DNA of 64,000 bases from Pirellulales bacterium (GCA_963773925.1 CAVZDC010000001.1:88823-152822), one strand, 5' to 3'. Counted from the stretch's first letter, positions 1-64,000 are shown. The notes: generated by a model not told the origin, from the letters alone. Numbers and translations are program-made.

Positions 1-1
1 C

Positions 2-316
2 GAAATCTCGATCGGCGATTACATCCTCGGCGGCGGCGAAGTCCCCGCCATGGTCCTGATCGACGCCGTCATCCGCCTGGTGCCTGGCGTCCTGGGCGAC
101 GAACAAAGCGCCCGCCACGATTCGTTTTCCGACACCGCCGGCGGGCGCCTCTTAGAATCCGGCCATTTCACCCGCCCCCGCGAATATCGCGGCCTCACCG
201 TTCCCGAAGTCCTGATCAGCGGCGACCACGAAGCCATCGAGCGCTGGCGCCAAGAGCAATCCGTCCAAATCACCCGCCAGCGCCGCGAAGATTTGCTGCC
301 ACCCCCGCCTGGCTAG
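2..316 (+). CDS. trmD: tRNA (guanine37-N1)-methyltransferase TrmD, C-terminal part (5' end outside window)
   Basis: The ORF is open to the window edge. [61 protein letters not shown] matches the conserved TrmD C-terminal half. Confidence 0.9.
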
Positions 317-525
317 TTATCTTTTGGTTTGGCTCCGGAGCTTCTCGCAGTCCGAACAATCCAGACTGCGCCCACCAGCGACGCAATTCCAACGGCGCCG
401 TAACCAATTCGCCAGGCCAGTACGCCGTCGTTCATGGGCTCGAGCGTCGCCAAAAATCCGAAGACGCAATATCCTACGATCCCAAGCAGTAGCACGGTCA
501 ACATGACCCGAACCATCAATGGCAT
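313..525 (-). CDS. small two-helix membrane protein (hypothetical)
   Basis: [51 protein letters not shown] has two hydrophobic helices. It is part of track ORF 313..1041, which I interpret as an artificial fusion (see 552..915). Its stop overlaps the trmD stop by 4 nt. Confidence 0.4.
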
Positions 526-551
526 GGCAACCGCTTTCTGTTTCGAGCCGT

Positions 552-915
552 TTACTTCTTCCCCATCGAATCCAGCAACTTCTGCATCTGGGCCTGCTGC
601 TTCTCCCAGGTATCCAAAATCTTCGAGTACCGTTCGGCAACTTTTTCCTGACTTCGCAGTCTGTTCTTCCCAGCGCGTCAGCAACGCATCCACCCGTTTG
701 CCGCGGTCGGAATCCTCGTCCAATTTCTTTTGATACGCCTCCCGCTGCTTCTTCGTGGCTTCGTTAATCAACTGATACGCCTCCTCGATCTGCTTGGCGG
801 CGGCCGTGTCCTTCGGATCGGGCCGCACCTGCGCGTCGGCAACATACACAAGCAACCCGCTGGCTGCAAAACAGGCAATAATGGCAATGACAATGAAAAC
901 TCGAGTCGATCTCAT
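552..915 (-). CDS. signal-anchored coiled-coil protein (hypothetical), one apparent frameshift
   Basis: An MRSTRVFIVIAIIACFAASGLLVYVA anchor is followed by a coiled coil (KQIEEAYQLINEATKKQREAYQKKL..LLTRWEEQTAKSGK). Removing one A from the A5 run at 646-650 continues it as VAERYSKILDTWEKQQAQMQKLLDSMGKK* (stop 552-554). That reading is far more protein-like than the uncorrected frame. Confidence 0.45.
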
Positions 916-1104
916 GGATAGGCTCCCCGCGTGAATATCGGTGATGGAATCGGTAGGCTGATTGTAATTGAGCGCCTCTGCCCAATCAAAAATGCCCGGT
1001 TTTCCCAACCGCCGAACGCTCCATTGCGAAACCACCCCCAAACACGTTAAACTCTTGGTTTATACAAATCGCAGGCGAAATAGCAGATATCGGAAGGTGC
1101 GGTC

Positions 1105-1515
1105 ATGAGCCAGAAAACTTTGGACCTCGTTGAAAAAAGCTCGCTGAAAACCGAGGTGCCCGAATTCAAAATCGGCGACACGGTCGACGTCCATACCCGC
1201 ATCCTGGAAGGTGAAAAGGAACGCATTCAGATTTTCAACGGCGTCGTGATCGCCCGCAGCGGCTCGGGCAGCCGCGAAATGTTCACTGTCCGCCGCATCG
1301 TGCAAGGCGAAGGCGTGGAGCGGAAATTTCCGCTGCACTCCCCCAAAATCGCCAAAATCGAAGTGAAATCCAGCGGCATCGTCCGCCGGGCCAAGCTGTA
1401 CTTCCTTCGCGATCGTGTCGGCAAAGCGGTCCGCCTGCGTCAGAAGCGTAGCGGCAAAGAAGTCCCGCTGGTGCCAGGCGAAGAAACTGCTTTGGAGCCG
1501 GCGACCACCGCCTAA
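1105..1515 (+). CDS. rplS: 50S ribosomal protein L19
   Basis: [66 protein letters not shown] is the L19 signature. Confidence 0.95.
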
Positions 1516-1569
1516 TCACAAAGCCGCGACCGCCCGTCGCGCTGACTGCGTGCTTGTCCGGGGTGGAAC

Positions 1570-1998
1570 ATGCACATCCCCGTCGCGATCTCCTCGTGGT
1601 GGGAAAAATTCTGGCGTCCCAAGCCGTTGGGATATCTCGGCGAACGTGCCGCGGAAAAATATCTCAAGCGCCGCGGACTGAAAATTGTCGCCCGTGGTTT
1701 GCGTTTGCGCGGCGGCGAGCTGGATCTGATTGCCGCCGATGGCCGCACGATAGTGTTCGTCGAGGTGAAAACCCGCCGCACCCCGCGCTACGGCCACCCC
1801 GCCGAAGCCGTCGATTCGCGCAAACAATGGCGTCTGACCCGGGCGGCCCTGATCTTCCTTAAGCGTCACGGCCTGTTGGAATACAACTGCCGCTTCGACG
1901 TGGTGGCCGTCATCTGGCCCCACGGCCAAAAACGGCCGAACATCCAGCACATCCAAAACGCCTTCGAAGCCCAAGGTCCCGTGGGAATGTTTACCTGA
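1570..1998 (+). CDS. yraN: YraN-family endonuclease (UPF0102)
   Basis: GERAAEKYLKRRGLKIVARGLRLRGGELDLIAADGRTIVFVEVKTRR...RFDVVAV is the typical YraN core. Confidence 0.85.
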   Translation: MHIPVAISSWWEKFWRPKPLGYLGERAAEKYLKRRGLKIVARGLRLRGGELDLIAADGRTIVFVEVKTRRTPRYGHPAEAVDSRKQWRLTRAALIFLKRHGLLEYNCRFDVVAVIWPHGQKRPNIQHIQNAFEAQGPVGMFT

Positions 1999-2007
1999 TT
2001 GGGTGCC

Positions 2008-2029
2008 ATGCCCACGTCCGCGTGGGCAT
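2008..2029. terminator. 9-bp GC-rich hairpin between convergent yraN and rph (possible bidirectional terminator, no U-run)
   Basis: ATGCCCACG-tccg-CGTGGGCAT lies in the 38-nt convergent spacer. Confidence 0.3.
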
Positions 2030-2036
2030 GTCCTAT

Positions 2037-2748
2037 CACTTAAGCGCCTGCTGCTGAATTGCAGCCAATTGTCCAATCCCGCCGCGCCAACTCCAATAGC
2101 GTGTGCAATTCCTCCTCGCTGAACGTGGCTTCCTCGCCCGTGCCCTGCACTTCAACAAACCGCCCCTCGCCGGTCATCACCACGTTCATATCCACCGCGG
2201 CTTCCACGTCCTCCGAATAGTCGAGGTCCAATAGCGCCAGCCCCTCCACAATTCCCACGCTCACCGCCGCCACGCTGGTGGAAACTGGCAGGCGATCCGG
2301 ATCCAACGAACTGCCGATCGTTTCCAAGGCATCGACCAGCGCCACGTACGCCCCCGTGATGCTCAGCGTGCGCGTGCCGCCATCGGCCTCTAACACGTCG
2401 CAATCGATGGCGATGGTGCTGCTCGCCAATCGCGTCCAAATCGATAATCGCCCGCAAGCTGCGCCCGATGAGCCGCTGAATTTCGGTGGTGCGCCCGTCG
2501 GTTTTGCCGTCTCGGTCGCGCTTCTTCCGCGGGCTGGTGCTCCCCGGCAGCATGTTGTACTCCGCCGTAAGCCACCCGCGCCCCTTGCCGGCCATCCACT
2601 CCGGCACTTTCGCATCGACCGATGCCGTGCACAGCACGGTAGTGCCGCCAGCCTGAATCAGCACGCTCCCCGGCGCAGTGCGCGTGAAATGCCGCCGGAT
2701 CGCAATCGGCCGCAACTCGTCCGCCTTTCGGCCATCGCGGCGCATCAT
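2037..2748 (-). CDS. rph: ribonuclease PH (two apparent frameshifts)
   Basis: Track ORFs 2152..2751 and 2040..2615 are the N and C halves ([32 protein letters not shown] and [27 protein letters not shown]). Frame breaks lie near 2417 and near 2085; the corrected tail is ..[17 protein letters not shown]. The ATG at 2748 overlaps the argF TGA. Confidence 0.85.
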
Positions 2749-3662
2749 CAATTCCCCCGGCCCAACAGCCAGGCGATGATCCCTTTTTGCACGTGCATGC
2801 GGTTGCCGGCCTGCTGCACGACCACGCTATTTTTACTGTCGATCACTTCGTCGGTCACTTCCTCGCCGCGGTGCGCCGGCAGGCAGTGCATGAAATACGC
2901 CTCGGGAGCATGCTTCATCAGTTCCGCATTCACTTGGTACGGCCCGAATACCTTCCGCCGCTCGGCAATCTCCGACTCCTGCCCCATGCTGGCCCACACG
3001 TCGGTGTACACCGCGACGGCCTCCTTCACCGCCTTCGTAGGATCATCCGTCGTCGTCAGATCGATTTTTGGAATATCTTTCTTGATCCGCGCGATCTCCT
3101 CTTTGCTGAAGCTGTATTTCGGCGGCGAGGCAACCACAATCTTCATTCCCAACAGCCCGCATGCTTCCACCAGGCTGCGGCACACGTTGTTGGCATCGCC
3201 AACCCACGCCAGCGTCAGACCATTGAGCCGCCCCACCAACTCGCGCAGTGTGTATAAATCGGCCAAAGCCTGACAGGGATGCGAATAGTCGGTCAACCCA
3301 TTGATCACCGGGCAAGTGCTGTGCTGGGCCAACTCGACGACCATCGGATGTTTGTTGGCGCGAATCACGATGCCATCGACATACTGGCTCAGGGTGCGGG
3401 CAAAATCCGGCACACTCTCACGGGTGCCGAAGCCCACGTCCGCCCCCAAAAACATGCTGCTACCGCCCAGCTGAGCCATGCCGGCTTCAAAGCTGACTCG
3501 GGTGCGCAGCGATTGCTTTTCGAACACCAGCGCCAGCACGCGCCCCGGCAGCAGCGATTCCCGCACGCCCTGCAAGTATTTCGTTTTGATGTCGCTGGTA
3601 ATGGCGAAGATGCGTTCAATTTCCGCCGTCGTTAGATCGGTAATTGTTATGAGATGTCGCAT
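2748..3662 (-). CDS. argF: ornithine carbamoyltransferase
   Basis: [22 protein letters not shown] and [13 protein letters not shown] motifs are present. The start was chosen at [10 protein letters not shown] (3662) because the longer ORF would overlap argD and run through a repeat tract. Confidence 0.9.
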
Positions 3663-3666
3663 GGTG

Positions 3667-3694
3667 GAGCGAGGGGTGAGGGGCGAGGGCCGAG
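3667..3694 (-). repeat. 7-nt tandem tract abutting the argF start
   Basis: The sense strand reads CTCGGCC CTCGCCC CTCACCC CTCGCTC cacc-ATG. Confidence 0.7.
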
Positions 3695-3733
3695 CAGCCG
3701 AAGTTTTTTGTGGTGCTGTAGTAACCATGAATG

Positions 3734-4942
3734 TCATTTTACCGTGGATTGATGTTTGAGAACGTCCGCCAGAATATCGCAACCTTCGTGCACTTGTTCT
3801 TCACTGATATTCAGCGCCGGCAATAGCCGGATCACTACGCCATGCGTGCAGTTGATCAGCAGGCGACGATCGAGGCACGCTTTCACAATCGGCGCCCCGT
3901 CGGTCGTCAGCTCCACGCCGATCATCATCCCCAGCACGCGCACCTCGCGGATCAAATTGCACTGCTGCTTGAGCGACTCCAGCCGCGTGCGGAACACTTC
4001 GCTCATCTTCTTGGCGTGTTCCAGCAAGTTTTCGTTCTCCACGGCCTCAATGTACGCCACGCCTGCCCGGGCGGCGATCGGGTTGCCGCCAAAGGTCGCC
4101 GCGTGCATCCCCGGCCGCAAACTGGGTGCAATTTCCGGCTTGACCATCATTGCGCCTCCCGCCACGCCGCCGCACAGCGCCTTGGCCAGCGTCATCACAT
4201 CCGGCGTCACGTCAAAATGCTGGTAGGCAAACCACTCGCCGGTTCGCCCGCACCCTGTCTGCACCTCATCGAAGATCAACAGCAATTTGTTTTCGTCGCA
4301 CAGTTGCCGCAGCCCGGGCAGAAAATCGGCCGGCGGAATGTTAATGCCCCCTTCGCCTTGCACCGGCTCGACCATAATCGCGGCTGTCTCCCGATCGATC
4401 AGCCCCTTCACCGCCTGCAAATCGCCAAATTGTGCGTACACGAAGCCGGCCATCAATGGCCCGAGCCCTTCGTGATACTTTGGCTGCGCCGTGGCGGCCG
4501 TCGCGCCCAACGTGCGTCCATGAAATCCGCCGGTGAAAGTGATGATTTTGTAACGCTCTTTCGGCGTGTGCAGCCGAGCCAGCTTGATCGCCGCCTCGTT
4601 CGCCTCGGTCCCCGAATTGCAAAAGAACGCCTGCCCGCCGAAGCTTCGCTCCGAAAGGGCCTGGGCCCACAACCCCTGCCACGGCGTGTGCCAGGTGTTG
4701 GGCACGTGAATCAGCGTGGCGATTTGCTCCTGCACCGCTTCGACCACTTGCGGCGGACAGTGCCCCAGCAAATTGCAGCCCCAGCCGGGAAAGAAATCGA
4801 GATATTCGTTCCCTTCCGCGTCCCACACGTACGAACCTTCGCCGCGCACCAGCGACACCGGGAACCGCGCGTAGTTCGGCACCACGTACTTCTTGAACAG
4901 TTCGATCGTTTCGGCGGAGTTCATAGTTCCGGTAGTAGACAT
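3734..4942 (-). CDS. argD: acetylornithine aminotransferase
   Basis: This is a class-III aminotransferase: [46 protein letters not shown]. Confidence 0.9.
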
Positions 4943-4970
4943 GGTGGAAAGCGCCGGGTTCGGGCTCGTA

Positions 4971-5870
4971 TCATTCGTCGCGCATCATTTCAGTGCCGAC
5001 GCCTTTGTTTGTATAAATCTCCAACAGCAGCGAGTGCCGCAGCCGCCCGTCGATGATGTGAATCTTCCGCACCCCTTTATCCAGCGTCTCCAAGCAGCCT
5101 TCAACCTTCGGGATCATCCCACTTTCAATCGCCCCGTCGCTAATTAACTTCCGCGCCTGGGCGGCCGTCAAAGAATTCAGGAGCGTCTTTGGATCATCCT
5201 TTTTCTTCCGCACCCCATTCACGTCGCTCAAAAAAATCAGCTTTTCCGCCCCCAAAGCCGTCGCCACGGCGGTGGCTGCCGTGTCGGCATTCACGTTCAG
5301 CTTTTCGCCGTCGGGACCCAGGCACATTGAGGGAATCACCGGCACCTGCCCGGCGTAGCACAGGTTTTCAATCGTCGTTCGATCCACGCGGGTGACCGTG
5401 CCGACGTGCCCCAGATCGACATCCTTGTCGGCGTCGTCCTTGAGCATGATTCGCTCGCCGAAGAGCACGTTGGTGGTGCGAAAGTTGAGCGGCATCGCCC
5501 GGCCGCCGAATTCTTCGATCCGTTTGGCGATGTATTCGCAGGTTTCGTAAGCCAGCGTTTGCTCGACGATCGCCAGCGTGGCATCGTCGGTGTACCGTCT
5601 GCCCTGAATGAACCGCGGCTCCAACCCCGCCGCATCCATCGCCCGGCTGATCGCCGCCCCGCCTCCATGCACCACCACCGGCCGCATGCCCACGGTTTCC
5701 ATGAACACAATGTCGATCAGCAAATGCGGCAGCGTCTTCTCGTCTTCCATGACGCTGCCCCCCAGCTTAATCACCGTCACTTTGTCGCGGAACCGCCGGA
5801 TCCAGCCCAACGCTTCAATCAGCACGTCGGCCTTTTCGATGGCGTGTTGATGGTGGGTTTCAACGCTCAC
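4971..5870 (-). CDS. argB: acetylglutamate kinase
   Basis: [29 protein letters not shown]...VVVHGGG is present. The maximal ORF reaches 5948. A GTG at 5870, preceded by GGGAGG, gives a typical roughly 299-aa ArgB. Confidence 0.85.
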
Positions 5871-6043
5871 TCTGTCGGCGCCTCCCGAAGGTGAATTTCC
5901 CCAGCGACTGGCTTCCCTTGGGCTGGGTGCAACCCTAAGGCAGTCCACAAGTTGTAGGCAAACAGGTCATTCTATGAAGGCGCCGCCTGCCGTCAACGCC
6001 CTGCGGTTTGCCAAGATGCCCGCGGAAACGCGGCAAAATCTCG

Positions 6044-6072
6044 TTGACCGCCATTTCTGCCATCGCTATACT
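6044..6072 (+). promoter_or_regulatory. near-consensus sigma-70-type promoter
   Basis: TTGACC (6044-6049), a 17-nt spacer, then TATACT (6067-6072), about 100 nt upstream of the 6172 ORF. Confidence 0.5.
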
Positions 6073-6075
6073 ATT

Positions 6076-6090
6076 TGCAATTCAATTGCA
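6076..6090. promoter_or_regulatory. perfect 15-nt palindrome at the predicted transcription start (candidate operator)
   Basis: TGCAATTcAATTGCA lies directly after the -10 element. An extra half-site GCAATTG is at 6106-6112. Confidence 0.35.
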
Positions 6091-6171
6091 GGAGTGCTCG
6101 TGAGCGCAATTGGTTCGTCGTTGGCTTTTTAGCCACCTTCCAATTCCAGGATTCTTTGCGCTCTGTGTTCT

Positions 6172-6534
6172 ATGTTCCACCGTTTCGCAGTCCGAACCGT
6201 TCTCCTGTGCTACGGCGTCATTGCGCTGTTCGGCCAGGGGCTGCACGAGTGGATCGAACACGATGACGATGACGCCCCGCCTGTAGCCGTCGTCTCCGCC
6301 TGCCAGTCGTCTGGACCGCACCTGTCCGCCGCTGAGCATGGCGGCTGCGAGCACGATTGCGATCATTGCGCCATCTGTCAGCATCAGGCACAGGGACAGT
6401 TTTTTGTTGCCACGCCGCCGCTGGGAATCTTACTGGCGGTGCGCGAACTTCTTTCCTCTCCCGCGCCGGAAGCAGTCGTTTGTCCGGCGCACTTCTCTCC
6501 TGCTCAGCCGCGCGCCCCGCCCGTGTTCGCTTGA
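6172..6534 (+). CDS. small Cys/His-rich membrane-anchored protein (hypothetical)
   Basis: An N-terminal helix (VRTVLLCYGVIALFG) is followed by HEWIEHDDDD and EHGGCEHDCDHCAICQH. It is the first ORF after the 6044 promoter. Confidence 0.5.
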   Translation: MFHRFAVRTVLLCYGVIALFGQGLHEWIEHDDDDAPPVAVVSACQSSGPHLSAAEHGGCEHDCDHCAICQHQAQGQFFVATPPLGILLAVRELLSSPAPEAVVCPAHFSPAQPRAPPVFA

Positions 6535-6620
6535 CGAACTGATCGGGCTGGTCATGGCCGTTTCGTAGTTGGGTGCACCTTGCGCCTAACGCGGCATCTT
6601 CCATTTTTGGGATCGCAGCT

Positions 6621-7328
6621 ATGCATGCGCGTTGCGCTTTTACGCTGGTTGAGCTGCTGATGGTCATCGCCATCATCGGCGTGCTGATTGCGCTATTGTT
6701 GCCCGCGGTGCAAAATGCCCGCGAGGCCGCCCGCCGCACCCAGTGCGCCAGCAACATGCGTCAGGTCGGCCTGGCCATGCGGCAATATTGCGACACGCAT
6801 CATGGTTTGTTTCCCGACACCACGCACACCAGTCTGATCGACCCGGTCACCGGCACGTACGACCACGCATGGATTTACACAATCGCGCCATTCATGGAAA
6901 GCGTCGATGCCATTCGCATCTGTCCCGATGACCAGTTCGGGCCCGACCGTTACCGGCTGCACATGACCAGCTACGTGATGAACGCCTATCTCACCACCGA
7001 GGCGGGCACCGCATACATCAACTTCAACAAGCTGCAGGAGAAATCGAAGACCATTTTCATGTTCGAAATCTCCGACCAGAAGAACCCGATCGCCCCCGGC
7101 GTCGATCCTAGTGACATGGACCACATCCATTCGTTCCTGTGGTTCGAGCCGGCCAACATCGCCACGCATAAAGTGATGCAGAAAATTGAAGCCGATATCT
7201 GCACCGAGCGCCACGGCACTGGCACACACTTCCTGTACGGCGACGGTCGGGTGGAGTGGATCAACTCGTCAAAAATCCAAGCCTGGGCCGATCAGCCGTT
7301 CGAATTTCCCAAGCCTTATGCACCGTAA
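6621..7328 (+). CDS. DUF1559 / H-X9-DG protein with prepilin-type N-terminal methylation motif
   Basis: [47 protein letters not shown] is present, and [12 protein letters not shown] gives the H-X9-DG motif. Confidence 0.85.
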
Positions 7329-7440
7329 TCATTTTAGGAACCACAATTTTCGAAAATCCGGAGTTCGCTCGTGAAATAACTTTCCCAATCTTTTTCTCAC
7401 ATTACTCAGATTCATTTCCATTAATTGGGAGAGCTGTTCC

Positions 7441-8306
7441 ATGATTTCACGCAGACTTTGTTTGATCTTGATGGTAGGAACTTGCGTTTTGCACGTGCCT
7501 GCGGCCCGGCGCAGGACGCCAACGGCGACGACGGCGACCTATCGGCCCGCGCCAACGGCGGCCAAATCGTGATGGGGCTGTGGGATGACGACAGTAACGC
7601 CGACCTGGGCTATCTCACGCCGCAGGTGCTGGGCGTCACGCTAGGACCCTCGGGCAACACCTTCATCGCCTCGGAGCCTGGCATGAACGCTCGAGCTAAT
7701 CCTTCGCCTGGAACGGAATTGCCAGCCGGCAATCTCTGGAGCGACGCCATGGCGTTCCTTCTCCCCGGAGGCGCCACTGCCGCCAACCTGTTCTACTGGA
7801 ACGGCAGCGATACCACCGCCGGCGGAGATCCTGATTTCGTTCCAGTTTCGGCCGGCACAACGCTGTCGTTGACGGTTGTCCGCATGGGCCAAACGACAAC
7901 GTCAATCACCGCCGATGGCTCGGCCAACGCCACCGTCGGCTTGCATTGGGGCCAGAAGATCGACGGAAACATTTTGCATCAGCACCCCAACACTTCGCTA
8001 CAGATGACTGCAGGCACGCCCGCCGAGGGAATTTATCTGTTGGGATTGCAGTTCTACATGACCGACAACACGACGGCGATCAACCCGTCCGACTTGGTGT
8101 TGCTCCCCTTTGAAGCCACCGACGGTAACGCCGCCAATAACCCAGGGCAAGATGACGGGTTCTACGACGATGCCCTCAGCACCGCCATCTCCTGGGCCGC
8201 CGACAATTACAGCTCGTTCCAAGTGGTGCCGGAACCATCCACGCTCGTCTTGGGTGGGGTCGGCGGATTGGTAAGTCTTCTATTCTGGCGGCAAACGAAG
8301 ATATAG
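7441..8306 (+). CDS. PEP-CTERM-anchored secreted protein (one apparent frameshift)
   Basis: GGGAGAG precedes the ATG at 7441. The signal peptide MISRRLCLILMVGTCVLHVPAA is in frame 1 and the body (track ORF 7425..8306) is in frame 3; the break is near 7500. The C-terminus VPEPSTLVLGGVGGLVSLLFWRQ is a PEP-CTERM motif. Confidence 0.7.
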
Positions 8307-8413
8307 AGGTCCGGATAACTGAATAATCAATAATTTTAGCAATGGCTGCTGCCCGACCTCCTCCGCGGAGGCCGGGTCAAGTAGCCAACACATTTAAGAA
8401 AGGAAGTCCTTCC

Positions 8414-8935
8414 ATGCGAGTTTGGTATGTCACTTTACTGTGCGCATGTTGGTCAGTTTGGTTTTTCTTCCCCGGCTGTTCCTCGAATAAAAACGCCGAG
8501 CTGGCAAAATCTGCGTCAGGGCATGTGCACATGCACGTCCACGGCCCGCACGATGGCGAATTGATCGAGATCGGCGACGAAGAATATCACGCGGAGATGG
8601 TCCACGATAACCAGACGGTGACAATCTACGTGCTCGACAACAAGCACGAGCATTCCGTGCCGATCTCCGCCGAATCGATCACTATCAAGATGGTCGCCGA
8701 CAACAAACCGATCCAGTTCAAGCTGGCCGCTAAGCCGCAAGAGGGCGATCCAGCCGGCAAAACCTCGCGGTTCGAATCGCAACAACAGGCCCTGGATTTG
8801 GCTTTGGACGACGAACAGGCGGAACGGGAATTGATTATTCCCATTGGCGGAAAAACCTATCAAGCGAAGTTCGTCCACTTCGACGACGAGCATCACCATC
8901 ACCACGAGGCTCCCGCCGCGGCGGAGCCGAAATAG
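8414..8935 (+). CDS. His-rich lipoprotein (putative periplasmic metal-binding protein)
   Basis: It has a lipobox (FFPGC), then GHVHMHVHGPHDGELIEIGDEEYHAEMVHD and a C-terminal HFDDEHHHHHE. AAGAAAGGAAG lies upstream of the ATG. Confidence 0.6.
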   Translation: MRVWYVTLLCACWSVWFFFPGCSSNKNAELAKSASGHVHMHVHGPHDGELIEIGDEEYHAEMVHDNQTVTIYVLDNKHEHSVPISAESITIKMVADNKPIQFKLAAKPQEGDPAGKTSRFESQQQALDLALDDEQAERELIIPIGGKTYQAKFVHFDDEHHHHHEAPAAAEPK

Positions 8936-9095
8936 AGCGTCGCTGCACCATGACTGATCGCCTCCATCCGATTCGCGGCACAATGCCCACCCAAGCCCGA
9001 GATCCACCCTCCCGCTTTCTTGCCGCGCTCGATATCATGCTGTTTGAAATGGCCGCGCCGCTGCGGCCTCATCCGATATGTGTTGGAATGTTCGC

Positions 9096-9575
9096 ATGTC
9101 GCAATCTATCATCCAGCAGCCGAGAGATGGCGAACGCCTAAACGTCGTGGGCGAGCAGATCCGAATCCTGGCCGATTCCAAAGTCACCGATGGCAAATAC
9201 GTGGTGTTCGAGGAAATTTCGCCCCCGGGAGGCGGCCCGCCCCTGCACCGGCATGACCGCGATGACGAGTTCTTCTTCGTCGTTGATGGCGCGGTGAAAT
9301 TCCAAATCGACGGACGCGAATCCGCACTATCGGCAGGCGGTGCCGCGCATGTGCAGAGCGGGAGCATTCATACCTTTGCCAATGTCGGCAGCCGGCCCAG
9401 CCGTATGATCATCGTTTGCTGCCCCGGCGGCATCGAAGAAGCCTTTCGAGAGGCCGACGAGTTAGCTCGCAGCGGCGCAGCCACTCCCGAGAAGCTCGCT
9501 GCGGTGTTCCACCAGGTTGGTATCGAATTCCTGGGGCCGCCGCTGCAAGGCGGCGCGCCCGTCAATCAGCAATAA
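9096..9575 (+). CDS. cupin-domain protein
   Basis: GGGPPLHRHDRDDEFFFVVDG...GSIHTFANVG are the cupin motifs 1 and 2. Confidence 0.75.
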   Translation: MSQSIIQQPRDGERLNVVGEQIRILADSKVTDGKYVVFEEISPPGGGPPLHRHDRDDEFFFVVDGAVKFQIDGRESALSAGGAAHVQSGSIHTFANVGSRPSRMIIVCCPGGIEEAFREADELARSGAATPEKLAAVFHQVGIEFLGPPLQGGAPVNQQ

Positions 9576-9590
9576 GTACGGAGCGCATCG

Positions 9591-10343
9591 TTGTCGTCAC
9601 CTGTCGCCATCGTCATGGCCGCCGGCAAGGGCACGCGGATGAAATCCGATTTGCCCAAAGTGCTGTTCCCCGTCGGCGGGCGGCCGATGGTGGAATACGT
9701 GCTCGACGCGCTGCACGACGTGGGCATCCGCCGCATCGTGGTGGTCGTCGGCTATCGCGCAGATCTGGTGAAAAAAACGCTGGCCAATTGCCCTGGCCTC
9801 GAGTTCGTCGAACAGTCGCCGCAACTGGGCACCGGCCACGCCATCATGGTTTGCCGACCGGCGCTGGAACATCACCTGGGACCCATTCTCATCCTCACCG
9901 GCGATACGCCTCTGGTGCAGCCCTCCACACTGCGAGCCATGTTCGACGAATTCCAGCGCATCAAACCCGCCTGCCTGATGGGTACCGCCCGTAAGCAGAA
10001 CCCGGCGGGACTGGGGCGTGTCGTCCGCGATCAACAAGGAAACTTCCAGGCCATTGTCGAGGAAAAAGACGCCACGCCCGATCAACAGGCCGTCAATGAA
10101 GTGAACATGAGTTATTACCTCTTCGACAGCCGCGAGTTATGGCACGCGCTCGAGCAAGTCAGCAGCGACAACGTGCAAGGGGAGTATTACATCACCGATT
10201 GTCCTGGTATCCTTAAGAAAGAAGGTAAAGACGTGCGGGCGTTGTGCGTGCTCACCCTCGCCGAAACCCTCAGCGTCAACACCCACGACGAACTGGCCGA
10301 AGTCGAAGCGGAACTGGCAAAAGCAAAAAAATTCGGCGCGTAG
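9591..10343 (+). CDS. sugar-1-phosphate nucleotidyltransferase (GlmU N-terminal-domain-like, no acetyltransferase domain)
   Basis: VAIVMAAGKGTRMKSDLPKVL...QLGTGHA...ILTGDTPL is present. The protein is only 250 aa, starts at TTG, and sits directly upstream of prs, as glmU often does. Confidence 0.75.
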   Translation: MSSPVAIVMAAGKGTRMKSDLPKVLFPVGGRPMVEYVLDALHDVGIRRIVVVVGYRADLVKKTLANCPGLEFVEQSPQLGTGHAIMVCRPALEHHLGPILILTGDTPLVQPSTLRAMFDEFQRIKPACLMGTARKQNPAGLGRVVRDQQGNFQAIVEEKDATPDQQAVNEVNMSYYLFDSRELWHALEQVSSDNVQGEYYITDCPGILKKEGKDVRALCVLTLAETLSVNTHDELAEVEAELAKAKKFGA

Positions 10344-10426
10344 TTGGCAGTTTACCCGCGTTGCCACCGGTCATCGACCGAGGGCTAAATGTCGAAATTC
10401 GGGCCTCGCAAGCGCTTACCGCTTCC

Positions 10427-11371
10427 ATGAACGATCTGAAAATCTTCAGCGGCCGGGCCAATCCAAATCTTGCCCGAAAAATCTGCGAATACCTGGGCAT
10501 CGCACTGGGAAAACTCTCGATCGGCAATTTCCCCGACGGCGAAATCTCCTGCAAAATCGATGAAGACGTCCGCGGCCGCGACGTGTTCATCGTCCAGCCC
10601 ACCTGCCCGCCGGTGAACGAGAATCTGATGGAACTGTTGATCATGATCGACAGCTTCCTCCGCGCCAGCGCCTACCGCATCACCGCCGTGTTGCCCTATT
10701 TCGGTTACGCCCGGCAAGACCGCAAAGACGCCGGACGCGTGCCCATCACCGCCAAGCTGGTGGCCAACATGATCGCCCGGGCCGGCACCGACCGTGTGCT
10801 GGCCATGGACCTCCACGCCGCCCAGTTGCAGGGCTTTTTCGACGTGCCCGTCGATCACCTCTACGCCGCCCCCGTGCTCAACCAGCACTTCAACGCCCAG
10901 GGCTTCAAACGGGAAGACCTGGTCGTCGCCAGTGCCGACGAAGGGGGCATCAAGCGCGCCTTCGGTCACGGAATGCGCTTGGGCGCCCCACTGGCAGTGG
11001 TCGACAAGCGACGCATCAGCGCCGAGGTTACCCGACAGGAAAACATCATCGGCGCCCCGGTCAAAGATAAAATCGTGCTGATGTTCGACGACATGATCAG
11101 CACCGCGAGCTCCATCTGCGGCGCCGCTAAAGTGCTCAAGGAAAACGGCGCCCGGCAGATTCACGTGGCCGCCACCCACGGTGTATTGTGCGGCCCGGCC
11201 ATCGAACGCCTCACTGCCGCCACCATCGACACCGTGGCTATCACCGACACTATCCCGCTGAAACCCGAGCAAATGATACCGAAAATCACGCAGCTTTCCG
11301 TGGCGCCGCTTTTGGGCCAGGCGATCAAAAACATTCACCGCAACGAATCGGTCAGCATGCTATTTGTGTAA
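10427..11371 (+). CDS. prs: ribose-phosphate pyrophosphokinase
   Basis: MNDLKIFSGRANPNLARKICEYLG...VLPYFGYARQDRK...DLHAAQLQGFF. Confidence 0.95.
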   Translation: MNDLKIFSGRANPNLARKICEYLGIALGKLSIGNFPDGEISCKIDEDVRGRDVFIVQPTCPPVNENLMELLIMIDSFLRASAYRITAVLPYFGYARQDRKDAGRVPITAKLVANMIARAGTDRVLAMDLHAAQLQGFFDVPVDHLYAAPVLNQHFNAQGFKREDLVVASADEGGIKRAFGHGMRLGAPLAVVDKRRISAEVTRQENIIGAPVKDKIVLMFDDMISTASSICGAAKVLKENGARQIHVAATHGVLCGPAIERLTAATIDTVAITDTIPLKPEQMIPKITQLSVAPLLGQAIKNIHRNESVSMLFV

Positions 11372-11441
11372 TTTCCGCCGCCGAGTTTCTCAATCCCAGC
11401 CGGCACGTTCCGACGCCGGTCCACTGCCGGCTGCCTGTAGA

Positions 11442-11471
11442 TTGACACTCCCTTTCCGCCCGACGTACATT
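11442..11471 (+). promoter_or_regulatory. possible promoter
   Basis: TTGACA, an 18-nt spacer, then TACATT, about 50 nt upstream of the 11523 ATG. Confidence 0.3.
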
Positions 11472-11522
11472 GAATTCTGCGGACCAGAGATCCGAGGCAA
11501 CTTCTTTTTCTACGGTGCGATC

Positions 11523-12323
11523 ATGAACAGTTTCGCGCGCAGCAAGATCGTTTGGACTGCATTCGTCGTAGTTGGAATCGGCGTGCAATCGGCGGTGGGG
11601 CAATACCCGATGCAAAAGACGATGAAGCAACCGTACAGGATGAATCCCCAGGGGCAACCGAATTACCAAAATCCCAATAATCCCGCGCAGCAACAACAGC
11701 CACTGCAACAACAGCAGCAGCTATCGGGCACGATCGATCAGATTGGTTCGCATGGCATGGTTGTCGACGCCATGGGTCAAAAATGGAACGTCGCCCCGAA
11801 TAAGAATTGCCAGATCGAAGTCACCGGCACAGGCGATGCCAGCCTGCTCAAGCCCGGTATGCTCGTGCGCTTTTCGGCCGACGTGGACAAGAAAACCGGG
11901 AAAGCCTCTGCCCCTGTAAGTGAAGTCGACGTCACTTCGCCGCAAACCGCCATGGCCGGCAACTACCCCCGCAATCAGCCTGGCCCGGCTGGTTTACGCA
12001 CGGTAAATAAGAAACCCGCCGCGCCGGCCGCCGCGTCCGGACCAACGCAAATTGTCGGAACACTGAAATCGGTTTCGGGAAATGAAATCACGGTCGAAAG
12101 TCCTAGTGGACCGGTGAAGGCTGACCTCAGTCCCAATGCCTCCGTCAAAATCGAAAGCAGCGACCCGCATCTGGCCCAGGTTGGCGCCAAGATCGAAGTG
12201 CAGGGCGTCCTTGCAAAGCCGCCCAACCTGGTGGCGGCCCAATCCATCCACATCACGCTGGGCTCCGGCGAAAAGGGCCCCGGCGGCAAGCCAAACGAAA
12301 AGCCCGGCGCGGCTGCAAACTAA
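11523..12323 (+). CDS. secreted protein with Q/P/N-rich linker (hypothetical)
   Basis: Signal peptide MNSFARSKIVWTAFVVVGIGVQSAVG, then NPQGQPNYQNPNNPAQQQQPLQQQQQ. No family was recognised. Confidence 0.5.
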   Translation: MNSFARSKIVWTAFVVVGIGVQSAVGQYPMQKTMKQPYRMNPQGQPNYQNPNNPAQQQQPLQQQQQLSGTIDQIGSHGMVVDAMGQKWNVAPNKNCQIEVTGTGDASLLKPGMLVRFSADVDKKTGKASAPVSEVDVTSPQTAMAGNYPRNQPGPAGLRTVNKKPAAPAAASGPTQIVGTLKSVSGNEITVESPSGPVKADLSPNASVKIESSDPHLAQVGAKIEVQGVLAKPPNLVAAQSIHITLGSGEKGPGGKPNEKPGAAAN

Positions 12324-12353
12324 GGCTGGTCGGTTATTGCAGCTCAGTCGGCG

Positions 12354-12620
12354 TCAGATGCCCACTCGCGCCAGCGCATCGATCAAACTGCCGATCGCCG
12401 CCGCCAGCCGGGGATGACTTTCTTCGAATCCGATCGCCGTTTCGCGCAATCGGGGCAGTAGCGATTGTGACGGAGCGGCGTTGCTGCGCAACGTAGTCTG
12501 AATTTCGTGCAGCGCCGAAGTCAGGCGATTTCTCGATTCCAAATCGAGCGATTCGACCTCCGCCAATTGCCGGTGCAATTCATCGAGCGCCACTTGTAAT
12601 CGTTCCGGATCAGCCGACAT
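12354..12620 (-). CDS. small helical protein (possibly DUF4404 family)
   Basis: MSADPERLQVALDELHRQLAEVESLDLESRNRL...HPRLAAAIGSLIDAL. The family assignment is from memory only. Confidence 0.45.
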   Translation of the reverse strand: MSADPERLQVALDELHRQLAEVESLDLESRNRLTSALHEIQTTLRSNAAPSQSLLPRLRETAIGFEESHPRLAAAIGSLIDALARVGI

Positions 12621-12753
12621 AAATATTCTCCGCTTCCGGCGTGTCCTCATTCTGGTGCGCTCCGATTATACGCCTTTCCAGCCGCGATCAAACAGCCTGT
12701 CCGCCGTCCCCTGGCCAATCCTGTTCCCCAACCGCTATGCTGATGCGCAGCTC

Positions 12754-12791
12754 ATTCCCCATTCCACATTCCCCATTCCCCATTGATTCCC
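12754..12791 (+). repeat. ATTCCCC heptamer tract abutting the pgi start
   Basis: ATTCCCC ATTCCAC ATTCCCC ATTCCCC ATTGATT ccc-ATG. Confidence 0.8.
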
Positions 12792-14419
12792 ATGGTGCCT
12801 CCCGTCACCCAGCGCCCCGCCTGGAAATCGCTCCAGCAGCACGCCGAGCAAATCCGCGCCACCCACTTGCGCAATCTCTTCGCCGACGATCCTAACCGCG
12901 GCACGCGCCTTACCGCCGAAGCACTGGGCGTGTACTTCGACTACTCGAAAAACCTGATCACCGCCGAGACGCTCGAAGCTGCTCTTGCAACTGGCGGCCG
13001 AAAGCGGCTTGCGCGACCGTATCGACGCCATGTTCCGCGGCGAGAAAATCAACGTCACCGAACGCCGCGCCGTCCTGCACGTGGCCCTGCGGGCCCCCCA
13101 AAGCGAAAAGATCATGGTCGACGGCCAGGACGTCGTGCCCAAAGTGCACGCCGAGCTCGATAAAATGGCCGCCTTCGCCAACCGCGTACGCAGTGGCCAG
13201 TGGCGCGGCCACACCGGCAAACCGATCAAAAACATCATCAACATCGGCATCGGCGGCAGCGATCTGGGACCGGTGATGGCGTACGAAGCCCTGCGATTCT
13301 ACAGCGATCGCAGCCGTACGTTCCGCTTCGTCTCGAACATCGACGGCACCGATTTTCTGGAAGCCACCCGCGATCTGGACGCCGAAGAAACCCTGTTCAT
13401 CATCTCCTCCAAAACATTCACCACGCTGGAGACGATGACCAACGCACACACCGCCCGCAATTGGGCGCTGGCAAAGCTGAAAGACGAAAAATCGGTGGCC
13501 AAGCATTTCGTGGCCGTATCCACCAATGCCAAGGAAGTGGCCAAGTTCGGCATCGATACCGCCAACATGTTCGAATTCTGGGATTGGGTCGGCGGACGCT
13601 ATTCCTACGATTCCGCCATCGGCCTGTCGCTGATGATCGCCATCGGGCCCGACCACTTTCGCGAAATGCTGGCCGGCTTCCACGCCATGGACGAGCACTT
13701 CCGCGCCACGCCGTTCGAGAAGAACCTGCCCGTTCTCTTGGGCCTGATCGGCATTTGGTACAACAATTTCCTCGGCGCAAACCGTCGCAATTCTTCCGTA
13801 CGATCATTACCTGGGCCGCCTGTCAAGTTATCTGCAACAGCTCGACATGGAAAGCGACGGCAAAAGCGTCGATCTGGATGGCAAGCCCGTCGATTACCAA
13901 ACCGGCCCGATCATCTGGGGCACCCCCGGCACCAACGGGCAGCACGCCTACTATCAACTCATCCACCAGGGCACCAAGCTGATTCCCTGCGACTTCATCG
14001 GCTTTCGCCAAACCTTGAATCCGCTGGGCCGCCATCACGATCTGTTGATGGCCAACCTGTTCGCCCAAACCGAAGCGCTCGCCTTCGGCAAAACCCGTGA
14101 GCAGGTGGTGGCCGACGGTGTGCCCGACTATCAGGTGCCGCACCGGGTGTTCCAGGGCAACCATCCGACCAACACGATTATGCTGGATAAGCTGACCCCC
14201 AAGGCGCTGGGCAAGATCGTCGCCCTCTACGAACACAAAGTTTTCACCCAGGGAACCATCTGGCACATCAACTCGTTCGATCAGTGGGGGGTAGAATTAG
14301 GAAAGGTTTTGGCCCAACGCATCATCCCTGAATTGGAAGGCCCCACCGACGTCTCGCTTAAACACGACACCTCCACCAACACGCTAATCACCCGTTACAA
14401 ACAAACTCGCAGCAAATAA
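12792..14419 (+). CDS. pgi: glucose-6-phosphate isomerase (two apparent frameshifts)
   Basis: Track ORFs 12783.., 12985..14100 and 13847..14419 form one Pgi ([73 protein letters not shown]). The breaks are near 12980 and 13785. Confidence 0.9.
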
Positions 14420-14497
14420 CCGCCGAGTCGCACAGACGCCGAGGAGAACTTTAATTTTGCCGCTCTGCGACTCGGCGTCTCGGCGGTTCAAACTGGA

Positions 14498-15169
14498 ATG
14501 ATCGAACTCGCCCCCTCCATCCTCTCCGCCGATTTCTCCCGCCTCGGCCAGCAGGTTAGCGACGCGCTGGCCTGCGGAATTAAGCGCATCCATGTCGACG
14601 TGATGGATGGCCATTTCGTGCCCAATATCTCGATGGGCCCGCACGTGGTGCAGTGCATCAAGCCCATCGTCGCTGCGGCCGGCGCGATCATCGAAACGCA
14701 TCTGATGGTCGAACAACCCGAACGCTACCTGGCCGACTTTGTCAAAGCTGGCTCCGACATTGTGATCGTTCACGTCGAAACCTGCCCGCATTTGCATCGC
14801 ACGCTGCAGCAAATCCGCGAACTGGGTGCGAAAGTTGGTGTCACCCTCAACCCGGCCACGCCGCTGGTGACGTTGGAGGAAGTGCTCGGCGACGTCGATC
14901 ACGTGCTGGTGATGACCGTCAATCCCGGCTTCGGCGGCCAGGAATTCATCCCGGAAAGCATCGAGAAAATCGCGCGGCTGAAAAAAATGCTCGCCGACCG
15001 CAAGCTAAGTCAGGTGCACATCGAAGTCGACGGCGGCATCCACCCCGGCACCATCGCTTCGGTGGCCCAGGCCGGCGCCACGATTGCCGTGGCCGGCAGC
15101 GCCGTCTTCAACAACGCCGCCACCGTGGCCGACAACATCGCCGCCCTGCGCAAAGCCGCCGGCAAGTAA
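14498..15169 (+). CDS. rpe: ribulose-phosphate 3-epimerase
   Basis: APSILSADFSRLG...HVDVMDGHFVPN...MTVNPGFGGQ.F. Confidence 0.95.
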   Translation: MIELAPSILSADFSRLGQQVSDALACGIKRIHVDVMDGHFVPNISMGPHVVQCIKPIVAAAGAIIETHLMVEQPERYLADFVKAGSDIVIVHVETCPHLHRTLQQIRELGAKVGVTLNPATPLVTLEEVLGDVDHVLVMTVNPGFGGQEFIPESIEKIARLKKMLADRKLSQVHIEVDGGIHPGTIASVAQAGATIAVAGSAVFNNAATVADNIAALRKAAGK

Positions 15170-15171
15170 TA

Positions 15172-15206
15172 GCCGCCTGCTGCCTGCCGCCCGCTGCCCG
15201 CTACTG
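15172..15206. repeat. GC-rich 7-nt tract in a convergent spacer
   Basis: GCCGCCT GCTGCCT GCCGCCC GCTGCCC GCTACTG. It shares GCCGCCTGCTGCC with the reverse complement of 48632-48663. Confidence 0.55.
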
Positions 15207-15935
15207 TCCGCCATACGGCGTCAGCAGTTTCAAAATCGCCTTCTTGATTTCCTGGCGTTCCGAATCGATGTCGCCATCCTGCAGATTGAAGTGGTCGTCG
15301 AAATCCGCGTTGAACGCCAATGTTTTGTAGTAATGCGTCGGCAACGGCATCGGCTCCGTTTCGGCCCACAGCAAACCGTATTGGCGAACTAATTCCTTCT
15401 GCTCGGGCGATTTCGGCTTGTAGGACGCCGGCGGCACCGGCGGCTCGTCGGCCGTCAGCAAATTGATCAGCGTGTTTTTCACCCCCGCATCCTGCAGCTT
15501 CTTCTGGAACTCGCGCCGCAATCGATCGTTCGTCGCATTCTTCTCCGCCGCCTCTCGATACTGCTGCGGCCTGATCATGTTCATCATCGACATCTGGAAA
15601 AACACCCGCATCGGTTGAAACTCCGCATCCGTCGATCCCGGTGCCAGTTTCAGCCCAACATACCGGCCAACCGCCTTGTCCTCGCGCCAAATCATGATGC
15701 TCGGTGTGGTGGGTTGCCGAAACTCGCAGGCAATCGTTTCCGGCACATCCGGCGTCAGTTCCGCCCGCCACCCCTCGGGCAACACTTTCTGAATTCCCCC
15801 CAGCAATTGCTTGAGGTTCGACATGTCGCGCGCCAATTCATCGTCGGCCCGCACAGTCGAAATCAAGCACCCGACCAAGGCAATTGCCGAAGCGAAAGTC
15901 TTTTTGCGCGAAATCGATTGCATCTGGCTCCTCAC
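15201..15935 (-). CDS. secreted protein (hypothetical)
   Basis: A 244-aa ORF with a signal-like N-terminus (KKTFASAIALVGCLISTVRA). No family was recognised. Confidence 0.5.
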   Translation of the reverse strand: MRSQMQSISRKKTFASAIALVGCLISTVRADDELARDMSNLKQLLGGIQKVLPEGWRAELTPDVPETIACEFRQPTTPSIMIWREDKAVGRYVGLKLAPGSTDAEFQPMRVFFQMSMMNMIRPQQYREAAEKNATNDRLRREFQKKLQDAGVKNTLINLLTADEPPVPPASYKPKSPEQKELVRQYGLLWAETEPMPLPTHYYKTLAFNADFDDHFNLQDGDIDSERQEIKKAILKLLTPYGGQ

Positions 15936-16016
15936 AAATCACGCCGCCCAGCGTTTACTATTGTAACAATCGTGTCGCCGTATAGCCTCTATCTTTCCCC
16001 CACAACTGCCCAGTAT

Positions 16017-16040
16017 CCTGAACCCTGAACCCTGAACCCC
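16017..16040 (+). repeat. CCTGAAC x3 tract just upstream of the UbiD-family gene start
   Basis: CCTGAAC CCTGAAC CCTGAAC ccc tagttgc-ATG. Confidence 0.8.
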
Positions 16041-16047
16041 TAGTTGC

Positions 16048-17910
16048 ATGTCCTACCGCACCTTGCGCGAATGCATCGACGACCTGGCCGCCACGCGCCA
16101 ACTGGTGCGCATCGATGAAGAAATCGACGCGAATCTCGAAGCCGCCGAAATCCACCGCCGCGTCAACCAAGCGGGCGGCCCCGCGCTGCTGTTTAACCGC
16201 GTCAAAGACTGCGCCTTCCCGATGGTTAGCAACCTGTTCGGCACAGTGGGCCGAGCGCGCTACATCTTTCGCGATTCGCTGGATAGCGTGCGGCGCCTGA
16301 TCGAAACAAAAATCGATTCTCGCCCAACGCTGACAAATCCCCGGCGCTGGCTCGACGCCGGCCGCACCGCGCTATCGATGCTTCCCAATCGCGTCGCCAC
16401 AGGCCCGGTGCTGGCAAACGAAACCACGATCGACAAGCTACCGCAACTCAAATGCTGGCCCAACGACGGCGGCGCCTTCATTACCTTGGCCGCTGTGTAC
16501 ACCGAAGATCCCGACCACCCAGGCTGGCGCCATTCCAACCTCGGCATCTATCGCATTCAGATCTCCGGCGGCCAGTACCGGCCGAACGAAGAAGTCGGCA
16601 TGCACTACCAAATTCACCGCGGCATCGGCGTGCACCACACGGCCGCCCTGCGGCGCGGCGAGCCCCTGCGCGTGAATATCTTCGTCGGCGGCACGCCCGC
16701 CATGACCCTGGCCGCCGTCATGCCGCTGCCCGAAGGCATCAGCGAACTGTCCTTCGCCGGCGCACTGGCGCGCCATCGCATTCCGCTGATCTATAATTCC
16801 GCCAGCCGCCAGCCGCCTGCTGCCAGCCCCGTGCCCATCTACGCCGAGGCCGATTTCTGCATCACCGGCACCATCGAATCCGGCCGCACGCTGCCCGAAG
16901 GCCCCTTCGGCGATCACCTTGGCTACTACAGCCTCGCGCACCCCTTTCCCGTGCTACGCGTGGAAAAAGTCTATCATCGCCCCAATCCGATCTGGCCCTT
17001 CACGGTCGTCGGCCGCCCGCCGCAGGAAGACACCATCTTCGGCCAACTGATCCACGAACTTACCGGTCCCATCATTCCCACCGTCATCCCGGGGGTGCGC
17101 GGTTCACGCCATCGATGCGGCCGGCGTCCACCCCTTGCTGCTGGCCATCGGCAGCGAGCGCTACACTCCCTACGACGAACCCGCCCGCCCGCAAGAACTG
17201 CTCACCCAAGCCAACGCGATCTTGGGCCAAGGGCAACTTTCCCTGGCCAAGTATGTACTGATCGCCAACGGCGCCGACGATCCCGCGCTCGATATCCACA
17301 ACATCGAACAATTTTTCGCCCACCTGCTGAAGCGCGTCGATTGGCGGCGCGATCTGCACTTCCAAACCTGCACCACGATCGACACGTTGGATTATTCCGG
17401 CAACCGCTTCAACGAGGGTTCCAAAGTCGTCATCGCCGCCGCCGGCCCGCCGCGCCGCCAACTTCCCACCGAACTGCCGCCCGGCTTGCGCCTGCCCGAA
17501 GGTTTCCGCAATCCGCGCATCTGCCTGCCGGGCATCCTGGCCATCGACGGACCCAAAGTCGATTCCCCGAGCCCACACCGCAAGCCAGGGCTGCCGGAAT
17601 TCTGCGCCACTATGTCGCCTGAAGATTCCATCAACCAGTTCCCGCTGCTGGTGATTGTCGACGATAGCAATTTCGCGGCCGAATCCCTGCGAAATCTCCT
17701 CTGGGTTACCTTCACCCGCAGCAATCCGGCAGTCGACATCGACGGCATCGGCAGTTTCATCGAAGATAAGCACTGGGGCTGCGCCGGGCGCTGGTGATCG
17801 ACGCCCGAATCAAGCCCCATCATGCGCCGCCGCTGGAACCCGATCCCGAAGTCGCCCGTCGCGTCGATCGCCTGTTCGCCGCCGGCGGTCCGCTGCACGG
17901 CATCGAATGA
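16048..17910 (+). CDS. UbiD-family decarboxylase (two apparent frameshifts)
   Basis: Track ORFs 16048..17622 and 17135..17797, plus a frame-1 tail (LVIDARIKPHHAPPLEPDPEVARRVDRLF..*, stop 17908-17910). Motifs include GGPALLFNRVK, NLGIYR.Q and EGPFGDHLGYYS. The breaks are near 17095 and 17785. Confidence 0.85.
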
Positions 17911-17939
17911 ACACCGCACTGCAAAAATCGCGGCACTGA

Positions 17940-18870
17940 ATGAACATGGAACGAGTCACTCTCTTTATTTACCACCAGCCGCTGATGTTCCTCGCGCTCA
18001 CCTTCGCGCTGGGCGCGGTCATCGGTAGTTTTCTCAATGTCGTCGTGTATCGCTTGCCGCTGGGGATGAACCTGATCCATCCCGGTTCGCGCTGCCCCGC
18101 GTGCGGCCACGCCATTCGCTGGCACGATAACGTGCCAATTCTCGGTTGGCTTTGGCTGCGCGGACGAATGCCGCGATTGCGACGCTCCGATTTCCGCGCG
18201 CTATCCGCTGGTGGAATTTCTAGTCGGCTTGCATTTTTCTGACGTTCTGCTGGATCCGACGTCATGATGCCGATGCAAGCCGCCCAAGAAGCGGGGCTCG
18301 CGGCCACTGTTCGCCGGCAAGCCGGAACCCGATCCGCTTACCGAGCAACACCTGGCACAATGTCTCTATCATCTGCTGTTGCTCTGCCCACTGCTGGCCG
18401 CAGCCCTAATCGATGCCGACGGCCAGAAGCTGCCGCGCCGCCTGATCACCTGGCCCGCCGCTGCCGGCATCCTGTTGGCATTCGGCATTCCAGCGGTGCA
18501 AGCCGTGCCGCTGAACTTCGCAGACCACTCCGCATCGGAACTCGCCAGCCTCTGGGCACTGGCCAACTCCGCCGTCGGGCTGATTGCTGCCGTATCGGTC
18601 CGCTTGATCATGCTCCGCCTGATCGGCTATCAGCGGCCGCGCGAACTGGGGCTCTTAAGCGCGACGCTCGCACTCTACGCCGTCGGCGCTTTCTTGGGCT
18701 GGCAAGCTCGCAGTGGCCATCGGACTGATCGCCATCGGTTGGTCGCTCACGCAATCCGCCGCGCTGCGAAATTCTTTGGGCCGTCTTGGACCAACCGCGA
18801 TTGTGTTTCTCGCGCGCTGGTGTGGTGCGCCTGCGAACGCAACGCAGTCTGGTGGATCCAATCGCACTGA
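17940..18870 (+). pseudogene. prepilin peptidase (A24 family), heavily disrupted
   Basis: [48 protein letters not shown], then [20 protein letters not shown] in another frame (break near 18165). There is an in-frame TGA at 18265-18267 and a further shift near 18700. Confidence 0.6.
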
Positions 18871-18904
18871 CCGCCCCGCGCGCGTCTTTCGCCCCGCGCC
18901 TCTT

Positions 18905-19381
18905 TCACACGTGGCAACTTCCCAGCCCGTGCTTCGCCAGATATTGCTGGTGATATTCTTCGGCGCGATAAAACGGCTTGGCGGGCTCAATTTGCGTGAC
19001 AATGGGCCGCCGGAACTTGCCGCTCTGCTCCAGCGCGCTCTTCGAGGCCTCGGCTGTCTTCTCCTGCGCCTCGTCGTGATAAAAAATCACCGAGCGATAC
19101 TGCTTCCCATAATCGGGCCCCTGGCGATTCAATTGCGTCGGATCGTGCGAATTCCAAAACACGGCCAACAACTGCTCGAAGCTGGTCCGCGCCGGATCGA
19201 AATCCACCTGCACCACTTCGGCATGGCCCGTCCGGTCGGTGCACACCTGCTCGTACGTCGGATTTTCGACGGAGCCGCCGCAGTAACCCACCGTGGCGTT
19301 CACCACCCCTGGCACTTGCCGAAACGTCTGCTCCACGCCCCAAAAACATCCCGCCCCAAACGTCGCCAATTTAGTTGGCAT
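18905..19381 (-). CDS. msrA: peptide-methionine (S)-S-oxide reductase
   Basis: [13 protein letters not shown]...GV..T.VGY.GG...NPTYE.VC...TGHAEVV.V.FDP. Confidence 0.95.
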
Positions 19382-19405
19382 GTATCACCTGATGGATGAT
19401 GGTTG

Positions 19406-19434
19406 CAAAGTCCAAAAGTCGAAAGTCGAAGCGT
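19406..19434 (-). repeat. short-period tract upstream of msrA
   Basis: The sense strand reads CTTCGAC TTTCGAC TTTTGGA CTTTGCA. Confidence 0.5.
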
Positions 19435-19484
19435 TCGTGTCTGCCTGGTCTTTCCGCCGTTCGGCTCCTACACCTTTCGACCCA

Positions 19485-20126
19485 TTATACGTCTTTCGTC
19501 CACACCCCCAGCACCGCCGGCGGGTACGCCCGCACATCCCAACTGTCCGCCTCCGGCAATAATCCAAAATCAAACCGCCGGTCGGCTTCGACGCAGAAAA
19601 TGCTCGTTGGCGCTGCTTGTTCAATCAGCTTCCTCAGCAGTGCCAACATCTCGGCTTGATGTTCCACATAGAAATCATACGGAGGCGAGCAAAACACCAC
19701 CCACGCCCGTTGTGGCAACTCCGGCAATCGCTTCGACCACAACAGCGTATTGGCCGGCAACACCGTGCACACATCTTCCACGCCCAGGGCCGCGGCGTTC
19801 TGGCGGATTACGTCCGCCGTGGGAAAATGCCGCTCCACGAAGGTGGCCCCGGCCGCGCCTCGGCTGATCGCCTCCAAGCCCAAGGCCCCGGTGCCGGCGA
19901 ACAGATCGATCGCATGCTTCCCCCGCACCGCCGGCCCCAGCAAATTGAACAACGCTTCGCGCAGCCGATCTTTCATCGGCCTGGTGCGCACGTCTCCCGT
20001 GTAGGCCAGCTTTCGACCGCGATGCGCGCCGCCGATAATCCGCAGCGCCGCTTCGCCGCGTTTTTCCTGACATGGCCCGTCGCTTTTCCGCCCTTTGCCG
20101 TGCAAACCCATATCCTCCTTTGCCAC
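19485..20126 (-). CDS. rsmD: 16S rRNA (guanine966-N2)-methyltransferase RsmD
   Basis: RIIGGAHRGRKL......TRPMKDRLREALFNLLG....G....DLFAGTGALGLEAISRGA. Confidence 0.85.
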   Translation of the reverse strand: MAKEDMGLHGKGRKSDGPCQEKRGEAALRIIGGAHRGRKLAYTGDVRTRPMKDRLREALFNLLGPAVRGKHAIDLFAGTGALGLEAISRGAAGATFVERHFPTADVIRQNAAALGVEDVCTVLPANTLLWSKRLPELPQRAWVVFCSPPYDFYVEHQAEMLALLRKLIEQAAPTSIFCVEADRRFDFGLLPEADSWDVRAYPPAVLGVWTKDV

Positions 20127-20240
20127 GTATTGCTGATATAGTACGTTCTGGCCATCCCGTTGCCCACGGTCTTGCCTCGGCGCTGCCTGATGTCGCGCAG
20201 CCCCGGTTTCACCACCAGCTAAACTTGCCGAATCGTTCTT

Positions 20241-21404
20241 ATGCTCTCTCGAATCACCACTTGCGCTATTTGCCTGACATTGATCGCATTAGTTGCCGGC
20301 CTATGCATGCTTGCCGGCCGCCGACACCGTCGAGTCCAACGCCCTGGCCGAGTATCAAAAAACCAAGCAACAATGGGACGCCAAAATCAAGGAAGTGGCC
20401 GACTTGCAAGCCACGCTCGCCGGCTCGCCTCCCGCCGACCAGCCCGCACTGCTGAACAAGTACAGCAAGCTGGTCGATGAAGTCGGCGCCATGATTCCCG
20501 GCTTGCAAGCGGCGGCCGAGCGCGCTTACGCGGCCGATCCCAGCAACCAGGAAATCGGCGATCTGCTGTACAAAATCGCCGTCGCCCATTTGCGCAGCGA
20601 TCGCTACGACGACACTTTGAAGGTCGCCGATTTCCTGATCGCCCACAAATATCCGCAAAAAGAAGTTTACCGCGTCGCCGCCAGCGCCGCCTTTGCCACC
20701 ATGCATCTGGCCGAAGCCAAGAAAGATTTGGAGGCCCTGGGCGGCGGCAAAGTGCCCGACGACGCCGCCTCCAAGCAACTCGCCGACGAAATCGCCCGCT
20801 ACGAGCCGCTTTGGGAAAACGAGCAGAAAATCCGCGCCGCCGAAGTCAAAGCCGACGATCTTCCCCGCGTCAAACTGCACACCAGCCAGGGCGATATCGT
20901 GCTGGAGCTGTTCGAGAACGAAGCCCCGAACACGGTGGCCAACTTCATCAGCCTCGTGGAAAAAGGATTCTACAACGGCACGCAGTTCCACCGCGTGCTG
21001 CCCAACTTCATGGCGCAAGGCGGCGATCCGCTGAGCAAAGATCCGGCCAAGAACAAAGGACGCATCGGCAGCGGCGGCCCCGGATACACCATCGCCTGCG
21101 AATGCTACCAGCCCAATCGTCGCAGCCATTTCCAAGGCAGCCTGAGCATGGCTCACGCCGGGCGCGATACCGGCGGCTCGCAATTCTTCCTCACCTTCGC
21201 TCCCACGCCCTTCTTAGACGGCAAGCACACCGTGTTCGGCCGCGTGATCGAAGGCATGGACGTGCTGCCCAAATTGCAACGCGTCGATCCGGAGGTCGAG
21301 AACGAATGCATCCCTCGGGCGTCCAGCCCGACATCATCATTTCTGCCGAAGTGCTCCGCAAACGCAACCACCCCTACGAACCCAAAACCACTCCCAAAAA
21401 ATAA
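20241..21404 (+). CDS. secreted cyclophilin-type peptidyl-prolyl isomerase with N-terminal helical domain (two apparent frameshifts)
   Basis: Signal peptide [26 protein letters not shown] (frame 3). The body is track ORF 20293.. ([51 protein letters not shown]) and the tail is ..[28 protein letters not shown] (frame 3). The breaks are near 20315 and 21305. Confidence 0.8.
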
Positions 21405-23118
21405 AGTTCCGACTGCTTCAGTCGCCAGCCTCCGCCGTCTGCTCTGTCTTCTGCTTTCTGCCTTCTGCATTCGCCCTCTCCGTCCTTCCCCGCCTCCGCC
21501 ACCACCTCGGGCTTCGTCAAATGCAAATCGTGCCCGTGGTCGGCGGTCACAATGAGCGCGGTATCGTTCCAGCCGCCGTGCGCTTCCACCCAGTCGGTCA
21601 CTGCGCGCACGGCATCATCGCCATCTAGCACCGTGCCGATCGAATTGTCCAGATTGTTGTCGTGATTGGCCCAGTCCACGTCGCCGGCCTCGATCATCAA
21701 CCAAAAGCCGTTGGGGTTTTTCGATAGCACCGTCAGCGCCGCGGTGGCGATGTTGGCCAGCCGCGGATTCTCGTGCAGATCGGCCGCCGAATACCTCTCC
21801 TCGGTCAGTTTGCGGCCCACCGTCGGGTCAAAATTTCCGTCCGCCGTGCGATACGGCAGATGGCTGTTTTTGCCGGCAGTGCCAAAAATCCCCAACAAGC
21901 GCCATCCGTTGGCGGCGGCCTCGTCGGCGGCCGATTCCAAAGCTTCCTTGCCCGTCTACCCCGGCCGTGCGCTGCACCACTCGATAACGCCCCCCGTTTC
22001 GCACATCCACCGCTTTCAAATCGTCCGCCGCGATGTATTTCAAACCCGGCACAAAGTTCGTCCCTTGTTTAGTGCCCGACCGATCGTATTCGTGCCAGCC
22101 GGTGCCGATCAGCACATCCAGTCCCGGCAGCGGCTCTTCGCGATGCGAAATGCTGCGCAGCCCCAACAGGTCGCGCGCCAGGTCCTGATAGTCGTCACGA
22201 TGCACGTTGTTCGCGTACGCCGTGGCGGGCGTGGCATGGCTAATCGGCACGCTCGTCACCGCCCCCACCGAAAATCCCTTTCGCTGCAATTGCCGCCCAA
22301 TCGTTTCGACCTGCCGCCCGTCGGAATCCACGTTGATCGCATCGTCGTAGGTCTTTACACCACTGCACAGCGACGTGCCGGCCGACGACGAATCGGTGTA
22401 CGCATGCGGGCACTCTCGGTCTTTGGAAATCACATACGACGGATCGCGCTCCGGTCCCCACGGCGTATCGCCGCCGCGCCGCCAACTGTAGCCGCCTTTG
22501 TGTGTGCCCCCCGGGTTGATCACGGTTTGCGCATCCACGTCCACCTCCGTGCCGGTATTGCGCGGACTGGTGACGAAATAGCCGAAATCGGTTGCCGCGC
22601 CGCGATAATCCTGGAAATGCAACCCGCTTCCGCGCCCTTGGCGATACTTCACCTCGCCGCTGCGATAAACGGCCGCCGCCTGCGTGGTTTGCCAATCCAT
22701 CCCGTCGAAAATCACCAGGATGATTCGCTTTTTCCCCTGCGCCGCGGCGGCTTGTTGCAGCCGATAGATGTCGGTTTCGTCGAAATATCCGGCCTGCGGA
22801 TTGAGCGTTTCCGTGGGCAGATATCCGTACAATTGTTCCAGTCGCTCGCGGCTGCGATACGGGCTGTGCTCGCCGCGCACGCTGGCCAGATCGATGCCGA
22901 AGGTGTACACCGGAATCAATCGGTTGGAATGGTTGCCCCATGCCGGTGTACTTCGTCGGCCGCGGTCCCCAGTAGCCCCAATCGGCGTAATCCTGCGAAA
23001 TCGCCTCCGCCTGCAGATTGCGGATTGCATCGGCCGTGGTCGGCGCCGAAACAAGCAGGCGCAAACCGAACAGCCCAACCACAGCCCCGCCGATAAGAAG
23101 CAACCGTGCGCGAAACAT
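21374..23118 (-). CDS. alkaline phosphatase family protein (at least two apparent frameshifts, 3' end uncertain)
   Basis: Pieces 22240..23166 (signal [18 protein letters not shown]), 21828..23135 ([20 protein letters not shown]) and 21374..21940 ([19 protein letters not shown]). The breaks are near 22925 and 21945. The last roughly 30 codons are a read-through of a repeat tract. Confidence 0.75.
21438..21507. repeat. TTCTGCC-family 7-nt tract between cyclophilin and phosphatase genes
   Basis: TCTGCTC TGTCTTC TGCTTTC TGCCTTC TGCATTC GCCCTCT CCGTCCT TCCCCGC CTCCGCC ACCACCT. Positions 21447-21466 are identical to 42292-42311 (20 nt). Confidence 0.75.
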
Positions 23119-23147
23119 CGAATATAGAATTCCAAGGCGGGACGTAG

Positions 23148-24296
<1,149 letters not shown>

Positions 24297-24311
24297 TCCA
24301 CTTCGTCTACC

Positions 24312-25114
24312 ATGCCTCCCCTCATCGCCGTCGATATTGGCAACACCCGCGTAAAGCTCGGGCTCTTCGACGCTCCGGCGTCGGATACGAATCTGCCGGT
24401 GCCGCGCACAACTCTGACGTTGCCTGCGCCCGAATGGGACGACTCGCAACTGCGCCGATGGCTCGAGCCGGTGCCGGCGGAGGCCACGTGGTGGCTGGCC
24501 AGCGTCAATCGCCCGGCCGCGAAGCGGATGATGGAATGGCTGGCACCGATTGCGCATCGAACAATCGCTGCCCGCCACGGCCGCCCCGCTTCCGCGCGTA
24601 TTGTCGCATTCCGACGTACCCATCGTCGCCGCCGTCGAGCATCCCGACCAGGTGGGCATCGATCGCTTGGCCGGCGCCGCGGCGGCCAATCGCCTGCGCG
24701 ATCCCTCGCGCGCTTGCATCATCATCGACGCCGGCAGCGCCATCACCGTCGACCTGGTCTCCGCCGACGGAATCTTCCGCGGCGGCGCCATCCTGCCGGG
24801 CATTGGCCTCTCGGCCCGTGCGCTGAACCAGTTCACTGATCTATTGCCTCGCATTCCGATGGAAGAACTCGACGAACCCCCGCCGGCACTGGGCACTTCC
24901 ACCGTCGCGGCCATTCACAGCGGCCTGTTTTGGGGCGCCGTGGGCGCCATCCGCGAAATGATCGCTCAACTTTCGCAACCGCTCAGGCACAAAGCCCGAA
25001 ATCTTCCTCACCGGCGGGGCAGCGCCATCGGTGGCCGCCACGCTCGACCCCGCCGCCCGACACGTGGAACACCTCGTCCTCAGCGGCATCGCATTAGCCA
25101 AAGATTCGCAATAG
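24312..25114 (+). CDS. coaX: type III pantothenate kinase (two apparent frameshifts)
   Basis: MPPLIAVDIGNTRVKLGLF, PDQVGIDRLAGAAAA, IIIDAGSAITVDLV, GGAILPGIGL, TVAAIHSGL, then EIFLTGGAA...LVLSGIAL in a third frame. The breaks are near 24540 and 24988. Confidence 0.85.
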
Positions 25115-25128
25115 GTCGTACGTCAGAG

Positions 25129-25162
25129 TTTCTGCCATCTGCTTTCTGCGTTCTGCCTTTCC
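25129..25162 (+). repeat. TTCTGC heptamer tract abutting the mnmE start
   Basis: TTTCTGC CATCTGC TTTCTGC GTTCTGC ctttcc-ATG. Confidence 0.8.
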
Positions 25163-26289
25163 ATGCCCACTACCGCCGCCATCCTTACGCCCGCCGGCCG
25201 CGGCGCAGTTGCAGTGATCGCGGTCGACGGACCGCAAGCCGCGCAGGTGGTCGAGAAATTCCTGCATACGCGCAGCGAGGCAAGCTTCGCCCAACTGCCG
25301 CTGGGCCAAATCATTTACCGCCGCTGGGGTAGTGAGCCCACCGAAGACGTAATCGCTTGTCGCCGCAGCGCCTCTCAGATCGAAATCCATTGTCACGGCG
25401 GCACGGTCGCGGCCCAACGCATTTTGGACGATTTAAACTCCGCCGGCGCAGCCATCCAACACTGGGCCGACTGGATCGGCCAACACGAACCACCGCCATT
25501 CGCGCCGCCGCCCGCGCCGCGTTGGCCCACGCCACGACGCACCGTGCCGCGTCAATCTTGCTCGATCAATATCACGGCGCGCTGGAGGTCGCGCTGCGCC
25601 AAATCGTCACACAACTCGATTCTGATCCGACCTCAGCCGAAGCTGATCTAACGCAATTGCTGGCCCGCGCACCCCTCGGCTTGCATCTGACCAAGCCTTG
25701 GCAGATCGTGATTGCCGGACCGCCCAATGTCGGCAAAAGCAGCCTGCTGAACGCATTTGTGGGTTACCAGCGAGCGATCGTCTTCGACCAGCCCGGAACC
25801 ACCCGCGATGTCGTCACCGCCGCCACTGCCATCGACGGCTGGCCTGTGCAAGTTTCCGACACCGCCGGTCTGCGTTCTTCCGCCGACCCGTTGGAAACCG
25901 CCGGCGCCGACAGTGCCGCCCAGCAAGCCCGGGCCGCCGACTGTTTATTGCTGGTGTTCGACGCGTCGCAACACTGGACCGCCGGCAATCAGCAACTGAT
26001 CGATGCTTGGCCACAAGCAGTCGTCGTCGGAAATAAGTGCGATTATCGCCGCTGATCGCTCACTCATTGCCCGGCCATGCACCTCACCAGCGCGCTAACC
26101 GGAGAAGGAATCGAAGCCCTACTGCAAAAAATTGCCGCACGCCTGGTTTCCCTCGATCTTCGCCCCGGCGATGCGGTCCCATTTTGCCAATCGCAAGTCG
26201 ACAATCTCCATCGCGCCAAAGAAGCCCTAAGCCGCAACGACATTCCCAAACCGCATTGCTGCACTGCTGCTGCTATCACTGCTGGCTAA
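25163..26289 (+). CDS. mnmE: tRNA-modification GTPase MnmE-like (about three apparent frameshifts; atypical C-terminus)
   Basis: TAAILTPAGRGAVAVIAV (N domain) and IVIAGPPNVGKSSLLNAF...GTTRDVV...DTAGLR...VVVGNKCD (G domain). The breaks are near 25490, 26043 and 26072. No C-terminal C-[ILV]-G-K motif is seen. Confidence 0.75.
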
Positions 26290-26443
26290 AAGCTAACCGC
26301 TAACAGCTCATCTGCTCTAGACCCTGCCCGATTGTGCCGTTATTCTCTGCCTCCTGCGCCGTCGTGCGCAGCTTTCGTGCACTCGCGCCGTCAGGCAAAT
26401 CATTGTCGAGCGTTCATCGACGGTGTTCAGGGAGGAACACGCG

Positions 26444-28639
26444 ATGGGGTCAACCACAGTCCCGCGCCGGTCACTACAGACCGCGCTCCAAATCCTGCTC
26501 ACCGCCGCAGCGCTGATCGTATGCTGCTGCTTGCCGCTGCGTGCGGCCGACTCGGCCCCCACCCCCGATTCCAGTGAATTGGATTCCGCCGACGATAGCG
26601 CCCAGCCGCCGCGCGATATTCCACTGCCGCGGGCCAGCATCGATCAAACTTCCGACGTGCCGCACCGGGCAGAAACCGCCAAAGACCGCGGAGCGGCTCA
26701 GGAATCTGCCCCGTCCCCCGCGCCCGACGCCCCCAGCGAGGCCGAGGGCTCGGATGCACCAGTTCCTCACTCCGTCCAAATCAAATCGGCTCCCCATCGC
26801 CAACTGCACCATCCGGCGCCGGAAACTCCGCACGAAGCAGCGCCTGAAGAGGCCGATGTGGCCGGCGGCGATTACGAAGAAACCACTGATGCCAGCCCCT
26901 TCGCCGCCACGTTCGACGATCTTCCACCCCCGTCGAGCGTCAAAATCGATGCGGCCACCTTCAACGGCGTGCAGCCTGGAAAGACCACGGCGGCCGAGTT
27001 GATTCAAACCTGGGGCGAGGGCAAAATCGCCTCTCAGCCCGGCGCCGACGAGGTCCGCAGCTACAAGCTAGAATCGTTCCCGCGAATCGACGTCACGCTC
27101 TCTGACAACGTCGTGAAATCCATCGTCATTCAGTTGGCCAAGCCGCTGGGCACCGCCGCCCTGGCCAAGCAACTGCAAATTGCCGACGTGCGCCCCGTCA
27201 ATATTCCCGATGAAAACGGCCAACCGTTGGGCCAGGCGTATCCCGAGCGCGGCGTGCTGCTTACGTTCGCCCCCGGCGGCAAGCTCGCCTCGCACGTGTC
27301 GCTGGAGAACATCGATCTCGAATCGTTCGTCCTGCGTGCCGAAATGAATCTCGACATGCAGTGCCGCCGCAGCCAGGCCGACCTCGACTACGTACTCCAC
27401 CAGCAACCTCAGCATGCCCGGGCGCTGTATTTGCGGGCAAAGCTGCTCTCGTCGCTGGCCCGATACGACGAAGCGCTCACTGCCTGCCAATCGGCGATCG
27501 CAGCCGACAGTAACCAGCCCACTTTCCAGTTGCTCCGCGCGGAAATTCTCGGCCGGCTGGGAAAATACGATCAGGCCGCCGCCGAAACCAAGGATGTGCT
27601 CACCGCCGCCAGTTCCGACGATCTGGAACTCAAAGCCAAGGCCCTCTGCCAACTGGCCGATCTGATCGCCAATAGCCCGGCGCACGACTACAAGCTCGCG
27701 CTCGATCAGCATCTGGCCGCAATCAAAGCCGCCGACCAACTGGCGCACGACAACCGGGCCACGGTCCGCCGCGCCGCCAAATTGGTGCTCATCGATGCTC
27801 ATCTCGGCGCCGCCAGCGACATCGCTTGCGGCACCTTTGGACAAAAGCCGCAAATCATTCCCAAGTGGCTCGACCGCGCCACTTCCTTCGCGGAAAATAT
27901 GATCAACAACGAAAACGCCGATCCCGCGCTCCGCCTGCGCGTGGCTCGCGGCGCGCTGGCCGCCTGCGCGGCGGCCGAAGGCAAAATCGATCCGCTCCCC
28001 TGGACTCGCCAGGCCCTGCAATTGGGCAAGCAGTTGATCGCGGCCGCCGACGATCCCTGGCGCAAACACCGTCTGGAATGGGAATTGGGCGTGGCGCTTT
28101 CCGACGGCCTGACCGCCGACCAGTTCCGCGGCCCCGCTCCGCACGCACTCGACAACGCCACGCTGACGGCTACGTATCTTGAAGAAGGCGCCAAAGGCCG
28201 CCGCGAAAACCCCGAAGACGTTTTCCGCCTCGGCTCGATGTACTACCGCGTCGGCGCCCTGTACGCCGTGCGGCGAAACGACCACAAAACCGCCGTCACC
28301 TGGTACGAGAAAGCGTTCCCGCTTTTAGATCGCCCCATTCCGCCCACTCAGCACGCCCAGCAGGGTCACTACGGCGAATGGTTGGTGAGCATGGGCATTA
28401 GCTATTGGGAAGTGGGCCAACGTCAACTGGCCCTCGATCTTACCGATGCGGGCATGCAGCACATTGAGGAGGCCGTGCACCAGAATCTGATCGAACCCAA
28501 AACGCTCCTGGTTCCCTACAACAACCTTTCGGCCATGCATCAGGCGATGGGACACAGCGCCGAAGCTCGCAACTTCTCCAACATGGCCGCCAAGTTCGAT
28601 ACCTCCGCCAACAAACAGCCGGCCACTATCCACCGCTAA
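26444..28639 (+). CDS. large secreted TPR-like repeat protein (hypothetical)
   Basis: Signal/anchor LQILLTAAALIVCCCLPLRA, an acidic and proline-rich spacer, then TPR-like helices (ALYLRAKLLSSLARYDEALTACQSAIAAD...). This 2.2-kb ORF is intact. Confidence 0.55.
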   Translation: MGSTTVPRRSLQTALQILLTAAALIVCCCLPLRAADSAPTPDSSELDSADDSAQPPRDIPLPRASIDQTSDVPHRAETAKDRGAAQESAPSPAPDAPSEAEGSDAPVPHSVQIKSAPHRQLHHPAPETPHEAAPEEADVAGGDYEETTDASPFAATFDDLPPPSSVKIDAATFNGVQPGKTTAAELIQTWGEGKIASQPGADEVRSYKLESFPRIDVTLSDNVVKSIVIQLAKPLGTAALAKQLQIADVRPVNIPDENGQPLGQAYPERGVLLTFAPGGKLASHVSLENIDLESFVLRAEMNLDMQCRRSQADLDYVLHQQPQHARALYLRAKLLSSLARYDEALTACQSAIAADSNQPTFQLLRAEILGRLGKYDQAAAETKDVLTAASSDDLELKAKALCQLADLIANSPAHDYKLALDQHLAAIKAADQLAHDNRATVRRAAKLVLIDAHLGAASDIACGTFGQKPQIIPKWLDRATSFAENMINNENADPALRLRVARGALAACAAAEGKIDPLPWTRQALQLGKQLIAAADDPWRKHRLEWELGVALSDGLTADQFRGPAPHALDNATLTATYLEEGAKGRRENPEDVFRLGSMYYRVGALYAVRRNDHKTAVTWYEKAFPLLDRPIPPTQHAQQGHYGEWLVSMGISYWEVGQRQLALDLTDAGMQHIEEAVHQNLIEPKTLLVPYNNLSAMHQAMGHSAEARNFSNMAAKFDTSANKQPATIHR

Positions 28640-28702
28640 TCTGCTGCTCTGGCCGAACGTTGGCTGCTGCCTGCTTCGCGCTCTTCGCGCCTTCGCGGTT
28701 AA
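28640..28702. repeat. 7-nt tract filling a convergent spacer
   Basis: ..TGGCTGC TGCCTGC TTCGCGC TCTTCGC GCCTTCG CGGTTAA. Confidence 0.55.
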
Positions 28703-29500
28703 TTCTTCGCAAACTGCGTCACCAGCCGTACAAACTCGTCGGCCTTCTCGTACGGCAACATGTGCCCGCAGTGGTCGAACGTTTCCAACCGCGCTCCCGG
28801 AATGTGCTCGGCATAGTACCGCGCGTGTGCCGGTGGAATCAGTTTGTCGTCGCGCCCGCAGATCAACCAACGTCGGACACCGCACCCGCCGCAAATGCTG
28901 CGGCAATTTTGGATCGTGCAAGTACGGGTTCCAGCCCACTCGCGCCGTCGCTTCCCGGGCTCGCAAAAACATCAGCAGTTGCAGCTCGGTAGGTTCCAGC
29001 GGGGCGACTTCCAGTGCGACTGGCCCAAACGGATCAAAAAACAACATCCTCCGAAGTTTATCCAAATCGTCGATGAACCACTCCGCCATCGGAGCGTCCG
29101 GCAAGTGCAACCCCGCCGGATTCGCCATCACCAGTTTGCCCACCAACTCCGGCCGCAAAATCGCCAGTTCCACTCCCAGCCAGCCGCCGAGCGAAAATCC
29201 CACCACCGGCACATTGCGCAAATCGAATTGCTCGAAAAAATCGACGTAGTGCCAGGCCAAATCCTGAATGTTGTCGATCTGATCCAGCCCTTCCGAAAGC
29301 GAAAACCCCGGATGCGCCGGCGCGATCACCGAAAAACTCCGCGCCAGCCCGTCGTGAAACGCCGTCCACTCCATCTCGCCGCCGGCGCTGTGCAAATACA
29401 CCAGCGGCGGCCCCTTCCCGCCGCGCATCACCTGCGTCTTCTTCCCGGCAATGGTGACGAAATCAGTCGTATTCTCAACTTGCGTCATGATGAATGTCAT
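28699..29500 (-). CDS. alpha/beta-fold hydrolase (one apparent frameshift)
   Basis: PPLVYLHSAGG...VVGFSLGGWL (nucleophile elbow). After a break near 28868 the corrected tail is CGRDDKLIPPAHARYYAEHIPGARLETFDHCGHMLPYEKADEFVRLVTQFAKN* (stop 28699-28701). Confidence 0.75.
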
Positions 29501-30657
29501 TAAACTGCCGCGGCCGCCGGCTGCAATTCTTTCCGCAACGCCGGCAAAACTTCTTTGGCGAACATCGTCATGTTTTTCTTCGTCAAATCCGCCGGCAAGC
29601 TGCCCAACTGGAACAGCCCCAGCAAATTTCCGACGCCCAGCTTCTTCACATACTCGATCAACCGATCGCGCACCGTCGCCGGGCTTCCCACAATCGCATA
29701 CGCTCCTTCTTCCACCTGTTTGCGCGTGGTCACCGTGCTTAGGAACTTATCCTTCGCCTTGTTGATCACCGCGATCGATTGCACGCTGGTGTATCCCGGC
29801 GGCAAAATCGTCAGCCCCTTCAGCAGCTTCCGCGCAAAATACCACAAGTGCTGCTCGTATTCAGCCCACGCCTTCTCGTCGTTTTCCGCCACGTAAATCG
29901 GCAACAGCCAACCCAACTGCTCCGGATCGGCTGTGTACCCCGCCTTCTCGGCGCTCTTGCGGAACAGATCGAAATTGCGCTGGAAGAAATCGATGTGGAA
30001 ATACGGAATGCCCATGTAACTCCAGCGCTTGGCCGCCACGTACTCGATCGTCTCCTTGCTCCCCGCCCCGGGAATCCAAATCGGCGGATGCGGCTGCTGC
30101 AGCGGCCGCGGCCAGGGATTCACGTACTTCAGCTTCCAATGCTTTCCGTAATGTTCAAACGGACCCGGTCTCCGTCCATGCGCGAATAATCAAATCGACC
30201 GCCTCCTGATACATGCTGCGGGCAAACGTCGGATTGATCGTGAAGCTGTAATATTCCGGGCCGCCGCCGACCACCAACCCCGCAATCAACCGCCCGCCGC
30301 TGATCACGTCGATCATCGCGTATTCTTCGGCCACGCGCGTCGGCGGATTGTAAAGCGGCAGGGCGTTGCCGATTACCGCAATCTTCACCCGCTTCGTTTG
30401 CCGCGCAGAATCGCCCCCATCAAGTTCGGGCTCGGCATCGTGCCGTAGGCATTCTGATGATGCTCGTTGATGCACACGCCGTCGAACCCCAACTCGTCGG
30501 CCAGCACCAACTCGTCCAGATACCGGTTGTACAACTCATGCCCATGCTTCGGCTCATACATGCTATTGGGCAGCCAGGTCCAAGCCGATTCATACTTCGT
30601 CTCAAAATCGGCCGGCAACCGATCCCACGGCATCAAATGAAAAGTGAAGAATTTCAT
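29500..30657 (-). CDS. LLM-class (luciferase-like) flavin-dependent oxidoreductase (two apparent frameshifts)
   Basis: Pieces 30385..30771 (MKFFTFHLMPW...GFDGVCINEHH), 30155..30475 (KIAVIGNALPLYNP..VAEEYAMIDVISGGRL) and 29500..30123. The breaks are near 30413 and 30163. Its TAA overlaps the hydrolase ATG (TAATG). Confidence 0.8.
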
Positions 30658-30677
30658 CGCTCGATTTTGTTTCAGAG

Positions 30678-30697
30678 CCGGACTGTCCTCAGTCCGG
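30678..30697. repeat. REP-like hairpin, copy 1
   Basis: CCGGACTG-tcct-CAGTCCGG. It belongs to the same family as 32003-32022, with a compensatory base-pair change. Confidence 0.55.
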
Positions 30698-30796
30698 TTT
30701 CGTTTAGCCGCGACGCGCAGTCCTCGAAGCGCCAGCGCGTGTCGGGCCCCATAGTTTGGCAGAGCTCTCACACCCCATCAAGCCCCGGCGCTTCGC

Positions 30797-30830
30797 ATTC
30801 CCCATTCCCCACTCCCCTTTCCCCATTACA
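30797..30830 (+). repeat. ATTCCCC heptamer tract abutting the sulfotransferase start
   Basis: ATTCCCC ATTCCCC ACTCCCC TTTCCCC attaca-ATG. Confidence 0.8.
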
Positions 30831-31992
30831 ATGACCCGATGTCCCAACCGCCGTCCAATCTCACCCAAGCCCGCGCTGAAGAAAAAACTCAAGCTCAACG
30901 CCTACCCCTTCTACGCGCCCCGCTTTTGGAGCGGCATGCGACTGGGCGATTGGTGGAAGGTCATGCGCGCGCGGCCACTTCCGCATTCATCCGCTGCGCA
31001 TCTGCATGGCGTTTTTGATCACGCTATGCGCCATCATCAATTCGTGCTGGGCGTTCCTGCAGCGGTTGATCTACGACCGCCGCATCGCCGCCACCGAAAT
31101 CACCCAGCCGCCGATTTTCATCATCGGCCATTGGCGCAGCGGCACCACCTACCTGCACGAACTGATGGTCCGCGACGAACGCTTCGCCTATCCCACCTAC
31201 TACGAATGCTTCGAGCCGAACCATTTTCTGGTCACCGGCTGGTTCGCCCCCACGCTGCTTTGGCCGCTGTTGCCCGGCAAACGACCGATGGACAACATGC
31301 CCACCGGCTGGCACCGCCCGCAGGAAGACGAATTTGCGCTGGTTGACGATGGGCGCCCCCACGCCCTACTGCCGCATGGCCTATCCCAACGACCCGCCGC
31401 CGTTCAACGAATTCCTGGACATGGACGGCTGCCAGCCGGAAGACCTCGATCGCTGGCGGCACGACATCAAGTACTTCGTCCAAGCCCTCACAATGAAAAG
31501 AGGCAAGCGGCTGATCATGAAATCGCCGCCGCACACCGGCCGCATCGAAGAACTCTCGCGCCTCTTCCCGGCGCGAAGTTCATCCACATCGTCCGCGATC
31601 CCTACACCATTTTCCCCAGCACCCGCCGCTTGTGGGTCTCCTTAGATTGGCCCCAAGGCCTGCAGCACCCGCACGATCGCAACCTCGACGAATACGTGTT
31701 CGCCTCGTTCGAACGCATGTACCGCGGCTTCAACCGCCAGCGCGAGAAAATCGTCCCCTCGCAACTCTGCGAAATCCGCTACGAAGACTTGGTGCGCGAT
31801 CCCGTCGGCCAGGTCCGCACCATTTACGAGAAGCTCGAACTAGGCGACTTCGAGCACGTCCGCCCGCAGCTAGAAGCGTACGCGGGCCAGCAAAAAGATT
31901 ACCAGGTCAACCGCCACGACCTGGAACCCGAACTCCGCAGCGAAATCCGCCGCCGCTGGTCCGACTACTTCATCCGCTACGGCTACGAGTAA
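30831..31992 (+). CDS. sulfotransferase-family protein (three apparent frameshifts)
   Basis: PPIFIIGHWRSGTTYLHELM (PAPS 5'-phosphosulfate loop) and KSPPHTGRIEEL..FP.AKFIHIVRDPY. Pieces 30756.., 31006..31992 and 31334..31645. The breaks are near 30970, 31340 and 31572. Confidence 0.7.
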
Positions 31993-32002
31993 ACCATCCG
32001 AG

Positions 32003-32022
32003 CCGGGCTGTCCTCAGCCCGG
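32003..32022. repeat. REP-like hairpin, copy 2 (also positioned as a bidirectional terminator)
   Basis: CCGGGCTG-tcct-CAGCCCGG, immediately after the sulfotransferase stop and 35 nt from the convergent activator stop. Confidence 0.55.
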
Positions 32023-32025
32023 ATC

Positions 32026-32060
32026 ATTCTGCATTTTGCAATCTGCACTTTCATCCTCAC
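32026..32060. repeat. 7-nt tract after the hairpin
   Basis: ATTCTGC ATTTTGC AATCTGC ACTTTCA TCCTCAC. Confidence 0.6.
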
Positions 32061-33118
32061 TCCCCCGCTTCTTCCAGCCCATATTCTTTGAGCTTCTTGT
32101 GCAGCGTATTCCGGTTAATTCCCAACCGGGCAGCCGCCTTCGTCTGCACGTTGTCGCACGCCGCCATCACCTGCGCGATCAACTCTCGCTCCACGCGATT
32201 GACGATCTTGGTGTGTAAACTGTCTTCATTCGCGCCGGCCGCGCCAACGCCTTGCTGCACTAATTCCGAAGCGAGCGTCTCCAAATCAACCGTCGCTCCC
32301 GCACGCCGCGAATGGCCACGCCCCTTGCCCTCTCCCAAAAGCGCCGGCGCCAGCAGGTCGCACGTCAGCGTATCGCCGGTCGCCATTACCACGGCCCGCT
32401 CGATCACATTCTGCAACTCACGGACGTTCCCCGGCCAGTGATAACCCTCCAGCGCCTCCTTGGCCTTCTTTTCGACCTCTTTCACTTTCCGATCATTTTC
32501 CTCGTTATACAACCCAAGAAAATGGCTCACCAACTCCGCAATATCCTCGCGCCGCTGCCGCAAAGGCGGCAACCGAATCGGCACCACGTTCAGCCGGTAA
32601 TAAAGATCCTCGCGGAACTCATGCTTATCGACCAGGTCGTGCAAATCATGATTGCTCGCTGCAATCACCCGCACATCCACGCGAATGGTCTGCGTGTCGC
32701 CGACGCGCTCAAACTCCCGCTCCTGCAGCACTCGCAGCAATTTGATCTGTAGCTTCTGCGTGGTCGAGCTAATCTCGTCTAGAAAAATCGTCCCGGTATG
32801 CGCCGCCTCAAATCGCCCCGTGCGATTATTAATCGCCCCGGTGAACGACCCGCGCACGTGCCCGAACAATTCGCTCTCCAGCAAACTCTCCGAAAGTGCC
32901 CCGCAATTCACCCGCACAAACGGCCCACTGCCGCGGGGGCTAAGCTCATGAATCGCCTTCGCGATCAATTCCTTTCCGGTGCCCGTTTCCCCCAACAGCA
33001 GCACCGACGCCCGCGAAGAAGCCACTTGCCGCGTGAGCCGGTAAACTTCCTGCATCGCCGCGCCTGAGCCGATAATTCCATCAATCGGCGGACCATTCTG
33101 TGATTCGTGGGCGGCCAT
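32057..33118 (-). CDS. sigma-54-dependent transcriptional activator (AAA+ plus Fis-type HTH, no N-terminal sensory or receiver domain)
   Basis: GETGTGKELIAKAIH (Walker A), GSFTGA loop, TIFLDEI (Walker B), RVIAASN, EDLYYRLNV, WPGNVRELQN and a C-terminal AAARLGINRNTLHKKLKEYGL. Only about 13 aa precede the AAA+ core. Confidence 0.9.
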   Translation of the reverse strand: MAAHESQNGPPIDGIIGSGAAMQEVYRLTRQVASSRASVLLLGETGTGKELIAKAIHELSPRGSGPFVRVNCGALSESLLESELFGHVRGSFTGAINNRTGRFEAAHTGTIFLDEISSTTQKLQIKLLRVLQEREFERVGDTQTIRVDVRVIAASNHDLHDLVDKHEFREDLYYRLNVVPIRLPPLRQRREDIAELVSHFLGLYNEENDRKVKEVEKKAKEALEGYHWPGNVRELQNVIERAVVMATGDTLTCDLLAPALLGEGKGRGHSRRAGATVDLETLASELVQQGVGAAGANEDSLHTKIVNRVERELIAQVMAACDNVQTKAAARLGINRNTLHKKLKEYGLEEAGE

Positions 33119-33120
33119 GA

Positions 33121-33162
33121 CAGGGCACTAGGGGCGAGGGACTAGAGACGAGGGGCGTGACA
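33121..33162 (-). repeat. CCCCTCG-type 7-nt tract spanning the HEAT-gene stop and abutting the activator start
   Basis: The sense strand reads TGTCACG CCCCTCG TCTCTAG TCCCTCG CCCCTAG TGCCCTG tc-ATG. Confidence 0.7.
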
Positions 33163-35368
33163 TGTTCGTCAACGACCGCGGCAACTCGATTGCATCGAGT
33201 ATCAGCCCCAATAACTGCTGCGAGGCCGCGTCTTCGGTGGCGCTCTCGTTGTAGCGATCGTATTGATGCTGAATCTCACGGGTCGTCAATTGAATGCCAT
33301 GTTTCCGCACGCTCTGGCTAAACGCAGCAGCCGCGGCTTGGCGCATTTCGATCGGCGCGCTCGTCCGATCGGCCATTTCCACCAGCGCTCGCTGCGCTGT
33401 GTGCGTGCCGATCAACCCCAACAATTCCGCGGCAGCCGCACTCAACTTCGGCACATTCAGGGCCCGAGCGATCTCCGCCTCGTCCGTTTGAATTTCAAAT
33501 TCGCGGGCCGAGGTTTCATTCAGCTTCTTCAGCCACGTCAACGACTTGGCCGCCTGCTCTTCACGCTCCGCTATCGGCACTACAAAACTGCCCGCTTCCT
33601 GGTTCAATCGCTCAACAAAGAACTTCATCCCCTCCACCGTCACCGGCCGCGAGAACACCTTGGTCCACGGATCGTACAGAGTCAACGTCTCGAGGTGGTC
33701 CAGTTCCGGCTCGCCATCTTCACCCAACAGAATCACCGGTAGCCGCGCACTGCGCGGATCGTGCCGCATTTCCTGCAGCACCACCCACACCGGCGGCCGA
33801 TCGATCCGGCTACTCAACAGCGCTAACTCGTAATCGCTGGACGCCAATGCCTTCAAAAACGCATTGCGCCCATTGGTGGCAATGTCCGCGTCGTAGCCCA
33901 TCGTGGCCAGCATCGCGCCCAATTGCGTCGCCACCGCCTCGTTGGGAAACGCCACCAGCGCCCGCCGCGTATTCGAAGTTCCGGCAATCCAGGCCAAAAC
34001 ATTCACCAAATCGCTCGATCCATTGAAGCCCGCTTTCGGATCGAGCTTCATAATCGCCTCCGCCGCCGCAAACCTTAGCCGCCGATCGCGCTGCTCCAGC
34101 GCCAACACCAATGGCCGGGGATTGGCGCCTTTGGCATCCAATAGCGTCCGATCGCCGATCGCCCCCAACAGTTGCGCCGCCCCAATTGCCGCCGGCACGG
34201 TTCCGCTCGACATCGCCGACTGTAGCGCGTCTTCCACCGCCGGCGCACCCATCTTTGCCGCCCGCTGCATGCTGCCTGCCGCCTGCTGCCCACTTCCTGC
34301 CGCCTCCAATACGCTCATCAAAAACAACCGCTGCGCGCGTGGATCTTCCGGCGCAACTTCGTTCAAATCGTCGGCCAGCCGTGCCGCCAGCGCCACGTCG
34401 GCCTGATCCGGCGACATCTTCTCACGCACCGGTACGCCGGACGCGGCATCCCACCGCCACACGCTGATCTTCCCCTCCGCATCGGGTTTCAATAATTGCT
34501 GATGCTTCAGGTATTTTTCGATTTCCACCATCAGCAGTTTGGCAGCCGACTCCACGGTGGGCCGCGTAATGTTCTGAATTTCAAGTAGTGCCGAGCGTGC
34601 CGCCTCGCGCACCTCCGGCGGGCTGCTGGCCGCCGTGGCCGGCGCCACCAAATACGGCACCGCCTCGCGCAAACCAATCTGCGAAAGCACGTCGATAATC
34701 TGCAACTTCAGGGCTGTATTGTTGCTCTGCAAAGCCGCCGCCAGCGGCGCAATCGCCGCCGGACCAATGTGCGCCAGCGTCTCTTTCACGATCGGCTGCA
34801 CCGCCGCGCGCTTCTCATCCGCCAGCGCCAACACCAGGCTGGGCACGGCATCCTCGTGCGCCGCCAGAATTGTGCCGATCGCATGCTGCCGCGCTGCCGG
34901 CGAGGGATCGCTCAACTTATCGATGGCCGCCGCCAACACTTTTGGATCGCGCGCTTGCCTGGCTGCTGCGCCCAGCACCGCATCGGCCACCTGCGCCCCT
35001 TCCGGTTGCAGCGCCTTGTTGGTCGCCATCCGCAACAATGCGTCGGAATCAACGTGCACGGCCAGCTCTGCCAGCGCATCGTCGTTCAGCTTGGCCGCGA
35101 GCACCTTCTGCAGATATTGCTTCGCCAGATCAGCACGATCCAAGTCGGCCAGAATCGAGGCCGCCCGCAACAACTCCCGCGGCGTTTGCGGATTCGATTC
35201 CATAATCGTATCCACCGCCGGATCGTGCTTCACAATCACCGGCATGCCCGCATCCTGGTCCGTGGGTCTCGGAGGAGGCGCCGCCGGCGCTCCGTCCTGC
35301 GCCTGCACCGCCGCCGCAAATAAAACCAGAATCAACGCGCCGATGCCGAATCGAAGATGCCTGCTCAT
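33128..35368 (-). CDS. HEAT/armadillo-like repeat protein with signal peptide and a C-terminal receiver-like (pseudo-receiver) domain
   Basis: [25 protein letters not shown], then long alpha-helical repeats (..PAARQHAIGTILAAHEDAVPSLVLALADE..). The REC-like segment is RRALVAFPNEAVATQLGAMLATMGYDADIATNG...YELALLSSRID...LPVILLG, without the acidic pocket or acceptor Asp. Confidence 0.55.
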   Translation of the reverse strand: MSRHLRFGIGALILVLFAAAVQAQDGAPAAPPPRPTDQDAGMPVIVKHDPAVDTIMESNPQTPRELLRAASILADLDRADLAKQYLQKVLAAKLNDDALAELAVHVDSDALLRMATNKALQPEGAQVADAVLGAAARQARDPKVLAAAIDKLSDPSPAARQHAIGTILAAHEDAVPSLVLALADEKRAAVQPIVKETLAHIGPAAIAPLAAALQSNNTALKLQIIDVLSQIGLREAVPYLVAPATAASSPPEVREAARSALLEIQNITRPTVESAAKLLMVEIEKYLKHQQLLKPDAEGKISVWRWDAASGVPVREKMSPDQADVALAARLADDLNEVAPEDPRAQRLFLMSVLEAAGSGQQAAGSMQRAAKMGAPAVEDALQSAMSSGTVPAAIGAAQLLGAIGDRTLLDAKGANPRPLVLALEQRDRRLRFAAAEAIMKLDPKAGFNGSSDLVNVLAWIAGTSNTRRALVAFPNEAVATQLGAMLATMGYDADIATNGRNAFLKALASSDYELALLSSRIDRPPVWVVLQEMRHDPRSARLPVILLGEDGEPELDHLETLTLYDPWTKVFSRPVTVEGMKFFVERLNQEAGSFVVPIAEREEQAAKSLTWLKKLNETSAREFEIQTDEAEIARALNVPKLSAAAAELLGLIGTHTAQRALVEMADRTSAPIEMRQAAAAAFSQSVRKHGIQLTTREIQHQYDRYNESATEDAASQQLLGLILDAIELPRSLTNMSRPSSLVPRP

Positions 35369-36814
35369 GTTTTCCTCGTCTTCTGCCGTTTGCCTTCTGC
35401 CTTCTGTTCTGCCTGTCCCGGCGCGCCAGGACTGCCTGCCGCCTGCAGCTTCTTCTGCCAGGCTGCCACCTGCCGCGCTACCTCCTTCGGCCCTGTTGAA
35501 CCGTAGCTGACAAACCGCGCCACGGCATTTTCCACGCCCAGCGCACTTTTCAACCGGCCGTCCAAAATCTCGCTCGGCAAATCCGCCAGCCGCACCCCGC
35601 GATCCATCGCCGCTTTCACCAATTTCCCGACCATTTCGTGCGCCGTCCGCTGCGGCGTGCCGCCGCGAATTAATTCCTCCATCAGCGTGGTCGCATCGAG
35701 ATACCCGCGATCCAATTTCTCAGCAATCGCCGCTTTGTTCAGCTCTGCGCCCGTCACCAGTGGCGCCGCAATTTTCAGACACGCCAAAACGGTATCGACC
35801 GAATCAAAAATGCGCTGCTTGTCCTCCTGCAAATCGCGGTTGTACGCCAAGGGCAAGCCCTTCACCAAAACCAACAGCGCCTGCAAATTGCCGATCACCC
35901 GCGCCGTCTTCCCCCGCACCAATTCCAGCACGTCCGGATTGATCTTCTGCGGCATGATCGAACTGCCGGTGCAAAATGCCTGCGGCAACTTCAAAAAACC
36001 AAACTCCGCCGTGCTCCACAAAATCCATTCCTCGGCCCACGTGCTCAAATGCTCCGCCACCAGCGCCAGCGCAAACGCCAGCTCGATCACAAAATCGCGA
36101 TCGCTCGAAGTGTCGAGGCTATTGGCCGTCACCTGCGGCTCGCCGCGCTCATTCACAAACCCCAATCGCCGCGCAACATCGTGCGCGATCGATCGGCAAA
36201 CTCGTCCCCGCCAGCGCTGCCGCTCCCAGCGGCAACACATTCAATCGCCGCCGACAATCGGCCAATCGCTCCCGATCGCGCTCGAACTTCTCGCAGTAAG
36301 CCAACCAATAGTGCGCCGCCAACACCGGCTGCGCGCGCTGCATGTGCGTGTAGCCCGGCAGAATCACCTCCCGATCGCTCTGGCATCGCTCCACAAACGC
36401 CCGCTGCACGCCCGCCAGCGCCGCATCAACTCGATCGATCACCTCCCGGCACCACAACCGCAAATCGGTCGACACCTGATCGTTCCGGCTGCGGGCCGTG
36501 TGCAGCTTGCGCCCCACGTCGCCGATGCGCTCGATCAGCGCCCGCTCAATGTGCAGATGGATGTCCTCGAGCTCTGTTTTGAACTCGAATTCGCCTTGCT
36601 CAATCTCTTGGCGAATGGCCGCCAAACCTTGCTCAATCTGTCGGCATTCCTCGGCCGTGATAAGCCCCGCGGTGACCAACATTTGGGCATGCGCAATCGA
36701 TGCAGTTACATCATGCGCATACAATCGCCGGTCGAAGCTGATGCTTTCGGTGAACTGTTCCACCCGGCGATCCGTCGCTTCGCTGAAAACTCCCGACCAG
36801 GCTTTTTGATTCAC
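35365..36814 (-). CDS. argH: argininosuccinate lyase (one apparent frameshift)
   Basis: Pieces 36149..36835 ([34 protein letters not shown]) and 35365..36240 ([16 protein letters not shown]). The break is near 36190. A GTG at 36814 follows GGAG. The stop overlaps the next ATG (ATGA). The last roughly 15 codons read through a repeat tract. Confidence 0.9.
35380..35414. repeat. TTCTGC-family heptamer tract inside the argH 3' end / upstream of the HEAT gene
   Basis: CTTCTGC CGTTTGC CTTCTGC CTTCTGT TCTGCCT (plus strand). Confidence 0.75.
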
Positions 36815-37115
36815 ACCCACTCCTGCCAGGCGCACTAGCGCTGGTGCACCGAAAAGAAGACAACACTTTTAGCCTAAACGGCTTACGACAAATCGTCAAC
36901 GACGCTTCGCGCGGCCCGCGTGCCCCTAGTGTCATTTCATCAGGAATTCGTCATCACGAAATCCAGCGATCCGCGCGGCCGCTACGATGGTTCAATGATT
37001 CAGACCGACGCCATCGCCGGCCGTTCACTTGCCGACGCCAAGTATTTAGATACTGTGTTAAAATTCGATAGGCCAAGGTTTTAGGCGCCTCGCCGCTGAA
37101 ACAGGAACAGACGCA

Positions 37116-37473
37116 GTGGACCATAACGATTTGTATTTCATTGAGGCCTCCCAGCGCGACCCTCTCCTGGCCTTGCTCGGTCGATGGCTGTGGTTTGTCA
37201 TCGGGCCGATTGTACTGATTGTGCTCACCGCGATGATTATCATCACCGGCACGGGCTGGCTCACAGGATACGACCTGGCTTTCTATGTCACAGTTGGCGC
37301 TGATGGTCCTGGGCCGCTGGATCGAAGTCCGTTCCGGCTACGGCCGCACCGCCAATTGCAATCACGCCACGCCGCAGCACTTCCGCCGATATCTCGTCCG
37401 TTTGGTCCCCTGGGCGATATTGGTCTGGACCACCGCGAATTATCTCGGCAATTATCTGCTGCATTCGCTCTAA
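37116..37473 (+). CDS. small membrane protein (hypothetical; one apparent frameshift)
   Basis: GTG start; LLGRWLWFVIGPIVLIVLTAMIIITGTGWL. It continues in track ORF 37285..37473 (..LVPWAILVWTTANYLGNYLL*). The break is near 37290. Confidence 0.4.
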
Positions 37474-37568
37474 TGCCCTTTGCGGTATGATTCACTAGCG
37501 TTGACGGCGCTTCCATGGCGCCCGATCGCAACCTGTCTCCGTCATCCATGTCGCAGGAGATCCGTTCG

Positions 37569-38162
37569 ATGAAAGGCTTGCTCGTCGTCGTCCTCGTCAT
37601 TGTCTTCCTGATCGTCGTGCTCGCCGGTGGTTGGATTTCGGTCTACGGCAAATTGAATTCCGGCAATCAAGCCGTGCAAAGCGCCTGGGCCAATGTCGAT
37701 TCCACGCTGCAGCGCAGAAGCGACCTGATTCCCAACCTCGTGGCTACGGTCAAAGGCTATGCCACGCACGAAGAAAAAGTGTTCGACGAAGTGGCCGAAG
37801 CCCGCTCAAAAATGGGCCAGATCAAAATCGAAGCCGCCCCCAACAGCCCCGCCGCCATGCAAGAGCTGCAGCAAGCCCAAGGCGCCATGGCCGGTGCACT
37901 GTCGCATTTAATCGCCGTCGCCGAGCGCTACCCCGATCTCAAAGCCAACCAGAACTTTCTCGATCTACAATCGCAGCTGGAAGGCACCGAAAACCGCATC
38001 AACGTCGCCCGCGAGCGCTACAACGAACAAGTGCAGTCCTACAACACCCTGGTCAACGGCTTCTTCGCCCGCTTCGTCGCCGCCGGCAGCGGCTTCCACC
38101 AGGCCGAGTATTTCAAAAAGACCGCCGAGGCAGAAAAAGTCCCGCAGGTGAAGTTCGATTGA
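37569..38162 (+). CDS. lemA: LemA-family protein
   Basis: N-terminal TM, then W.NVDSTLQRRSDLIPNLV.TVKGYA.HE...F..V.EAR...AERYP.LKAN.NF..LQ..L..TEN.I...R..YN. Confidence 0.9.
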   Translation: MKGLLVVVLVIVFLIVVLAGGWISVYGKLNSGNQAVQSAWANVDSTLQRRSDLIPNLVATVKGYATHEEKVFDEVAEARSKMGQIKIEAAPNSPAAMQELQQAQGAMAGALSHLIAVAERYPDLKANQNFLDLQSQLEGTENRINVARERYNEQVQSYNTLVNGFFARFVAAGSGFHQAEYFKKTAEAEKVPQVKFD

Positions 38163-38176
38163 GGCAGGTAAGTCCC

Positions 38177-38957
38177 ATGCGCCGACTTGTGGTCTTCCTA
38201 CTGGGTGTGCTGCTTCCGGCATTCGCGCTGTGCGCCGGGGAACGCTCTAGCCGCCGCGCCGCCTGTCCCAAAGTTGCCCGACTATGTCAACGATTATGCT
38301 CACGTCCTCTCGCCGAAGCAGAAGAGCCAATTGGAGGATTTCCTCAAAGATTTGGACGAGAAAACAAGCAACCAGGTAGTCATCCTCACCGTTCCTTCTC
38401 TACAAGGCGATACGATTGAGAATTTTGCGATTCGCACAGCACAAGCGCGCAAGATCGGTCAAAAAGGTAAAGATAACGGCGTGCTCATCCTTGCCGCCAT
38501 CAACGATCGCAAGATCCGCATCGAGGTCGGCCGCGGCTTGGAAGGCGTGCTCACCGATGCACGGTCCTCGGAAATCATCCGCAACGAAATGGCGCCCCGC
38601 TTCAAAGCCGGCAACTACGCCGATGGCTTTTGGGCCGCGCTGGTCGTCATCCAACGAGCGGTTAAAGGCGAATTCAAAGCCGATCAAAAAACCCACCACT
38701 TTCAAAATGTTGATGTTTCGAGCTTGCTGATGTGGATGGTCATCGGCATCATCATCCTCGTACTCTACGTCCGCGCCACGCGTTATCGCAACCATTCAAT
38801 TGGACCCTATTGGTATCGCGGAGGCGGCGGATACGGTGGCTACTCCGGTGGATATTCCGGCGGAGGTTTTTCCGGCGGTGGCTTTTCGGGCGGAGGTGGT
38901 GGATTCTCCGGCGGCGGCGGCAGCTTCGGCGGCGGCGGCGCCAGCGGCGGCTGGTAG
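38177..38957 (+). CDS. TPM-domain (YgcG-like) protein with Gly-rich tail (one apparent frameshift)
   Basis: Signal MRRLVVFLLGVLLPAFALCAG (frame 2), then PKLPDYVNDYAHVLSP.Q...L...L..L...T..QVVILTV.SL (track ORF 38187..38957). The tail is GGGYGGYSGGYSGGGFSGGGFSGG.. The break is near 38240. Confidence 0.8.
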
Positions 38958-38964
38958 ACGCCGA

Positions 38965-39086
38965 GAACGATGAGCAATGAGCAAAGAGCAATGAACTATA
39001 AGGCATCCGCTGCCTGTTCATTGTTCAATGTTCATAGTTCATAGCTCGTAGCCACTCACTTACTCACCCGTTCTCCCCTACAATCA
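38965..39086 (+). repeat. 122-nt spacer made of 7-8 nt units with partly complementary arms
   Basis: GAGCAAT GAGCAAA GAGCAAT GAACTAT ... CTGTTCA TTGTTCA ATGTTCA TAGTTCA TAGCTCG TAGCCAC TCACTTA CTCACCC GTTCTCC CCTACAA tca-ATG. CAATGAAC and GTTCATTG can pair. Confidence 0.75.
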
Positions 39087-41331
39087 ATGGTGCCGCTTTC
39101 ACTGAGCGATACCATGTCCGCGCCCACATTCAATCCGCTGCCAATCATCGAACCACCGCGCCCCGATCCCTACGGCCGCGACCTGGGCCCCTACATCGAC
39201 AACGTTGGTTCACTCGCCTCCCGCCGCAACCCAGACACCAGACACCAGACACCAGACACACCTTCTCCCCTCCCCATGTCCCGCGCCGAAATGAACGCCC
39301 GCGGCTGGGACGCCCCCGATATCGTCTTCGTCACCGGCGACGCCTACGTCGATCACCCCAGTTTCGCCATGGCGCTGCTGGGCCGCCTCCTGGAAGACGA
39401 AGGCTTCCGCGTCGCCATCCTCAGCCAGCCCGATTGGCATTCCTGCGACGCGTGGCGCACCTTCGGCAAGCCGCGGCTGTTCTTCGCCGTCAGCGCCGGC
39501 AACATGGATTCGATGATCAACCACTACACCGCCAACCGCAAAGTGCGCAACGACGATGCCTACAGTCCCGGTGGCGCCATCGGCCGCCGCCCCGACCGCT
39601 GCACGCTGGCCTACTGCCAGCGCGCCCGCGAGGCGTACAAGGGCGTCCCCATCATCGCCGGCGGCGTCGAAGCCAGCCTCCGCCGCATCGCCCACTACGA
39701 CTATTGGTCCGACAAAGTCCGCCGCAGCATCCTCATCGACGCCAAGTGCGACCTGTTGGTCTACGGCATGGGCGAGCGCCCGATCATCGAAATCGCCCAT
39801 CGCCTCGCCGCCGGCGCAACAGTCCGCGACCTCCGCAACCTCCGCGGCGTCGCCTACCGCCTCGGCGCCAAAGAAACCGCCGCGTTGGCGTTCGCGCCCA
39901 CGCCGACCGTCTCACCAATCGCTCCCCCCACCATCGAACTCCCTGCTTACGAAAAAATCTCCGCCGACGATGCCGCCTCCAAGCACACCTTCTGCGCCAT
40001 GACCAAAATCTCCCACCAGGAAACCAACCCCTACAACGCCAAGCGCCTGCTGCAACGCCACGGCACCGAAGCCATCGTCGTCAACCCCGGCGCACTGCCG
40101 CTCACGCAAGCCGAAATGGATCGCGTTTACGGCCTGCCGTTCACGCGCCGGCCGCACCCCAGCTACGGCCGAGAAAAAATCCCCGCCTACGAAGTCGTCA
40201 AGCACTCCGTGCAAATCATGCGCGGCTGCTTCGGCGGCTGCACCTTCTGCAGCATCACCGCTCATGAAGGCCGCATCATCCAAAGCCGCAGCCAGGAATC
40301 GGTGCTGGCAGAAATCGAACGCATGCGCCAAACCCAGCCCGATTTCACCGGCGTCGTCAGCGATATCGGCGGCCCCACCGCCAACATGTACCAAATGCGT
40401 TGCTCCCGCCCCGAGGTCGAAGCCGTCTGCCGCCGCCTCAGTTGCGTCCATCCCACCATCTGCAAACTGCTGGGCACCGACCACGGCCCACTGATCGACT
40501 TGATGAAAAAGTCTCGCGAGCTCCCCGGCGTGCGCAAAGTGCTAGTCGCCTCCGGCATCCGCATGGACCTGGCCCGCCGCGACCCGGTCTACATGCGCGA
40601 GCTCGCCCAGCACCACGTCGGCGGCCATCTGAAAGTCGCCCCCGAACACACCGACCCCGGCGTGCTCGAAAAGATGAAAAAACCCAGCAACGACGATTTC
40701 GAAAAGTTCTCCGACTCCTTCCGCCGCCAATCGAAAGCCGCCGGCAAAAAGCAGTACCTCATCCCGTACTACATCGCCAGCCATCCCGGCAGCGACCTCG
40801 AACGCCATGATCGACCTGGCCCTGTTCCTCAAGCGCAACCACTACCGCCCCGACCAGGTCCAAGATTTCATCCCCAGCCCCTTCGACATCGCCGCCTGCA
40901 TGTACCACACGGGCTACGACCCGTTCACCATGAAGCCCGTCTACATCGCCAAACACCTCCGCGACCGCCGCCTGCAGCGCGCCCTGCTGCAATTCTTCAA
41001 ACCCGAAAACTATTTCGAAGTGCGCAAGGCTCTGGAACAAGCCGGCCGCCAAGATTTGATCGGCAGCGGCTGCGACTGCCTGATCCCCGACCGCCCGCCA
41101 AAAGAAGCTCTTTCGCGCCGCCGCCGCAAAGCCAACGAATCCCTAAACGAAACCTCCGGCGACCACATCCGCAGCGCCGACGGCCCCTTAGCCCCGGGCT
41201 CCGCCCGGGGGTCGCACACCAAACGGCATCCCACCACCAAAAAACCCCGCCAGCCCCCCGTTACACCGGGGGATTCCGCCGCGCGCGTCCCCGGCTACCG
41301 CCCCGGCCGCAAATCCGACCGCCGCCGCTAA
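39087..41331 (+). CDS. ygiQ: YgiQ-family radical SAM protein (one apparent frameshift; start uncertain)
   Basis: [53 protein letters not shown] and, after a break near 40800, [25 protein letters not shown] (track ORF 40807..41331). An alternative start is at 39276 (MSRAEM), downstream of the CCAGACA repeat. Confidence 0.85.
39231..39258 (+). repeat. perfect 4x CCAGACA tandem repeat
   Basis: CCAGACA x4. It is either 5' leader or an in-frame ..[12 protein letters not shown].. segment of ygiQ, depending on the start. Confidence 0.85.
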
Positions 41332-41434
41332 TCCAGTCTTTTTCCCAGGGTATGGGTGGCAGAAAGTCGTTTCGGCCATATACTACCCATTCCCCCCTTC
41401 GGTAACTTTCACTCCGTTTGCCGATCTTGTCAAA

Positions 41435-41910
41435 ATGGCAAAGCATGCCGCGAAACCCACCGACGATGAACTAAGCGAGGCGGCAATTCCCGATACCGGC
41501 TCGTCGAGACCAACTCCACGACGGAAAAAGGGTTCTACAAAGAAGGTCCCGTGGAACTTTCCGAAAAACACTCTCGAAGATGCAATTAGCGTTTTGAAAG
41601 CGATCGAAGACAAAAACGCCGGCCATCCAATGCGTGCTAACATGCTCGCCAGGTCTCCGCGGTGAAAACAGTGTCAACGCCCAGCTTCGCGCTTCCCGCT
41701 AGATGGGTGCAGGTGCTCATAAAGCCGCGACCGTTGGTCGCGGTCTGCGTGACACAATCAAGAGCCTCCGGAATCTCTTGCGCCCCCATGACGAAAGGTC
41801 CCGCTCGCAAGGGCGAGCCAATGCCGCGTCGGAATCGGACAAATACGACGCGGCGCCTTGCCGCCGGTGCCCAGCGAAGTTTGTCCACCTTGGAGAAAGC
41901 TAAGGGATCA
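41435..41910 (+). pseudogene. degraded ORF of unknown family
   Basis: The 76-aa ORF (..KKVPWNFPKNTLEDAISVLKAIEDKNAGHPMRANMLA) ends abruptly. Plausible continuations are scattered over all three frames up to about 41910. Confidence 0.25.
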
Positions 41911-41955
41911 TCAGTGTTCTAAGTTCACCAAGCCGCCAACCGCTGCCTCGTGACT

Positions 41956-41978
41956 CCTGAACCCTGAACCCCGAACCC
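41956..41978 (+). repeat. CCTGAAC-family tract
   Basis: CCTGAAC CCTGAAC CCCGAAC cc. The first 15 nt are identical to 16017-16031. Confidence 0.75.
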
Positions 41979-42162
41979 TTCCTCCGCCACCCGGCCCGAC
42001 CAAGCGCAACCCTCCCGCGTTCACCCCATGCATGGGTCCGCCGCGAGAGCCAGCGCCCGGGGTCGTGAGGTCGATCGGCAGCAAACAAGCTTCAATCGGC
42101 TGGTTAGGCATTCCAGCCCACCGATCGATCGCCAAAAACCTGATGGTGCGCTCCCTCCTCCC

Positions 42163-42185
42163 CTCTCTCCCCTTGCGGGAGAGGG
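42163..42185. repeat. GC-rich REP-like hairpin
   Basis: CTCTCTCCC-cttgc-GGGAGAGGG followed by CGGTGGCGAGGGGG. This is the kind of element that yields spurious ..SPLAGEGGGEG.. ORFs. Confidence 0.4.
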
Positions 42186-42292
42186 CGGTGGCGAGGGGGC
42201 AACCGCACCTGCACGACCCCTCGGGGCCGACCGCACACCAAATCGCGCGCACCGCGTGAACTGTCTTCCTTCGCGCGCCCACCCCGTCTCCT

Positions 42293-42334
42293 CTTCTGCT
42301 TTCTGCCTTCTCTGCGTCTCCGCGTCTCGGCGGT
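42293..42334. repeat. TTCTGC-family tract downstream of the CMD-family gene stop
   Basis: CTTCTGC TTTCTGC CTTCTCT GCGTCTC CGCGTCT CGGCGGT. GCGTCTCGGCGGTT recurs at 14484-14497. Confidence 0.75.
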
Positions 42335-42337
42335 TAG

Positions 42338-42814
42338 TTAGGTTGCCGCCGCTGCGTGATGCTGCAGCGGCTGGTACTCGCCGATCGGCGCGCGCAGGCT
42401 AATCGCAATGCGGTTCCAGGCGTTGATGGTCGTAATCGCCAGCGTCAGATCCACAATCTCCTTCTCGTCAAACTGCTCGCGCAGTTGCTCAAACACTTCG
42501 TCCGGCGCATGCGTGTCGGCAATCAGCGTCAGGGCTTCGGTCCAAGCCAGCGCCGCCCGTTCGCGGTCGGTGTAAAACGGCGCTTCGCGCCAGTCCGGCA
42601 GCACGTACAGCCGCTGCTCCGTCTCGCCCAGCGCGCGGGCATCCTTGCTGTGCATGTCGAGGCAGTAGCCGCAGCCGTTGATTTGCGAAGCCCGCATCTT
42701 GACCAACAAAATCAGCGATTCTTCCAAACCGCTCGTGTGCAAATACTTTTCCAAACCGAGCATCGCCTTCATTGCCTCGGGCGGGGCTTTCTTCAAATCG
42801 ATTCGGGGTTCCAT
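42338..42814 (-). CDS. carboxymuconolactone decarboxylase-family (AhpD-like) protein
   Basis: LVKMRASQINGCGYCLDMHSKDA is the CxxC AhpD-like core, and DRERAALAWTEALT is also present. Confidence 0.85.
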   Translation of the reverse strand: MEPRIDLKKAPPEAMKAMLGLEKYLHTSGLEESLILLVKMRASQINGCGYCLDMHSKDARALGETEQRLYVLPDWREAPFYTDRERAALAWTEALTLIADTHAPDEVFEQLREQFDEKEIVDLTLAITTINAWNRIAISLRAPIGEYQPLQHHAAAAT

Positions 42815-42867
42815 GATTTCATCTCCTTTTCCGCGGGTTCCCAAATAATCCTATGCAATAGTCAAGC

Positions 42868-42917
42868 GTGCTGCCAGCCGCTAGCCGCGTGCCGCCTGCT
42901 CTTTTACACTTGGACAC
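42868..42917 (+). repeat. 7-nt tract abutting the yjbQ start
   Basis: GTGCTGC CAGCCGC TAGCCGC GTGCCGC CTGCTCT TTTACAC TTGGACA c-ATG. Confidence 0.65.
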
Positions 42918-43340
42918 ATGAAAACCTTTACCAAAGAACTGTGGATGGAAGTCCCCCAGCGCCGGGCGATCGTTTCGATCCACCGCGAAGTGGAAAAAGC
43001 CGTGGCCGATAGCGGCGTGAAGGAAGGCCTGGCGCTGGTCAATGCCATGCACATCACCGCGTCGGTATTCATCAACGACAATGAGAGCGGCCTGCACCAC
43101 GATTACGAACTGTGGCTGGAAAAGCTGGCGCCCTTCGACGCCTCGCCGAAAACCTATCACCACAATCGCACCGGCGAAGACAATGCCGACGCGCACTTGA
43201 AACGCCAGGTGATGGGCCGCGAAGTGGTGATCGCCATCACCAAAGGCCAACTGCACCTCGGCCCGTGGGAGCACATTTTCTACTACGAATTCGACGGCCG
43301 CCGCCGAAAACGCGTGCTCATCAAAATCCTCGGCGAATAG
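42918..43340 (+). CDS. yjbQ: YjbQ/UPF0047-family protein (secondary thiamine-phosphate synthase)
   Basis: [23 protein letters not shown]...WLE.LAP......[13 protein letters not shown]....G. Confidence 0.9.
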
Positions 43341-43438
43341 GTCGCCTGGTGGTCTGCTGGTCTAGCCGTCTGGATTCTGGTGCTATGATTCTTAGGCACC
43401 AGATACATCGACACCAGACACGTCCTTCACAAATACCC
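43341..43438 (+). repeat. 98-nt spacer, exactly 14 heptads, with inverted CTGGTG / CACCAG arms
   Basis: ..GGTGGTC TGCTGGT CTAGCCG TCTGGAT TCTGGTG CTATGAT TCTTAGG CACCAGA TACATCG ACACCAG ACACGTC.. There is an 8-bp stem, 43376-43383 with 43396-43403. Confidence 0.75.
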
Positions 43439-44782
43439 ATGTCCAACCAAACACCAAAAACCATCAAAACCACCTGTTGCATCACCGGCGGCGGACCGGC
43501 CGGCATGATGCTCGGCTATCTGCTGGCCCGAGCCGGCATCGACGTAACCGTGCTGGAAAAGCACGGCGATTTCCTCCGCGATTTTCGCGGCGACACGGTG
43601 CATCCTTCCACTTTGGAAGTGATGTACGAGCTCGGCCTGCTCGACAAGTTCCTGAAGCGCGACCATCAGGAAGTGCAACAGTTGGCCGGCAAGATCGGCG
43701 ATTTCGAAACCATGATCGCCGATTTCCGCCACCTGCCGACGCACTGCAAGTTCATCGCCCTGATGCCGCAGTGGGATTTTTTGAACTTCCTGGCCGCGGA
43801 AGCGAAAAAATATCCCACGTTCCACCTGCGCATGCGGGCGAACGTGACTAATTTGATCGAAGAGGACGACCGTGTGGTTGGCGTGCATGCCGAAACGCCC
43901 GACGGACCGCTGGATGTGCGGGCCGACTTGACCGTGGCCAGCGACGGCCGCCACTCCACGCTGCGCGATCGCGCCGGCTTCAAGGTTCACGATCTCGGCT
44001 CGCCCATCGACGTGCTCTGGATGCGGATTACCCGCAAAGAAAGCGACCCGCTAATTCCGCTGGGGCAAGTATCGGCCGGCAGCATCCTGGTGATGATCTA
44101 CCGCGGCGAGTACTGGCAATGCGCCTACGTGATTCCCAAAGGGGGCTACGACGAGGTGCGGGCGCGCGGCCTGGAAGCGTTCCGGGCACGGATCCTGGAA
44201 ATTTCGCCCTTCCTGGGCGACCGCGTGAATGAGCTGCGCACTTGGGACGACATTCGCCTGTTGACGGTGAAGATCGATCGCCTGGATCGCTGGTACAAAC
44301 CTGGCCTGTTGTGCATTGGCGATGCGGCGCACGCCATGTCTCCCGTCGGCGGAGTCGGCATCAACCTGGCGATTCAAGATGCAGTTGCAACGGCAAACCT
44401 GCTAGCCAAACCGCTGCGAGACGGCACGCTTACGCTGACCGACTTGCACCGTGTGCAGCGTCGCCGCGAATTTCCGACGCGCATCACCCAGCGCGTGCAA
44501 GTGTTCATTCAAGATCGAGTGATCAATCGGGCAATCACGGCGACGCAACAAATCAAGCCTCCGCGCATTGTCCGCTGGCTAAAGCGCTGGCCGCGCTTGC
44601 GCCGCTTGCCGGCGCGAATGGTTGGCATGGGCGCCCGCCCGGAACACGTGCACACGCCCGACGCCTTCGCAGGCAAAGGCATGTGGCAGGCAGCAAGCGG
44701 TTCCGGCACGCCGGAAGCAGCCAGACACAGAAGCGGCGGTTACTTCATAAACTCGCGGTACTGGCGGTCGAGTTCTTCGTAG
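43439..44782 (+). CDS. FAD-dependent monooxygenase/oxidoreductase
   Basis: CCITGGGPAGMMLGYLLARAGIDVTVLEK (GxGxxG) and CIGDAAHAMSPVGGVGINLAIQDA. The last roughly 35 codons overlap the convergent gene and run through repeat-like sequence, so the true stop is uncertain. Confidence 0.8.
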   Translation: MSNQTPKTIKTTCCITGGGPAGMMLGYLLARAGIDVTVLEKHGDFLRDFRGDTVHPSTLEVMYELGLLDKFLKRDHQEVQQLAGKIGDFETMIADFRHLPTHCKFIALMPQWDFLNFLAAEAKKYPTFHLRMRANVTNLIEEDDRVVGVHAETPDGPLDVRADLTVASDGRHSTLRDRAGFKVHDLGSPIDVLWMRITRKESDPLIPLGQVSAGSILVMIYRGEYWQCAYVIPKGGYDEVRARGLEAFRARILEISPFLGDRVNELRTWDDIRLLTVKIDRLDRWYKPGLLCIGDAAHAMSPVGGVGINLAIQDAVATANLLAKPLRDGTLTLTDLHRVQRRREFPTRITQRVQVFIQDRVINRAITATQQIKPPRIVRWLKRWPRLRRLPARMVGMGARPEHVHTPDAFAGKGMWQAASGSGTPEAARHRSGGYFINSRYWRSSSS

Positions 44783-46224
44783 CGCTGGCCGGTGAGTTTC
44801 TCCAGCGCATCGGGCGCGGCATGGCCGGTATACACGGCGATCAGGTAATCCATTAGCGCCGGACGATATCGGCCATTGTCGGCGGCCATCAAGAACAGCG
44901 CCACGCCCGAGCTTTCGCTGTAAAGCATCGGCAGGCGCGGATCGTGCTGCATCGAATCGCGGCCAAAGGCGACCAGTTCGCGCAACGGCACGTAGAAGTT
45001 GTCGTCCAACAGCCGCTTGCGGGCGGCCGGCGCGCGGCCTTCGTTTTCGCCGCCGACGGTGATGTAGCTGCCGTAAGGATCGTCGGCCAACAAGCGATGC
45101 TCGGCGAGCGATTCCATGTAGCAAGCGACGGCCTCAACGACCCAGAAATTGTTTTTCACGCCCGGCCGAATCGCGCCGGACTTAAGCTCGTAGAACAACT
45201 GATGCGTGCCTTCGTGGTTGAGCGTCGAATCGTGGCGCTCCGCACCGTAAAAAAAGTACGCCGTGTTGGCGGTGTCGATATAAATGCCCAGCGACATGCC
45301 GATTTGCGGCTGGGAGCGAATCAGCGCATCGACATATTCTTGCTTGTCGCGGCAGTACGTGACCTGGTGCAATTTGCGAGGCATGCTGGGAACAGGCGAC
45401 TTCTCATCGGCAGACGCGGCAAACCAGCGCTCGACATCCGCAGCAGTGGCGTAATAGGGTAGAAACACTTGCCGCCATACGTCGTACAGCGTTTCCAGCC
45501 GGCTGGCCAAACGCGCGCCTTCTTCCAGGCTGTGATTGGTGGTGACGGCGTAGTGATCGCTTTCGACACGCCAGCCATTTTTGATGTTGCTGTGCAGCCG
45601 GGCATCTTCCTCCTTATCGATCCAGTTGCCACGGTAAAATCGCGTGCCCTTTTCGTAGCGCGGCAGGTAATCGGCGGGCAGCCAGCCGAATGAATCGCTC
45701 CACACTTGCCCATCTTTCAGCCGCCGCACGGTTTCGGATGTCTTCCAGCCATCCTGGTATTTCTCAAATCGGAGGATTTTTCGGGCCGCCGCGTGATCAG
45801 GATTCTCGCGCACCGTTTCGCGCACCAATTCGAAAGCCAGCGAAGGTTGCTTGGCTTTGGCCGCCGATTGGGCCAATTCGAAGAGCTTATCGGCTTGGCC
45901 GCGTCGCAGCTCGGTGAATTTCGTCCACCATTGCTGGGCGGCTTCAGAATCGACAAACTTCGCCGGCGGGCGCTGACTCTCCGGCAGCGCGAACACATAA
46001 ATCATCGTCGGATCGCGCTTCGGAAGCCATTTGCGCGTCAGCTCGGCCTGCTGCGACAGCGAATTCGCATCGCACCAAGCGGCTAGTTCGCCCAATTGGG
46101 AAACGTACGCGCTATCAAGCTGCTGGCGAGCCGACGCCAAATCGTCGGCAGCGTTGAGTCGCCCGGCATAGAGAAGCGGCGCTATCAGCAGCGCAGCGCG
46201 CAGTCGGAGAGATACACGTAGCAT
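44740..46224 (-). CDS. secreted HExxH protein (possibly DUF1570-type putative metallopeptidase)
   Basis: Signal MLRVSLRLRAALLIAPLLYAG and an LNHEGTHQLF (HExxH) motif. The family name is from memory only. Confidence 0.55.
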   Translation of the reverse strand: MLRVSLRLRAALLIAPLLYAGRLNAADDLASARQQLDSAYVSQLGELAAWCDANSLSQQAELTRKWLPKRDPTMIYVFALPESQRPPAKFVDSEAAQQWWTKFTELRRGQADKLFELAQSAAKAKQPSLAFELVRETVRENPDHAAARKILRFEKYQDGWKTSETVRRLKDGQVWSDSFGWLPADYLPRYEKGTRFYRGNWIDKEEDARLHSNIKNGWRVESDHYAVTTNHSLEEGARLASRLETLYDVWRQVFLPYYATAADVERWFAASADEKSPVPSMPRKLHQVTYCRDKQEYVDALIRSQPQIGMSLGIYIDTANTAYFFYGAERHDSTLNHEGTHQLFYELKSGAIRPGVKNNFWVVEAVACYMESLAEHRLLADDPYGSYITVGGENEGRAPAARKRLLDDNFYVPLRELVAFGRDSMQHDPRLPMLYSESSGVALFLMAADNGRYRPALMDYLIAVYTGHAAPDALEKLTGQRYEELDRQYREFMK

Positions 46225-46307
46225 TTCTCCAGTGTACCTCGCCGGAGGCGGAAATCGCGCCTGCGGAATTTCCGAAAAGTCAAATTAGTTTATCACGAGC
46301 ATTGATT

Positions 46308-46336
46308 TTGTCAACAATGTTTATATAACATATTGA
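46308..46336 (+). promoter_or_regulatory. possible promoter in an AT-rich patch
   Basis: TTGTCA, a 17-nt spacer, then TATTGA. It overlaps the near-palindrome CAATGTTTATATAACATATTG. Confidence 0.3.
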
Positions 46337-46352
46337 GAAAGTGAATAATCCT

Positions 46353-46721
46353 ATGCCTGAGCAACAACCCGTCGGCAATGAATGCCCCTACTGCGGCACG
46401 GTGATGACCGTTACGCAGATGTCGTGCGAGCATTGCCGCGTAGCGGTTTCGGCGGCGTTTCCCATGTCGCGGCTGGCCGGGCTGCCGGTGGAACATCAGC
46501 GGTTTATTGAAATGTTCGTGCTGGCCAGCGGCAATTTGAAAGAGATCGCCGAACAAGTGGGCGTTTCGTATCCGACGATTCGTTCGCGGCTGGACAAGGT
46601 GATTGAAGTGCTGCGGGTTGAGATTTCCAAAACGCAGCGCATTCGCGGCAACGTGTTGGACGCCGTCGTGCCCAGTAAAACCACGGCCGAGGAGGCCGCG
46701 CGGCTTATCAAGCGCATTTAA
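46353..46721 (+). CDS. DUF2089-type zinc-ribbon/HTH protein
   Basis: CPYCGTVMTVTQMSCEHCRVAV...LPVEHQRFIEMFVLASGNLKEIAEQVGVSYPTIRSRLDKVIEVL. An alternative GTG start is at 46341. Confidence 0.7.
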   Translation: MPEQQPVGNECPYCGTVMTVTQMSCEHCRVAVSAAFPMSRLAGLPVEHQRFIEMFVLASGNLKEIAEQVGVSYPTIRSRLDKVIEVLRVEISKTQRIRGNVLDAVVPSKTTAEEAARLIKRI

Positions 46722-46736
46722 GCGTGGGAGTCATCC

Positions 46737-47486
46737 ATGTTCCAAGATGATTTGGTGACCGACTCTTCGCGGGATCCGCTGGCCGGCAGTTCGCCGGAGG
46801 AGCAGGCACGACTTGACGCCGCCATGCGACGCGCCGATGAGCTGCTGGTCACTTCGCTGAAGACGGAAGAGCGCCGGCGAAACCGGCGCCGGATATTCGT
46901 TTTATTCATTGGAGGGGTAGTCATGCTAACCATCGTTTGTGCAATGCTGCTCGGATGGCTGGGGCAACAAAATCCATCGAAAGCCGACATTGAGAAGGCG
47001 GCGCAACTGGGGCGAGAAGGCTGGAGCTTGTGGCAAAAGCAACAGTTCGCCGACGCAGTGCCCAAGTTCGAGGAAGCGGTGAAGCTGAATCCGAAAAACA
47101 CGAATGCATGGAACGGATTGGGTTGGTCACTGTTCAATTCCGGTGATCCCGATAAGGCCATCGAAGCTTTTCAAAAGGTGCTGGCCATTGAGCCGACGCA
47201 TCCGGCGGCGCTGAATGGGTTGGGGCAGATCTTTCTGATGAAGCGCAAGTACGTCGACGCCGAGAAGTTTCTGCTCAAGGCAGCACCGAAAGCAACGGCG
47301 GCGTGGTACGGGTTGGCACGGCTGTATTTGCTGGAAGGGAAGTTCGACGATGCCGCGAAGTGGGCCAAGAAGGTCGTGGATTCGGGGCAAGGAGACGACA
47401 CGGCCAAAGAGATGCTGAAGGCGGCAGAGGAAAAGAAATTGCCCGATGATTTGAAAGCACAAATCGAGCCGCCTCCGGCGGACTGA
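46737..47486 (+). CDS. single-pass membrane protein with periplasmic TPR domain
   Basis: RRRNRRRIFVLFIGGVVMLTIVCAMLLGWL (TM), then TPR units (NAWNGLGWSLFNSGDPDKAIEAFQKVLAIEPTHPAALNGLGQIF..). It starts 15 nt after the DUF2089 gene. Confidence 0.65.
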   Translation: MFQDDLVTDSSRDPLAGSSPEEQARLDAAMRRADELLVTSLKTEERRRNRRRIFVLFIGGVVMLTIVCAMLLGWLGQQNPSKADIEKAAQLGREGWSLWQKQQFADAVPKFEEAVKLNPKNTNAWNGLGWSLFNSGDPDKAIEAFQKVLAIEPTHPAALNGLGQIFLMKRKYVDAEKFLLKAAPKATAAWYGLARLYLLEGKFDDAAKWAKKVVDSGQGDDTAKEMLKAAEEKKLPDDLKAQIEPPPAD

Positions 47487-47532
47487 TTCCAGCGAAGCGG
47501 AGTTGCACGATTCGGGTTGCCTTCATTTGCGA

Positions 47533-47573
47533 GCCCGGCGACCGGCAGGAGTCGCCGGGCTTTTTTTGTTTTT
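47533..47573 (+). terminator. rho-independent terminator
   Basis: GCCCGGCGAC-cggcagga-GTCGCCGGGC (10-bp stem) followed by TTTTTTTGTTTTT. Confidence 0.85.
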
Positions 47574-47608
47574 GAGCAGGGACGCAAACGTGCGATAGAA
47601 TTGGCTAT

Positions 47609-48631
47609 ATGGTTCACCGACTATCGCTTTTCCTGTTGACGGCCATTCTCCTTGGCAATCACGTGTCATCGGCGGCGCAGTCGCGCGTGGAGATCGAAGT
47701 GCTAACTCGACCCAGCCTGAATGCGGCGACGGCTTCGCAGAAATGGATGAAGTCGCTGGCGGATCTTGGATTTGGCAATGTGCAATTTCGGCCGGCGCAG
47801 GCGGGGGACCGGATCGACGTGCAAGGCGCGGATGGCGGGATCGTTCGGGTCACGGCGCAGTTGGATGAGCATGGGATACTGGTTACGCCGGGAGGCCAGT
47901 TCGCGATATCCGACAGCGCGAAGCTAAAGAAATGGCTTGCGGATTTGCAAACCGGCGGCGTGGAAGGGATTGGGCAGTCGCGGACCGCGTTTGGATTTAC
48001 CCGCAATCAGCTCGATCAGGCACGGCAAAGCCTGGCGGCGCCGGTTGGCTTTGCCACCAAGGGAATGTCCGCGGCTAAGGCATTGGAACAGATTTGCGCC
48101 GGCCTGAAGGCAAAGGTAACCGTCGAGCCGGCGATTGAACGGGCGATTGCGGCCGACGAACCGGTGCGTGATGAACTGGAAGACGTGGCCAGCGGAACGG
48201 CGCTGGCGGCGATTGTTCGACCGGCGGGTGGCGTGCTCATTCCGCACTATGCGGATGGAAATTTGGAATTGCAATTGACCGCAACGAAAGAAGTCGGTGA
48301 TTCGTGGCCGATCGGTTGGCCGCCGGGAGAAAAAGACGAAGGCAAAATCATTCCTGCGCTATTCGAGTTCATCAAAGTGGAAATCGTTGACACGCCGGCA
48401 AAGGAAGCGATCGATGCCATCCAGGTACGGCTGAAAACGCCGTTTCTGTACGATTACAACAACATGGCGCGGAACCGGATCGATCTGGCGAAGAAGGTGA
48501 AGATGCCGGCGGGCAAAACGTTCTACAAGAAAATTTTGGACCACGTGCTGTTTCAGGCCGGGCTGAAATGCGAGATTCGGCTGGACGATGCCGGCAAGCC
48601 GATTGTGTGGGTGACGACGCAGAAACCGTGA
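47609..48631 (+). CDS. secreted protein (hypothetical)
   Basis: Signal MVHRLSLFLLTAILLGNHVSSAAQ. This is a 340-aa intact ORF with no recognised family. Confidence 0.5.
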   Translation: MVHRLSLFLLTAILLGNHVSSAAQSRVEIEVLTRPSLNAATASQKWMKSLADLGFGNVQFRPAQAGDRIDVQGADGGIVRVTAQLDEHGILVTPGGQFAISDSAKLKKWLADLQTGGVEGIGQSRTAFGFTRNQLDQARQSLAAPVGFATKGMSAAKALEQICAGLKAKVTVEPAIERAIAADEPVRDELEDVASGTALAAIVRPAGGVLIPHYADGNLELQLTATKEVGDSWPIGWPPGEKDEGKIIPALFEFIKVEIVDTPAKEAIDAIQVRLKTPFLYDYNNMARNRIDLAKKVKMPAGKTFYKKILDHVLFQAGLKCEIRLDDAGKPIVWVTTQKP

Positions 48632-48663
48632 TTAGCAGGTGGCTGGCAGCAGGCGGCCGGCAG
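48632..48663. repeat. GC-rich 7-nt tract filling a convergent spacer
   Basis: GTGGCTG GCAGCAG GCGGCCG GCAG. Confidence 0.5.
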
Positions 48664-50466
48664 TTACAGCAACTCGTCGAGTTCGTCGACGAGTAGCGCG
48701 AAGTGTTTCAGCGCGGTTTCGACCGGGGCGGGCTTTTCCATGTCGACGCCGGCGTCGCGCAGCAGATCCAACGGGAATTTCGAGCAGCCGCCTTTAAGGA
48801 AGCCGAGGTAGTCGTTCAATTCGCGCTTGCCGCCATTGACAACGCGTTCCGACAGAGCGATCGCGGCTGATAGGCCGGTCGCGTATTTGTAGACATAAAA
48901 CGCCCGATAGAAGTGCGGGATGCGGAAGCATTCCAGGGCCAGTTCATCGTCGATGACGAAATCTTTGCCGAAATAGTGGTCCAACAAGGCGCGGTAGATT
49001 TCTTTGAACTTTTCGACCGTCAGCGGCTCGCCGGCCTCGACGGTTTCGTGGGTGATCTTTTCGAACTCGGCGAACATCGTTTGGCGGATGATCGTGCCGC
49101 GGATGTTGTCGATGTCGCGATTGATCAGGTAGGCCCGTTCTTTATCGCTCTTAGCTTTTTGCATCAGGTGGCGGCTGAGCAGTTGTTCGTTGAACGTGCT
49201 GGCCACCTCGGCCACGAAGATTGTGTAGTTGTAATACTGGTACGGCTGATGTCTGGCCGAATAGTAGCTGTGCATCGAGTGGCCGGCTTCATGGGCCAGC
49301 GTGAACACGTGATCCAGCACCTCGCTTTGATAGTTCATTAGGATGTACGGATCGCCGTCGAACGTGCCGGCCGAGAAGGCGCCGCTTTGTTTGCCCTGGT
49401 TGGGATAGCGATCGCACCAACCGTTGTTCAGTCCGCCTTCGAGCACGCCGCAGTATTCGCTGCCCAGCGGCTCAAGCGAAGTGACGACTTCCTTGACGCC
49501 TTGATCCCACTTGCGGCGCGATTCTAACTGGCTGAGGATCGGCACGTAGGTGTCGTAATGATGGATGTCGGGCAATTTCATTTTCCGCTTGCGCAGATCG
49601 TAATAGCGATACAGCGCCGGCAAATTCTTGTGGACCGCGGCGATTAAATTGTCGTACACGCTTTGGGGCACGTTGTCGGAGAATAGCGCGCCGGCCAGCG
49701 CGCTTTTGTAGTCCCGTGCCTTGGCGTAATACACATCGCGCTGCATCGAGCCGGCGAGCGTAGCGGCCAGCGTGTTTTCGTGCCCCTTGAACTGCGCGTA
49801 GTATTGGTGGAACGCCGCTTTGCGGACGGCTCGCTTCGACGAATGCAGCAGTAGCGAGAAGGTCGCATTGCTCAGTTCGATCTGCTCACCTTTCTCGTTT
49901 TTCACCAAGCCGAATTTGAGATCGGCGTCGGTCAACTGGCGGAAGGCATGATTGGCGGTTTCGGCCATTTCGGCCTGCATGGCCAGCAGTTTTTCTTCCG
50001 ATTTCGCCAGCGTGTGCGGCTTGTAGCGCAGCAGGCGCTCGAGCGAAACGCGATGGGGGGCCAGTTCCTTCGCGGCCAGGAACTTTTTCAAGGTGGCCTC
50101 GGGAATGGCCATAATTTCTGGCCGGATGTAACTGGCGGCCTGGCCGGCGCGGCTGGCGGCGTTTTGATAACGGCCGATCATCCGCTGATAGGTGCTATTG
50201 GCCTGGTCTTCGGTGGTTTTCAAAAAGGCGTAGGTGCCCAGGCGCTCGCCAGTGCGGTCGAAAGCGATGTCGAACTCCAGGCAGTCGGCCAATTTTTTGG
50301 CGCTTTCGCCGAGATGGCCGGCGAAGCGTTCGTAGCCTTTGATTTCGCCTTCCCACTTTTTGAAGGCGGCTTCCCAGGCGGCGTCGGATTTGTAGAGACT
50401 GGCCAGATCCCAGCAGTCGGCGGGCTTAACTTTGCTGCGCGGCGGAAGTTGTTTGACTTTGGACAT
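48664..50466 (-). CDS. pepF: oligoendopeptidase F (M3B)
   Basis: FTLAHEAGHSMHSYY zinc motif and length and architecture typical of PepF. The start was chosen at MSKVKQLPP (50466); the longer ORF runs into a repeat hairpin. Confidence 0.9.
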   Translation of the reverse strand: MSKVKQLPPRSKVKPADCWDLASLYKSDAAWEAAFKKWEGEIKGYERFAGHLGESAKKLADCLEFDIAFDRTGERLGTYAFLKTTEDQANSTYQRMIGRYQNAASRAGQAASYIRPEIMAIPEATLKKFLAAKELAPHRVSLERLLRYKPHTLAKSEEKLLAMQAEMAETANHAFRQLTDADLKFGLVKNEKGEQIELSNATFSLLLHSSKRAVRKAAFHQYYAQFKGHENTLAATLAGSMQRDVYYAKARDYKSALAGALFSDNVPQSVYDNLIAAVHKNLPALYRYYDLRKRKMKLPDIHHYDTYVPILSQLESRRKWDQGVKEVVTSLEPLGSEYCGVLEGGLNNGWCDRYPNQGKQSGAFSAGTFDGDPYILMNYQSEVLDHVFTLAHEAGHSMHSYYSARHQPYQYYNYTIFVAEVASTFNEQLLSRHLMQKAKSDKERAYLINRDIDNIRGTIIRQTMFAEFEKITHETVEAGEPLTVEKFKEIYRALLDHYFGKDFVIDDELALECFRIPHFYRAFYVYKYATGLSAAIALSERVVNGGKRELNDYLGFLKGGCSKFPLDLLRDAGVDMEKPAPVETALKHFALLVDELDELL

Positions 50467-50565
50467 GTTGAAAGAGTGAGCAGGTGAGTAAGTGAGTAGG
50501 TAAGAATTCTGGCGACGGGTTATTTCATACTTACTCACCTACTCACTTACTCACTCTTGCGAAGC
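50467..50565 (-). repeat. 8-nt-unit inverted repeat filling the fabH-pepF spacer
   Basis: Plus-strand arms are AGAGTGAG CAGGTGAG TAAGTGAG TAGGTAAG and CTTACTCA CCTACTCA CTTACTCA. A 17-bp perfect stem pairs 50485-50501 with 50537-50553. Confidence 0.8.
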
Positions 50566-51586
50566 CTACCAGCGCCACAGCGCGGTGCCCCAGCACAGTC
50601 CGGCGCCGAAGCCGCACATGACGATGTTGCCGCCGCGCTTGACCAAACCTTTTTGGATGGCTTCGTCGAGCGCCAACGGAATGCTGCCGGCGGAGGTGTT
50701 GCCGTATTGCTGGAGGTTGACGAACATTTTGCGGCGGTCGACGCCCAACTCGGCGGCGGCGGCGGCGAGAATGCGGATGTTGGCCTGGTGCAGGACGACC
50801 AGATCGACGTCATTGGTGGTAATTTTGGCGAATTCCAGCACGTCGCGCACGGATTGATCGATCAGGCGGATGGCCCATTTGAAGACCGCGCGGCCGTCCA
50901 TTCGCATGAAGTGCTCACCGGCTTTCACGGTTTCGACCGAGGCTGGCTTGCGCGAGCCGCCGGCTTTCATGCACAAGATATCTTCCGCCGAGCCGTCGGC
51001 GCCAAGGGTGTAGGCGATGAGGCCTTGGTTGTCGCTGCCGGCGGCCAGCAAAACGCGCACTGCGCCGTCGCCGAACAGCGGGTAGGTTTTATTGTCGGTG
51101 GGTTCGACGATGCGCGAGTTGGCGTCGGCGCCGACGATCAACGCCAGCTTGCTGCCGCCGGTGGCGACGAACTGTGCGCCGGTGACGAGGGCATACATGA
51201 AGCCGGCACAGGCCGCCGACACGTCGAAGGCTCCACAGTGCAGGCCGAGCTTGGTTTGCACCTGGGTGGCGGTGGAAGGGATCGGCAGATCGGGGCTGAA
51301 CGTGCCCAACACCAACAGATCAACATCGCCCGGCGAGACACCGGCGCAATCCATGGCGCGGCGCGCGGCGGCCACAGCCAGGTCGCTGGTGCATTGATCC
51401 GGGGCAACTTGCCGCCGCTCGCGGATGCCGCTGCGCTCAAAAATCCATTGCGGATCGCAGCCGTACTTGGCGAGGTCTTCGTTGCGCACGACTGTATCCG
51501 GCACATAGCTGCCGGTGGCGATGACACTGCACCCCGGTCAGCCGCCGCAGCGGCGATCGCAGATTTTGAGGAGGGGCGTAGGCCAT
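50566..51586 (-). CDS. fabH: beta-ketoacyl-ACP synthase III (one apparent frameshift near the 5' end)
   Basis: GSYVPDTVVRNEDL, AACAGFMYAL, HQANIRI, GNTSAGSIPLAL, GFGAGLCWG. The N-terminus MAYAPPQNLRSPLRRLTGVQC is in another frame (track ORF 51437..51628). The break is near 51525. Confidence 0.85.
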
Positions 51587-51642
51587 TGGAAGGGCGCAGG
51601 ATTCAGGATGCAGGGCGCAGAAATCCAATTTGCGGGCGCAGG
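51574..51642 (-). repeat. four CCTGCGCCC boxes phased at 18/21/21 nt across the fabH start
   Basis: Plus-strand GGGCGTAGG (51574), GGGCGCAGG (51592), GGGCGCAGA (51613) and GGGCGCAGG (51634). Confidence 0.7.
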
Positions 51643-51648
51643 AAAGAG

Positions 51649-51669
51649 CCCGTAAGTTACGGGTTTTTT
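51649..51669. terminator. short hairpin with flanking A6/T6 (possible bidirectional terminator after lepA)
   Basis: CCCGTaagttACGGG followed by TTTTTT on the plus strand. On the minus strand (lepA sense) it is followed only by CTCTTTCC. Confidence 0.3.
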
Positions 51670-51778
51670 GCGGAGTTCACAAGAGCGAGTGCGAGGTGGG
51701 GTTGGCACCGACAAACCCGGTTTGTCCGTGGGGGTGAAGGAGATTTTCACTGCCAAGCGCGCTTGTCAGTGCCACCCG

Positions 51779-53585
51779 TTATTGTTCCGTGCCCGATTCC
51801 AGCACGGCGAGGAAGGCCTTCTGGGGGATGTCGACGGAGCCGATCGATTTCATCCGCTTTTTGCCTTCGCGCTGCTTGGCCCAGAGTTTGCGCTTGCGGG
51901 TGATATCGCCGCCGTAGCATTTGGCGGTCACGTTTTTGCGCATGGCGGAAATGGTTTCGCGGGCGATGATGCGGCTGCCGATGGCGGCTTGCAGGGCGAT
52001 TTCGAACATGTGGCGATCGATTTCGGTGCGCAGTTTTTTCACGATGGCCCGGCCGCGGCGGTCGGCATCGCGGCGATCGCAGATGATCGACAGGGCATCG
52101 ACTTTTTTGCCGCCGACCAAAATATCCATCCGCACCAGGTCGGCGGGCACATAGCCGATCAGTTCGTAATCCATGGTGCCGTAGCCGCGGGTGACGCTTT
52201 TCAGCTTGTCGTGCATGTCGTAAATCACTTCGGCCAGCGGCAGATCGAAAGTGATCATCGCGCGCGTGGGGCCCAGGTACTCGGTGCGCTTGTAAGTGCC
52301 GCGGCGGTCGGTGCACAGTTGCATCACCGGGCCGATGTATTCCACCGGCAGCACGAAGTTCACTCGCACGATCGGCTGGCGGAATTCTTCGATGTCGCCG
52401 GCATCGGGAACATCTTGCGGATTGTGGATTTCCAGCGTTTCGCCGTTGCGGGTGAGAATTTGATACGTGACGTTGGGCGCAGTTTGCACCAAATCGAAAT
52501 TGGCTTCCTGCTCGAGCCGCTGCTGGATAATTTCCATGTGCAACAGGCCCAGGAAGCCGCAGCGGAAGCCGAAGCCGAGCGCCTCGCTGGTTTCGGGCGA
52601 GAATTCGAAGCTGGGGTCGTTGATCGACAGCTTGGTGAGCGAATCGCGCAGTTCTTCGAAGTTCTGGCCGTCGGACGGATACAGGCCGCAATAGACCATG
52701 CGCTGCGGCGGACGATAGCCGGGCAGGGCAGGGGCGGCGTTGTCGCCGGGGACCGTGACCGTGTCGCCGATGTGAATGTCTTTGAGTTCTTTGATATTGC
52801 AGATCAGGTAGCCCACTTCGCCGGCCACGAGCTTTGCGCAGGCTTTGCGTTCGGGGACGAACTGGCCGAGCTCGAGCACTTCGTAGGTGGCCTCGGCTTT
52901 GAGGAAGCGGATTTTTTGGCCCTTTTCGACGGCGCCTTGCATCAACCGCACATAGGCGATGGCGCCGCGGTAGTCGTCGTAGTGCGAATCGAACAACATC
53001 GCTTGCAGCGGGGCGGCGGGATCGCCTTGCGGCGGCGGAATGCGCTCGACGATGGCTTCCAGCAGCTCCGCCACGCCGTCGCCGGTTTTGCCGCTGCACT
53101 TCAGCACTTCCTCAGGCTTAATGCCCAGCACTTGCTCCATTTCGAGCATGACTTCGTCCGGCCGGGCATGTTTCAGATCGACTTTATTGAGCACCGGAAT
53201 GATCGTGAGGTTGTGGTCCATCGCGGCCAGGGCATTGGCGACCGTTTGGGCTTCGACTCCCTGGAATGCATCGACCAGCAGAATCGCCCCCTCGCAACAG
53301 GTCAGGCTGCGCGACACTTCGTAGTGAAAATCGACGTGGCCGGGCGTGTCGATCAGGTTGAGTTCGTACTCTTCGCCGTCGTGCGTGTAGTGCATCGAGA
53401 CGGCGCGGGCTTTGATCGTAATGCCGCGCTTGCGCTCCAAGCTCCATATCGTCGAGCAACTGCTCGTGCATTTCGCGCTTTTCGACGGTGCCGGTCAGCT
53501 CGATCAACCGATCGGCCAGCGTGCTTTTGCCGTGGTCGATGTGGGCGATGATACAGAAGTTGCGGATGTGGCGGTTATCGGGCAT
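51779..53585 (-). CDS. lepA: translation elongation factor 4 (one apparent frameshift)
   Basis: [21 protein letters not shown], then ..DMEL|[10 protein letters not shown].., [10 protein letters not shown], and the C-terminal domain ([21 protein letters not shown]). The break is at the GG near 53442. Pieces 53184..53612 and 51779..53440. Confidence 0.95.
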
Positions 53586-53731
53586 TGCAGGTAGGCGGTA
53601 CGCGGGAGGCAATAGGCGGCTGGCGAGCGATTGGCCTACGGTGCCATTTTACGGATTCGGGGCGCACAAAGTTAGTCGCTGGAGTGCTAAACCGCAACGC
53701 CATTGCCTGGCGGCAAGGAAAACGTGCGATG

Positions 53732-54298
53732 TCACTCGCTGCCGGTTGAAGGCACTGCGGAAGGAAGCGACTGCACGGGCTCGCCATCGTGGAATTCGAT
53801 GAGCGATTCTTCGCCATCGAGGGACCAGGTCATCCAGGGGCCTTCGGCTCGGCCGTTGACAAAATCGCCTTCCATCGCTTCGCGGCCGTCGGGGTACCAA
53901 AAAATCCAGTGACCGGTTTCGACGCCGTCTTTGAAATCGCCTTCGCTCAGTTTGTTTCCTTGGGCATCGCGGCGAATCCAGTGACCGTAGGGAAGGCCAT
54001 TTCGCAATTCGCCGTCGTAGGTCAACCGTCGACCATGCATGCCGTTATGGCGGGCCCAGGGGCGCGGATCGAAGATGATCATTTCGTCGCCGGGTTGCTT
54101 GATCTTGTCGAAGTATTGCTGGGCGACGGACTGACCGGGGGGCAGCGGAAAATTCAGAACCTCGAAGGGCATGAATGGAACGGCTTTCGGCGTTTCACCA
54201 GGTCGCCGCAATTCACCGTAGGCCGAGTTGGGCACGTAAATGCAGTGCGCGAAGTAGGCATTCACGGCGTCGACGTAGAACGTGGCTGGATACACCAA
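53732..54298 (-). CDS. MORN/YwqK-type repeat protein
   Basis: Repeats of the form G.L.NG..YGHW....DGN...EGDF.DG...G.W.FWYPDG....EG.F.NG...G.W. The TTG/GTG start has no obvious N-terminal signal. The ORF overlaps the upstream ORF by 86 nt. Confidence 0.55.
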   Translation of the reverse strand: MVYPATFYVDAVNAYFAHCIYVPNSAYGELRRPGETPKAVPFMPFEVLNFPLPPGQSVAQQYFDKIKQPGDEMIIFDPRPWARHNGMHGRRLTYDGELRNGLPYGHWIRRDAQGNKLSEGDFKDGVETGHWIFWYPDGREAMEGDFVNGRAEGPWMTWSLDGEESLIEFHDGEPVQSLPSAVPSTGSE

Positions 54299-55184
54299 GA
54301 AGCGCGATCGCCAGTAACTGGGCGAGCGGGCTGCATTTTTTCAGTGCGGTGCGCGGCCAATCGCGCCAGGGAGTGATGAGCACCAGGCCAGCGAGCATCA
54401 GCGCAACGTTCCATCCCACCAGATTGCACAGGGGCATTCGGCAATTCCACAGCAGAATGCCGCCGTGCAGCACGAAAGCGATGATGCCTACCAACCAGCG
54501 CAGCGGCGGGAACAGGCACATGATGCCCAGCAGCATTTCTGTCGCGGCGATGGTCCAGCCGACTGCCACGGCAAAGGTGTGCGTGCTCCAGTGGTAATGT
54601 TCCGGCGGGAACATGCGGGCCAAATCCAGCGGAACGATGTCGTGCACGAAGCCGAGCAAATCCTCGGGCTTGATGAAGTCGATGATCAATTTATGAAAGC
54701 CCGCCCAAAACCACAGCGCGATGAGGTTGGCTCGGCCCACAAGCTGTGCGCCGGAGCTGGGGAGCGTGGCCAATATCAGTAGGCCGATTTGATAGTGGGG
54801 CTGCAGGCGAGTGCGATCCATCAGTACCGCCAGCAACCAGATGATTCCCAGTGCCGTCAAACCGGTGCGGGGCAAAAATAACACCAGCACGAAGGCTGCG
54901 ATTAGCAAACCGCCCACGTCGAATTGCGGCAGCCAGTCCCAGGCAGGCAGCATGGGTGCCAATTGGGCGTCGGTGGGTTGATGACGCCAGATCATGTGGA
55001 AGTCGGGCGTGGCGAATTTCCAGGGGTGCCAGTCGGGGGCCGAACGCACCTGCCAGACATTCCAGGTGACGACGACGGTATAGATGCCAGACCGCCACCA
55101 GCAGCCAGCGATACAAATCAGATTGCGCTGGGGGCCGCGTGGCAGGGGGATCGATTTCAGAAGGTTGGCGGCGAAATTCGACAT
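54213..55184 (-). CDS. polytopic membrane protein (hypothetical)
   Basis: At least 7 hydrophobic helices (..GLLIAAFVLVLFL.., ..ALGIIWLLAVLM.., ..LIALWFWAGFHKLI.., ..GIIAFVLHGGILLW..). The 3' end is uncertain because of the overlap with 53732..54298. Confidence 0.5.
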   Translation of the reverse strand: MSNFAANLLKSIPLPRGPQRNLICIAGCWWRSGIYTVVVTWNVWQVRSAPDWHPWKFATPDFHMIWRHQPTDAQLAPMLPAWDWLPQFDVGGLLIAAFVLVLFLPRTGLTALGIIWLLAVLMDRTRLQPHYQIGLLILATLPSSGAQLVGRANLIALWFWAGFHKLIIDFIKPEDLLGFVHDIVPLDLARMFPPEHYHWSTHTFAVAVGWTIAATEMLLGIMCLFPPLRWLVGIIAFVLHGGILLWNCRMPLCNLVGWNVALMLAGLVLITPWRDWPRTALKKCSPLAQLLAIALLGVSSHVLRRRRECLLRALHLRAQLGLR

Positions 55185-55488
55185 TGTGTTTGCCCCCCGG
55201 AAAAGTGTCAGGGAAGACCGATCTCTCAATCATAGCTCCGAGGCTGAAAACGCTGGGTCGGCAACTGCGGCAAAAGGGCTCAAAAAGGCCGTAAAACCCC
55301 CAGTTTTCTTGCTTTGCCATTTTCCCGCTATTAGACTGAAATCTTCCGGGATAGTGTTCGCTAAAAACCTATCCTTGAACAGAATCAAAGAGCGCGCTCC
55401 CCACTGCGGTGATGTGCAACAAGTGCGCGACACAAGGTGGGGGCGTGCCGGAAAGCAACGCGGAAAAGCAGCAGGAGATGATTGCTTC

Positions 55489-56933
55489 ATGGCTTCGCAC
55501 CGCTTGATTGTTTATGCCGCTGGTTTTTTGGTGGGGATGGCATTGGCGCTGAGCGGGGAGGTTGCCCACGCGCAGGCGACGACCACTACCACCACCACCA
55601 CCACGACCAATGTGACCAACGTCACAACCACCACGCCGATTGCCGGCGTGCTGGTCGATCCCAACGGTGTTCTGCGCACGCAGATCTACATGGATCAAAC
55701 CGGGCAGTTGATGTGGCAGCGGATGGCCGCCGCCAAAGCGCAACTGAATCCGAAATTGGCCAAGCCCAGCCCGATGCGGAAGATTTCACTAACGCGCCTG
55801 GACGCGGCAATTCGAGAGAAGCAAAAGGCCGGCGAGAAACCGACCGACGAGATGAAGAACCTCGCGGGCCTGACGCGGGTGCAGTATGTGTTTTATTATC
55901 CCGACACAAAAGACATTGTGATTGCCGGGCCAGCCGAAGGCTGGGCGGCGGATTTATCGGGCCGGGTGCGGATTGAGCTCCGGACGGCCGGTCGTGCAAT
56001 TGGATGATTTGGTCACTGCGTTGTGCGCATTTCCGCCGGGGGGCAGCAACGACACGCCGGTAATCAGTTGCTCGATCGACCCGACGAAGGAAGGCTTGCA
56101 GCGGATGCAAGATTTTCTGCGGCATACAGGTTCGCGCTTGTCGGCCGCCACCGCGCAAAGCCAAACGCAAGAAATCGTGACCGGATTAAAGGAGAGCTTG
56201 GGGCTGCAATCGGTGCGCATCACCGGCGTGCCGGCCACAACGCATTTCGCACAAGTGCTGGTCGAGGCCGATTATCGCATGAAGTTGATCGGCATCGGGC
56301 TGGAACGGCCGCCCGTGAAGCAATTCGTCAATTATGTCGATCGAGCGAATCCGCGAATGGTAGGCCGCAACGCGCTGCAGCGATGGTACTTTGTGCCCGA
56401 TTACGAATGCGTGCGCGAAGCGGCCGACGGCCTGGCGATGGAAATGGTCGGCAACGGCGTGAAGTTGGTGAACGCCGACGAGATTGTTTCGGCTGACGGT
56501 TCGCGGGTGAAATCGAAGCGCCATCGACGCCGCCAGCCGCGCGTTCACCGAAGCGTTCACTAAGAAATATGCCGATCTGGCCAACGTGATTCCGGTGTAT
56601 TCGCAGTTGCGCAACTGCATCGATCTGGCGGTGGCGGCGGCATTCATTCAAGAGAAAGATTTTTACGGCAAGGCGGGGTTGAAATCGTTGTTCGGCGACG
56701 AGGACACTTATCCCGTGCGAACGCTGACTGCGCCGCAGCAAGTGGAATCGGCCGTGACCAGCGTGTTCAAGGGGAGCACGCTGATGACGCCGATCGGCGG
56801 CGGCGTGCACATCGAGCCGGCCCTGGCGCTGCGGGAATCAAATTTGCTGCACGACGACGACGGCAAGGTGGAAAAAGCCCGCGAAAACATCGATCTGCAG
56901 AATCTGCAGAAAGACCAGTGGTGGTGGGACTAG
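55489..56933 (+). CDS. secreted planctomycete-type protein with poly-Thr linker (possibly DUF1598; two apparent frameshifts)
   Basis: Signal MASHRLIVYAAGFLVGMALALSGEVAHA, then T10-NVTNV-T4. Pieces 55084..56007, 55922..56563 and 56586..56933. The breaks are near 55967 and 56512. It ends ..KDQWWWD*. Confidence 0.6.
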
Positions 56934-56937
56934 GCAA

Positions 56938-56958
56938 GGGTTCAGAGTTCGGGGTTCG
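56938..56958 (+). repeat. reverse-complement copy of the CCTGAAC family
   Basis: GGGTTCA GAGTTCG GGGTTCG, directly after the stop at 56933. Confidence 0.65.
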
Positions 56959-56969
56959 GAATTGCAAAG

Positions 56970-56995
56970 CCGGCGATTGCATCGCCGGTTTTTTT
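56970..56995 (+). terminator. rho-independent terminator shared by convergent genes
   Basis: CCGGCGAT-tgc-ATCGCCGG followed by TTTTTTT. The repaired glycerate-kinase stop (56994-56996) lies in the T-run. Confidence 0.75.
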
Positions 56996-58371
56996 ATGCG
57001 CTGTCGGTGACCACCACTCGCACGTCGCAGACATTGGTATTGGTGGGGCCGGTTTTGATCAGTGCGTCTAGCGGTTCGAAAAAATCGGTAAGCGTCGTTG
57101 CGGCGGAGGACACCTGCGGCATCTAATTTCAACTGCTGTGCGCTGATCGATCACTTCGGCATCGACAAATGCGCCTGCGGCGTCGGTCGGGCCATCTTCG
57201 CCGTCGGTGCCTGCGGAAAGAATTGCCACTCCGCGCGGATCGATTTCAGCCAGACGAATCAGGGCTGCTAGAACGGTTTGTTGATTTCGGCCGCCCAGGC
57301 CGCGTTGGTTCTCCGGCGCCAGTTTCACGGTGCCTTCGCCGCCGCTGATGAAACACTTGGCGCCCGGCGTGGAGCGCAGATGTGCCGCCATGTCGGCCAG
57401 GTGCCGGCCGATTGGCTCGACCGGTCCTTCGAGCTTCGAAGCGCAGGCGGTGGTGGTGGAATAACCCAGTCGCTCGGCTTCGATTGCGGTGGATGCGACT
57501 GCGGTGGCGTTGTTGCCGAGCACATAGTGAGTCAAATGGGGACTGCGAAATGTGGAATGGGGAATGTTTGGCTGGGCGGTTTTTGCACGCAGGGCTTCGA
57601 AGACTGTGGCCGGAATTGTTTGATGCTGTGGATCGAAATGTTCCAGGATTTCGAGCGCTTGCTGCGGCGTGGAGGCGGCGGGAACGGTGGGGCCTGACGC
57701 GATCAGATCGAGCGGATCGCCCAGCACGTCGGAAATGATCAAAGTTAACAAGCGGCCGGCGGAACAGGCGCGGGCCAACCCGCCGCCGGTGATGCGATTG
57801 AGCTGCTTGCGCACGGTGTTGAGCTGGCGAATGTCGGCGCCGGCGGCACTAAGGAATTGCGTGACCGCGACTAGGTCGGCGAGCGTGACGCCTTCGATCG
57901 GCGCAGGCAAAAGCACCGAGCCGCCACCGGACACCAACGCGATGCACAAATCGTCGGGACCGAGCGAGGAAACGATTTGCAACATCTGCTGGGCGCCAGC
58001 GATGCCTGCGGCCGTAGGCTCGTTTGCTTTGGGGGGCCGGGCGGCATGCAGATGAATGCGGTGGAGCTTTCGCGCGCAATCGGCCGGCACGTTCACCCAG
58101 CCGGTGAGTTGTTTTTTCGCCATCAGTCTTGGACCGAGAATCTCCTCCAAAGCTGCGGCCATGCCCGCCCCGGCCTTGCCCGCACCGACTGCGGCAATCC
58201 GCCGAACGCCGGCCAAATCGACCACTTCCGGTCGATTCTTTGCCAAGGAGGAGCTTGCCGGACTTCGAAGTGGAGATGGTTCTGCATCAATCGCTCGGAT
58301 CGGGCAGCTTCCAATCCGGCTTGCCAGATGCGGACTGCGTCGGCGCGAAGTTCCGCGGAAGAGCGTGTCAT
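56994..58371 (-). CDS. glycerate kinase of the DUF4147/MOFRL type (three apparent frameshifts)
   Basis: GAGKAGAGMA, LVSGGGSVLL, GGEGTVKL, LSAGTDGEDGPTDAAGAFVD, and a tail ..NDAYRFFEPLDALIKTGPTNTNVCDVRVVVV. Pieces 58123..58371, 57068..58246 and 56767..57132. The breaks are near 58250, near 57135 and at the A6 run 57079-57084. Confidence 0.8.
57535..57568 (-). repeat. ATTCCCC-family tract inside the glycerate kinase coding sequence
   Basis: The sense strand reads ATTCCCC ATTCCAC ATTTCGC AGTCCCC ATTT, translated as ..PNIPHSTFRSPHL.. An 18-nt stretch (57549-57566) is identical, as reverse complement, to 12753-12770. Confidence 0.7.
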
Positions 58372-58419
58372 TATTTATGCGGTTCCTGTGACGACGAATC
58401 GGCGTCTGCTACATTGCGC

Positions 58420-59616
58420 ATGAGCGCTGCGACGTCCAAAATTCTAACTCTCAACGCCGGCTCTTCGAGCATCAAATTCGCAATGTTTGAGCACGAAGCT
58501 GGTTTGGCTCGGCTGATATCCGGCGAAATTGAGCGCATCGGAACGGACCAATCGGCATTGACGATGAAGAATGCCACGGGCTGGCGCGAAATGCAGTCGG
58601 TGAAGGCGGCCAATTCGGCGGAGGCGGTAAAACATATTCTCCAAGCGGTGCGGGTTCAGGGTGGCGTGCAAGAGATTTCGGTGGTGGGGCATCGGCTGGT
58701 GCATGGAGGACCACAGCACTTTAAGCCTGAGATGGTGACCGTCAAATTGCTTGGCGACCTGCGACGGCTTGCGGAGCTGGATCCGGACCATCTGCCGCGG
58801 GAGATCAAATTGATCACCGCCGTGGCCCAACTGGAACCGCACTGGCGACAGGTGGTGTGCTTCGATACCGCGTTTCACGAGCACATGCCGCTGGTGGCAC
58901 AATGGCTGGCGATTCCGCGGCGCTATTATTCGCAGGGGGTGCGGCGGTACGGTTTTCACGGCCTGTCGTACAGCTATCTGATACAACAGTTGGCGCGCCT
59001 GGCCGGGCCGAACGCGGCGCAAGGGCGCGTCGTGCTGGCGCACCTGGGGAGCGGTTCCAGCTTGGCGGCGGTGCACGGGGGCAAGAGCATCGACACGACG
59101 ATGGGCTTCACGCCGGCCTCGGGCGTGCCGATGGGCACGCGCAGCGGCGATCTCGATCCGGGAATCGTCGATTATCTGGCGCGCTGCGAAAACATGACGC
59201 CCGCGCAGTTCCAGCAAATGGTGAATCGTGAATCGGGTTTGTTGGGCGTTTCGGAAATCAGCGCCGACATGCGCGACTTGATGGCTCGCGAGGCAAGCGA
59301 CGCGCGGGCTGCTGAAGCGGTCGATCTTTACTGCTACGGGGTTCACAAAGCGATCGGCGCGCTGGCTGCGGCAATGAATGGGATTGACACGCTAGTGTTC
59401 AGCGGCGGCATCGGCGAAAACGCGCCAAAGATAAGGCATCGGATTTGCAAGGGATTGCAATTCATCGGCGTCGTTCTGGATGATGCATTGAATAATCAGT
59501 CGGCGCAAACGATCTCTGCCGCCGATGCAAGCGTGGCCGTGTGGGTTATTCCGACGGATGAAGAACAAGTGATCGCGCAGTCGGTAATCAACCTTCTAAG
59601 CGAAAAGGCCGGGTGA
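58420..59616 (+). CDS. ackA: acetate kinase
   Basis: [69 protein letters not shown]. Confidence 0.9.
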
Positions 59617-59620
59617 ATTT

Positions 59621-62012
59621 ATGGAAGCGCCACTTTCCGACGACCTGCTGACAAAGATGAACGCCTATTGGCGGGCGGCGAATTATCTGTCGGTCGGGCA
59701 GATTTATTTGATGGATAATCCGCTGTTGAAGCTGCCGCTGGTGCGCAAGCACATCAAGCCGCGCTTGCTAGGGCATTGGGGCACCACGCCCGGGTTGAAT
59801 TTCATCTACGTGCATTTGAACCGCGCCATCAAGCAGCACGACTTGAACATGATCTATGTGACCGGGCCGGGGCACGGCGGGCCGGCGCTGGTAGCCAACG
59901 TGTATTTGGAAGGCACGTACAGCGAGTTTTATCCCAACGTTTCGCAGGACGAAGCGGGCATGAAGCGGCTGTTCATGCAATTCTCGTTTCCCGGCGGCAT
60001 TCCCAGCCACGTGGCGCCCGAAACGCCCGGCTCGATTCACGAAGGGGGGGAGTTGGGCTACTCGCTTGCGCACGCCTATGGGGCGGTGTTCGATCATCCC
60101 GACTTGCTGGTGACGTGCGTGGTGGGCGATGGCGAAGCGGAAACCGGTCCGCTGGCCACTTCGTGGCACTCCAACAAGTTTTTGAATCCGGCGACCGACG
60201 GGGCGGTGCTGCCGATATTGCACTTGAACGGATACAAAATCGCCGGGCCGACGGTTTTGGCACGCATTAGCCGCGCGGAGCTGAAAGAACTTCTGCGCGG
60301 GTACGGCTACGAGCCGCACTTCGTGGAAGGGGACGATCCGCTGCCGATGCATCAAAAGATGGCGGTGACGCTCGACAAGGTGCTGGCGGAGATTCGGCAC
60401 ATTCAAAAAAAGGCGCGGTCGGATGGATTTAAAGAGCGGCCGCGGTGGCCGATGATCGTGCTGGTCACGCCTAAAGGTTGGACCGGACCGAAAAAAGTCG
60501 ACGGCCAACAAGTGGAAGGCACGTTCCGTGCGCACCAGGTGCCGCTGGCAGAAATGAATAAGCCGGAGCACGTGAAAATGCTCGAAGAGTGGATGCGCAG
60601 CTACCAGCCGGAGGAATTATTCGATGAGCGCGGTCGGCTGCGGCCGGAACTGGCGGCGCTGGCGCCGGAGGGCCAACGGCGAATGGGAGCCAATCCATAT
60701 GCCAACGGCGGGATTTTACTGCGCGATTTGCGGATGCCCGATTTCCACGATTATGCCGTGGAAGTGCCGCGGCCGGGAGCGGTGGATGCCGAGGCCACGC
60801 GCGTGCAAGGCGAAATGATCCGCGATATTTTGCGGGTCAATCGCGAAAGCCGCAATTTCCGCGTATTCAGCCCGGACGAAACCATGTCGAACCGCTGGAG
60901 CGCGGTGTTTGAGGAAACCAGTCGGTGCTCGACGGCCGAAATTCTGCCCAGCGACGATCACGTCGCCGCCGACGGCCGGGTGATGGAAATGCTCAGCGAG
61001 CATCAGTGCCAGGGGTGGCTGGAGGGATATCTGCTCACCGGCCGGCATGGATTTTTCTCGTGCTACGAGGCGTTCATTCACATCATCGATTCAATGTTCA
61101 ACCAGCACGCCAAATGGCTGAAAGTTACGCGCGACATATTGTGGCGGCGGCCGATTGCCTCGCTGAATTATCTGTTGTCGTCGCACGTGTGGCGGCAAGA
61201 TCACAACGGATTTTCCCATCAGGACCCCGGCTTCATCGATCACGTGGTGAACAAGAAGGCGGACGTGATTCGCATCTATCTGCCGCCGGACACCAACTGC
61301 TTGTTGAGCGTGACCGACCATTGTCTGCGCAGCCGCAATTATGTGAACGTGATCGTGGCGGGCAAGCAACCTTCGCCGCAGTGGCTGACGATGGACCAGG
61401 CGGTGAAACACTGCACGGAAGGGATCGGCATCTGGGATTGGGCCTCCAACGATCAGCACGGCGAGCCCGACGTGGTGATGGCCTGCTGCGGCGACGTGCC
61501 TACGCAGGAAACGCTGGCGGCGGTGGACCTAATGCGGCGGGAATTGCCCGAACTGAAAGGTGCGCGTGATTAACGTGGTCGACCTGATGCGGTTGCAGCC
61601 GCCCAGCGAGCATCCGCACGGGCTGCCCGACGTTGAGTTCGACGCTTTGTTTCCACCTGATACGCCGACAATTTTCGCATTCCACGGCTACCCGTGGCTG
61701 ATTCACCGCCTGGCGTATCGCCGGCACAACCACAATCACTTGCACGTGCGCGGCTACAAAGAGGAGGGAACCACCACCACGCCATTCGACATGACGGTGC
61801 GGAATAACCTGGACCGGTTCGATCTGGTGAGCGACGTGATCGACCGGGTGCCCAAGCTGGGGCCTCACGCGGCATATCTGAAGCAGTCGCTGCGCGACAA
61901 GTTGGTAGACCACGCGAACTACATTCGCATTCACGGCGACGATATGCCGGAAGTGCGCGACTGGCGCTGGGGCAAATACAGCAAGGCAGGAATAACGACT
62001 GCGGCAACGTGA
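59621..62012 (+). CDS. xfp: xylulose-5-phosphate/fructose-6-phosphate phosphoketolase (one apparent frameshift)
   Basis: [44 protein letters not shown], and a tail [12 protein letters not shown]...[11 protein letters not shown]. The break is at the GG near 61556. Pieces 59621..61573 and 61560..62012. Confidence 0.95.
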
Positions 62013-62044
62013 CGTGCTACGGCGACGCAAAGTGCTGCGACGAG

Positions 62045-63620
62045 TTAGGGCCCGGCGGCTTGGGTTTCTTTGCCCGCGGCGTCGGCGTATTTGGAGAAGT
62101 TCTCGTGGAACAGACCGGCGAGTTTTTGGGCCGCGGCTTCGTACGCGGCGCGATCTTTCCAGGTGGCGGCCGGCCGCATAATTGAATCCGGCACATTTGG
62201 GCAGCGCGTGCAGTAGTCGAGCTTGAAATGCTCGTCGCGCTGGGTGGGTGCGTCGATCAAGGCGCCGGCGTGGATGGCGTCGATAATCGCGCGTGTGTGG
62301 CTAAGCTTGATCCGCGATCCGCTGCCGAACGCCCCACCCGACCAGCCGGTGTTCACCAGCCAGGCCTGCGATTTGTGTTTGCGCAATTTCTCGGCCAGCA
62401 TTTTGGCGTAGACGGCCGGATGCCGCACCAGGAAGGCGGCGCTGTAGCAGGCAGAGAAGGCTGCTTGCGGATCTTTCACACCTTCCTCGGTGCCGGCCAC
62501 GCGGGCTGTGTAGCCGGCGAGAAAATGATACATGGCTTGTTCGGGGGTCAAGCGGCTGACCGGCGGCAGAACTCCGAAGGCATCGCAGGTGAGAAAAATG
62601 ATGTTCGACGGATGGTTGCCGATGCAGGGCACCTTGGCGTTGGCAATGTATTCGATGGGGTAGGCGGCGCGCGTGTTTTCGGTGATGGCGGCACTACGAA
62701 AATCGACCGCGCGAGTTTCCTCATCGTACACGACGTTTTCCAGCACCGTGCCGAAGCGGATGGCGTCGTAGATCTCCGGCTCGCTTTCCCGCGTCAGGTT
62801 GATGCACTTGGCGTAGCAGCCGCCTTCGATGTTAAAAATTCCTTCGTCGCTCCAGCAATGTTCGTCGTCGCCGATCAGCCGGCGGCGCGGGTCGGCCGAG
62901 AGGGTGGTCTTGCCGGTGCCCGAAAGACCAAAGAACAGCGACACATCGCCTTGCGGCCCTTCGTTGGCGCTGCAGTGCATCGACAGCACGCCGCGGCCGG
63001 GCATCACATAATGCATCAGGGTGAACACGCCTTTTTTCATTTCGCCGGCGTATTCAGTTCCGAGGATCACCATTTCGCGGCGCTCCAGGCTGATATCGAT
63101 ACTGGTGCGCGAGGTCATTTGGTGCGTGTGCGGATTGGCGGGAAACTGGCCGGCGTTGTAGATCACGTAATCGGGATCGCCGAACGTGCCCGATTCTTCC
63201 GGCGTCGGCCGAATCAGCATGTTGCGCATGAACAGCGCGTGGTAAGCGCGGCGCAAATCACACGCACCTTGATACGGTAGCGAGGATCCCAGCCGGCATA
63301 TCCATCGACCACGTAAAGCTGCTCGCGCGTGTTCAAGTAATCGATGGCCCGCTGGCGATTGATGACGAACACCTGTTCGTCGAGCTTGATATTCACGGGC
63401 CCCCACCACACGCTGCCGCTGCTATCGGGATGATCGACGATGCGTTTATCCAGCGGGCTGCGACCGGTTTTTTTCCCGGAGCCGATGATGAGCGCACCGC
63501 TGTCGGCGATGGCGGCATGCTCCAGGATGACGGCATCTTCATAGAGCGGCGCGGGGCGCGTTGCGGACCGCGAACTCCGCGTCGATTTCGTGCCGCGACA
63601 GATCGAGCATTTGAGCCATC
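62045..63620 (-). CDS. pckA: phosphoenolpyruvate carboxykinase (ATP) (two apparent frameshifts)
   Basis: [50 protein letters not shown]. Pieces 63214..63657 and 62045..63409, plus an N-terminus [16 protein letters not shown] (ATG 63620). The breaks are near 63253 and 63560. Confidence 0.95.
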
Positions 63621-64000
63621 TTGAAACTCCGCAACCAGCGGGCGAATAATTGGTCACCGGTTAGGGTGTGGCATTGTACGGCGGGTTTTGAAGTGCGTCA
63701 GTGGCCGGCCGTCGGGAATTTGAACCGGCGGCTCGCATTGAACCGTGATGGCCCAGACTTCGTAGTTTATAAGACGGTGCGCGCCTCTGGATTCATCCAG
63801 GGTTGACCTTTGTCTTGGTATTGTAACAAGTTATCATCGCAAGACTTGAGACGGATCGGGCGGAAAGAGTGACAGGTTCACGGGAGACCTTGGCTCAATT
63901 CATGATGCAATCGGATTGCATCAAGCTTCGCGGTGGGATATACCAAAACATAGCGGCCCTGGCCTGAACGCCTTCCCGGCTCCCGCCGGTGCTCTCGGGC

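Follow-up and report, generated by a model that had tools for sequence, protein, structure and literature searches.

Tandem heptanucleotide families are reportedly known from cyanobacteria since Mazel et al. in 1990, under the name STRR (short tandemly repeated repetitive). Like the repeats described here, they form a few heptamer families dispersed in the intergenic DNA of particular lineages; unlike them, they belong to another phylum, and their units show no exact match to ours and a one-mismatch similarity close to that of chance. The first survey of heptanucleotide simple-sequence repeats was that of Mrazek et al. (2007), according to two later papers (PMC4679880; PMC4692102), and among phyla Planctomycetes have the largest median for the pattern '7n3', at +2.00 (Huang & Mrazek, 2014; PMC4060949, Table 2). 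These surveys (Mrazek, Guo & Shah, 2007; PMC4060949) describe, as we do, tandem 7-nt units that dominate long repeats, are enriched between genes in large GC-rich free-living genomes and are patchy among relatives; unlike our analysis, they give counts only, with no planctomycete words, positions, hairpin pairs or turnover. In Xanthomonas and Nostoc, the GGGAATC / GGGGA(C/T)T repeats have a period of 7 and about four units; their G-rich strand is antisense in the 50 bp that precede an ORF and sense right behind a stop (Rehm et al., 2015; PMC4692102). Our arrays share with them the period, the unit number, the strand rule, over-representation in non-coding DNA, inverted arrangements, a place between the same genes in relatives, with variation in length and sequence, and housekeeping flanks. 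Those genomes, however, are dominated by a single G-run unit with quadruplex-forming capacity, whereas the window has about nine families, most of which lack it. TAACTGA direct repeats of marine Beggiatoaceae, cyanobacteria and Bacteroidetes, for which a translational role was suggested, also use a word common to distant taxa, its mechanism of spread being left unexplained (MacGregor, 2015; PMC4679880). They resemble our arrays in having 2–6 heptamer copies that mostly lie between genes, immediately ahead of start codons, but they use a single AT-rich word with stop codons where ours use many GC-rich, G-poor words. In the window, that is, the whole 64-kb stretch of DNA analyzed here, we found no two-unit match to TAACTGA or STRR1-3 and no exact two-unit match to GGGAATC or GGGGAYT; CATTCCC is one base off the Nostoc units.

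We show that the tracts of the window, which comes from a Pirellulales (Planctomycetota) genome and is our only sample, are dispersed heptanucleotide, less often octanucleotide, simple-sequence repeats of this described bacterial class, and that their number has strongly expanded in a single clade of Pirellulales (17–23 arrays per 100 kb in the close clade vs 1.7 in other Planctomycetota). The original prediction that no described class fits is thus not upheld, since the published intergenic repeats match in period, place and strand rule; what our analysis adds is the hairpin pairs, the fast turnover with word swaps, the recurring vocabulary and the starts predicted to be free of structure.

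A hand-made, frameshift-tolerant gene map (the window assembly has about 15 frameshifts) places 59 genes in the window, with 88% coding DNA and 48 spacers summing to 7,043 nt. TRF returned 25 period-7 rows of 2.1–7.1 copies, against 4–5 for periods 6 and 8. A fixed detector (a 21-nt segment with ≤4 mismatches at lag p) found 13–15 period-7 tracts against 0.03–0.27 in simulations (13 against a mean of 0.03 under Markov-1), and at most 2 tracts for any other period save 14, a multiple of 7. Under a strict threshold (≥11 of 14 positions matching at lag 7), 14 spacers qualify, against 0.24–0.26 in shuffles; at a relaxed threshold, which takes lag 7 or 8, 22 of the 48 spacers hold an array (expected 1.55, maximum 5), in agreement with the at least 20 predicted. 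The typical array has 3–5 units, mostly 65–90% matched. Spacer autocorrelation stands out at lags 7 (z = 5.4), 14 (5.0), 21 (5.3) and, at z = 2.8, 8, while coding DNA shows period 3 only, so that the excess is confined to spacers; the 7.0 kb of spacer hold 22 arrays and the 56.5 kb of coding DNA 10, an about 18-fold difference in density. The spacers are therefore truly packed with 7-nt, sometimes 8-nt, tandem repeats, as had been claimed. Moreover, the arrays are not assembly artefacts, because an independent JGI metagenome contig (L087), 99.82% identical to window positions 13567–16373, carries three of them base for base: an octamer array, a convergent-spacer array and CCTGAAC x3.

About nine unit families occur within the 64 kb. 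Two-unit words of CATTCCC, CCTGAAC, TTCTGCC and ACTCACTT are each present at 2–4 separate loci, with 5–9 matches per word against 0.05–0.8 expected. Distant loci even share the order of unit variants: 24/26 nt agree between 14462 and 42306 (42306–42335), and 20/20 nt are identical between 21447 and 42291 (42291–42312), which bears out the predicted recurrence of words, with up to 20 nt of identity, far apart. The vocabulary is also shared across genomes, at non-orthologous sites.

Arrays end 2–18 nt before the ATG of eleven genes. About four CCCTCGC-type heptamers (3666–3695, minus strand) end 3 nt before the argF ATG (3662), with a sense-strand C minus G of +14, and CATTCCC x4.6 (12750–12787, plus) ends 4 nt before that of pgi (12792), with +15. 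On the plus strand, three perfect copies and a part of CCTGAAC (x3.3; 16010–16043), identical in L087 and absent in the relative L085, end 4 nt before the ubiD-family ATG (16048); TTCTGCN x4.6 (25131–25160) ends 2 nt before mnmE (25163); CATTCCC x4.6 (30791–30827) lies upstream of the sulfotransferase ATG (30839); perfect copies of CCAGACA (x4.1; 39227–39262) end 13 nt before ygiQ (39276); and NNGCCGC heptamers (42873–42899) lie 18 nt before yjbQ (42918). A CCCTCGN array (33121–33156, minus) overlaps the tail and stop (33128) of a HEAT-repeat gene; 2 nt separate the array from the ATG (33118) of a sigma-54 activator. The remaining three, before rpe, an FAD monooxygenase gene and pepF, belong to inverted pairs (see below). 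The inclusion of msrA (18905–19381) among array-led genes stands less well, its upstream array having just 2.3 copies. Two arrays sit upstream of -10-like boxes placed 6–7 nt before the ATG (TACAAT at 30827–30832, sulfotransferase; TACACT at 42905–42910, yjbQ); if these genes are leaderless, their arrays may lie outside the transcript.

The sense strand has more C than G in 10 of 12 start-proximal arrays, one being neutral and one G-rich (sign test about 0.01), as the predicted C/T-rich bias would have it, and two further, non-orthologous arrays of L085 obey the same rule. Past stops, eight unambiguous arrays are G-rich, with 1–2 exceptions and three ambiguous convergent cases. Of the array-led starts, 11 were checked, and an SD-like motif precedes none of them, again as claimed. 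Such motifs are rare window-wide (about 13 of 58 called starts), and low SD use, with weaker start-region folding of non-SD genes, is reported for the phylum (PMC5397173); the absence of SD characterises the phylum and is nothing special to array-led genes. From -40 to +20 around the start, predicted folding averages -4.5 kcal/mol for the 11 array genes and -13.3 for the 48 others (p = 6e-5), and reverse-complementing the upstream 40 nt brings the array genes to -13.2 kcal/mol (p = 0.002). Array-bearing start regions are thus predicted to be almost structure-free, in the native orientation only. The majority of leaders in the window are ordinary, structured and G-containing, and therefore an unstructured leader is no general requirement.

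In four spacers, complementary array pairs fold into predicted hairpins (z -1.5 to -8.7). The inverted octamers CCGAGNCG / CTCGGCGN (14420–14489, plus) span the gap from the pgi stop (14419) to the rpe ATG (14498) and give -33.3 kcal/mol (z -3.0). Their right arm is the one that agrees with 42306–42335 in 24/26 nt. L087 has an identical array, and the spacer is missing in L085, where pgi and rpe overlap. Just past the stop (38957) of a TPM-domain gene, GAGCAAT x3.6 and TGTTCAT x4 (38964–39053, plus) form a 103-nt hairpin of -41.2 kcal/mol (z -6.2; antisense strand -34.1), followed by a single-arm ACTCACTT octamer array (39054–39075, plus). Between yjbQ (stop at 43340) and the FAD-monooxygenase gene (ATG at 43439), CTGGTGN / CACCAGA arms (43344–43422, plus) enclose a conserved loop. 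Between fabH (stop at 50566) and pepF (ATG at 50466), the octamers AGTGAGTA / ACTTACTC (50475–50557, minus) form a 99-nt hairpin of -44 to -48 kcal/mol (z about -8.5). All independent hairpins, including ORF-internal ones, have the G-arm before the C-arm. Within the 64-kb window they share no common sequence, termini, loops or target-site duplications, and comparison with L085 and L082 revealed no shared termini or duplications at insertion sites. The arrays resemble REP/BIME in that inverted pairs give stable intergenic stem-loops; they differ in that the stems are built of tandem 7/8-nt units, with no conserved palindrome and apparently no common head motif among the loci of the window, and in that lone arrays are non-palindromic. 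REP/BIME proper are families of imperfect palindromes of 20–40 nt that share a head motif, often in genomes with a RAYT transposase; their exclusion was probably right. The anatomy agrees with the exclusion of classical MITEs, which have terminal inverted repeats, target-site duplications and numerous copies alike in their interior, and CRISPR is rejected because the units are contiguous and 7–8 nt long, as opposed to 23–47-nt repeats with unique spacers of about the same length.

Compared with the sister genome L001, tracts are 54% identical, other spacer DNA 73% and coding DNA 85%, the arrays being the fastest-evolving spacer DNA, in which one unit word replaces another while position is retained. 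Both copy number and unit word differ in L001 at the same sites: the ygiQ leader has CACTCCG x5 instead of CCAGACA, the site at 38964–39053 an octamer hairpin, and that at 43344–43422 GTTTCAA/TTGAAAC arms around the same loop, while the sulfotransferase leader keeps a degenerate 3-unit version of CATTCCC and 33121–33156 the CCCTCGN family with substitutions. Most arrays are absent at orthologous sites in L085, which has some that are missing from the window, and where the window has spacers of 78 and 98 nt, relatives have an overlap or just 4 nt (the latter in L082, at 43344–43422). Length and sequence thus vary by locus between the window and L001 or L085, whereas no array variation was seen against the 99.8%-identical L087.

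Our preferred explanation, to which we give an even chance, is that the repeats are born by slippage and filtered by RNA-folding constraints. Arrays would arise and change through replication slippage, template switching between hairpin arms and copying from other arrays, processes that together would account for the strict period, the 3–5 copies, the fast turnover and the shared vocabulary; random local slippage by itself fails to account for the recurrence of words at non-orthologous sites and across genomes. They would persist only where harmless, in spacers, ORF tails and tolerant protein loops. Beside starts, only the G-poor, C/T-rich orientation would survive, leaving the translation-initiation region unpaired, on which this SD-poor phylum is thought to depend; an array turned the other way would pair across the start codon. 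A G-rich array past a stop and its complement before the next start would form a long intergenic stem-loop, with a probable role in termination, stabilisation or insulation. Against this explanation count the structured leaders of most genes and the two arrays upstream of -10-like boxes; the low folding energy is explained by G depletion alone, making periodicity unnecessary, and the G-arm-first polarity is also found inside ygiQ, where no start codon follows. Among the roles first suggested, slippage-prone filler is compatible with tracts that evolve faster than other spacer DNA, and an unstructured pyrimidine leader with the orientation-dependent folding difference; at the level of individual sites, the swapping of words between orthologous positions speaks against a conserved array that binds in a sequence-specific way.

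A rival reading takes the arrays for functional binding sites on single-stranded RNA or DNA, where each 7 nt would be occupied by an OB-fold protein, such as a cold-shock protein or ribosomal protein S1, that actively promotes or regulates SD-independent translation. The strict period, the arrays flush against start codons and the vocabulary common to several genomes at non-orthologous sites suit such sites, and CspB, which binds heptamer repeats with one protein per unit in the account reviewed in PMC4679880, is a precedent; we nevertheless regard this reading as unlikely, given the word swaps, such as CCAGACA against CACTCCG, the some nine unit families, the tracts being the least conserved part of spacers and the close relatives that have the same genes without any array. 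Also improbable are small non-autonomous mobile or copy-paste elements, REP- or MITE-like, above all the inverted pairs, spread by dedicated or recombinational means. They would explain the shared variant order (14462/42306 and 21447/42291), the 78–120-nt insertions relative to other genomes, even within ygiQ, and a vocabulary shared where positions are not, but the lack of common termini, loops and target-site duplications among the hairpins speaks against them, the MITE class being rejected on the insertion sites compared with L085 and L082, as do lone arrays without inverted ends and the absence of a transposase-like partner in an unsystematic look.

Action through non-B DNA or RNA structure, be it a G-quadruplex or an i-motif, has been proposed for GGGNATC repeats and finds agreement here in the strand rule of PMC4692102, in copy numbers that cluster near four and in the at least four antisense G3-4 runs of the CATTCCC and CCCTCGC families. 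As runs of at least three G or C occur in only about 4 of the 22 spacer arrays, as do the at least four G3 runs that define that quadruplex class, and TTCTGCC, CCTGAAC, CCAGACA, ACTCACTT and GAGCAAT are quadruplex-incapable, we hold it to be very doubtful. Transcription punctuation, in which C-rich untranslated RNA loads Rho, or G-rich R-loops past stops pause RNA polymerase, and a leading G-arm hides the C-arm from Rho, seems hardly more than a slim prospect. Orientation does track the direction of transcription and not GC skew, the start and stop rules covering nearly all arrays where a replication-strand rule fits 11 and fails 5, and the arm order of the hairpins, also within ORFs, is as expected; but typical rut sites are longer than these arrays of 21–40 nt, in a divergent spacer a C-rich site ahead of the first gene would cut off a transcript that is needed, and a canonical intrinsic terminator (56965–57000) exists where one is needed. 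Heptamer promoter repeats drive phase variation in Haemophilus, and the frameshifts suggest an error-prone assembly, yet a contingency-locus or sequencing-artefact origin is almost certainly wrong: L087 already largely refutes it, L001 has arrays at orthologous sites, and ours are short, degenerate and beside the housekeeping genes argF, pgi, rpe, mnmE and pepF, on which grounds the contingency class was rejected, its arrays being long, near-perfect and tied to genes for surface traits or host interaction, with on/off length variants.

The other arrays lie at gene ends or within genes. Convergent spacers or junctions hold CTGCCNG/GCCCGCT heptamers after rpe (15171–15204; identical in L087), TTCTGCN x4 between cyclophilin and alkaline-phosphatase/sulfatase-like genes (21443–21473; absent in L085), CATTCTG x3.3 at 9 nt from the sigma-54 activator stop (32025–32047; not in L001) and a weak period-14 array, GCAGGCGGCCGGCA x2.1 (48632–48663); the predicted tract at 28640 is likewise weak. 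GCTAACA x3.4 (26284–26308, plus) overlaps the mnmE stop, a composite of CTTCTGC x2.7 and TCTCCGCG x3 (42293–42335) directly follows the stop (42338) of a minus-strand CMD-family gene, and GGGTTCR x3.1 (56937–56960, plus), the reverse complement of the CCTGAAC family, lies between a stop (56933) and the terminator-like hairpin. CCTGAAC x3.4 (41947–41980, plus) falls within a stretch of about 1 kb lacking a clear gene, and about three CAGGATN units (51597–51620) in spacer 51505–51778. Some tracts are coding and not in spacers, among them those at 16796 and 34256 and a CCCCATT-family array (57535–57566, minus) translated in frame inside a DUF4147/MOFRL ORF (57068–58246). The spacer assignment holds for only part of 33121–33156, the rest being an ORF tail, as is the TTCTGCC-family array (GCAGAAG on the minus strand) at 35380–35414 (minus), inside a C-terminal extension of argH, whose TGA overlaps the HEAT gene ATG (35368); it has in-frame indels in L001. 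In-frame arrays thus occupy ORF tails and, in L001, L048 and L050, a loop of ygiQ.

The heptamer arrays of the window are genuine: their statistical support is strong, and an independent assembly reproduces the finding. Tandem Repeats Finder returns 25 arrays of period 7 in the window against four to five each for periods 6 and 8. A period-neutral detector, which accepts up to four mismatches between a 21-nt segment and its copy at lag p, yields 13 tracts of period 7, where first-order Markov simulations average 0.03; periods other than 7 and its multiple 14 have at most two tracts each. Since many genes in the window are split by frameshifts, the coding map (dicodon model, Pfam check) was made frameshift-tolerant; it comprises 59 genes, 88% coding sequence and 48 spacers amounting to 7,043 nt. 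At least 11 of 14 matches at lag 7 occur in 14 spacers (0.24–0.26 in shuffles), and at a relaxed lag-7/8 threshold 22 spacers pass (expected 1.55, maximum 5). Autocorrelation within spacers peaks at lags 7 (z 5.4), 14 (z 5.0) and 21 (z 5.3) and is weak at lag 8 (z 2.8); the coding DNA of the window has a period-3 signal only. The excess of intergenic period-7/8 signal over shuffles anticipated in the original prediction is therefore found. Several of the tracts it assigned to spacers, on the other hand, lie in ORF tails or coding DNA, and two of its convergent-spacer examples are weak; the tract at 57535–57566, also taken to be intergenic, is in frame within a DUF4147/MOFRL ORF.

The possibility that the tracts would be absent from an independent assembly is not borne out by L087, a JGI metagenome contig of 2,809 bp with 99.82% identity to window 13567–16373. 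This contig carries, base for base, the octamer array before rpe, the convergent-spacer array and the CCTGAAC x3 array before the ubiD-family gene, and differs from the window by three substitutions and one 2-nt indel, and by nothing else. Two additional bases in L087 at window 13779 repair one pgi frameshift, and thus at least some of the frameshifts in the window are assembly indel errors. About 15 genes are split in this way (12792–14419, 16048–17910, 25163–26289, about 40805, and others), including pgi (twice), the ubiD-family gene, mnmE and ygiQ. Exact-protein look-up of four window proteins gave no match, frameshifts or start choice being the reason in two.

Eleven arrays of the window end 2–18 nt 5′ of a start codon (argF, pgi, rpe, the ubiD-family gene, mnmE, the sulfotransferase, the sigma-54 activator, ygiQ, yjbQ, the FAD monooxygenase and pepF), and a twelfth is found 9 nt upstream of the start of a HEAT-repeat gene. 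Arrays before start codons are 21–40 nt long, with 3–5 units matching at 65–100%. As foreseen, they are C-rich on the sense strand: C exceeds G in 10 of the 12, one is neutral and one is G-rich. The latter is the argH tail upstream of the HEAT-repeat gene, where the TGA of argH shares bases with the ATG that follows. Here (35365–35500) the argH ORF extends for about 43 codons beyond its C-terminal domain, across a TTCTGCC array, and ends in an ATGA junction with the next gene, which has a Shine–Dalgarno (SD)-like GAGG at the usual spacing. Downstream of stop codons the bias is the opposite: eight unambiguous arrays have more G than C on the sense strand, one or two depart from this, and three convergent spacers can be read either way. 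Array orientation is described better by transcription direction than by GC skew: 11 arrays obey a replication-strand rule and five do not, whereas nearly all obey the start/stop rule, and replication strand was rejected as the main rule. On the + strand, GC skew changes sign within 43500–46500, being strongly negative (−0.1 to −0.29) before the switch and positive (+0.1 to +0.2) after it. This junction is collinear in the sister genome locus, L001, and may mark an origin or terminus of replication, or else the breakpoint of an old inversion; DnaA boxes at the switch are at chance level and form no cluster. Five array-led genes start with ATGTCC (Met-Ser) after C-rich sequence (16048, 30839, 39276, 43439 and 50466).

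The arrays had been suggested to act as unstructured leaders, and we examined the predicted folding of the region −40 to +20 relative to every start. The mean for the 11 array-led genes is −4.5 kcal/mol, against −13.3 kcal/mol for the other 48 starts (p 6e-5), with a GC content equal to or above that of the other starts. Moreover, reverse-complementing the upstream 40 nt brings the array-led genes to −13.2 kcal/mol (p 0.002) and has no effect on the folding of the other genes. Array-led starts are thus predicted to be nearly free of structure in an orientation-dependent manner, as proposed, but most genes in the window manage with structured leaders. The low folding energy is explained by G depletion, and not by periodicity. 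An SD-like motif precedes about 13 of the 58 called starts in the window and, in agreement with the original prediction, none of the 11 array-led starts checked; Planctomycetes make low use of SD sequences (PMC5397173), and the window agrees. An apparent SD, GGAGG, upstream of pgi in L085, a close relative, was set aside because the start concerned is of uncertain reading frame. The -10-like sequences TACAAT and TACACT, 6–7 nt before the sulfotransferase and yjbQ ATGs (30827–30839 and 42905–42918), suggest that these two transcripts may be leaderless; the arrays lie upstream of these boxes and would in that case be part of the promoter rather than of the mRNA. A scan for sigma-70 and terminator consensus sequences gave fewer promoter matches than shuffles, and promoters could not be placed relative to the arrays.

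Four co-directional spacers hold both kinds of array, mutually complementary, in the order stop, arm, loop, arm, start. The predicted hairpins are of −33 kcal/mol in the pgi-rpe spacer (z −3.0), −41 kcal/mol between the TPM gene and ygiQ (z −6.2) and −44 kcal/mol in the fabH-pepF spacer (z −8.7), and weaker in the yjbQ-FAD monooxygenase spacer (z −1.5). G-U pairs give the TPM gene-ygiQ hairpin an extra 7 kcal/mol of predicted stability on the sense strand; the predicted energy of the fabH-pepF hairpin has no strand preference. In three of the four pairs the arms are unequal in G and, on the sense strand, the G-rich arm precedes the other, the pgi-rpe arms being GC-balanced; this polarity is also seen in L001 and in L048 and L050, two other loci with ygiQ.

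Reports of heptanucleotide repeats in bacteria go back to 1990. In many bacteria with large genomes they are the dominant long simple-sequence repeats (Mrazek et al., 2007, summarized in PMC4679880 and PMC4692102), and for heptamers repeated at least three times the highest phylum median is that of Planctomycetes, +2.00 against 0.75 in Cyanobacteria (Huang & Mrazek, 2014, Table 2, PMC4060949). Like the repeats of Xanthomonas and Nostoc (Rehm et al., 2015, PMC4692102), the arrays described here have about four units, are non-coding, follow the same strand rule, occur in inverted arrangements, have housekeeping neighbours and vary at the same locus between relatives; heptamer repeats directly 5′ of start codons are also described by MacGregor (2015, PMC4679880), whose repeats are common to distant taxa. 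The view that no described class fits must accordingly be abandoned. The window arrays show every feature of the general heptanucleotide-repeat class and belong to it, rather than to a new class. They fall outside its specific sub-families, since the published unit words, as dimers, occur nowhere in the window and only about four of the 22 spacer arrays are quadruplex-capable. Similarity to the cyanobacterial STRR units was dropped as evidence, being about that of chance at one mismatch.

Period-7 arrays number 23 per 100 kb in the window and 17 in three close relatives (L001, L085 and L086), against 1.7 in other Planctomycetota (822 kb) and 0.8 in other phyla (513 kb). Three Pirellulales loci reached via YjbQ homologues (L082–L084), used as negative controls, have no arrays at all, and sporadic arrays occur in Phycisphaerae and other planctomycete MAGs, some with contig names that point to short-read assemblers. 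Since array richness differs between groups of Planctomycetota, we view it as a clade-level expansion and not as a phylum-wide property. YgiQ places the window in the order Pirellulales of the Planctomycetota, the best species-level relative being at 85% protein identity.

The window is collinear with L001 across 19 kb, with an identity of about 84%. Coding DNA stands at 84.8%, spacer DNA outside the tracts at 73.1% and the tracts themselves at 54.4%, and thus the arrays are the most labile sequence present. The CATTCCC and CGAGGGN arrays are kept in L001 with substitutions and the array at 32025 is absent, while at three sites the architecture is retained and the unit word replaced: CCAGACA x4 before ygiQ is CACTCCG x5 in L001, the heptamer hairpin after the TPM gene is an octamer hairpin, and after yjbQ the arms CTGGTGN/CACCAGA become GTTTCAA/TTGAAAC around a conserved loop. 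L085 (80–90% identity) lacks most window arrays and has others of its own. The pgi-rpe spacer is 78 nt long in the window, whereas the genes overlap in L085, and the yjbQ spacer is of 98 nt against 4 nt in L082. Heptamer arrays are also translated in frame, in the hypervariable loop of YgiQ after RLAxG and GAKE[TS] (L001, 10564–10592; L048, 10536–10656; L050, 10623–10722), as inverted pairs of 120 nt or more in L048 and L050.

About nine unit families recur in the window. In line with the proposed recurring vocabulary, two-unit CATTCCC, CCTGAAC, TTCTGCC and ACTCACTT are each found at 2–4 separate loci (0.05–0.8 matches expected). The order of unit variants is common to 14462 and 42306 over 24 of 26 nt, and to 21447 and 42291 over 20 of 20 nt; because the flanks differ, no larger element was copied between the members of either pair. 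At non-orthologous sites, TTCTGCC occurs twice in L085, CCTGAAC in L086 and in one Phycisphaerales MAG, and ACTCACTT in L001.

The tracts are thus periodic, intergenic, oriented by transcription, fast-evolving and drawn from a limited, shared set of words. In the explanation that we favour, slippage, hairpin-templated switching and copying from one array to another would generate the arrays, and selection would remove those that break frames or would fold over the start codon; such a filter would give rise to the orientation rule, and inverted pairs would act as intergenic stem-loops. Besides the structured leaders of most genes, the role of G depletion and the two -10-like boxes noted above, weak points of this mechanism are the shared vocabulary, which random slippage does not explain, and the G-arm-first polarity inside an ORF. 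Recognition of the arrays by a heptad-binding protein would explain part of the picture, as would copy-paste mobility, but we give both a low probability; the same holds for formation of G4 or i-motif structures and for a role of the arrays as Rho or R-loop punctuation, each of which covers part of the observations and is improbable. The boldest reading, which we consider unlikely, is that the arrays are not passive filler but modular RNA elements of a family that actively spreads by copy-paste (G-rich arms behind stop codons, C-rich arms ahead of the following starts), installed and exchanged en bloc between loci, inserted in frame even into proteins, and replacing SD-type leaders and gene overlaps by a hairpin and an unstructured leader. 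If true, it would imply a dedicated mechanism or factor that recognizes the 7-nt register.

To the known class, our analysis adds the array density of this clade, with many unit families instead of one, the layout in which a G-rich arm follows the stop and a C-rich arm precedes the next start, the replacement of unit words at conserved positions, and the orientation dependence of predicted folding. With about 20 arrays per 100 kb, many unit families and several sequenced relatives at 75–99.8% identity, position, orientation, hairpin pairing and unit word become separable, which makes the clade a good system for studying the whole class. A prediction is that mRNA folding constrains the orientation of start-adjacent arrays in an SD-poor phylum. 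For planctomycete annotation, since the arrays are stop-free, ORFs run on and can mislead gene callers into false N- or C-terminal extensions, as in the argH tail and a 772-aa ygiQ ORF. The latter is open from an ATG at 39087 into ygiQ (39087–39275); the conserved start is at 39276, and upstream of it an indel relative to L001 disrupts the frame.

Also upstream of ygiQ, about 110 nt of non-coding DNA (39060–39170) are essentially 100% identical to L001, against 85% for coding DNA, and contain a -10-like TACAAT (39079–39084) and a hairpin, AUGGUGCCGC...GCGAUACCAU. Possibly this stretch is a conserved element, either a promoter or a leader RNA. It has no match in Rfam, and a metagenome scan with an ultra-conserved 22-mer upstream of ygiQ gave a single match, in L081, unrelated and by chance. 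Across the whole window Rfam gave no match at the gathering threshold (around ygiQ, one meaningless sub-threshold miRNA match), and no tRNA genes were found. About 1 kb at 41332–42337 is without a convincing gene and is occupied by different DNA in L001; it holds a lower-GC ORF of 76 codons (41436–41666) and a CCTGAAC array. Far longer arrays, of 11–22 units, are present in other planctomycete MAGs (L017, 17258–17414; L022, 13988–14069), the unit switching variant part-way along, from GGTTTCA to GACTTCA and from GCGACAA to GCGTCAA. Finally, a textbook intrinsic terminator, with the stem CCGGCGAT/ATCGCCGG followed by T7, is found at 56965–57000, and the organism therefore uses ordinary terminators too.
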